Counted from the stretch's first letter, positions 1 through 27,145 are shown. The stretch: DNA of 27,145 nt from a virus (IMGVR_UViG_3300006118_000039:1-27145); one strand, 5' to 3'. Numbers and translations: made by a program. Notes: generated by a model from the letters alone, not told the origin.

Positions 1-240
1 GAAACCTGGTCGCCGGAGGGCGCGGGGTTCACCGGCATCGGCTCCGTGCCGCAATCCACCGTGCTGGCTCTGCACTGGGCCTATGACATCGTCAGCGCCA
101 ACACCGCCTTGACCTATGCGCCCACCATGAGCGCCAGCGTCGCCTGGGTCGCGCAGATCTGGGGCTTTTTCGCCGCCGCGGCCGCCGCCGCGGTCAACCC
201 TTTCAACCGCGCGCCGCAATTCGCCTATCTGGAGTTCTGA
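1..240 (+). CDS. 5'-truncated hypothetical protein, probably virion structural
   Basis: Frame 1 is open from base 1 (ETWSPEGAGF...) to TGA at 238-240. GC-rich third codon positions; next gene starts 3 nt later. Confidence 0.7.
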   Translation, partial: ETWSPEGAGFTGIGSVPQSTVLALHWAYDIVSANTALTYAPTMSASVAWVAQIWGFFAAAAAAAVNPFNRAPQFAYLEF

Positions 241-243
241 TCC

Positions 244-714
244 ATGGCCGGACGTATGTATTCCGTGAGCTTCGACCAGGTGGCCGTTTCGGTCGCCCAG
301 GATCTGCTCAACATCACCGCGACGGCCTCCATGGCCTTTCGCGTTCACCGCATCGAGCTTGGCCAGCGCACCCTGGCCACCTGGGAAGCCAAGCCCGTGC
401 GCCTGATCCGCATGCCCGCCACGGTGACCGCCGGTTCCGGCGGCTCGGCCGTGACGATCAGCAAGATGAACAACGGCGACGCGGCGCCCACGATCACCGC
501 TCGCGCCAACGACACCACGGCCATGACCACCTCCGGCACGCCCGCGATCATCCTGGCGCGCGATTGGGAATTCCTGAACGGGCTGCTGGTGGTGTTCACG
601 CCCGATGAGCGGCCGATCATCGCGCCCAGCCAGGGCCTGGCTCTGAACCTGCCGGTGGCGCCGTCCGGATCGATGACCGCCAGCGGCAGCATCATCGTAG
701 AAGAGCTGTTCTAG
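244..714 (+). CDS. Hypothetical beta-rich virion protein (head decoration/fibre module)
   Basis: 156 aa rich in Thr/Ser/Ala/Val, in the late operon upstream of the neck genes. Confidence 0.65.
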   Translation: MAGRMYSVSFDQVAVSVAQDLLNITATASMAFRVHRIELGQRTLATWEAKPVRLIRMPATVTAGSGGSAVTISKMNNGDAAPTITARANDTTAMTTSGTPAIILARDWEFLNGLLVVFTPDERPIIAPSQGLALNLPVAPSGSMTASGSIIVEELF

Positions 715-737
715 GCTCGCACGCCTGGGGACCGCCC

Positions 738-1445
738 GTGTCCTACATCTTCAACGAACCGCCCGAGGCGTCGCAGCCCCGTCGCTTCGCCCCGCTCGCC
801 GCCGTCGTGGCGGGCGCGGGCCTGGCGTTCAGCGCCGCCGACCGCGCGCCGGCGTCCGAGCACTACGAAGAGCCCGCGCAGATTTTCCAGGCGCGCCGGT
901 TCGCGCCGCTCACGCCGCCGGCCAAGATCGCCGGTTTCAGCGCCGGCCGCCGCCTGCCCGACGCCTCGCAGTTCGAGGACGCGCCCGACCTATCCCAGCG
1001 CCGCCGATTCGCGCCGCTGAGCATCACACCCGCGGCCGCAAGCACGTTCAGCGCCGCGCGCCGCCAGCCCGACGCGGCCAGTTTCGAGGACGGCCCCGAC
1101 CTCGCGCAGCGCCGCCGGTTCGCGCCGATCGTCGTCGCTGTCGTGCAGCCCTATGCCGGCTTCAACCGCGGCGCCCGACTGATCGTCTCGCTGCAGGGGG
1201 CCGGCGCCTTCGATGAGGTTCAGGCCGATCCGCACCGGGCCTTTGCGCCCTCGATCGCCGGCGCGGGGCCGACGCTCAAGCCCTTTCCGACGATCAAGGT
1301 CGCCGCCGACCCACGCGGCGCGGCCGTCGCCGCCGGCGGCAGGGGCCCGGTTGTCGGACCAGATGCGCGCGGCGCGGCCCCGGCGCTCGGCGGCCGGACC
1401 ATCAGCCTCCGCGCCAGTTCTCGCACCGGGAGCCCGACGAAATGA
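738..1445 (+). CDS. Hypothetical repeat protein with 4-5 RRFAP-ending units
   Basis: FSAxxRxPxxxxFEDxPDLxQxRRFAP(L/I) repeats; the stop overlaps the next start (ATGA). Confidence 0.7.
   Translation: MSYIFNEPPEASQPRRFAPLAAVVAGAGLAFSAADRAPASEHYEEPAQIFQARRFAPLTPPAKIAGFSAGRRLPDASQFEDAPDLSQRRRFAPLSITPAAASTFSAARRQPDAASFEDGPDLAQRRRFAPIVVAVVQPYAGFNRGARLIVSLQGAGAFDEVQADPHRAFAPSIAGAGPTLKPFPTIKVAADPRGAAVAAGGRGPVVGPDARGAAPALGGRTISLRASSRTGSPTK
828..1130 (+). repeat. Three 84-nt diverged coding repeats (828-911, 936-1019, 1047-1130)
   Basis: Each starts ttcagcgccg and ends with ttcgcgccg plus one codon; period 108-111 nt. Confidence 0.85.
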
Positions 1446-1723
1446 GCGAGAAACTGGCAATCCAGGACCCGGCCGAGACACTGGATTATAGCCTCGACTG
1501 GACGACCTGGCTGGGCGCGACGGGCGATGCGATCTCGACCTCGTCATGGGCGATCACGCCCGCGACGCCGACCCTGAGCGGCCAGGCGGTCAGCAGCAAC
1601 GTCGCCACTTGCGTCGTCGCGGGCCTCGCCCTCGCCGGCGTCTTTCGCCTGACCAACACCATCACGACGAACCAGGGCCGCACCTCGGACCGGTCGATCA
1701 CCATCCGGGCGTTTCCCCAATGA
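1442..1723 (+). CDS. Small phage fibre adaptor-type protein
   Basis: DPAETLDYSLDWTTWL...ISTSSW...LTNTITTNQGRTSDRSITI matches the small DPxExLDYxxDW family found next to fibre genes. Confidence 0.65.
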   Translation: MSEKLAIQDPAETLDYSLDWTTWLGATGDAISTSSWAITPATPTLSGQAVSSNVATCVVAGLALAGVFRLTNTITTNQGRTSDRSITIRAFPQ

Positions 1724-2325
1724 ACCCGATCGTCACCTCGCCGCCCGGCGCCTATCCGGTCACTTTGGCCGAGGTCCGCGCGCAGCTGGCCATCGACACC
1801 CAGGATTTCGATGCGCGGTTCGCCGGTTATGTGGCCGCGGCGACGGCCATGGTGGAGACCTACACGCACCGCTCGCTGATCACGCGCAGCTATCGCGGCG
1901 TCCTGAACTGGTGGCCGATGGATCCGCAGACCGGCGCGATCCGCCGCTATATCCAGCTGGAAAAGCCGCCGCTGCTGACCGTCACGGCGCTGACCACCTA
2001 TGACGATTCCGACAACGCCACGGTGTTCAGCCCGGCCTACTACTTCGTCGACAGCGCGCGCACCTTCGGGCGCATCGTCCTGCGCCGCGGCGTGGTCTGG
2101 CCGAACTTTCCCACCGCCATGCGCGTGGCCAACGGCATCCAGGTGGACTGGACGGCCGGCTATGGCGTCAACCCGGGCGACGTGCCCGAGGAAATCCGCC
2201 TGGCGATCCTGATCATCATCGGCATGTTCAACGAACAGCGCGGCGACGAGACGGCGCCGCAGGCCCTGCCGAACGCCGCGAAGATGCTGCTCGACCCGTT
2301 CGCCCTCATCCCACCCTATAACTGA
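1720..2325 (+). CDS. Head-tail connector (HK97 gp6 / phiE125 gp8-like)
   Basis: PVTLAEVRAQL, AATAMVETYTHRSLITR, AGYG..VPEEIRLAIL, LLDPF. Start placed at ATG 1720 (ATGA overlap). Confidence 0.85.
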   Translation: MNPIVTSPPGAYPVTLAEVRAQLAIDTQDFDARFAGYVAAATAMVETYTHRSLITRSYRGVLNWWPMDPQTGAIRRYIQLEKPPLLTVTALTTYDDSDNATVFSPAYYFVDSARTFGRIVLRRGVVWPNFPTAMRVANGIQVDWTAGYGVNPGDVPEEIRLAILIIIGMFNEQRGDETAPQALPNAAKMLLDPFALIPPYN

Positions 2326-2326
2326 C

Positions 2327-2341
2327 GCGAACGCCGTTCGC
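2327..2341. promoter_or_regulatory. Palindrome GCGAACGCCGTTCGC, copy 1 of 5 (intergenic)
   Basis: 7-bp inverted arms around one base; the motif recurs at 12507, 20691, 21494 and 26861. Confidence 0.8.
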
Positions 2342-2362
2342 CGATCCTGAAAGGACAAGCTC

Positions 2363-2884
2363 ATGTCTTCCCCGAACCTGAACCTCACGCTGGCCCTGGT
2401 GGGCTCGGTGGCCGGAACCAGCCCGATCACCGGCACGTCGCTGAACGAGGCGGTCAACGTCCAGCAGCTGCTGCAGCTGCTCGCCGGCACCGGCGCCGGC
2501 CAGGCCGACACCATCCTGCAGCAGACCGGCTCGATCGCCGCCTCGGGCACCCTGGCCGTCGACCTGAACGGCGCGGCGACCGACGTCTTCGGCGCCACCG
2601 TCAACCTGCTGCACGTCAAAGCGATCATCCTGCTGGCCTCGTCGGCCAACACCAATGACGTGCAGATCTCGCCCGGCGCCTCCAACGCCTTCACCGGCCC
2701 GTTCAGCGGCACCACGCCCGCCGTGGCCGTGAGCCCGGGCGAGATGTTCCTGATCACCAAGGGCAGCGGCTCCCAGGTCGGCTGGCCGGTCGTCGCCGCC
2801 ACCGGCGACATCCTGAAGCTGGCCAACAGCGGCGCGGGCACGGCGGTCGGCTACACCCTGATCGTCATCGGCACCTCGACATAG
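2363..2884 (+). CDS. Hypothetical virion structural protein
   Basis: 173 aa rich in G/T/S/A; SD AAGGA; lies between neck genes. Confidence 0.7.
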   Translation: MSSPNLNLTLALVGSVAGTSPITGTSLNEAVNVQQLLQLLAGTGAGQADTILQQTGSIAASGTLAVDLNGAATDVFGATVNLLHVKAIILLASSANTNDVQISPGASNAFTGPFSGTTPAVAVSPGEMFLITKGSGSQVGWPVVAATGDILKLANSGAGTAVGYTLIVIGTST

Positions 2885-2897
2885 TCGGGGGTCGGCC

Positions 2898-3140
2898 ATG
2901 GCCTGGTGCACGTTCACGCGCGACTTCGATTTCCGGATCGAGCATCACACCACCATCGCGTTCAAGGCTGGCATGCGGCTCTGCGTCACCCGCGACCAGC
3001 TGGCGGCGGCCGTGGCGGCCGGCGCCGGCCACGCGATCCCGACGCCGCCCAAGGACTTCCAGGAGATCGGCCATGCTCGGACCCTTCCGGAAGGACATGC
3101 GCCAGCGGATCCAGTTCCAGCGCGCCACGATCGGCCGTGA
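2898..3140 (+). CDS. Small hypothetical phage head/neck-region protein
   Basis: FTRDFDF...IAFKAG...AAVAAGAG pattern recalled from alphaproteobacterial phage morphogenesis clusters. Confidence 0.6.
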   Translation: MAWCTFTRDFDFRIEHHTTIAFKAGMRLCVTRDQLAAAVAAGAGHAIPTPPKDFQEIGHARTLPEGHAPADPVPARHDRP

Positions 3141-3441
3141 CGCCCTGGGCGGCTCGACGCTGAGTTGGGCGGACTATGGAACCAGCCGGCAGGCCAACCT
3201 GACGCCCTACCGCGCCCAGAAGCGCGGCGGGGCGGAAGAGGTGATCGCCGCGCGGCTGCAGGGCACGGCCGTCTTCGACTGTTGGGTGCTCTATGACAGC
3301 CTGACCTCGACCATCACGCCCGACGACCGGCTCTATGACGTCACCAAGCCGGGCGTCTATTACAACATCCGGTTTGCCCAGGACATGGACAGCCGCAAAC
3401 AGCGGATCCTGATGCAGGTCGAGTTGGGAATCGCGGCCTGA
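3073..3441 (+). CDS. Head closure / head-tail joining protein (SPP1 gp16-like)
   Basis: MRQRIQFQR...DALGG...W...EEVIAARLQG...YNIR; SD AGGAG. Confidence 0.85.
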   Translation: MLGPFRKDMRQRIQFQRATIGRDALGGSTLSWADYGTSRQANLTPYRAQKRGGAEEVIAARLQGTAVFDCWVLYDSLTSTITPDDRLYDVTKPGVYYNIRFAQDMDSRKQRILMQVELGIAA

Positions 3442-3845
3442 TGGAAACCAAGGTCATCGGCCTCGAGAAGCTGCTCGCGAAGTTCGCGCAGATTCCGCAA
3501 AAGGTGCAGGACGCCGCACGCACCGCCAACGATCAGAACGCCCTCGAATTCATGCAGGGCGTTCTGTCGATCATCCCGCGCGAGGAGGGCAAGCTGGCCG
3601 ACACCCTGGTGAAGGAGCCGGGCAAGACGCCCACGGCCGTGCGCGTGGCGATCGGCGGCCCCGGCGCGCCCTATCCGGCGCACCTGGAGTTCGGCCACCG
3701 CGACGGCAAGGGCCATGTGCCGGCCAAGCCGTTCTGGTTCACCACGCTGCGCCTGGGCCGCAAGCGCTGGCGCGGCCGCACCAGCCGGGCGACCTCGAAG
3801 GCGATCAAGGACAATTCGGCGGGGGGCGGCAATGGCGAGTCGTGA
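3441..3845 (+). CDS. HK97 gp10-like tail completion protein
   Basis: VIGLEKL, P..EGKL, YPAHLEFG, VPAKPFW. Confidence 0.85.
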   Translation: METKVIGLEKLLAKFAQIPQKVQDAARTANDQNALEFMQGVLSIIPREEGKLADTLVKEPGKTPTAVRVAIGGPGAPYPAHLEFGHRDGKGHVPAKPFWFTTLRLGRKRWRGRTSRATSKAIKDNSAGGGNGES

Positions 3846-4290
3846 TCCGGCCTATGCGATCCAGGTGGCCGTTTCGGCCGCGCTGATGGCCAGCCCCGAC
3901 CTGGCGGCCGTGTTCGGCGGCGCGCCGCGCGTGTGGGACCGCGTGCCGGCCGATAGCGCGACGCAACAGGCGGATTTTCCCTATCTGACGATCGGCGAGG
4001 ACCAGCTGATCGGAAAGACCAACCAGAACACCGACGTGACCGAGGTGTGGGTCAAGGTCGAGGCCTGGAGCCGGGCGGCCAACAAGGGCGAGGTGAAGCT
4101 GATCGCCGGCGCGGTGCGCACGGCGCTGGACACCTATCTCGACCTGTCCTCGAACGGTCACGGCGTCATCGCCCACACCTTTCACAATGTGATCTATCGC
4201 CGCGAGCCGGACGGCCTGACCGAGCGGGCGATCATCACCCAGCACTACCTGACCGCGCCGATCGGCGCGCTGAACTATTCGGGCTTCTAA
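3832..4290 (+). CDS. Tail terminator (DUF3168-like)
   Basis: IQVAV..AL, RVWDRVP, FPYLTIGEDQ, WSR, REPDGLT; start at ATG 3832. Confidence 0.85.
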   Translation: MASRDPAYAIQVAVSAALMASPDLAAVFGGAPRVWDRVPADSATQQADFPYLTIGEDQLIGKTNQNTDVTEVWVKVEAWSRAANKGEVKLIAGAVRTALDTYLDLSSNGHGVIAHTFHNVIYRREPDGLTERAIITQHYLTAPIGALNYSGF

Positions 4291-4344
4291 GCCCCTTCAC
4301 CGTTCCGGGCCCGCGGCCCTTCAAACCTCTTTCAGGAGAGCCCC

Positions 4345-4794
4345 ATGGCCACCGTTCAGAATGCACCTGGCGAACAACTCGTCCTTCAGCTGGGAAACGG
4401 CGCGACGCCCGAAGTCTTCACGGCCACGTGCACCATCAACACCACGCGCACGCTGGACCTGACGGCCATCGCCAGCGTGACCGAGCTGGCCGACTGCGTC
4501 ACGCCTTCGAACCCGGCGATCACGTACCGCCAGATCAAGAGCTATGACATCAAGGTCAGCGGCAGCGGCATTGCCGACGCGCCCTCGATTCTGGCGCTTA
4601 TCCAGTGGTGGCAGGGGGGCGCGCAGAAGAACTGCAAGGTGGTGCAAAACCGCACGGGCGCGCAGGGCGGTTTCACCATCACCGCGCCGTTTGTGGTCAC
4701 CAGCCTGCAGATCGCCGGCGCCCGGGGTGACATGCAGACCTTTACCGGCACGTTCGAACTGGCCGGCGCGCCCACCGTGACGGCCAACGCCTGA
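4345..4794 (+). CDS. Major tail tube protein (GTA/TP901-1-like)
   Basis: GNGATPEVFT...VSGSG...FVVTSL; SD AGGAG; position in the tail operon. Confidence 0.85.
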   Translation: MATVQNAPGEQLVLQLGNGATPEVFTATCTINTTRTLDLTAIASVTELADCVTPSNPAITYRQIKSYDIKVSGSGIADAPSILALIQWWQGGAQKNCKVVQNRTGAQGGFTITAPFVVTSLQIAGARGDMQTFTGTFELAGAPTVTANA

Positions 4795-5246
4795 TGAGCC
4801 GCACGGCGCAGATCATTCTGCCGTTCGGCGCGGAAGAGCGGGTGTTTCGCCTGGGCCTGGGCGAGCTGCGGGCGATCCAGGAGAAGTGCGACGCGGGGCC
4901 CGGACATATCGCCCAGCGCCTCGCGCCGATGGTGCGCGGGCTGCACGCCAAGCTGTCGCTGCCGGACATCATGAGTGCCGGCATGATGGGCGACTGGCGG
5001 GTGGACGACGTGCGCGAGCCGATCTTGCAGGGCCTGATCGGCGGGGGGATGAGCCCCACCGAGGCCGGCGTTCTGATGCGCCAGGTGTTCGACCCGCGGC
5101 CGCAGGACCTGCGCCACATCACCCTGGCGTTCGCGATCCTCACCGAAGGCTATTTCATGCCGGAGGATGAGCCCGCGCCGGGGGAGCCGAAGGCCGCGCC
5201 GAAAGCGCGGCGCTCCCGCGCGGCAAGATCGACTTCCGCGCGCTGA
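4794..5246 (+). CDS. Tail assembly chaperone (GTA gp10-like, lambda G analog)
   Basis: FRLGLGELRAIQEKC, DVREPILQGLIGGGM; lies between the tail tube and tape measure genes. Confidence 0.85.
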   Translation: MSRTAQIILPFGAEERVFRLGLGELRAIQEKCDAGPGHIAQRLAPMVRGLHAKLSLPDIMSAGMMGDWRVDDVREPILQGLIGGGMSPTEAGVLMRQVFDPRPQDLRHITLAFAILTEGYFMPEDEPAPGEPKAAPKARRSRAARSTSAR

Positions 5247-5422
5247 TCGGGGCGGGGGCGGTGATGGGTTTCACGCCGGGCCAGACCTGGGCGATGAGCC
5301 TGTGGGAATTCAGCGCGGCTTTCGACGGCTGGCGCCGCGCCAACACCGCGCCCGAGGAAAACGCCGCCTTCCCCACGCCGGCCGAACACCTGGCCAATGT
5401 GGAACGCATGACCATCCACTAG
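5180..5422 (+). CDS. Tail assembly chaperone C-terminal extension (lambda T analog), probably made by -1 frameshift; absent from the ORF track
   Basis: G GGG GAG at 5180-5186. The -1 frame is open to TAG 5420-5422 and encodes MGFTPGQTWAMSLWEFSAAFDGW. Confidence 0.75.
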   Translation, partial: GGAEGRAESAALPRGKIDFRALIGAGAVMGFTPGQTWAMSLWEFSAAFDGWRRANTAPEENAAFPTPAEHLANVERMTIH

Positions 5423-5431
5423 GAGATTCGC

Positions 5432-7468
5432 ATGGCTGACGGCGAAGTCGTCGAGCGCCTTGTCGTCGAGTTCGACGCCAAGATCGACAAGATCCTGACC
5501 AAGCTGAACAACCTCAACCGGTCGGTGCATGGCAGCGCCGCCGAGATCGAGAGAACGTTCGGCTCCATCAAGATCGACGAGGCGCTGGACCGGGTGTTCA
5601 GCAGCTCCAAGCTGCAGGTGCTGGACTCCGGCGCGGAAAAGCTGGGCGTCTTCGGCAAGGCCCTGGAGCCCTTGGGCGCGCTGGGCCTGGGCGCGGCGGC
5701 CGGGATCGGCGCGATCGGCCTGGCGATCGAACAGTCTATCAAGGCCGCCGAATGGGCCGAAAACCTGGAGATGGTGTCCAAGAAACTCGGCATCACCACC
5801 ACGGCGCTGCAGGAGTTCGATTTCATTGCCACGGCCTCGGGCGTGCCGATCGAGTCGATGCGGGAATCGCTGGGCGGCCTCGAGGCCAAGATCGGCCAGG
5901 TGCAGGCGGGTGTCGCCAAGGCGCAGACGGTCAAGCTGTTCGAGGCGCTGGATATCAGCCCCGATCAGCTGCGGCACATGGGCGATCTTCAGACGATCCT
6001 GCCGGTGATCGCCGAAAAGCTGCGCGAGCTGCCGGCGGCCGAGCGCGAAGGCCTGGCCGCGCGCCTTGATGTGACGCCGATTCTGCCGGCGCTGCTGAAG
6101 GGCAAGGAAGGCCTGGCCGACCTGACGGCCGAGGCCCACCGTTATGGCATCGTCGTCGACGAAGACGTGGTCAAGCGCAGCGCCGAGGCGGCCGAAAAGC
6201 TAAAGGTCGCCGGCGACATCATCGACAAGAACCTGAAAGCGGCGTTCGCCGATCTCGCCCCCGCGATCGCAGGGGCGTCAATGGAACTGGCTAAGTTCGT
6301 CCACAACATGGTCAGCGGGCTCAGCGACCCGAAAGTCCTGCGTTTCCTTTCGATGATGAACAAGCCGATCGGCATGTTCACGCCCTTCGATGCTTCCGGC
6401 GCGATCGACAACATATTGAACGGCCAACTCAACGTCGGGCTGCCGCTCGACAAGCTGAAACTGGGCGCCGATCCCGCGAAGGGCGAAACAAGGGTGACGG
6501 AGCTTCTAAAGCAGCTCGACCGAAAGAGCGCCGGGCACGCCGCTCGGGCGTCGGCCGTAAGCAGCGAAACCGACGACGGCTCGGCCGCGCGCGCCGCCGA
6601 AGGCCAGAAGCTGATCGCCTCTTCGATCGAGGAAGAGCTGCGCGCCCGCGAGGCCCTGACCAACAACGCCAATGACCGGCTGGCCCTGGCGATCAAGCTG
6701 ATCGACATCGAGACCCAGGCCAAGATCAAGGCCAACGAGGACCTGGTCGCCAAGGGTAAGCTGAGCCAGGCCGACGCCGACGCGGCGAACCTGATGATCG
6801 GCATCGCGGCGGCCGAGCGCCAGCAGGCGCTGCAGAAGGCGCGGGCCGACAAGATCGAGGCCGACGCGGCGGCCAAGGCCGCCGCGACTTCGGAGGCGAC
6901 CAAGGCGCGGATGGCGGAGGTTCAGACCGCCTACAAGAATGCGATCAGCGGCGCGCTGGACGCCGCTATTCACGGCGGCTGGCCGGGCCTGGCCCGCTAT
7001 ATGGGCCAGATGCTGGAGCAGCACCTGGTGGACGCGATCGCCAACGCCCTGACCAACCAGATCCTGGGCGGCGGCAGCAACGGCGGAATTTTCGGGATGC
7101 TGTTCAGCAGCCTGTTCGGCCTGCCCAAGTTCGCCACCGGCACGGATTCCGCGCCCGGCGGCTGGTCGATCGTGGGCGAAAAGGGCCCGGAGCTGCTGAA
7201 CCTGAAACAGGGCTCGCAAGTGGTGCCCAACGGCCTGCTGCGCGGCCTGCCCAACGCCAACACCCAGATGGGCGGGGGCAATATGCAGGTGATCTCGTTC
7301 GACCTGCGCGGCGCGGTGATGACCGAGGACCTGCTGGCCCAGATGGATCGCATGGCCAACCAGGCCGGCCAACAGGCCACGCTGCGCGGCGCCGCCCTGG
7401 GCGCGCAGGTGGCCCGCCAGACCATTCCCAGCGACATCGGGCGCAGCCGGCGGCTGAGCCTGGTCTGA
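5432..7468 (+). CDS. Tape measure protein
   Basis: 678 aa, Ala-rich and helical; N-terminal VERLVVEFDA, C-terminal FATG...VGEKGPELL. Confidence 0.9.
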   Translation: MADGEVVERLVVEFDAKIDKILTKLNNLNRSVHGSAAEIERTFGSIKIDEALDRVFSSSKLQVLDSGAEKLGVFGKALEPLGALGLGAAAGIGAIGLAIEQSIKAAEWAENLEMVSKKLGITTTALQEFDFIATASGVPIESMRESLGGLEAKIGQVQAGVAKAQTVKLFEALDISPDQLRHMGDLQTILPVIAEKLRELPAAEREGLAARLDVTPILPALLKGKEGLADLTAEAHRYGIVVDEDVVKRSAEAAEKLKVAGDIIDKNLKAAFADLAPAIAGASMELAKFVHNMVSGLSDPKVLRFLSMMNKPIGMFTPFDASGAIDNILNGQLNVGLPLDKLKLGADPAKGETRVTELLKQLDRKSAGHAARASAVSSETDDGSAARAAEGQKLIASSIEEELRAREALTNNANDRLALAIKLIDIETQAKIKANEDLVAKGKLSQADADAANLMIGIAAAERQQALQKARADKIEADAAAKAAATSEATKARMAEVQTAYKNAISGALDAAIHGGWPGLARYMGQMLEQHLVDAIANALTNQILGGGSNGGIFGMLFSSLFGLPKFATGTDSAPGGWSIVGEKGPELLNLKQGSQVVPNGLLRGLPNANTQMGGGNMQVISFDLRGAVMTEDLLAQMDRMANQAGQQATLRGAALGAQVARQTIPSDIGRSRRLSLV

Positions 7469-7471
7469 CGC

Positions 7472-8077
7472 ATGGCGCAACAGCTGACGCACCTGCCGCT
7501 GCCGTGGACGGCGGCGCCCAGCCTGCTGGATTTCGGCGTCGACCAGACGGCGGGGTTCGGCGGATCGGGCGCGCAGGGGCGATCGGTGCGGCTGGGCTCG
7601 CGCTGGGCCGTGTCGTTCAGCGCCCTGCCGGCCCTGGGCTATGCCTGCGCCCAGCAGCTGATCGCCGCCCGCCTGGCGGCGCACGCCGCGGGATCCACAG
7701 TGATCACCAGCTGGCCGCAGCCGGCGTTCGGCTCGGCCATCGGCTCGCCGGTGATCGATGGGGCGCAGGGCGGTAACACGATCAACCTGCGCGGGCTGAT
7801 CGCCGGGGCCAGCCTGCCCACGGGCCTGTTCTTCAGCTTCCAGATCGCCGGGCGAAACTATCTCTACATGACCACGGCGGCCGGCGTCGCCACGGGCGCG
7901 GGCAAGCTGACCGTGGCGATCGCGCCCTGGCATCGGGCCACGCCCACGGACGGCGCGGCGGTGAGCTTCGCGGCGCCGCAGGTCGAGGGCTTCATCACCC
8001 CGGCGGGCGTGACGTGGGACCTCGAGCGGCTGGCCTGGGTCGGCCTGCCGGCGTTCACGATCACGGAGGTCGCATGA
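7472..8077 (+). CDS. Distal tail protein-like
   Basis: Directly after the tape measure gene; GG..Q...RLGSRW and C-terminal FTITE. Confidence 0.7.
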   Translation: MAQQLTHLPLPWTAAPSLLDFGVDQTAGFGGSGAQGRSVRLGSRWAVSFSALPALGYACAQQLIAARLAAHAAGSTVITSWPQPAFGSAIGSPVIDGAQGGNTINLRGLIAGASLPTGLFFSFQIAGRNYLYMTTAAGVATGAGKLTVAIAPWHRATPTDGAAVSFAAPQVEGFITPAGVTWDLERLAWVGLPAFTITEVA

Positions 8078-8748
8078 GTCTGCCCACCGGCCTGACGACG
8101 GCGCTGGGCGCGGATTCGCCGCTGATCTTCTTCGCCGTGGAGATCATCTTTCCCACCTTCAACCTGCGCCTGCTGGATGGGCCCGCGGTGCTGAGCCTCA
8201 ACGGCAATACCTTCGTGGGTCTGGACGCCACCTATGGCGCGCTGGCCGGCCCGGAGGCCTGGAGCGATGGCGTCTCGTCCGAGGCGCCGCACGTGATGTT
8301 TCAGATCCAGCCGCCCACCACGGGCGCGGCGGCCTCGCTGTGCAACCCGGCCTATCAGGGCAGCGTGGTGAACATCTGGTTCGGGGCCGTCAACCGCGCC
8401 ACCGGCGCCACGGTCAGCGCGCCCTATCTGGCGTGGTCGGGTTTCGTCGACACCATGACGCTGGCCATCGATCGCAACGCCCGCGTGGTGAAGGTGGACG
8501 CCGAAAGCACCTGGGACCGGTTCTTTGACACCGACGAGGGCATCCTTCTGGACAACTCGACACATCAATCGATCTGGCCCGGGGAACTGGGCCTGGAGTT
8601 CGTGACCTATGTGCAGCAGCAGGTGCCGTGGGGATCGGATGCGCCGCGGCCGATCGTGGTGAGCGACACCCTGGGCGGCCAGCCGGCCGGCGCGGGCCAG
8701 GGCATGGGCGGCTATCGCCCCGGCGCGTTCGGGACGTGGCGGCTGTGA
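8074..8748 (+). CDS. Minor tail / tail-tip hub protein
   Basis: ATG 8074 with SD GGAGG; WSGFVD, HQSIWPGELGLEFV, WG motifs. Confidence 0.7.
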   Translation: MSLPTGLTTALGADSPLIFFAVEIIFPTFNLRLLDGPAVLSLNGNTFVGLDATYGALAGPEAWSDGVSSEAPHVMFQIQPPTTGAAASLCNPAYQGSVVNIWFGAVNRATGATVSAPYLAWSGFVDTMTLAIDRNARVVKVDAESTWDRFFDTDEGILLDNSTHQSIWPGELGLEFVTYVQQQVPWGSDAPRPIVVSDTLGGQPAGAGQGMGGYRPGAFGTWRL

Positions 8749-9224
8749 GCCATCGCCAGACGCCCAGCCTGTTGCTGGACCGGGTGGCCGCCGCGCAGAG
8801 CGCCGTGGACCGGTTCAACAATGCCGAGCTGATCTGGGGTCGCCAGGATTGCGCGCGCCTGGCGGCGCACGTGCTGCGCGAGCTGGGCCACAACGCCGCC
8901 CTGGCGCGGTTCGGCGACTATCGCAGCGCCGGCGGCGCGGCGCGGGCGCTGAAGCGGCGGGGGTTCGCCGACCTGGCCGCGGTGATGGACGGTTTCGGCC
9001 TGCCGCGCATTCCGCCGGCCTCCGCGCTGCCGGGCGACGTGCTGGGGTTCGGCCACGATGATCAGTCGTTCGGCCTGAGCGAACTGCGCGTGACCTTGGC
9101 CGTGGCGCTCGGCAATGGGCGAATCCTCGGCTTTCTGGAAAACCTGCGCTGCCACGTCGTCACCCCCGACCTGGCGCAGGATGCGGACTACTTCGCCTGG
9201 AGGGTCGATCCGTGGCGTTCATAA
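8745..9224 (+). CDS. NlpC/P60-like tail tip protein (DUF6950-like)
   Basis: GTG 8745 overlap start; WGRQDC, ALPGDV, C-terminal AWRV. Confidence 0.75.
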   Translation: MSHRQTPSLLLDRVAAAQSAVDRFNNAELIWGRQDCARLAAHVLRELGHNAALARFGDYRSAGGAARALKRRGFADLAAVMDGFGLPRIPPASALPGDVLGFGHDDQSFGLSELRVTLAVALGNGRILGFLENLRCHVVTPDLAQDADYFAWRVDPWRS

Positions 9225-11923
9225 TCCCGATCATCGCCGCGATCGGCAGCGCGATCACCGCCGTTGCGACGGTGATCGAGACGGGCGTCGCCTTCATCGC
9301 GACCGGCGTCGGTTTCACGGCCGGCGCGGCGGCGGCGATCGGCACGGCCGTGGCGGACGGGGTGCTGCTGTTCGGCGCCATGGAACTGGTGAGCCTGCTG
9401 GCGCCGCAGCACTCGAACCTCGGCTCTCAGGCGATCGCCTTCAAGGCGGACCCGCTGGCCGGCGTGCCCCTGGTGATCGGCCGCACCGGCACCGGCGGCA
9501 ACATCGTCTTCGCCGACACCAGCAACGATGGCCACAACAAGTGGCTGCACTATTTCACGGTGCTGAGCCACGGGCCCATCGACGGGTTCGAGAATTTCTT
9601 CGCCAACAACATTCCGGTGACGTTCAACGCCAACGGCTCGCTGGCGAACATCGGCCTGGTGGCGCGCGGAGCCTATAACCCCAGCACGCGCTACTATGTG
9701 AACGACGGCGTGACCTATCTGAGCTCGACCTATATCTGCGTCCGCTCGACCTTGGGCCATGACCCCAGCCAGACCAACTATTGGGCGCCGGCCGGTTCGA
9801 GCCTGACGCCCAGCTGGTCGGGCAAGATGTGGCAGACGCGCACGGTAGGGCTGCAGCCCGATTCGGCGCTGCTGGACATCGCCGGCGCGGGCTCCGTTCC
9901 GGAATGGACCTCGGCGAACAAGCTGTCGGGCCTTTGCCACATACGCTGGGCGCTGCAATCGGACGCCTCGGCCTTTCCCACCGGCACGCCCTCGCCGCTG
10001 TGGGTGCTGCGCGGGCCGCCCGTCTATGATCCGCGGCTGGATTCGACCTATCCCGGCGGATCGGGCTCGCAACGATCGAACGACGCCACGACGTGGGCGT
10101 GGAGCGAGAACCCTTATCTGCACGCCCTGACCTGGTTGATCGGCCATCGCAACAACGGCGTGCGCGTGCTGGGCCTGGGCGCGCCGATCGCGGCGATCGA
10201 CGTGGCCGCGTTCGTGACCGGGGCCAACGTGGCCGACGCCAACGGCTGGACGTGCGGCGGCGTGGTCTATTCCACCGATTCGAAGTGGGATGTGTTCACC
10301 CAGATGCTGGCCTCCGGCGGCGGGTTCCCCACGCGCAAGGGGGCGCTGGTCAGCTGCATCACCGACACGCCGCGCGTCTCGATCGCCACGCTGGGCGGCG
10401 GGGATTTCGTGGGCGCGGTGAGCGTGCAGGGGATGGCCGCGCGCCGCGACCGGATCAACAAGTGCGTCTACACCTATCGATCGGAACAGCATCAGTGGTC
10501 GCCGATCCAGGCCGACCCGATCACGGTGAGCGCCTATCTGGCCGCGGACGGCGTGATCCGCTCCAAGGGCGTCCAGATGCCCCTGGTGCAGGACGTTAAC
10601 CAGGGCGCGCAGCTGGCCCGCTACTATATCGAGGACAGCCGCGAATTCGGGCCGGTGACCGGGCCCGTGAAACCGGTGTGGATGGGGCTGAACCCCGGCG
10701 ACTGCATCACCATCAACGAACCGGAATATGGCCTGAACGGCCAGCTGATGCTGATCGTCGACCGCAAGATCGATCCCAGCAACGGCACGGCCACCCTGAC
10801 CATGCGCAGCGAGACGACGGGCAAGCACGCCTTCGCCCTGGGCCAGACCGGCAACCCGCCGCCGGCGCCGGGCCTGACGGCCGTGAACCTGATCGCCGCC
10901 GCGCCCAACTCGCCGCCCTGGCAGGCGATCGGCACGACGCTGACCAACAGCGGCGTGGCCATGCCCGCCATCGTGGTGACCGGCACGGTGGAGAACCCGG
11001 CGGCCACCAACGTGATCGTGCGCACGCGCCTGAGCAGCGGCCCGGGCCCCTGGACCCATTACGACAGCCCGCCGGCCCCGGTGGCCGGGCGCATCGAGAT
11101 CACCGGTCTGGCCTCGGGCGAAACGCGCGATATCGGCCTTTCCTACCTGGTGCGCGGCGTGCAGGGCGCGGAACTGGTGATCGCCTCGATCACCGCCGGG
11201 GCGTTCGCAGGATCCGGCGCGGGCAGCGTGGTGACACCGACGCCCTCGGTCAGCTGGTCGGCCATGAGCGTCACCGGCACGGCGCCGCTGAGCGCCACGT
11301 CCGCGGCCCAGACCATCGGGGGAATCACCGCGCCGATCAGCCTGACGCTGAACTTCACCGGCGCGGGCACGCTGGCCTATGTGAAGAACGGAGTGTCGAC
11401 GACCTTCACCACCGGGACCACGATCAGCGTCTCGGCCGGCGACACGCTGGGCTTCACGGCCTCGGCCAACAGCTCGGCGTCGGGCACGCTGACCATCATC
11501 AACAACAGCAACGCCGGCGCGACACTGGCGACGATCGCCTACACGCTGACGGCCAGCGGCTCGAGCTCAAACCCCAGCCCGACGCCGGTGTGGAGCAACA
11601 TCAGCGACATCACCTATGCCTCGACGCCCGATGTGGTGAATTGCGGCCCCGTGCGAATTCTCGGCATCGCCTCGGCGATCACCCTGAAGTTCACGTTCAC
11701 GGGCTCCGGGGCGTTCTCCTACCAGATCAACAGCGGCGCATGGACCCCGATCACCAGCGGCGGAACATTCTCCGTCAACCCCGGCGACTATGTCGACTGG
11801 CAGGGCACGCAAACGGCGGTGGGGACGGCGTCGGGCGTGGCCACGGTGACCAACAACACCACGGCCACGGTGCTCAGCACCTTCACCTATGCCCTGCGGG
11901 TGAAGACCGGGCCGTGGCCGTGA
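9212..11923 (+). CDS. Central tail tip / host specificity protein (lambda J-like)
   Basis: 903 aa; PLVIGR, LSHGPIDG, VYDPRLDST, WSENP, LNPGDCITI; C-terminal beta-sandwich repeats. Confidence 0.88.
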   Translation: MAFIIPIIAAIGSAITAVATVIETGVAFIATGVGFTAGAAAAIGTAVADGVLLFGAMELVSLLAPQHSNLGSQAIAFKADPLAGVPLVIGRTGTGGNIVFADTSNDGHNKWLHYFTVLSHGPIDGFENFFANNIPVTFNANGSLANIGLVARGAYNPSTRYYVNDGVTYLSSTYICVRSTLGHDPSQTNYWAPAGSSLTPSWSGKMWQTRTVGLQPDSALLDIAGAGSVPEWTSANKLSGLCHIRWALQSDASAFPTGTPSPLWVLRGPPVYDPRLDSTYPGGSGSQRSNDATTWAWSENPYLHALTWLIGHRNNGVRVLGLGAPIAAIDVAAFVTGANVADANGWTCGGVVYSTDSKWDVFTQMLASGGGFPTRKGALVSCITDTPRVSIATLGGGDFVGAVSVQGMAARRDRINKCVYTYRSEQHQWSPIQADPITVSAYLAADGVIRSKGVQMPLVQDVNQGAQLARYYIEDSREFGPVTGPVKPVWMGLNPGDCITINEPEYGLNGQLMLIVDRKIDPSNGTATLTMRSETTGKHAFALGQTGNPPPAPGLTAVNLIAAAPNSPPWQAIGTTLTNSGVAMPAIVVTGTVENPAATNVIVRTRLSSGPGPWTHYDSPPAPVAGRIEITGLASGETRDIGLSYLVRGVQGAELVIASITAGAFAGSGAGSVVTPTPSVSWSAMSVTGTAPLSATSAAQTIGGITAPISLTLNFTGAGTLAYVKNGVSTTFTTGTTISVSAGDTLGFTASANSSASGTLTIINNSNAGATLATIAYTLTASGSSSNPSPTPVWSNISDITYASTPDVVNCGPVRILGIASAITLKFTFTGSGAFSYQINSGAWTPITSGGTFSVNPGDYVDWQGTQTAVGTASGVATVTNNTTATVLSTFTYALRVKTGPWP

Positions 11924-12282
11924 CGGACATCCTGAACGACGGGGGAACCATGGGGGAATATACGCCGCTGGGGCCCAAGCCGACGAACGCGCAGCTGGCG
12001 CGCGGGATAGAGCAGCTGCACGGCTGTCTCGATTCGCACCGCGACGAGACGCGGAAATCGTTCAAGTCCGTCAATGAGCGCCTGAGCAAGGTGTCGGCGG
12101 CCGTGGGCGCGGACGACGTGAAGGGCGGCCGGCGCACGGTGGCCGGCCTGCGGCCCTGGTCGCTGATCTGGCGAATCGCCGGGGCAACGACGACGGGCTT
12201 TCTGATCTGGCAGATGGTGCTGAAACTCGCGCCCTGGGCCTGGGAAAGCTTCGTGCGGCTGAACCAAGTGGTGGCGAAATAG
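11920..12282 (+). CDS. Coiled-coil plus C-terminal membrane segment protein (possible holin/antiholin)
   Basis: GTG 11920 (overlap) or ATG 11950; hydrophobic segment WSLIWRIAGATTTGFLIWQMVL. Confidence 0.6.
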   Translation: MTDILNDGGTMGEYTPLGPKPTNAQLARGIEQLHGCLDSHRDETRKSFKSVNERLSKVSAAVGADDVKGGRRTVAGLRPWSLIWRIAGATTTGFLIWQMVLKLAPWAWESFVRLNQVVAK

Positions 12283-12284
12283 CC

Positions 12285-12503
12285 ATGGCGGACAAGGTCA
12301 ACCACCCGGCCCACTACACCGCGCACCCTAGCGGCGTGGAGTGCATCACGATCACCGAGCACATGGGTTTCAACCTCGGCAACGCGGTGAAGTACATCTG
12401 GCGCGCCGACCTCAAGGGCGCGGCGATCGAGGATCTCGAAAAGGCGGCCTGGTACGTCCAGCGCGAAATCGCGCGCCGCCGGCGGACCGACAACAACACC
12501 TGA
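12285..12503 (+). CDS. DUF3310 domain protein
   Basis: VNHPAHY..GVECI, FNLGNAVKYIWR, EDLEKAAWY. Confidence 0.9.
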   Translation: MADKVNHPAHYTAHPSGVECITITEHMGFNLGNAVKYIWRADLKGAAIEDLEKAAWYVQREIARRRRTDNNT

Positions 12504-12506
12504 CGC

Positions 12507-12521
12507 GCGAACGGCGTTCGC
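12507..12521. promoter_or_regulatory. Palindrome GCGAACGGCGTTCGC, copy 2 of 5 (upstream of endolysin)
   Basis: Exact reverse complement of copy 1; intergenic. Confidence 0.8.
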
Positions 12522-12551
12522 CAAATTCCCCATCTGACGGAGGGCCGCGGC

Positions 12552-13004
12552 ATGACGACGCCCGCGCTGATCGAGAACCTGCGCCGCGACGAGGGCGAGC
12601 CGGGCACGGACAGGCCCGCGCTGCGCGCTTATCGCGACACCGTGGGCGTGTGGACGATCGCGTTCGGCCACACCGCCGGCGTGAAAGAGGGCGACACCTG
12701 CACCGACGACCAGGCCGAGGCGTGGCTGGCGGCCGACGCCGCCGAGGCCCTGCGCGGGCTCGATCGCGATATCGCCTGGTGGCGCACGCTCGATCCGATT
12801 CGCCAGGACGTGCTGGCCGAAATGGCGTTCAACCTCGGCCTGCCGCGCCTGCTCGGTTTCACCGCCATGCTGGCGGCGGCGCGGCGTGGCGACTGGCTGC
12901 AAGCCAGCGCCCAAATGCTCTCGAGTCGCTGGGCGACGCAGGTCGGCGCCCGCGCCATGCGCTTAGCCGACACCATGAAGAACGGCGCGCCCGCGCGGCC
13001 CTGA
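12552..13004 (+). CDS. Endolysin, T4-type (GH24) lysozyme
   Basis: DEG...YRDTVGVWTIAFGH, MAFNLG, SRWATQVGARA. Confidence 0.9.
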   Translation: MTTPALIENLRRDEGEPGTDRPALRAYRDTVGVWTIAFGHTAGVKEGDTCTDDQAEAWLAADAAEALRGLDRDIAWWRTLDPIRQDVLAEMAFNLGLPRLLGFTAMLAAARRGDWLQASAQMLSSRWATQVGARAMRLADTMKNGAPARP

Positions 13005-13017
13005 TCCGGAGACCTCC

Positions 13018-13221
13018 ATGCCTTTCCCCGACGCCCGCGGCTGGACCGCGATCGGCATCTTCCTGACCTTCCTGCTGCTGATCGCGGCGCGCATCGCCGT
13101 GCCGGATCTCGGGAAGGATGAAACCTTCAAGAACATTCTCGTCTCGTTCGCGACCGGCGGCCCGCTGCTGGTGGCGAGTTTCTTCTTCGGGTCCGCTCAC
13201 AAGGATGACCCCAAGCCATGA
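13018..13221 (+). CDS. Putative holin (2 TM)
   Basis: 67 aa with two hydrophobic segments, FFFGS and a charged C-terminus; follows the endolysin; SD GGAG. Confidence 0.65.
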   Translation: MPFPDARGWTAIGIFLTFLLLIAARIAVPDLGKDETFKNILVSFATGGPLLVASFFFGSAHKDDPKP

Positions 13222-13502
13222 CTCCGCAACTCGCCGGCTGGTTCGGCGTGGGCGCGGTCATCACCGCATTCGCGGTCGTCAACCTGCCCTTCCTCATCGT
13301 TCTCCTGAAAGGAACCTTCATGCCCACCGACGCCTTCAAAAACGCCCTCGCCGCCCTGACGGCGGCGTTCCAAACCAAGATCGACGCCCAGGCCCAGGAG
13401 ATCGCGGCGCTGAACGCCCAGATCACCGCCCTGCAGGACGCCGCCACGACGGCCGACGCCGCCTACACCGCCGACGTCACCGCCGCCACGCCCGCCGCCT
13501 AG
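13218..13502 (+). CDS. Membrane-anchored coiled-coil protein (i-spanin candidate)
   Basis: N-terminal TM then an Ala/Gln heptad helix; second in-frame ATG at 13320 with AAGGA. Confidence 0.55.
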   Translation: MTPQLAGWFGVGAVITAFAVVNLPFLIVLLKGTFMPTDAFKNALAALTAAFQTKIDAQAQEIAALNAQITALQDAATTADAAYTADVTAATPAA

Positions 13503-13561
13503 GGGCTGTTCACCGCGAGCCGTCGGGAAGGCCCCGGCGGCTTCAAACCGAAAGGCTTTCC

Positions 13562-14098
13562 ATGTGGAAATTCCTGGACGTGATCAGCCTTTTGGCCGCG
13601 ATCGCGCTTTTCGCCACGATTCTGATCGTGCTGGCCCTGGTTTCGTTTGAGCGACGATTCGCGTTCGGGTGGCGAGCGCGCTTTCAACGCTTTCGCCGGG
13701 CTGCCTGGCTCGCTCTGGCGGCCCTTGGCTTTTCGTTAGCCGCCTGCGCGACAGCCAGCGTGCACGCCACGATCGGCCGCACGCTCAGCGCGGCGCAGGA
13801 GGCCCTGGCCGGCGCCGAGGCCGCGGCGCACACCTCCTATCAGCTCGGCCTGGTGGGCAAGGATGAGATCCGGCGCATCGACGCCCTGGCCGACAAGGTC
13901 GACGCGGTGTCGATGACGGCCAGGTGCGCCTACGCCGCCGGCGACGGCGCCACGGTGGCCGGAGCGCTGTCGCAGATGGCGATCATCGCCGCGGCGATCA
14001 CCGCCGAAACCAGCGGCAAACCCGTGCCCAACGTGCCGGCGTTCGCCACGCTCACCTGTGCGACCCCGGCGCCCGTCGCCGCCGTCGCCGCATCCTAG
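13562..14098 (+). CDS. Putative lipoprotein of the lysis cassette (spanin candidate)
   Basis: ATG 13562 with AAGG; TM, basic stretch, second hydrophobic stretch ending in lipobox LAAC. Confidence 0.6.
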   Translation: MWKFLDVISLLAAIALFATILIVLALVSFERRFAFGWRARFQRFRRAAWLALAALGFSLAACATASVHATIGRTLSAAQEALAGAEAAAHTSYQLGLVGKDEIRRIDALADKVDAVSMTARCAYAAGDGATVAGALSQMAIIAAAITAETSGKPVPNVPAFATLTCATPAPVAAVAAS

Positions 14099-14109
14099 GG
14101 AGACCCGAC

Positions 14110-14298
14110 GTGACCCCCGAACAGATCCTCGCGGCCATCGCGCTCGCCGAGTCGCTCTTCACCACCGCGACCAACGCCTGGGCCGGGATTCGCGGCTCGA
14201 TCGACGCCAAAACCCAGGCCGAGATCGACGCGGCGATCGCCGCCTCGGGCGCGAAGCTCGACGCCTCCACCAAGCAGCTCGACGCCGACGCCGCCTGA
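14110..14298 (+). CDS. Small Ala-rich helical hypothetical protein
   Basis: GTG 14110 with SD GGGAG; MTPEQILAAIALAESL... Confidence 0.65.
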   Translation: MTPEQILAAIALAESLFTTATNAWAGIRGSIDAKTQAEIDAAIAASGAKLDASTKQLDADAA

Positions 14299-14349
14299 CG
14301 GGCGCGCACCGTACCCCAGGCTGCTCGGTTTCCCGGCCTGGATAACCTC

Positions 14350-14382
14350 AGCCCCTCGGCCCTCCGGCCGGGGGGCTTTTTT
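14350..14382 (+). terminator. Rho-independent terminator of the late/lysis operon
   Basis: GCCCCTCGGCC-CTCC-GGCCGGGGGGC followed by TTTTTT. Confidence 0.9.
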
Positions 14383-14412
14383 CGTTCTGCGGCCGGAACG
14401 CCGGGCGAACAC

Positions 14413-14432
14413 GGTTCGGGACTATTTCGGGG
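14413..14432 (+). repeat. Putative integrase arm-type site, left
   Basis: GGTTCGGGACTATTTCGGGG, 19/20 identical to 14652-14671; inverted half-site CCCGAACC at 14440-14447. Confidence 0.7.
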
Positions 14433-14545
14433 AATCTCTCCCGAACCAGCCCCGATCTACGCCATTTGTTCCCGTTTCGCGCGCCGCCGCGCCACGCCCC
14501 ACGCCGATTTTTGGCGATTAAATATATGATTTTTAATCGGAAAAT

Positions 14546-14593
14546 TGGCGTCCCGTAGAGGACTCGAACCTCTGACCCCCGGTTTAGGAAACC
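14546..14593 (-). mobile_element. attP core: 3' half of tRNA-Arg(CCT)
   Basis: Minus strand GGT-TTCCTAA-ACCGG-GGGTC-AGAGG-TTCGAGT-CCTCT-ACGGGAC-G-CCA gives anticodon loop, T arm, acceptor strand and CCA with no 5' half; adjacent to the integrase 3' end. Confidence 0.9.
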
Positions 14594-14608
14594 CGCGCGA
14601 CGCGGGGC

Positions 14609-15736
14609 CTAGGCCTTGTTCCGTATCGTCTTTTCGCCTTCGGGGTTCGGGGGTTCGGGACTATTCCGGGGGACGTCGTCAACCAGCGCCCTCAAATCGG
14701 CCTCGAGGACGTGGGCGTAGCGCAACGTGCTCTTGATGTCGGCGTGGCCCAGCAGCTCCTGCGCCAGGCGCAGGCTCCCGCGGCGCGTGGCCGTGCTGCC
14801 GGCGTGGTGGCGGGTGCCGTGGATGAGTCGGCCGGGGGCGATCCCGGCGCGCGCCGCCGCCCCGGCCAGGCGCGCCTTGAGGCCGTGATAGGTGAGCGGC
14901 GCTAGCTTGGCCTTCGCGCGGCCCTTCGCCGGCGTTTCCGCGAACCAGATGTGATCGAGGCCGGCGGCCTGGGCGCGGCCGACGCGGGCCGCGATCTCCC
15001 GGGCATCGTCCTGGCGCAGCGGCAGGATCAGCGGCACGTCCCGTTTGCGCTTGCGGACCGCCAAGCGTCGGCCCTCGGCGTCGAAGGCGTCGAGCTCGAA
15101 GAACAGTTCGCCATAGCGCAGGCCATAGGTGAGCAGCATCCGCAGGGCCAGCGCCGGCGCGGGCCCGCACTCGGCCAGCCACGCGGCCTGTTCGGCGGCC
15201 GAATAGACGCGCACCGGCGGCGCGGGCTCGGCGAGCTTGAGATCACGCCACGCGATCGCCGGCAGGCCCTTGGCGCCCCAGTGCGTGGCCGCGCGGCGCA
15301 GGATCGGCCGCAGGGTCTCGATGACGTCGCGGTTGACCGTGGCGTTCGACGGCAGGCGCTTCTGGGACTCCTTGCCGCCGCGGCGATAGGTGATGGCGCG
15401 GCGCTTCTGGATCGCCGTCGAAATGGCCGGGGTGTCGATATCGGCCAGGATGGTCGCGGGGCCCATGATCGCCAGCAGGGCCGCCACGCGGCGCTCGACA
15501 TCGTCGCAATCCGCCCGCCGCGATCCGACCTCGGCCCACCACTTCCCGGCGGCCTGGTCGAGCGTGAGGGTGCTGGCCTCGCCTAGCCGGCCTTCCGCCG
15601 CCTCGAGGCGGAGGCGGCGCTCGGCGGCCTCGGCGGCGCGTCGTGTTTCCTGCCCGGTCGAGCCGTGAAAGCGACGACCCCTGAGGACGAAGTCGAATTG
15701 CCAGAAGCGGCTTTTGGCCGGCTTGTAGACGGACAC
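14609..15736 (-). CDS. int: Tyrosine integrase
   Basis: GTG 15736 with SD GAGGAGG; GLRYGEL, HGTRH, LLGHADIKSTLRY catalytic motifs. Confidence 0.95.
   Translation of the reverse strand: MSVYKPAKSRFWQFDFVLRGRRFHGSTGQETRRAAEAAERRLRLEAAEGRLGEASTLTLDQAAGKWWAEVGSRRADCDDVERRVAALLAIMGPATILADIDTPAISTAIQKRRAITYRRGGKESQKRLPSNATVNRDVIETLRPILRRAATHWGAKGLPAIAWRDLKLAEPAPPVRVYSAAEQAAWLAECGPAPALALRMLLTYGLRYGELFFELDAFDAEGRRLAVRKRKRDVPLILPLRQDDAREIAARVGRAQAAGLDHIWFAETPAKGRAKAKLAPLTYHGLKARLAGAAARAGIAPGRLIHGTRHHAGSTATRRGSLRLAQELLGHADIKSTLRYAHVLEADLRALVDDVPRNSPEPPNPEGEKTIRNKA
14652..14671 (+). repeat. Putative integrase arm-type site, right (within int 3' end)
   Basis: GGTTCGGGACTATTCCGGGG, preceded by further TTCGGGG units. 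Confidence 0.7.
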
Positions 15737-15966
15737 GGCGTGGCCTCCTCGGTGGCGCGCGGGGCCAGGAACGCGCGGATATCCGCCTCCCGGTAGCGGA
15801 TCGTGCTGGCCCCGACGATCACCGAGCCGATCTGGCCGCACGTCGTCATGGCCCGCAAGGTCTTTTCGTCGACGCCCAGCAGCTGCGCGGCGGATTTCGC
15901 GGTAAGCAGGAGCGTGGCTGCGAAGGCCCGGGCAATGCGCGCGTCGGTGGCCGGGCAGGTGGTCAC
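15583..15966 (-). CDS. xis: Excisionase-like HTH protein
   Basis: LLTAKSAAQLLGVDEKTLR...IRYREADIRAFL; upstream of and overlapping int. Confidence 0.8.
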   Translation of the reverse strand: MTTCPATDARIARAFAATLLLTAKSAAQLLGVDEKTLRAMTTCGQIGSVIVGASTIRYREADIRAFLAPRATEEATPCPSTSRPKAASGNSTSSSGVVAFTARPGRKHDAPPRPPSAASASRRRKAG

Positions 15967-16148
15967 AGCGCGGCCTCTCGCCGGCTGATCTCGTCCTCGA
16001 CCCGCAGCGCCTCGTCGAGCAACCTCGCAAAGCGGATGTTCGACCGCGACACCCGGTCGATCTCTTCCTTCAACCGACGTTCGCACGCCGCGTTCAGGAT
16101 CCGCAGCCGCTCCAGCGACATGGTGGCAAGGTTGGCCGGGAGGGTCAC
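15963..16148 (-). CDS. Small coiled-coil hypothetical protein (fused to ASCH in the ORF track)
   Basis: GTG at 16148 overlaps the TGA of the frame-corrected ASCH gene; an alternative ATG precedes SLERLR. Confidence 0.55.
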   Translation of the reverse strand: MTLPANLATMSLERLRILNAACERRLKEEIDRVSRSNIRFARLLDEALRVEDEISRREAAL

Positions 16149-16544
16149 GGCGTTGGGGCTTTGAACGTGTCGCCCCATACGATTCGGACGCCCTCCCAGG
16201 CGCTGCCGAGTCTCGGGGTGATGTCTGCGCCAAAACCCCGCCATGTCGTTCCAACCCGTGAAACCATCCGCGCGACAAAACGCGGTCAGCTTGTGCAGCT
16301 CGGTGACCAAGAGGCCGGTGAGCGGATATTCGATCCAGCCGCCGTCGAACACCAGACGGATCGGCTCGACGGCTTGACAGGTGGCTGTTCCGATCAGCCG
16401 GCAATGTTTCGTGCGCATCCCCGTGTAGAGCTGCAGCGCTTCGCCCAGCTGGGCGTGCCGCTTTCGGTCATTGCGCAGGGTCTGCGTTTTCGTGCCGGCG
16501 GCGATCAACTCGGCGAACTGCGGCTTGAAGCTGTAGGCGACCAT
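16145..16544 (-). pseudogene. ASCH/PUA-like protein with apparent 1-nt insertion near 16211
   Basis: YSF..F..I..GTKTQTLR..G..LQLYTGMRTK, ADGF..W..M..FW; the expected ending WEGVRIVW lies in the +1 frame. Confidence 0.65.
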
Positions 16545-16870
16545 CAGAAATCGTCCCCGAGCTCGTCTTCCGAATAATGGGCAATTCGGAACCCAACCGG
16601 AGCCGCCGGGCGCGGGTCGCCGATCTGGCGAGCCGCGGCGCGGGCGACTTCCTCCGTGCAGGGACGAAGCCTGTAGATCGACGCTCCGGAGAAGAATTCC
16701 GAGACGAAAATGGTTTCGCCCTCGACGTCACCGTCGATCGGGATGTCGACCTGCAGCAGTGCGGCGCCGAATCGTTGCGCCTCGCTGATCCGGCCCGCGC
16801 GGCGCAAGTGACCCATGATCTCGACGATGGCCCACTCTTCGGGCGCGGGGGATTCGGCGGCGTCGCTCAT
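16544..16870 (-). CDS. Conserved hypothetical phage protein
   Basis: WAIVEIMGH..AG..E..G..LQVDIP...SIY..PCTEE; overlapping start/stop coupling with its neighbours. Confidence 0.75.
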   Translation of the reverse strand: MSDAAESPAPEEWAIVEIMGHLRRAGRISEAQRFGAALLQVDIPIDGDVEGETIFVSEFFSGASIYRLRPCTEEVARAAARQIGDPRPAAPVGFRIAHYSEDELGDDF

Positions 16871-17997
16871 TTGTTCGTCTCCGGATAAGCATCATGGGTC
16901 ACGCCATCGAGCGTGCGGCCGGCGGCGCGCTTGCCGACGCGCCAGAACTCTCGGCCATGGGCCGTGGTGATCGGATGCCGCTCGTCATCGTCAAACGCCG
17001 GAGACGGCACGCCGTCCTCTAGGCAGACCAGCCGGTCGCCATTGTCGGCAGTCAGCGTTGGGACGAACTCGCCCCATTGCTTGAACAGGAACGGGACCGG
17101 CGCCGGATCGCCATGGATACTACCGGCGGCGCAGTCGTCGCGGATCGCGCGCACCCATTGAGGGTGCATGGGTCGCGCCCCTTGGCCGCTCTCGCCGCCG
17201 GCGACGACCCAGTCGATTCGGTGCTCGCGATAAGGTCCGTCGCTGCAGTCGCCGGGTTGGCCGTTCTCGCCGTCGAACCAGTAAAAATCGCCGATCTCGA
17301 GGGCGTCGAAACGCCGGTCGATCTCCAGCTCGTCCGCAGGTTCGTCGGGAGAGCGCGGCGCTTTGATTGAGCGGAGATCGAGCGGCCCTAACAGCGGCTC
17401 GGCACTCACCCACCGCACCGCCGCCGGCGTGTCGAGCAAGATCGGAATGCGCTCGTCGGCGCGGGGTTGGTCCTCGACGCTGACGCCCAGGTGGACGTTG
17501 GGCAGCGGCCAAGCCGGTTCATAATCCAGACGGCGCTTGTGCGCCGTCCACCCATTGGCGACCATTTCATCGAGCTCGTGATCAACGCGGTATTGCTGCC
17601 CGTCGGATCTTAGGTACGCGCGCACCCGCTCCGGCCGTTTCGTCAGCACCTGAAACGTGTGGTGGGGGCTGAGGGCCATGACCGCGAACACCTTGTCGAT
17701 CCAATCGTCGGGCACCGACTCGTGGAACAGGTCACCATGCGCGCAGACGAAGATCCGGCGCGGGCGTTTCCAGCGTAGGGGTTGGTCGAGCCAGTCCGCG
17801 TTGAGGCGCACCTGGCCGTTCCAGACTGGGCCGGCCTTGGAGTCGACGGTCAGGCCCTTGCGGCTCCAGTGGTGCTGGAGCCGCGTGCCGGCCAGCCGCA
17901 TCGCGTAGCAGTTAGTGCAGCCCGGGCTGATCACGCTGCACCCCGTGATCGGGTTCCAGGTCGCGTCGGTCCATTCGATGTGGGTATTGTCGGCCAT
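16867..17997 (-). CDS. DUF5131 / phage Gp37Gp68 family (radical-SAM-like) protein
   Basis: IEWTDATWNPITGCSVISPGCTNCYA, FQVLTKRPER, SAEPLLG, WVVAGGESG, FKQWG. Confidence 0.92.
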   Translation of the reverse strand: MADNTHIEWTDATWNPITGCSVISPGCTNCYAMRLAGTRLQHHWSRKGLTVDSKAGPVWNGQVRLNADWLDQPLRWKRPRRIFVCAHGDLFHESVPDDWIDKVFAVMALSPHHTFQVLTKRPERVRAYLRSDGQQYRVDHELDEMVANGWTAHKRRLDYEPAWPLPNVHLGVSVEDQPRADERIPILLDTPAAVRWVSAEPLLGPLDLRSIKAPRSPDEPADELEIDRRFDALEIGDFYWFDGENGQPGDCSDGPYREHRIDWVVAGGESGQGARPMHPQWVRAIRDDCAAGSIHGDPAPVPFLFKQWGEFVPTLTADNGDRLVCLEDGVPSPAFDDDERHPITTAHGREFWRVGKRAAGRTLDGVTHDAYPETNK

Positions 17998-18015
17998 GGC
18001 TGGCTCCGGTGCGGC

Positions 18016-18123
18016 TTAGTGAAAAACCCCGGCCGTCCACGCCCAGAAGGTCGCGAGGGCCAGGAGGATGATCGCCCACGCGGTGGCGCGCAGGCCGTCG
18101 AGGGGCGGGTTGGGCGAGGTCAT
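18016..18123 (-). CDS. 35-aa single-TM protein (not in ORF track)
   Basis: MTSPNPPLDGLRATAWAIILLALATFWAWTAGVFH*; ATGA overlap with the upstream gene. Confidence 0.6.
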   Translation of the reverse strand: MTSPNPPLDGLRATAWAIILLALATFWAWTAGVFH

Positions 18124-18292
18124 GGAAGCACCGCGCAGGCCACGGCCGAGGCGGCGATCGCCGTGGCGATGATGGCCAGCACCATCGCCACGCGCAGGTT
18201 GAGCGCCGAGGGCGCGGCCGGCCGGGCTGGGTGAGGTCGATCAGGCGCGGCGGGTCCCGGCGGCGGAAGATCGCGGCCACGGCGCCCATCAC
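18120..18292 (-). pseudogene. Small single-TM protein split by an apparent 1-nt deletion near 18230
   Basis: MMGAVAAIFRRRDPPRLIDLT continues in another frame as PARPAAPSALNLRVAMVLAIIATAIAASAVACAVLP*. Confidence 0.55.
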
Positions 18293-19119
18293 GGGGCGCC
18301 GAAAAGAGCGGGGCGATCGACCGCGGTGGAGACCTCGGTCACGATGGCCTTGAACACCGCCTGGCGCACGTGCTCGGGCCTCTGGAGCACCACGCCCAGG
18401 TTCAGCGTGCCGTCGTCCAGCTTCCAGCGCAGGAAGGCATAGACCTCGGTCGCCTCGCCGCCGAAATAGACCGGGATGCGCAGCAGGAACCGGGTGGGCA
18501 CCTCCACGCCGCCGGTGCGCGTGGTGGCCGTGGTCTCCTCGGAATATTCGAAGGTCTCATGATCGGTGGCCGTGCGCACCGCGCGCTTGAAATCCGCCTT
18601 CCGCACCGCGTGCAGGTCGCGCACGGTGTCGAGCAGCTCGGCGCCGCTGGGCGCGGCGACGTCGGCGGCGTTCTCTTCCAGGAACCGCGCGAACTCGAGC
18701 TGGCCCATCATCTGGCCGTGAACCTTGGTCCAGGTGCGCCATTCCTCGCTGAACGGCAGGGCCAGGGTGGCGCGATGGAACAGGCGATCGGCCGCGCCGG
18801 TCCCCTTCCAGTCGCTGGCGTGGTGATAATCGATCACGCCCACGATCTTGTTGGCCGCGATGTCGGCGAACAGCACCGTGGTGGCCGTCTTGAACAGGCG
18901 CACATATTGCGTGAGCGACTCGACGGTCTGAAGCGTCACGGCCTGGCGGATATGGCCCGGGGGCTCGACGGCCCGGTTCGGGTCGGAAATATCGCTCTGG
19001 GTGAGGCCCTGCGGCGTGAACAGGAACAGCCGCCCGTCATCCAGTTTGTGGACGACGGGCTCTTTCAGATTGTCGGCGCGCTTGGCCAGGGCGGCGATGG
19101 AATCGGCTTCGGTGGACAT
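18289..19119 (-). CDS. DUF2303 (YfdQ-like) protein
   Basis: VIDYH, SEEWRTW, QLEFARFLEEN, VPTRFLLRIPVYFG. Confidence 0.85.
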   Translation of the reverse strand: MSTEADSIAALAKRADNLKEPVVHKLDDGRLFLFTPQGLTQSDISDPNRAVEPPGHIRQAVTLQTVESLTQYVRLFKTATTVLFADIAANKIVGVIDYHHASDWKGTGAADRLFHRATLALPFSEEWRTWTKVHGQMMGQLEFARFLEENAADVAAPSGAELLDTVRDLHAVRKADFKRAVRTATDHETFEYSEETTATTRTGGVEVPTRFLLRIPVYFGGEATEVYAFLRWKLDDGTLNLGVVLQRPEHVRQAVFKAIVTEVSTAVDRPALFGAP

Positions 19120-19125
19120 GTGAAT

Positions 19126-19461
19126 TTACGCCTTGCGCTGGAGGATTTCGCCGGTGGTGGGGTCGACCGCATCGGCGAATATGCGGACCTGGTTGGGGTC
19201 TTCCCGGAGCAGATCGCCGTCGAGGTCGGCGAAGAACAGCGCGTCTGGCAGCGCCGCCTGGGGCCGCTTCGACTTGACCTCGCAGGCCAGGATCACGGCG
19301 TTGTCGCCTTTGCCCTGGGGGCTGATCTTGATCTTCAGGACCAGTTCGCCCGGCTTTTCGGTGTCGAGCACCGCGCGCACGACGGCGGCCAGTTCGTCGC
19401 TGGCGGCCTCGACGACGCGGCCTCGGCGGATGTCGCGCAGGACGTCGGTGATCAGGCGCAT
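19126..19461 (-). CDS. Conserved partner of DUF2303 (YfdP-like)
   Basis: ATG 19461 with SD GAGGAG; L..VV.AV..T.K.G.L.L.I.I.P, FF...GDL.REDPNQ. Confidence 0.75.
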   Translation of the reverse strand: MRLITDVLRDIRRGRVVEAASDELAAVVRAVLDTEKPGELVLKIKISPQGKGDNAVILACEVKSKRPQAALPDALFFADLDGDLLREDPNQVRIFADAVDPTTGEILQRKA

Positions 19462-20786
19462 TCGGATAACTCCTCGGGTTGGGGAATGGGGTCGGCGACG
19501 CCGGCCAGGGCGTTGACGGCGCGGGCGATCAGGAACGGAAGGATCGCGCCGGGCGACCAAAGCTCGACCAACTGGTCGTCGGCGTCATAGACGCCCTCTT
19601 CCGTGTCCTCGGTCTCGTCTTGCCAGCGCCAGGGCAGCGGGTGGCATAGCGTTGCGAGGATCTCGGCAACGTCGGCCGACGGGTCGCGGGCGCGTTGCAG
19701 CAGCTGGTCGTGGGCCTTCTGGGCCTCGGCGTATTTCGTGGCTTCGGCCTCGCGGCGCTGGGCGGATTCCGCCCGCGACGCCTCGTCCTCGGCCGCGCGC
19801 TGGGCCAGCTTGGCCAGCAGCTCGGCGTCAGGCTCGAACGGGCCGTTCAGCCAGCAGGTGCGATATCCCTCTGGGCCCGGTTCGAGCGGTGCGCACTCGC
19901 GTAGGCGATCGCCGGCGCTGTAGGCCAGCCGAAGATAGAGCCGGGCGTCGGCATGGGCGCGCCAAACCTCGAAACGATCGTTGAAACGGGCGCCGTACTC
20001 CGCGCCCCCAGAACCCACTTCAATGCGCCGCCGTTCCCATTCGTTTATGGGTTCGGGCGCGACGGCCAGCGCGTGCTGAATTTCGCAGGCGGCGATGCGG
20101 TCGGCCTCGTCCTGGAACACGAACGCCGGAGCACGGTTGGCCAGTTTCCGGCGCGCGTCCTCGACATTGATTTCGCCGTTGTCGAGCCGCGCCTGGTCGC
20201 GCGCATCGAGTTCCAGCAGCTGCAGGCGCTGTTGCACGAACCTCTGGGTGCGGTTGACGCGCGTGGCGATGGCGTCGGTCTTCTGGCCAAACGTGTCGCG
20301 CAGCGCCTTGAACGCGCGCGCCTCCTCCAGCGGCTTGAGATCGCGCCGAACAAGGTTTTCCATCAGCGCCTGAACGGCGCGGGTCTCGGCGTCTAGGCCG
20401 GCCATGGCCCTGCAGGGAATGAGCCGGTCGGGATCCCATCGGCCATCCTGAAACAGCTTGTCGATGGCCCGCCAACGGCGCTCGCCGGCGATGAGCTGGT
20501 GGCGCAAACCCGTCCAATCGCGTTCGGCGATCACGACAAGGTTCTGCATCAGGCCATAGGTGGCGATGCTTTCGGCGAGTTCGGCCAGGGCCTCGTCGTC
20601 GAAATCCGTGCGCGGATTATTCGGATCGGGAATGATCTGGCCGTGGCGCAAATAGAGCATGTCGCTCGGCGGCGTCGCCGGCTCATCGTCGCGAACGCCG
20701 TTCGCCGCGCCGGATAGCGGATTGACGGCGGCCAGCGCGGCCGTGGTCGCGGCCTGGCGTTCGGCCAGGGTGGGGCGTTTGCCCAT
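19452..20786 (-). CDS. ParB/RepB/Spo0J family protein (no parA in window)
   Basis: NPRTDFD, LAESI..GLMQNLVV, LIAGERRWRA, ENLVRRDL.PLEEA, HTH, then a long unrecognised C-terminus. Confidence 0.9.
   Translation of the reverse strand: MGKRPTLAERQAATTAALAAVNPLSGAANGVRDDEPATPPSDMLYLRHGQIIPDPNNPRTDFDDEALAELAESIATYGLMQNLVVIAERDWTGLRHQLIAGERRWRAIDKLFQDGRWDPDRLIPCRAMAGLDAETRAVQALMENLVRRDLKPLEEARAFKALRDTFGQKTDAIATRVNRTQRFVQQRLQLLELDARDQARLDNGEINVEDARRKLANRAPAFVFQDEADRIAACEIQHALAVAPEPINEWERRRIEVGSGGAEYGARFNDRFEVWRAHADARLYLRLAYSAGDRLRECAPLEPGPEGYRTCWLNGPFEPDAELLAKLAQRAAEDEASRAESAQRREAEATKYAEAQKAHDQLLQRARDPSADVAEILATLCHPLPWRWQDETEDTEEGVYDADDQLVELWSPGAILPFLIARAVNALAGVADPIPQPEELSECA
20691..20705. promoter_or_regulatory. 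Palindrome copy 3 of 5 (inside the 5' end of parB)
   Basis: GCGAACGCCGTTCGC, encoding ANGVR in the N-terminal extension of ParB. Confidence 0.8.
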
Positions 20787-20788
20787 GG

Positions 20789-21145
20789 TCAGGGGTTCCC
20801 TTTTTTTGCGGCCTCTAGGGCCTCGTGCATGGCGATGAGGTTGAGCGCCTGGGCGACGGCGGCTTCGCCGGGGCCGGTGAGCAGCACGGCGACGATGCGC
20901 GGATGCTCGGCGCGGAGGGTCAGCGCAAGGCCGACGCCGGCCGCCGGCCCCACGCTCACCTGCTCGGCCCGCAGGCCCAGTTCACAAAGGGTGCGGCGCA
21001 GGCACCAGACCAGGCCGCCATAAAGCTCCAGCGCGTGGCGCGCATCGGCCTCGGCCAGCGGCCCTTGCACCAGCACCACGTGCCAGCCGCATTCGGGCCA
21101 ATGGCGGCGCGCCAGGTCGTCGCGGAGTTCGGCGGCGTCCATCAC
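20789..21145 (-). CDS. Hypothetical protein
   Basis: 118 aa; overlap-coupled in the early left operon. Confidence 0.65.
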   Translation of the reverse strand: MMDAAELRDDLARRHWPECGWHVVLVQGPLAEADARHALELYGGLVWCLRRTLCELGLRAEQVSVGPAAGVGLALTLRAEHPRIVAVLLTGPGEAAVAQALNLIAMHEALEAAKKGNP

Positions 21146-21456
21146 GCGGCCTTCGCCGGGGCGCGGGTGGCGTGCAGGGCGGCGGAAATGGTTTCGAAGG
21201 TCACGCCCTCGGCGGCGCGGACCACGCCCAGCAACTCGTCGGCGCCCCCGGCCGGGCCGGTGGCCCAGACCGCCCAGGCGCCGAAGGGCGCTTCATCTTC
21301 CGACCACGCGGCCAGCACCGGGCGCACCGAAAGGCCGCGGCGGCGGCGCAGCACGTGCAGCTGGTGGGCCAGCGCCTCCAGGCCGTCGAACCGCCGTTCG
21401 GCCTCGAACGCCTCGCCCCGTTCACCCGGAAAAAAATCGATCTCGCTGGCCGCCAC
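21142..21456 (-). CDS. Hypothetical protein, first gene of the left operon (start uncertain)
   Basis: 104 aa; its stop overlaps the next start. Confidence 0.6.
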   Translation of the reverse strand: MAASEIDFFPGERGEAFEAERRFDGLEALAHQLHVLRRRRGLSVRPVLAAWSEDEAPFGAWAVWATGPAGGADELLGVVRAAEGVTFETISAALHATRAPAKAA

Positions 21457-21493
21457 GCGCGGAGCCCCCGGCCCCGCGCCGCTCGCCGATCAG

Positions 21494-21508
21494 GCGAACG
21501 CCGTTCGC
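21494..21508. promoter_or_regulatory. Palindrome copy 4 of 5 (leader of the leftward transcript)
   Basis: GCGAACGCCGTTCGC just downstream of the putative PL. Confidence 0.8.
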
Positions 21509-21518
21509 GGGGTGAGGC

Positions 21519-21572
21519 AATGAAGAACCAATATGGTTCCTTTCGTCAAGCCGGAAACAACTATTTTGGTTC
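21519..21572 (-). promoter_or_regulatory. PL-like promoter with two operators (21525-21539, 21558-21572)
   Basis: TTGACG on the minus strand (21544-21549), flanked by GAACCAATATGGTTC and GAACCAAAATAGTTG (read on minus). Confidence 0.7.
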
Positions 21573-21627
21573 CATGCCCTCGACCGATTGCCGTTGACGC
21601 ACTCCTGGACCGCGGCGAAAATGAATC

Positions 21628-22131
21628 ATGAAACCGATTTTGGCCGCGGCGATTTGGATCGCTATGAGCTTCCCGGCGGCATCGCAGCCGGCGTGGTCGT
21701 TTAGGCAAAACAAGGATCCGATGACCGACAAGGTCACCGCACACGCCATTTTGACGGGCGATGTTGGCTCTCTTGGAGTTGGGTGCTCCGGAGCGGCTGG
21801 GTCCGACCCGGGCGTCAGCATTATCGTCGTGACAGATGAGTTTTTAGGGCAAGATATTTTGGGGCGGGGGCGTCCTGGCCGCGTGCGGTTTGACGATCGA
21901 AAGATGTCGGAGACCACTTGGCATTATGGTTCAAACGGCGCTTGGCCCGATGACGCGGAGACCGCTAATTTCGTAGCGCGGTTATTGGCCGCGCAAAAAT
22001 TGGCAATTCAATTAACGACGTTCGAAGATCACAACGTGACGATCGCGTTTGATGCATCGGGCGGCCAGGACGCGCTTCGGCAGGTTTACGCCGCTTGCGG
22101 ATATTCCCTTCCGGCGCCGAATTCAAATTAG
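21628..22131 (+). CDS. Exported/periplasmic protein, moron-like
   Basis: Sec signal peptide MKPILAAAIWIAMSFPAASQPA, W....DPMTD; lower GC; own TTGACG-N17-GAAAAT at 21594-21622. Confidence 0.7.
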   Translation: MKPILAAAIWIAMSFPAASQPAWSFRQNKDPMTDKVTAHAILTGDVGSLGVGCSGAAGSDPGVSIIVVTDEFLGQDILGRGRPGRVRFDDRKMSETTWHYGSNGAWPDDAETANFVARLLAAQKLAIQLTTFEDHNVTIAFDASGGQDALRQVYAACGYSLPAPNSN

Positions 22132-22805
22132 TCGCCGCGAAGCGTTACGGCATAGACGCCTTTAATTTCGTTTAAAGGAAAACGAAGCGTCTCGGGCGGG
22201 TTCAACTGTTCGACGACCAGAAAACCGTTTTCCGAACGATTATATAACTTTACGTAATATTCGCCCTCTTTAGTCTCGATCACGCACCCATAACCCCGCC
22301 TGGGATAGCGATCCCGATCGTAGATAATAATTTCGCCTGGCTCTCCCCACGGAAGCATCGAATCGCCAGCCAATTGAAGCACGCCGGCGTTCGGACCGAT
22401 CAATTGAAATAGGTCAATGGTTCGGCTCGGCTCTCCCGCGTCATAAATTTGAGGGCCAATCGAACCGGCCTGAACGCGACCCATTACCGGAAGCTCAAAT
22501 CGACTGGCTGGCTCGCGCACGCCGGGCGCGGAATGTTCCTCATCTCCGGCTAGACGACGCACCTCCGTTTCCAGGGCGTGACGGTCGGCGTCGACCGCGC
22601 GCGCCAAACGCTCTTGAAGGTCAGACCGAAGCACGGCGTGGCGCTCGCCTGCCTCGTAGCGCCCCCAGGCCTGAGCCGTGATGCCCATGCGCTCCGCCGC
22701 TTCCGCCTGCGACAATTGCGCGCGTCGCCGTAACGCCAGAAGCGCACGTCCCGTCAGCTCGCGCTGGCTATCCGTAGAGACGGTTGGTTTCGTCATAGGA
22801 CGCAT
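22128..22805 (-). CDS. cI: CI-like repressor (Xre HTH + S24 peptidase); start at 22805 or 22796, less likely 22841
   Basis: LRRRAQLSQAEAAERMGITAQAWGRYEAG; VQAG cleavage site, GDSM Ser, YVK Lys. Confidence 0.92.
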   Translation of the reverse strand: MRPMTKPTVSTDSQRELTGRALLALRRRAQLSQAEAAERMGITAQAWGRYEAGERHAVLRSDLQERLARAVDADRHALETEVRRLAGDEEHSAPGVREPASRFELPVMGRVQAGSIGPQIYDAGEPSRTIDLFQLIGPNAGVLQLAGDSMLPWGEPGEIIIYDRDRYPRRGYGCVIETKEGEYYVKLYNRSENGFLVVEQLNPPETLRFPLNEIKGVYAVTLRGD

Positions 22806-22854
22806 AATGCGATCTGGACGAACCGAGGGAACATGGAACATGGTGTGGTGATAT

Positions 22855-22896
22855 AAACCAAAACGGTTGCTAAACCAAAGGAATCGTTTCTAGACT
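22855..22896 (+). promoter_or_regulatory. PR-like promoter and operator
   Basis: AAACCAAAACGGTTG (22855-22869) resembles the OL sites; TTGCTA-N18-TAGACT. Confidence 0.65.
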
Positions 22897-22904
22897 GCCC
22901 GTCG

Positions 22905-23198
22905 ATGAAAAATCGATGCCCCAATGCAGTGCCGCTGCCCCTTCCGCGGCTGACCACCTGGCTGTTGGAGCGAGGGCTCAGCGCCCGTGACGCCGCCGAA
23001 AGCCTAAACGTAACGCCGCAGGCGGTGCGTCGGTATTGTTTGCCGTTTGGCCATCGCGACCGACAAATACCTCGCGGTGACATCATGTCGAGAATTCACA
23101 AGTGGACCGGCGGTCAAGTCGGGCCGGCGGATTTTTATCCGCCTGAACTTTCCCAAGCGAACGAAAACTCTGCCAAAACAGTGGAGGTTGAGCCGTGA
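22905..23198 (+). CDS. Cro-like HTH protein
   Basis: Divergent from cI; LSARDAAESLNVTPQAVRRY...IP...T.GQV.PADF. Confidence 0.8.
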   Translation: MKNRCPNAVPLPLPRLTTWLLERGLSARDAAESLNVTPQAVRRYCLPFGHRDRQIPRGDIMSRIHKWTGGQVGPADFYPPELSQANENSAKTVEVEP

Positions 23199-23488
23199 GC
23201 TGTAGGCCATCTGTGTTCCGCTTCGATGGCCCGCGCGCCCTGCCGGCGGCGCGGCTGACGGCCGATCTGCTGCGCGTGGCCAGCGCCGGACGCGGGCTTC
23301 AGGATCTGCTGCGGCGCATCGCGGATGACCCGGAACCGTTGCTGGCCATGTCGGACGATCCCGATGATCGTGTGGCCCTGGTGCAGGCGCGCGGCCGGCT
23401 CGACGCGGCGCGGCAGTTGATGGACGAGGCCGAGGCGCTCCTGCGCGCCCGCGCCTATCCCGCCCGGCTCGAGGCGGCGGAGAAATGA
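23195..23488 (+). CDS. Hypothetical helical protein
   Basis: GTGA overlap, SD GGAGG. Confidence 0.65.
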   Translation: MSCRPSVFRFDGPRALPAARLTADLLRVASAGRGLQDLLRRIADDPEPLLAMSDDPDDRVALVQARGRLDAARQLMDEAEALLRARAYPARLEAAEK

Positions 23489-23904
23489 ACCGGGGGCGCG
23501 CCATTGCCGCACGGCGCGCCTATATGCCGCCGATCGAGGCGCGCAGCCGTTGGAGCGTGCTCGTGCACGCGGCCATCGACATCGCCGATCGGGCCAGCGG
23601 CCTCGTTCTGGCCGAGCCACGGGCCGGCCGGCGCGGATCGGCGAGCGCGAGCCTATTTGATTTCGCGCACCTGCTGGTCGAGCGCGGGCGGCCCGTCTTT
23701 CCCGTCGAGGGCGCGACGCCGGCCATGATGGCCGAGGCCTTCCTGAAGGTGGCGCGGGCGTTTGTCGACGCCGGAACCCAGGAACGCCGCGAGACCTATG
23801 CCCCGGCCCTGGCGGCGATGGCCCGGGCGCTCGACGCCCTTCTGCACGACGACCGGCGTGAGCGCGCGCAGGTGTGGGCGGCGCATGCGGGAGATTTCGA
23901 CTGA
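23485..23904 (+). CDS. Hypothetical protein
   Basis: ATGA overlap, SD GGAG. Confidence 0.65.
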   Translation: MNRGRAIAARRAYMPPIEARSRWSVLVHAAIDIADRASGLVLAEPRAGRRGSASASLFDFAHLLVERGRPVFPVEGATPAMMAEAFLKVARAFVDAGTQERRETYAPALAAMARALDALLHDDRRERAQVWAAHAGDFD

Positions 23905-24359
23905 TGCTGGGCCGCGAGGATCCCGATTGGGAACGCCGCAAGGTGCGCGAGCTGCGCGACCGTGGCGTTTCCTGGCAGCACATATCCGCCCAGCTGGGCC
24001 GCTCGCAGATCGACCTTCGCATGCTGTATGGCCAGCCAAGCGCGGCGCTTAGCGTTGGGTCCGCGCCGTCGCCGCCCAAGACGCCGGAGCCCGTTGCCAA
24101 GCCGGCCGGAGCCGCGCGCAATCACGGGGCGGCCATGGGCGCGGCGCTGTTGGCGCTGAGCGCCGGACAGCGGTGGCGCGCCTGCGATCTGGCCGAATGC
24201 TGCGGCGCGCACCAATCGCTGGCGCACTACCTCGCGCGGCGCGGCCTGGTCGAGAACGTCAGGCCCGGCTCGAACGTGGCGCTGTTCCAAATTACCCAGG
24301 CCGGCCGCGACCGGCTGGCCGAACTGATCCGGCGCGGCCTTGTGGTTGGCGCTCCATGA
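23904..24359 (+). CDS. Putative two-HTH DNA-binding protein
   Basis: ATG 23904; LRDRGVSWQHISAQLGRS and winged-helix-like LARRGLVE...FQITQAGR. Confidence 0.6.
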   Translation: MLGREDPDWERRKVRELRDRGVSWQHISAQLGRSQIDLRMLYGQPSAALSVGSAPSPPKTPEPVAKPAGAARNHGAAMGAALLALSAGQRWRACDLAECCGAHQSLAHYLARRGLVENVRPGSNVALFQITQAGRDRLAELIRRGLVVGAP

Positions 24360-25042
24360 GCGACCGCCCGTCCGGATTCCTCGCCGTGATGGCCGATCGC
24401 GCGCCCACCGATGTGGACGACCTCGACTATTTCCCGACACCGCCCTGGGCGGCGCGGGCCGGCGGCGAGCTGATCAAAAGCATTGATCCCCAGGCGCGCA
24501 CCGCGTGGGAGCCGGCGTGCGGCGGCGGCCATATGGCGCACGGCCTGGCCGACTATTTCGAGACCGTCTGGGGCAGCGATATCCACCCGCACGGCGACCA
24601 TCGCCTGGGCGATTTCCTGAACCTCGATCCGGCTGAGGCGTGGCCCGAGGCCGACTGGATCGTGACCAATCCGCCCTTCGTGCGCGGCGAGGCCTTCGTG
24701 CGCGAGGGCTGGCGGCGCGCGCGACGCGGCGTGGCGATGTTGCTTCGCTTGTCTTTTCTGGAAGGCGTGGCGCGGCACAAACTACTTTACAAAGACTTGC
24801 CGCTCTATGCCTGCGCGCCGTTCGCCGAGCGCGTGCCGATGGTCAAGGGCCGTTGGGACCCGGCGGCCAGCAGCGCCACGGCCTATGCGTGGTTCGTCTG
24901 GTTCAAGCCGGGCCTGGGCGTCTGGCCCGCGCCGCTGCTGATGCCCATTCCGCCCGGCGCCCGCGCCCGGCTGACCCATTCCGCCGACGCCGAGACCTTC
25001 GGCGCGGCGGCCAACCAAACCCTCTTCGATGAGCCGCGCTGA
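24356..25042 (+). CDS. Orphan SAM-dependent amino (probably N6-adenine) DNA methyltransferase
   Basis: ATG 24356; YFPTP, WEPACGGG (motif I), TNPPF (motif IV), YAWFVW. Confidence 0.88.
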   Translation: MSDRPSGFLAVMADRAPTDVDDLDYFPTPPWAARAGGELIKSIDPQARTAWEPACGGGHMAHGLADYFETVWGSDIHPHGDHRLGDFLNLDPAEAWPEADWIVTNPPFVRGEAFVREGWRRARRGVAMLLRLSFLEGVARHKLLYKDLPLYACAPFAERVPMVKGRWDPAASSATAYAWFVWFKPGLGVWPAPLLMPIPPGARARLTHSADAETFGAAANQTLFDEPR

Positions 25043-25335
25043 TGCAGACCGAGATCGCGATGTTTTCGCTCTGGCGCGGCCAGATGGCCGTGCGCGGTCG
25101 GCTGACCATGCGGCAGATTCTGGCCGACGTCGCCAGCGAGCGCGGCACGACACTTGACGCGATTCGAGGTCGCGAGACCGTGCGCGCCACGACGGTGATC
25201 CGCGATGAGTTCTACGCCCGCGCCAACGACGCCGGCCACGCCTATGCGGCGATCGGCCGGCTGCTGGGCCGCCACCACACCAGCGTGATGGCCGGCGCGC
25301 GCCGCCATCGTCGCCGCCAGGCCTGCGCCGGATGA
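25042..25335 (+). CDS. DnaA C-terminal-domain-like HTH protein
   Basis: ILADVA...I.G..R...R...IGRLLGRHHTSVM, resembling the DnaA domain IV RDHTTV signature. Confidence 0.75.
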   Translation: MQTEIAMFSLWRGQMAVRGRLTMRQILADVASERGTTLDAIRGRETVRATTVIRDEFYARANDAGHAYAAIGRLLGRHHTSVMAGARRHRRRQACAG

Positions 25336-26243
25336 GCCTGCAGGCGCTTTCCGCCGCGCTGTCGTCGCGCATCGACGAGCTCGGCCTGTCGTGCGCCCAG
25401 CGGTTCATCCTGTTCCTGCTGGGCAACTGGGCGAACGAGGACGACGTCGCCTTTCCGTCGATCCGGATGCTGACCCGCAAGACGGGTCTGAGCGAGCGCG
25501 GCGTGCAGGTGGCGATCAACCATCTGATCAAATTCGGCCTGGTGGAACGCATCGAACGGGCCGTTCCGGGGGAGCGTCAGAAGTCGAATTTCTACCGTCT
25601 TTCGTTCGTCGAAACCGCCGCGACCCCCGCACTCAGTGCACCCATATCCCCGCACTCAGTGCACCCCACCCCCGCACTCAGTGCACCCCTCACTACGTTA
25701 GACACGAAAATAGATACTACAGATGCTGACGCATCTGGCGCGGGCGCGCGCGCGGCGGCGTTCGATCGGTTGAGATCGGGCTGGGCCCGGGTTTCGCCGG
25801 GCCGTCTGGCGCCGCGGATGGCCGAGGCGGCGTTCGAGGCGGCCTGCGAGCGGTGCGAACCCGATCGGCTCGCCGACGCCGGGCTGCGCTACCTCGCCGA
25901 AGATCCCGACGTGAAACGGCTCGGCACGGCGATTCGGCTGGATCGCTGGCTGGACGAGGCGCGGTTCGTCGGCTGGCTGACCTCGGCGGGCGATCCGCCG
26001 CCGCGATCGGTGTCGGCGGCGCGGCGCTGGTCCGGTCCGGAGAAGATCCGCGACGTGCTGACCGAGGTCGCCGGCGCGCCGTTCGTCGCCAGCTACCTCG
26101 ATCCCGCCGAATGGGACGCCTCGACGAACGCCATTCGCGCCGCCACCGGCATCGGCCTGGGCGCGCTGCAACAGTTCCGCCTGCTGCTTTCACGTCACGG
26201 CGTCGAGCGGATCGAGAAACGTGCGAGCCAATCTGGGGGATGA
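25332..26243 (+). CDS. Phage replication initiator (N-terminal winged HTH)
   Basis: FPSIRML..TGLSERGV..AI..L..GLVER..SNFY; internal iterons. Confidence 0.82.
   Translation: MSLQALSAALSSRIDELGLSCAQRFILFLLGNWANEDDVAFPSIRMLTRKTGLSERGVQVAINHLIKFGLVERIERAVPGERQKSNFYRLSFVETAATPALSAPISPHSVHPTPALSAPLTTLDTKIDTTDADASGAGARAAAFDRLRSGWARVSPGRLAPRMAEAAFEAACERCEPDRLADAGLRYLAEDPDVKRLGTAIRLDRWLDEARFVGWLTSAGDPPPRSVSAARRWSGPEKIRDVLTEVAGAPFVASYLDPAEWDASTNAIRAATGIGLGALQQFRLLLSRHGVERIEKRASQSGG
25625..25724 (+). repeat. Replication origin: three 19-bp iterons plus AT-rich tract
   Basis: CCCCGCACTCAGTGCACCC at 25625, 25648 and 25670, followed by an A/T-rich stretch. Confidence 0.82.
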
Positions 26244-26246
26244 GTC

Positions 26247-26762
26247 GTGATCCACACACCGATGCCGACCGAGCCCCGCTGGTACATCGTCCAGACCAAC
26301 GTGCGCGAGGAAGTGCTGGCGCGGTCTTCGATGCGCGCCGAAGGGCTCGACGTCTATCTGCCGATGATGATCAAGCGCAACCGCAAGGGTGAAACCTACG
26401 GCTCGGCGCTGTTTCCGGGCTATCTGTTCACGCGGTTGTCGATCGGTGCGGTGGGCTGGTCCAAGGTCTACTCATCACGCGGCGTGAAGTGCGTGCTCGG
26501 CACGGGCGGCCGCCCGACCTGCGTCGCGACACGGATCATCGACGAGATCAAGGCGCGCGAGACCGAGGGGTTCATCCAGCTCGGACTGGCCGAACCGGCG
26601 CGGTTCAAGCCCGGCCAGGCGGTCACGGTCAGCAAAGGCCCGTTCGCCCGGCTCGATGCGATTTTCGTTGAGGCCGTTGACAAGCGCCGATGCCACATCC
26701 TAATCCAGCTTCTCGGCGATTCGCAGCGAATCGCCACCGCTGAACTGGCGCACATCGAGTGA
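26247..26762 (+). CDS. NusG/RfaH-family transcription antitermination factor (NGN + KOW)
   Basis: WYIVQT, LFPGYLF, GV..VL, FKPGQAVTV..GPF. Confidence 0.9.
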   Translation: MIHTPMPTEPRWYIVQTNVREEVLARSSMRAEGLDVYLPMMIKRNRKGETYGSALFPGYLFTRLSIGAVGWSKVYSSRGVKCVLGTGGRPTCVATRIIDEIKARETEGFIQLGLAEPARFKPGQAVTVSKGPFARLDAIFVEAVDKRRCHILIQLLGDSQRIATAELAHIE

Positions 26763-26796
26763 GCGCCAGTGCGGATGCCATTCAGCCCCAGGCTGA

Positions 26797-27126
26797 ATGA
26801 TGCCGATCCGGCCCCCTTCATTTTCGCCACGTCCGGCCCAGACCGCGACGGCTTACGACCGCGAACGCCGTTCGCTCAGCCCCACCCGCAAGCTCTACGC
26901 CACCGCCCGCTGGCGCGCCGTCCGCGCCGCGCAACTCCGCGCCGAACCGCTCTGCCGGATGTGCCGCGCCCGCGGCGTCGTCACCCCCGCCACCACCTGC
27001 GATCACGTCGAACCGCATCGCGGCGACGTCGAGGCCTTCTGGTCCGGCCCGTTCCAGTCTCTCTGCACCGCCTGCCACTCCAGCGCCAAGCAGCGGGCCG
27101 AAGGGATGGGGGGTCAAAGTCCCTAA
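26797..27126 (+). CDS. HNH endonuclease (HK97 gp74-like packaging cofactor)
   Basis: LY.T.RW, EPLCRMC, DHVEPHRGD, QSLCTACHS. Confidence 0.9.
   Translation: MMPIRPPSFSPRPAQTATAYDRERRSLSPTRKLYATARWRAVRAAQLRAEPLCRMCRARGVVTPATTCDHVEPHRGDVEAFWSGPFQSLCTACHSSAKQRAEGMGGQSP
26861..26875. promoter_or_regulatory. Palindrome copy 5 of 5 (inside HNH gene)
   Basis: GCGAACGCCGTTCGC. Confidence 0.8.
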
Positions 27127-27145
27127 AACTGGCGCGGCTGAACAC

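Follow-up and report, generated by a model that had tools for sequence, protein, structure and literature searches.

The 15-bp palindrome GCGAACG(C/G)CGTTCGC is present in five exact copies dispersed over a 27,145-nt phage sequence (the whole stretch analysed, hereafter the window), and comparison with dozens of phages, for the most part unrelated, indicates that its binder is very probably the phage's own orphan ParB protein. In the reading that we moderately favor, the palindromes would be loading sites of a CTP-dependent ParB clamp, which at an early stage would spread over the phage DNA as a coat and adjust its transcription in the manner of KorB. The initial annotation of this sequence had proposed that the phage ParB binds a KorB- or parS-like dispersed set of sites, and this is well supported both by the co-occurrence of palindrome and parB and by the pairing of variant words with variant ParBs; a correlation between residue and base at position 209, a known DNA-reading position, adds further support.

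With a third-order Markov background derived from the window, 0.002 copies of the palindrome are expected, and it ranks first among the window palindromes in this comparison; the probability of at least five copies is 3e-16, or 4e-11 after allowing for all palindromes with 7-bp arms. The earlier rough estimate of well below 0.001 chance copies was slightly low, although the rarity itself stands. Near-matches with two or three mismatches show no excess in the window (5 against 5.0 expected). One of them, at 14405..14419 and flanked by the late terminator and the att region, keeps both the CGAAC and GTTCG arms around a changed centre and may be a sixth, weaker site, but alone it is not above chance.

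The five copies were recovered exactly where the initial annotation had placed them, and its description of their surroundings is accurate. Two follow stop codons, the TGA ending 1 bp before the first (2327..2341, in a gap of 37 bp that separates the head-tail adaptor gene from the late gene following it) and 3 bp before the second (12507..12521, in reverse orientation, with the DUF3310 gene on one side and the endolysin gene on the other). The third (20691..20705) covers parB codons 28-32 and is a candidate self-regulation site, while the fifth (26861..26875) lies within the HNH gene; these two coding copies are read in different frames, as ANGVR and RERRS, respectively. The fourth (21494..21508), attributed to the PL leader, lies upstream of the first leftward gene at a distance of 38 bp and falls at the predicted early leftward promoter, inside it or directly downstream of it; the putative TTGACG element of this promoter is at 21549-21544 on the minus strand, with CI-type operators alongside at 21526 and 21559. 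Every copy except that at 26861 is flanked as C-motif-C in one orientation, and the word differs, as had been noted, from both the CI-type operators (AACC-N5-GGTT) and the rep iterons. An origin as a protein motif was ruled out because the sites occupy all three frames as well as intergenic DNA. The residues AN(G/A)VR recur in 22 of 120 ParB homologs, which fits a DNA site maintained within the parB gene. The record is only a 27-kb fragment from which the packaging and head genes are absent, and the window gave no match to Rfam or to tRNA genes.

The candidate binder is a 444-aa protein encoded at 19452..20786 on the minus strand, with a ParB_N domain (aa 50-110) and a ParB helix-turn-helix (aa 149-213); PF02195 and PF17762 both match above cut-off. 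Its predicted structure (pLDDT 94.7) resembles Noc, ParB and KorB, and the top score among the matches listed is to the KorB structure 8qa9 (TM 0.79). By sequence the best match is Noc (E 7.5e-21) and KorB is the weakest of 13 (E 8e-5). Boxes I-III are all present (NPR, GERRWRA and ENLVR). The C-terminal half (aa 222-444) has no usable Atlas match and, among the matches listed, neither a fold-naming structure nor a known dimerisation domain. Searching for loci with the window ParB as the only query protein gave no relative, the plasmid matches were distant only, and named phages have distant ParB-like proteins only, none exceeding 41% identity among the 60 matches listed. Among the matches listed, no public RNA run carried the stretch, and contigs of four runs, with patchy coverage, showed no difference in the sites.

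Of particular interest is the nucleotide pocket. The nucleotide-binding residues G101, R104, N144 and R147 are invariant in 63/63 family members, but the catalytic glutamine (Q52 of Myxococcus ParB) is replaced by asparagine in 61 of these 63, including the window protein (N57, codon 20616..20618, minus strand), and the catalytic glutamate (E93 of M. xanthus ParB), which the window protein keeps, is altered in 14. One could therefore imagine a static dimeric repressor or roadblock that does not slide and whose CTP domain is vestigial, and the lack of a match between the C-terminal half and any known dimerisation domain would agree with this. We consider such a protein quite improbable: the pocket itself is invariant, the even 5-kb spacing of the sites would be of no evident use to it, and the Q52A mutant of Myxococcus ParB is described as still binding CTP, closing and loading (bioRxiv 2021.05.05.442810). 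CTP-gated loading and sliding seem fairly likely for the phage ParB, by analogy to ParB, Noc and KorB. The Gln-to-Asn change could mean that there is no CTP cycle whatever; it is also the reason for suspecting, with somewhat less than even confidence, that the clamps are long-lived.

The co-occurrence of palindrome and parB, raised in the initial annotation, holds in both directions of search. Starting from the motif, we took 50 records of at least 30 kb, chosen by length from 102 distinct contigs, and found 2-11 copies in 37 of them; the temperate phages bearing the palindrome likely have alphaproteobacterial hosts. A ParB relative is encoded in 30/37 multi-copy but only 2/13 single-copy records (Fisher p 5e-5), and in 14/14 versus 0/2 among records at least 90% complete. 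The search starting from ParB used an 8-row alignment against viral contigs only (80 loci), bacterial genomes being reached by the DNA pattern. CGAAC-N3-GTTCG was present in 29/35 loci of the window protein's clade (support 98/93) versus 1/45 outside it, and in 18/24 clade loci once 11 already-seen contigs had been removed. When six blank members of the clade were read further, five proved to have a variant palindrome with the same architecture. G100 has a clade ParB but no clear dispersed palindrome within 40 kb.

The association is not perfect. Persistence of the motif without parB, which the initial annotation had named as evidence against its own proposal, does occur, though most records have both: of nine multi-copy records lacking parB, three are not accounted for by truncation. 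In G013 (five sites) and G021 (three sites) the integrase-side early arm is present and parB absent, and in G067 (two sites) the early arm is apparently present, again with no parB. The sites in these three genomes may be relics. A seven-site cluster on a further contig (G125:C7) likewise has no ParB match on the same contig.

Such parB-less records are what one would expect if the palindromes were operators or stoperators of CI, Cro or another helix-turn-helix protein and parB just travelled along, and a small divergent protein of this kind would escape tblastn. Nevertheless, this explanation, also considered in the initial annotation, fares badly and we regard it as very unlikely. Among 44 window proteins, none besides ParB is common to all seven fully read carriers (which were chosen as ParB-positive): relatives of the methylase were found in 4/7, of CI in 3/7, of Cro in 2/7 and of NusG in 0/7. 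The CI-type operators are a different word, the site variants track ParB residue 209, and site orientation is mixed (the central base on the sense strand is C in 76 cases and G in 40). The stoperator label does not fit because stoperators, as described for Cluster A mycobacteriophages, are asymmetric and oriented with transcription (PMC4351075), whereas these sites are symmetric and of mixed orientation.

Still less probable is an explanation from the host side, with the palindrome as a repeat of the host genome or as the target of a host protein. Single copies do exist in many bacterial genomes (about 1100 stretches contain a 17-bp version). However, among 33 alphaproteobacterial genomes picked because they contain one copy, 22 hold just that one and six hold 2-3 scattered copies, while the remaining five hold 4-14, mostly in clusters of 10-40 kb, and all five encode a phage-type ParB adjoining a site or cluster. 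Moreover, different phages have different words. With copies either single or in prophage-sized clusters, the host-repeat alternative is largely refuted. Least probable of all is an RNA hairpin acting as a nut-like site for the NusG paralog. A 6-bp stem does form in four of the five window contexts, but it is not unusually stable (folding z-scores from -1.75 to +1.04, with no Rfam match), the seven carriers have no NusG relative, and the variants stay symmetric as DNA dyads about a single S and vary with a DNA-binding residue, sites with mismatched hybrid arms also being found.

That residue is a candidate link between protein and word. E209 of the window ParB (codon 20160..20162, minus strand) aligns without gaps to Noc R186 (ParB G201), making it a candidate reader of the inner base pair; Noc R186 is reported to bond to the inner guanine (PMC7383237). 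Some relatives have a sister word carrying an inner C instead of an inner G, and the two words are nearly mutually exclusive, with one C-type site across 39 records of the G set. Lysine or arginine at position 209 occurs in 15/19 C-type versus 0/44 G-type records, the best column of all tested, whereas the three other ParB/Noc specificity positions (181, 187 and 192) do not separate the words. A K/R-209 prediction set before the search was true in 7/10 new records; the other three have S/T plus a loop insertion. The correlation is nonetheless not significant in phylogenetic terms, because the seven changes fall on a weakly resolved tree and supported branches provide only 2-3 independent pairs (sign test p 0.5). 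K/R-209 is also missing from 4/19 C-type proteins, and in the divergent subfamily L171-L173 the recognition helix differs although the word is the same. The C-type protein L184 has two sisters, L150 and L246, in which His goes with the inner-G word. A second candidate correspondence, between Asp at ParB 186 and a GCGCAC variant, was dropped, since L172 combines Asp with GCGAAC, and Asp is lacking in L392 and L528, which carry the variant.

Considering the layout of the sites, it is evident that they are not gathered at one centromere in the ParABS fashion. Over 25 records they are spread more evenly than random (summed CV 10.6 versus 19.1 +/- 1.3, 0/5000), with a median gap of 5.5 kb; 79 of 128 lie within called genes and 49 outside, against a background of 17%, and a site is close to the parB start in 15/27 relatives where 2.0 would be expected. 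The window encodes a tyrosine integrase (14609..15736, minus strand), indicating that the phage integrates, and parB is upstream of it in the same early arm; this upstream position and shared orientation recur in 32/35 records. A tyrosine integrase is encoded by 35/49 carriers. From this gene position early timing of ParB is likely. Silencing of the prophage, as the initial annotation suggested, becomes less likely, since a lysogen would normally keep the early arm off if the lambdoid layout is a guide.

As to what ParB does once loaded, we give a regulatory outcome, as opposed to a mechanical one, about even odds. Most sites are far from likely promoters, which weakens a purely regulatory role. 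A wholly mechanical job, in which the loaded ParB would position, compact or protect the free circular phage DNA that exists after entry or excision, working through host factors or its C-terminal domain with no phage ParA, nevertheless strikes us as rather unlikely. The even tiling over structural genes and the many coding sites do suggest coverage rather than promoter control, and the extra N-terminal winged helix found on many homologs could serve as a tether to other DNA. One carrier, G071, has a full parA adjoining parB in an operon together with six dispersed sites, which points to partitioning. Against this, G071 is the only one of 49 carriers with a full-length ParA (two others have partial matches), and the ParA-binding motif (L/F/I)G(K/R)G(L/F/I) (PMC12704722) is absent from the window ParB and from all 120 homolog N-termini; the window, an incomplete record, has no Walker-A ParA motif either. 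Carriers with a tyrosine integrase need no plasmid partition as lysogens, and the sites show enrichment at parB and between genes.

The favored clamp model would operate as follows. A ParB dimer would use its helix-turn-helix to read both half-sites, residue 209 being turned towards the inner base. At each site the dimer would bind CTP and close to form a ring, which would then slide away from the site. Soon after infection or induction such rings would coat the whole phage chromosome, and this coat would tune phage transcription, including that of the parB operon itself.

The SopB sites of N15 are dispersed. Like the phages considered here, N15 has a phage-encoded ParB-type protein with several sites (SopB/IR1-4), but it is a non-integrating plasmid prophage with a SopA, whereas these phages mostly integrate and are without ParA (PMC7205306). 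A close parallel in layout comes from plasmid RK2, where KorB, again a ParB-family protein with odd-length, G/C-centred palindromes (OB), has 12 sites over about 60 kb, or about one per 5 kb over the whole replicon, as in the phage carriers (PMC11790492, PMC13768133). The differences are that RK2 is a plasmid rather than an integrating tailed phage, that the OB word is TTTAGC-S-GCTAAA, and that the phage ParB has a longer, unrelated C-terminal half and Asn for the catalytic Gln. Nearly all carriers also lack an IncC/ParA partner, and no KorA-like partner is apparent among the non-ParB window proteins, none being common to the seven carriers, although a small divergent one could be missed. Noc/NBS and ParB/parS share the helix-turn-helix frame of the phage protein, and the residue at the Noc R186/ParB G201 position appears to switch the inner base in the phage family too. 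Noc is similarly an orphan with dispersed sites; the Noc and ParB sites are, however, described as even 16-bp palindromes, not odd 15-bp ones (PMC7383237), and the phage protein is phage-borne, without a parAB operon, and unlike Noc has no sign of membrane binding or division control.

Other mobile elements provide partial precedents. BisD of ICEclc (PMC12409273) and VirB of Shigella (PMC10770331) are described as CTP clamps of the ParB-like type, which are loaded at short sites and control transcription at a distance. BisD also carries an additional domain and works on a mobile element upon its activation, but it has two loading sites and slides some 50 kb, whereas the phage sites are many and tile the element; no BisC-like partner was identified for the phage ParB. 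HerB (YfjB) of F-like plasmids (PMC13370423) is another long, ParB-like orphan whose C-terminal module is new, and it is produced right upon DNA entry. It is reported to bind the chromosome of the host without a consensus site, rather than the plasmid that encodes it, whereas the candidate sites of the phage ParB lie on the phage element and hardly occur in host DNA. Similar in several respects are the 17-bp dyad repeats of Cluster O mycobacteriophages, which are genome-wide, many of them intragenic, mostly off promoters and unoriented, in phages that also encode a ParB-like protein. That protein, gp90, is listed only as one of three candidate binders, and the Cluster O phages differ in having 30+ sites, another word, another host phylum and no integrase (PMC4351075).

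A bolder and more speculative view, which we think has only a modest chance of being right, is that a widespread class of integrating phages builds its own "chromatin": a CTP clamp, slow to release because Asn replaces its catalytic Gln and loaded every 5 kb, would coat the phage DNA and mark it as self. Such a coat, made right after entry or induction, would cover the phage chromosome and not that of the host, and would either protect it against defence or repression by the host or bear an effector within the variable C-terminal half. Among related phages the site word would change through one DNA-reading residue, which would give private coats that do not cross-react.

Orphan ParB-like genes are reported to be common in prophages, mostly without a known target (PMC12704722), and our literature search found no description of a phage combining dispersed ParB sites with an orphan ParB in a plasmid-style control layout. 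For one large clade of such proteins there is now an exact candidate site, along with several naturally occurring variants and a single-residue swap for probing the pairing; these variant pairs of ParB and site might also find use as orthogonal DNA-labelling tools. If the clamp reading is true, the unexplained genome-wide palindromes of Cluster O would gain a candidate binder, and CTP-switched sliding clamps, already known from chromosomes, plasmids and ICEs, would be seen to govern genome-wide programmes in ordinary lambda-like phages as well.

All five exact copies of the 15-bp palindrome GCGAACG-S-CGTTCGC (S being C or G) reported in the initial annotation are present at 2327, 12507, 20691, 21494 and 26861, the one at 12507 being the same word in reverse, and the contexts, reading frames and flanks described for them all agree on re-reading. 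Under a third-order Markov model the window should have just 0.002 copies, and P(≥5) is 3e-16. The IMG/VR record consists of only this 27,145-base fragment, which derives from a lambda-like temperate phage with tail and lysis genes, a tyrosine integrase and a leftward early arm that carries parB, CI, rep, NusG-like and HNH genes. Freshwater metagenome runs contain this phage (two of five with at least half of its words, one of which may be its source), and the names on its ParB homologs point to a caulobacter-type alphaproteobacterium as the likely host. The copy at 21494 appears to lie just inside the predicted leftward promoter; CI/Cro-type operators (AACC-N5-GGTT; 21526-21538, 21559-21571 and 22856-22868) are found at this promoter and between cI and cro. 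Between the promoter and cI, and convergent on the latter, is a low-GC gene with a hydrophobic N-terminus (21628-22131, + strand; PHROG 1848), a candidate moron or exclusion gene. The replication gene contains three iteron-like direct repeats of ~19 bp (25625-25690). Integration is likely at a tRNA gene, since contigs from other organisms match an att-like stretch (14544-14593) and then continue into apparent tRNA sequence; the window itself has no whole tRNA gene.

The word is present in about 520 viral stretches. Of 102 distinct contigs listed with it, we kept the 50 with a length of 30 kb or more; 37 of them have 2-11 copies and 13 a single one. The co-occurrence of motif and parB across related phages, proposed earlier as a check, is borne out by this sample: a ParB relative is present in 30 of the 37 multi-copy records versus 2 of the 13 single-copy ones (p 5e-5); for the 16 records with a completeness of 90% or more, the figures are 14/14 versus 0/2. 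Of the two single-copy exceptions, G042 has seven copies of a variant word of its own, and the other has a short ParB outside the clade of the window protein. A second sample began from the protein (80 loci retrieved by a search with eight aligned, motif-positive ParBs). The supported clade that holds the window ParB has 36 rows including the window protein, and CGAAC-N3-GTTCG occurs in 29/35 of its loci versus 1/45 outside it, the sole outsider (L225) sitting on a long branch and sharing the helix; with the 11 contigs shared with the first sample removed, the clade count is 18/24. Six clade loci lack this word, and each of the five that were read further (all except L227) has a variant word that keeps this shape. 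Seven nearly whole ParB-positive carriers have at most 940 aligned bases in common with the window, and in these carriers, selected for ParB, none of the 44 window proteins other than ParB recurs in more than four. Further variant words (GCGCACG-S, CGAGCG-S, CAAACC-S hybrids and GCGAA-N5) stand beside clade ParBs in G099, G085, G079, L528, G042, G095, G096 and G098; residues setting these words were sought in the proteins concerned and none was identified. Non-clade ParB-like proteins (L207, L230, L240, L244 and L252) adjoin other over-represented palindromes, e.g. GTAACC-N5, TGATT-N4 and TTCCGC-N0, so this layout may extend to phage ParBs in general.

Persistence of the motif in relatives lacking parB had been named as evidence against such a system. 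Nine multi-copy records have no parB, and six of these look truncated: one stops within parB (G034), three have no integrase (G016, G022 and G055) and two are cut next to it (G046 and G049). In the other three (G013, G021 and, apparently, G067), however, the integrase side is kept, as are 2-5 sites, while parB is missing. In the first set, the seven ParB-negative records have a median of 3 exact sites versus 6, which fits decay or truncation. Conversely, G100 has a clade ParB and no clear word. A host word or repeat is very unlikely from counts of the motif in candidate host genomes, namely 33 alphaproteobacteria picked among the first 80 matches of a DNA search for the word: 22 have one copy, six have two or three scattered copies, and five have 4-14 copies that mostly cluster within 10-40 kb, with a phage-type ParB adjoining a site or cluster in all five. 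In G121, the ParB gene and all five copies fall within 40 kb of 8.8 Mb. The contigs of three clusters (G116:C39, G122:C82 and G125:C7) gave no ParB match; the last has seven copies in 10 kb (176745-186772), denser than in phages.

There are two main words, one with an inner G (that of the window) and one with an inner C (CGAACC-S-GGTTCG), and they are nearly mutually exclusive: the 39 G-set records contain a single C site, and the 11 new records with three or more C sites contain two G sites. In the clade loci, K/R at ParB position 209 tended to accompany the inner-C word, and this prediction was fixed before a search with the C word. That search gave 35 new contigs, 11 with three or more C sites, ten of which have a strong ParB match; seven of the ten ParBs have K/R at 209, and the remaining three have S/T with a five-residue loop insertion. 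Overall, excluding eleven ambiguous rows, K/R is found in 15/19 inner-C versus 0/44 inner-G proteins (14/18 inner-C without L393), the top association among 177 alignment columns, each tested with 7 residue classes. On later reading, seven of the excluded rows fitted the pattern: five pair an acidic residue with inner G, and two pair R or an insertion with inner C. Two others are mixed and two have no clear assignment. In a gap-free alignment position 209 corresponds to Noc R186, which hydrogen-bonds the inner guanine of the Noc site, ParB having G201 there (PMC7383237). On a tree built without the 209 region the word changes 7 times, although only 2-3 independent pairs fall on supported branches, none contrary (sign test p 0.5); the sequences are thus suggestive of co-evolution between word and residue, short of proof.

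The core fold resembles those of Noc, ParB and KorB, with the nucleotide boxes kept: G101, R104, N144 and R147 are invariant in 63/63 family members. At the position of the catalytic Gln of Myxococcus ParB (Q52), 61/63 have Asn and five host chromosomal ParBs have Gln; Q52A in Myxococcus still permits CTP binding and loading but makes release far slower (bioRxiv 10.1101/2021.05.05.442810). Many homologs have an additional N-terminal winged helix, and the C-terminal half, modelled with fair confidence, gave no named match. In L149 (G003:C1:44232) a site is encoded in the arginine box of ParB itself, which reads GERRSR instead of GERRWR. The ParA-binding motif is absent in 120/120 homologs, and a full ParA occurs in 1/49 carriers. 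At least one lineage does tie the dispersed layout to partitioning, since G071 has a parA-parB operon in the region 42797-44600 of C1, an integrase fragment and six dispersed inner-C sites, one directly upstream of the operon; it is possibly a link to true partition systems.

Gaps between sites are more even than random in the 25 records with four or more listed positions (sum of CV 10.6 versus 19.1 ± 1.3; 0 of 5000), with a median of 5.5 kb; for the window alone p is 0.3. Intergenic gaps are favoured, yet most sites are inside genes (79/128, versus 83% of DNA by a crude gene caller), in mixed orientation (76 versus 40). In 15/27 records (2.0 expected) a site falls between -400 and +200 relative to the start of the parB core. 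Of 35 records that have both parB and the integrase, 32 have the two on one strand, with parB lying 2.7-9.9 kb upstream. In lambdoid phages the leftward arm is expressed early and silent in the lysogen, so ParB likely acts after entry or induction. A ParB dimer would most likely bind the palindrome, close on CTP and slide; loading sites every 5 kb would let ParB cover the phage DNA, and it would feed back on its own gene. We consider it fairly probable that the whole chain, from binding and CTP use to timing and outcome, amounts to early genome-wide transcriptional control; a mechanical role for ParB at these sites ranks below this and seems rather unlikely.

The phage system would work like KorB and its operators in plasmid RK2, where site geometry and density match, with 12 sites spread over some 60 kb (PMC13768133), yet it belongs neither to KorB nor to ParABS. 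KorB is a clamp that exerts long-range repression (PMC11790492), and such clamps, as with BisD and VirB, can also activate. Orphan ParBs, mostly with no assigned target, are known from prophages (PMC12704722). In Cluster O mycobacteriophages at least 30 dyad repeats are described, with no function assigned to them and a ParB-like protein among the candidate binders (PMC4351075). HerB differs in binding host DNA, with no consensus (PMC13370423), and the ParB-methylase fusions of Paracoccus phages are a separate class (PMC6536676). A search of main texts, covering few subscription journals, found no publication that pairs an orphan ParB from a phage with dispersed sites. The recurrent palindrome is real, and the proposed palindrome/ParB system, a variant on an already known type, is directly testable.
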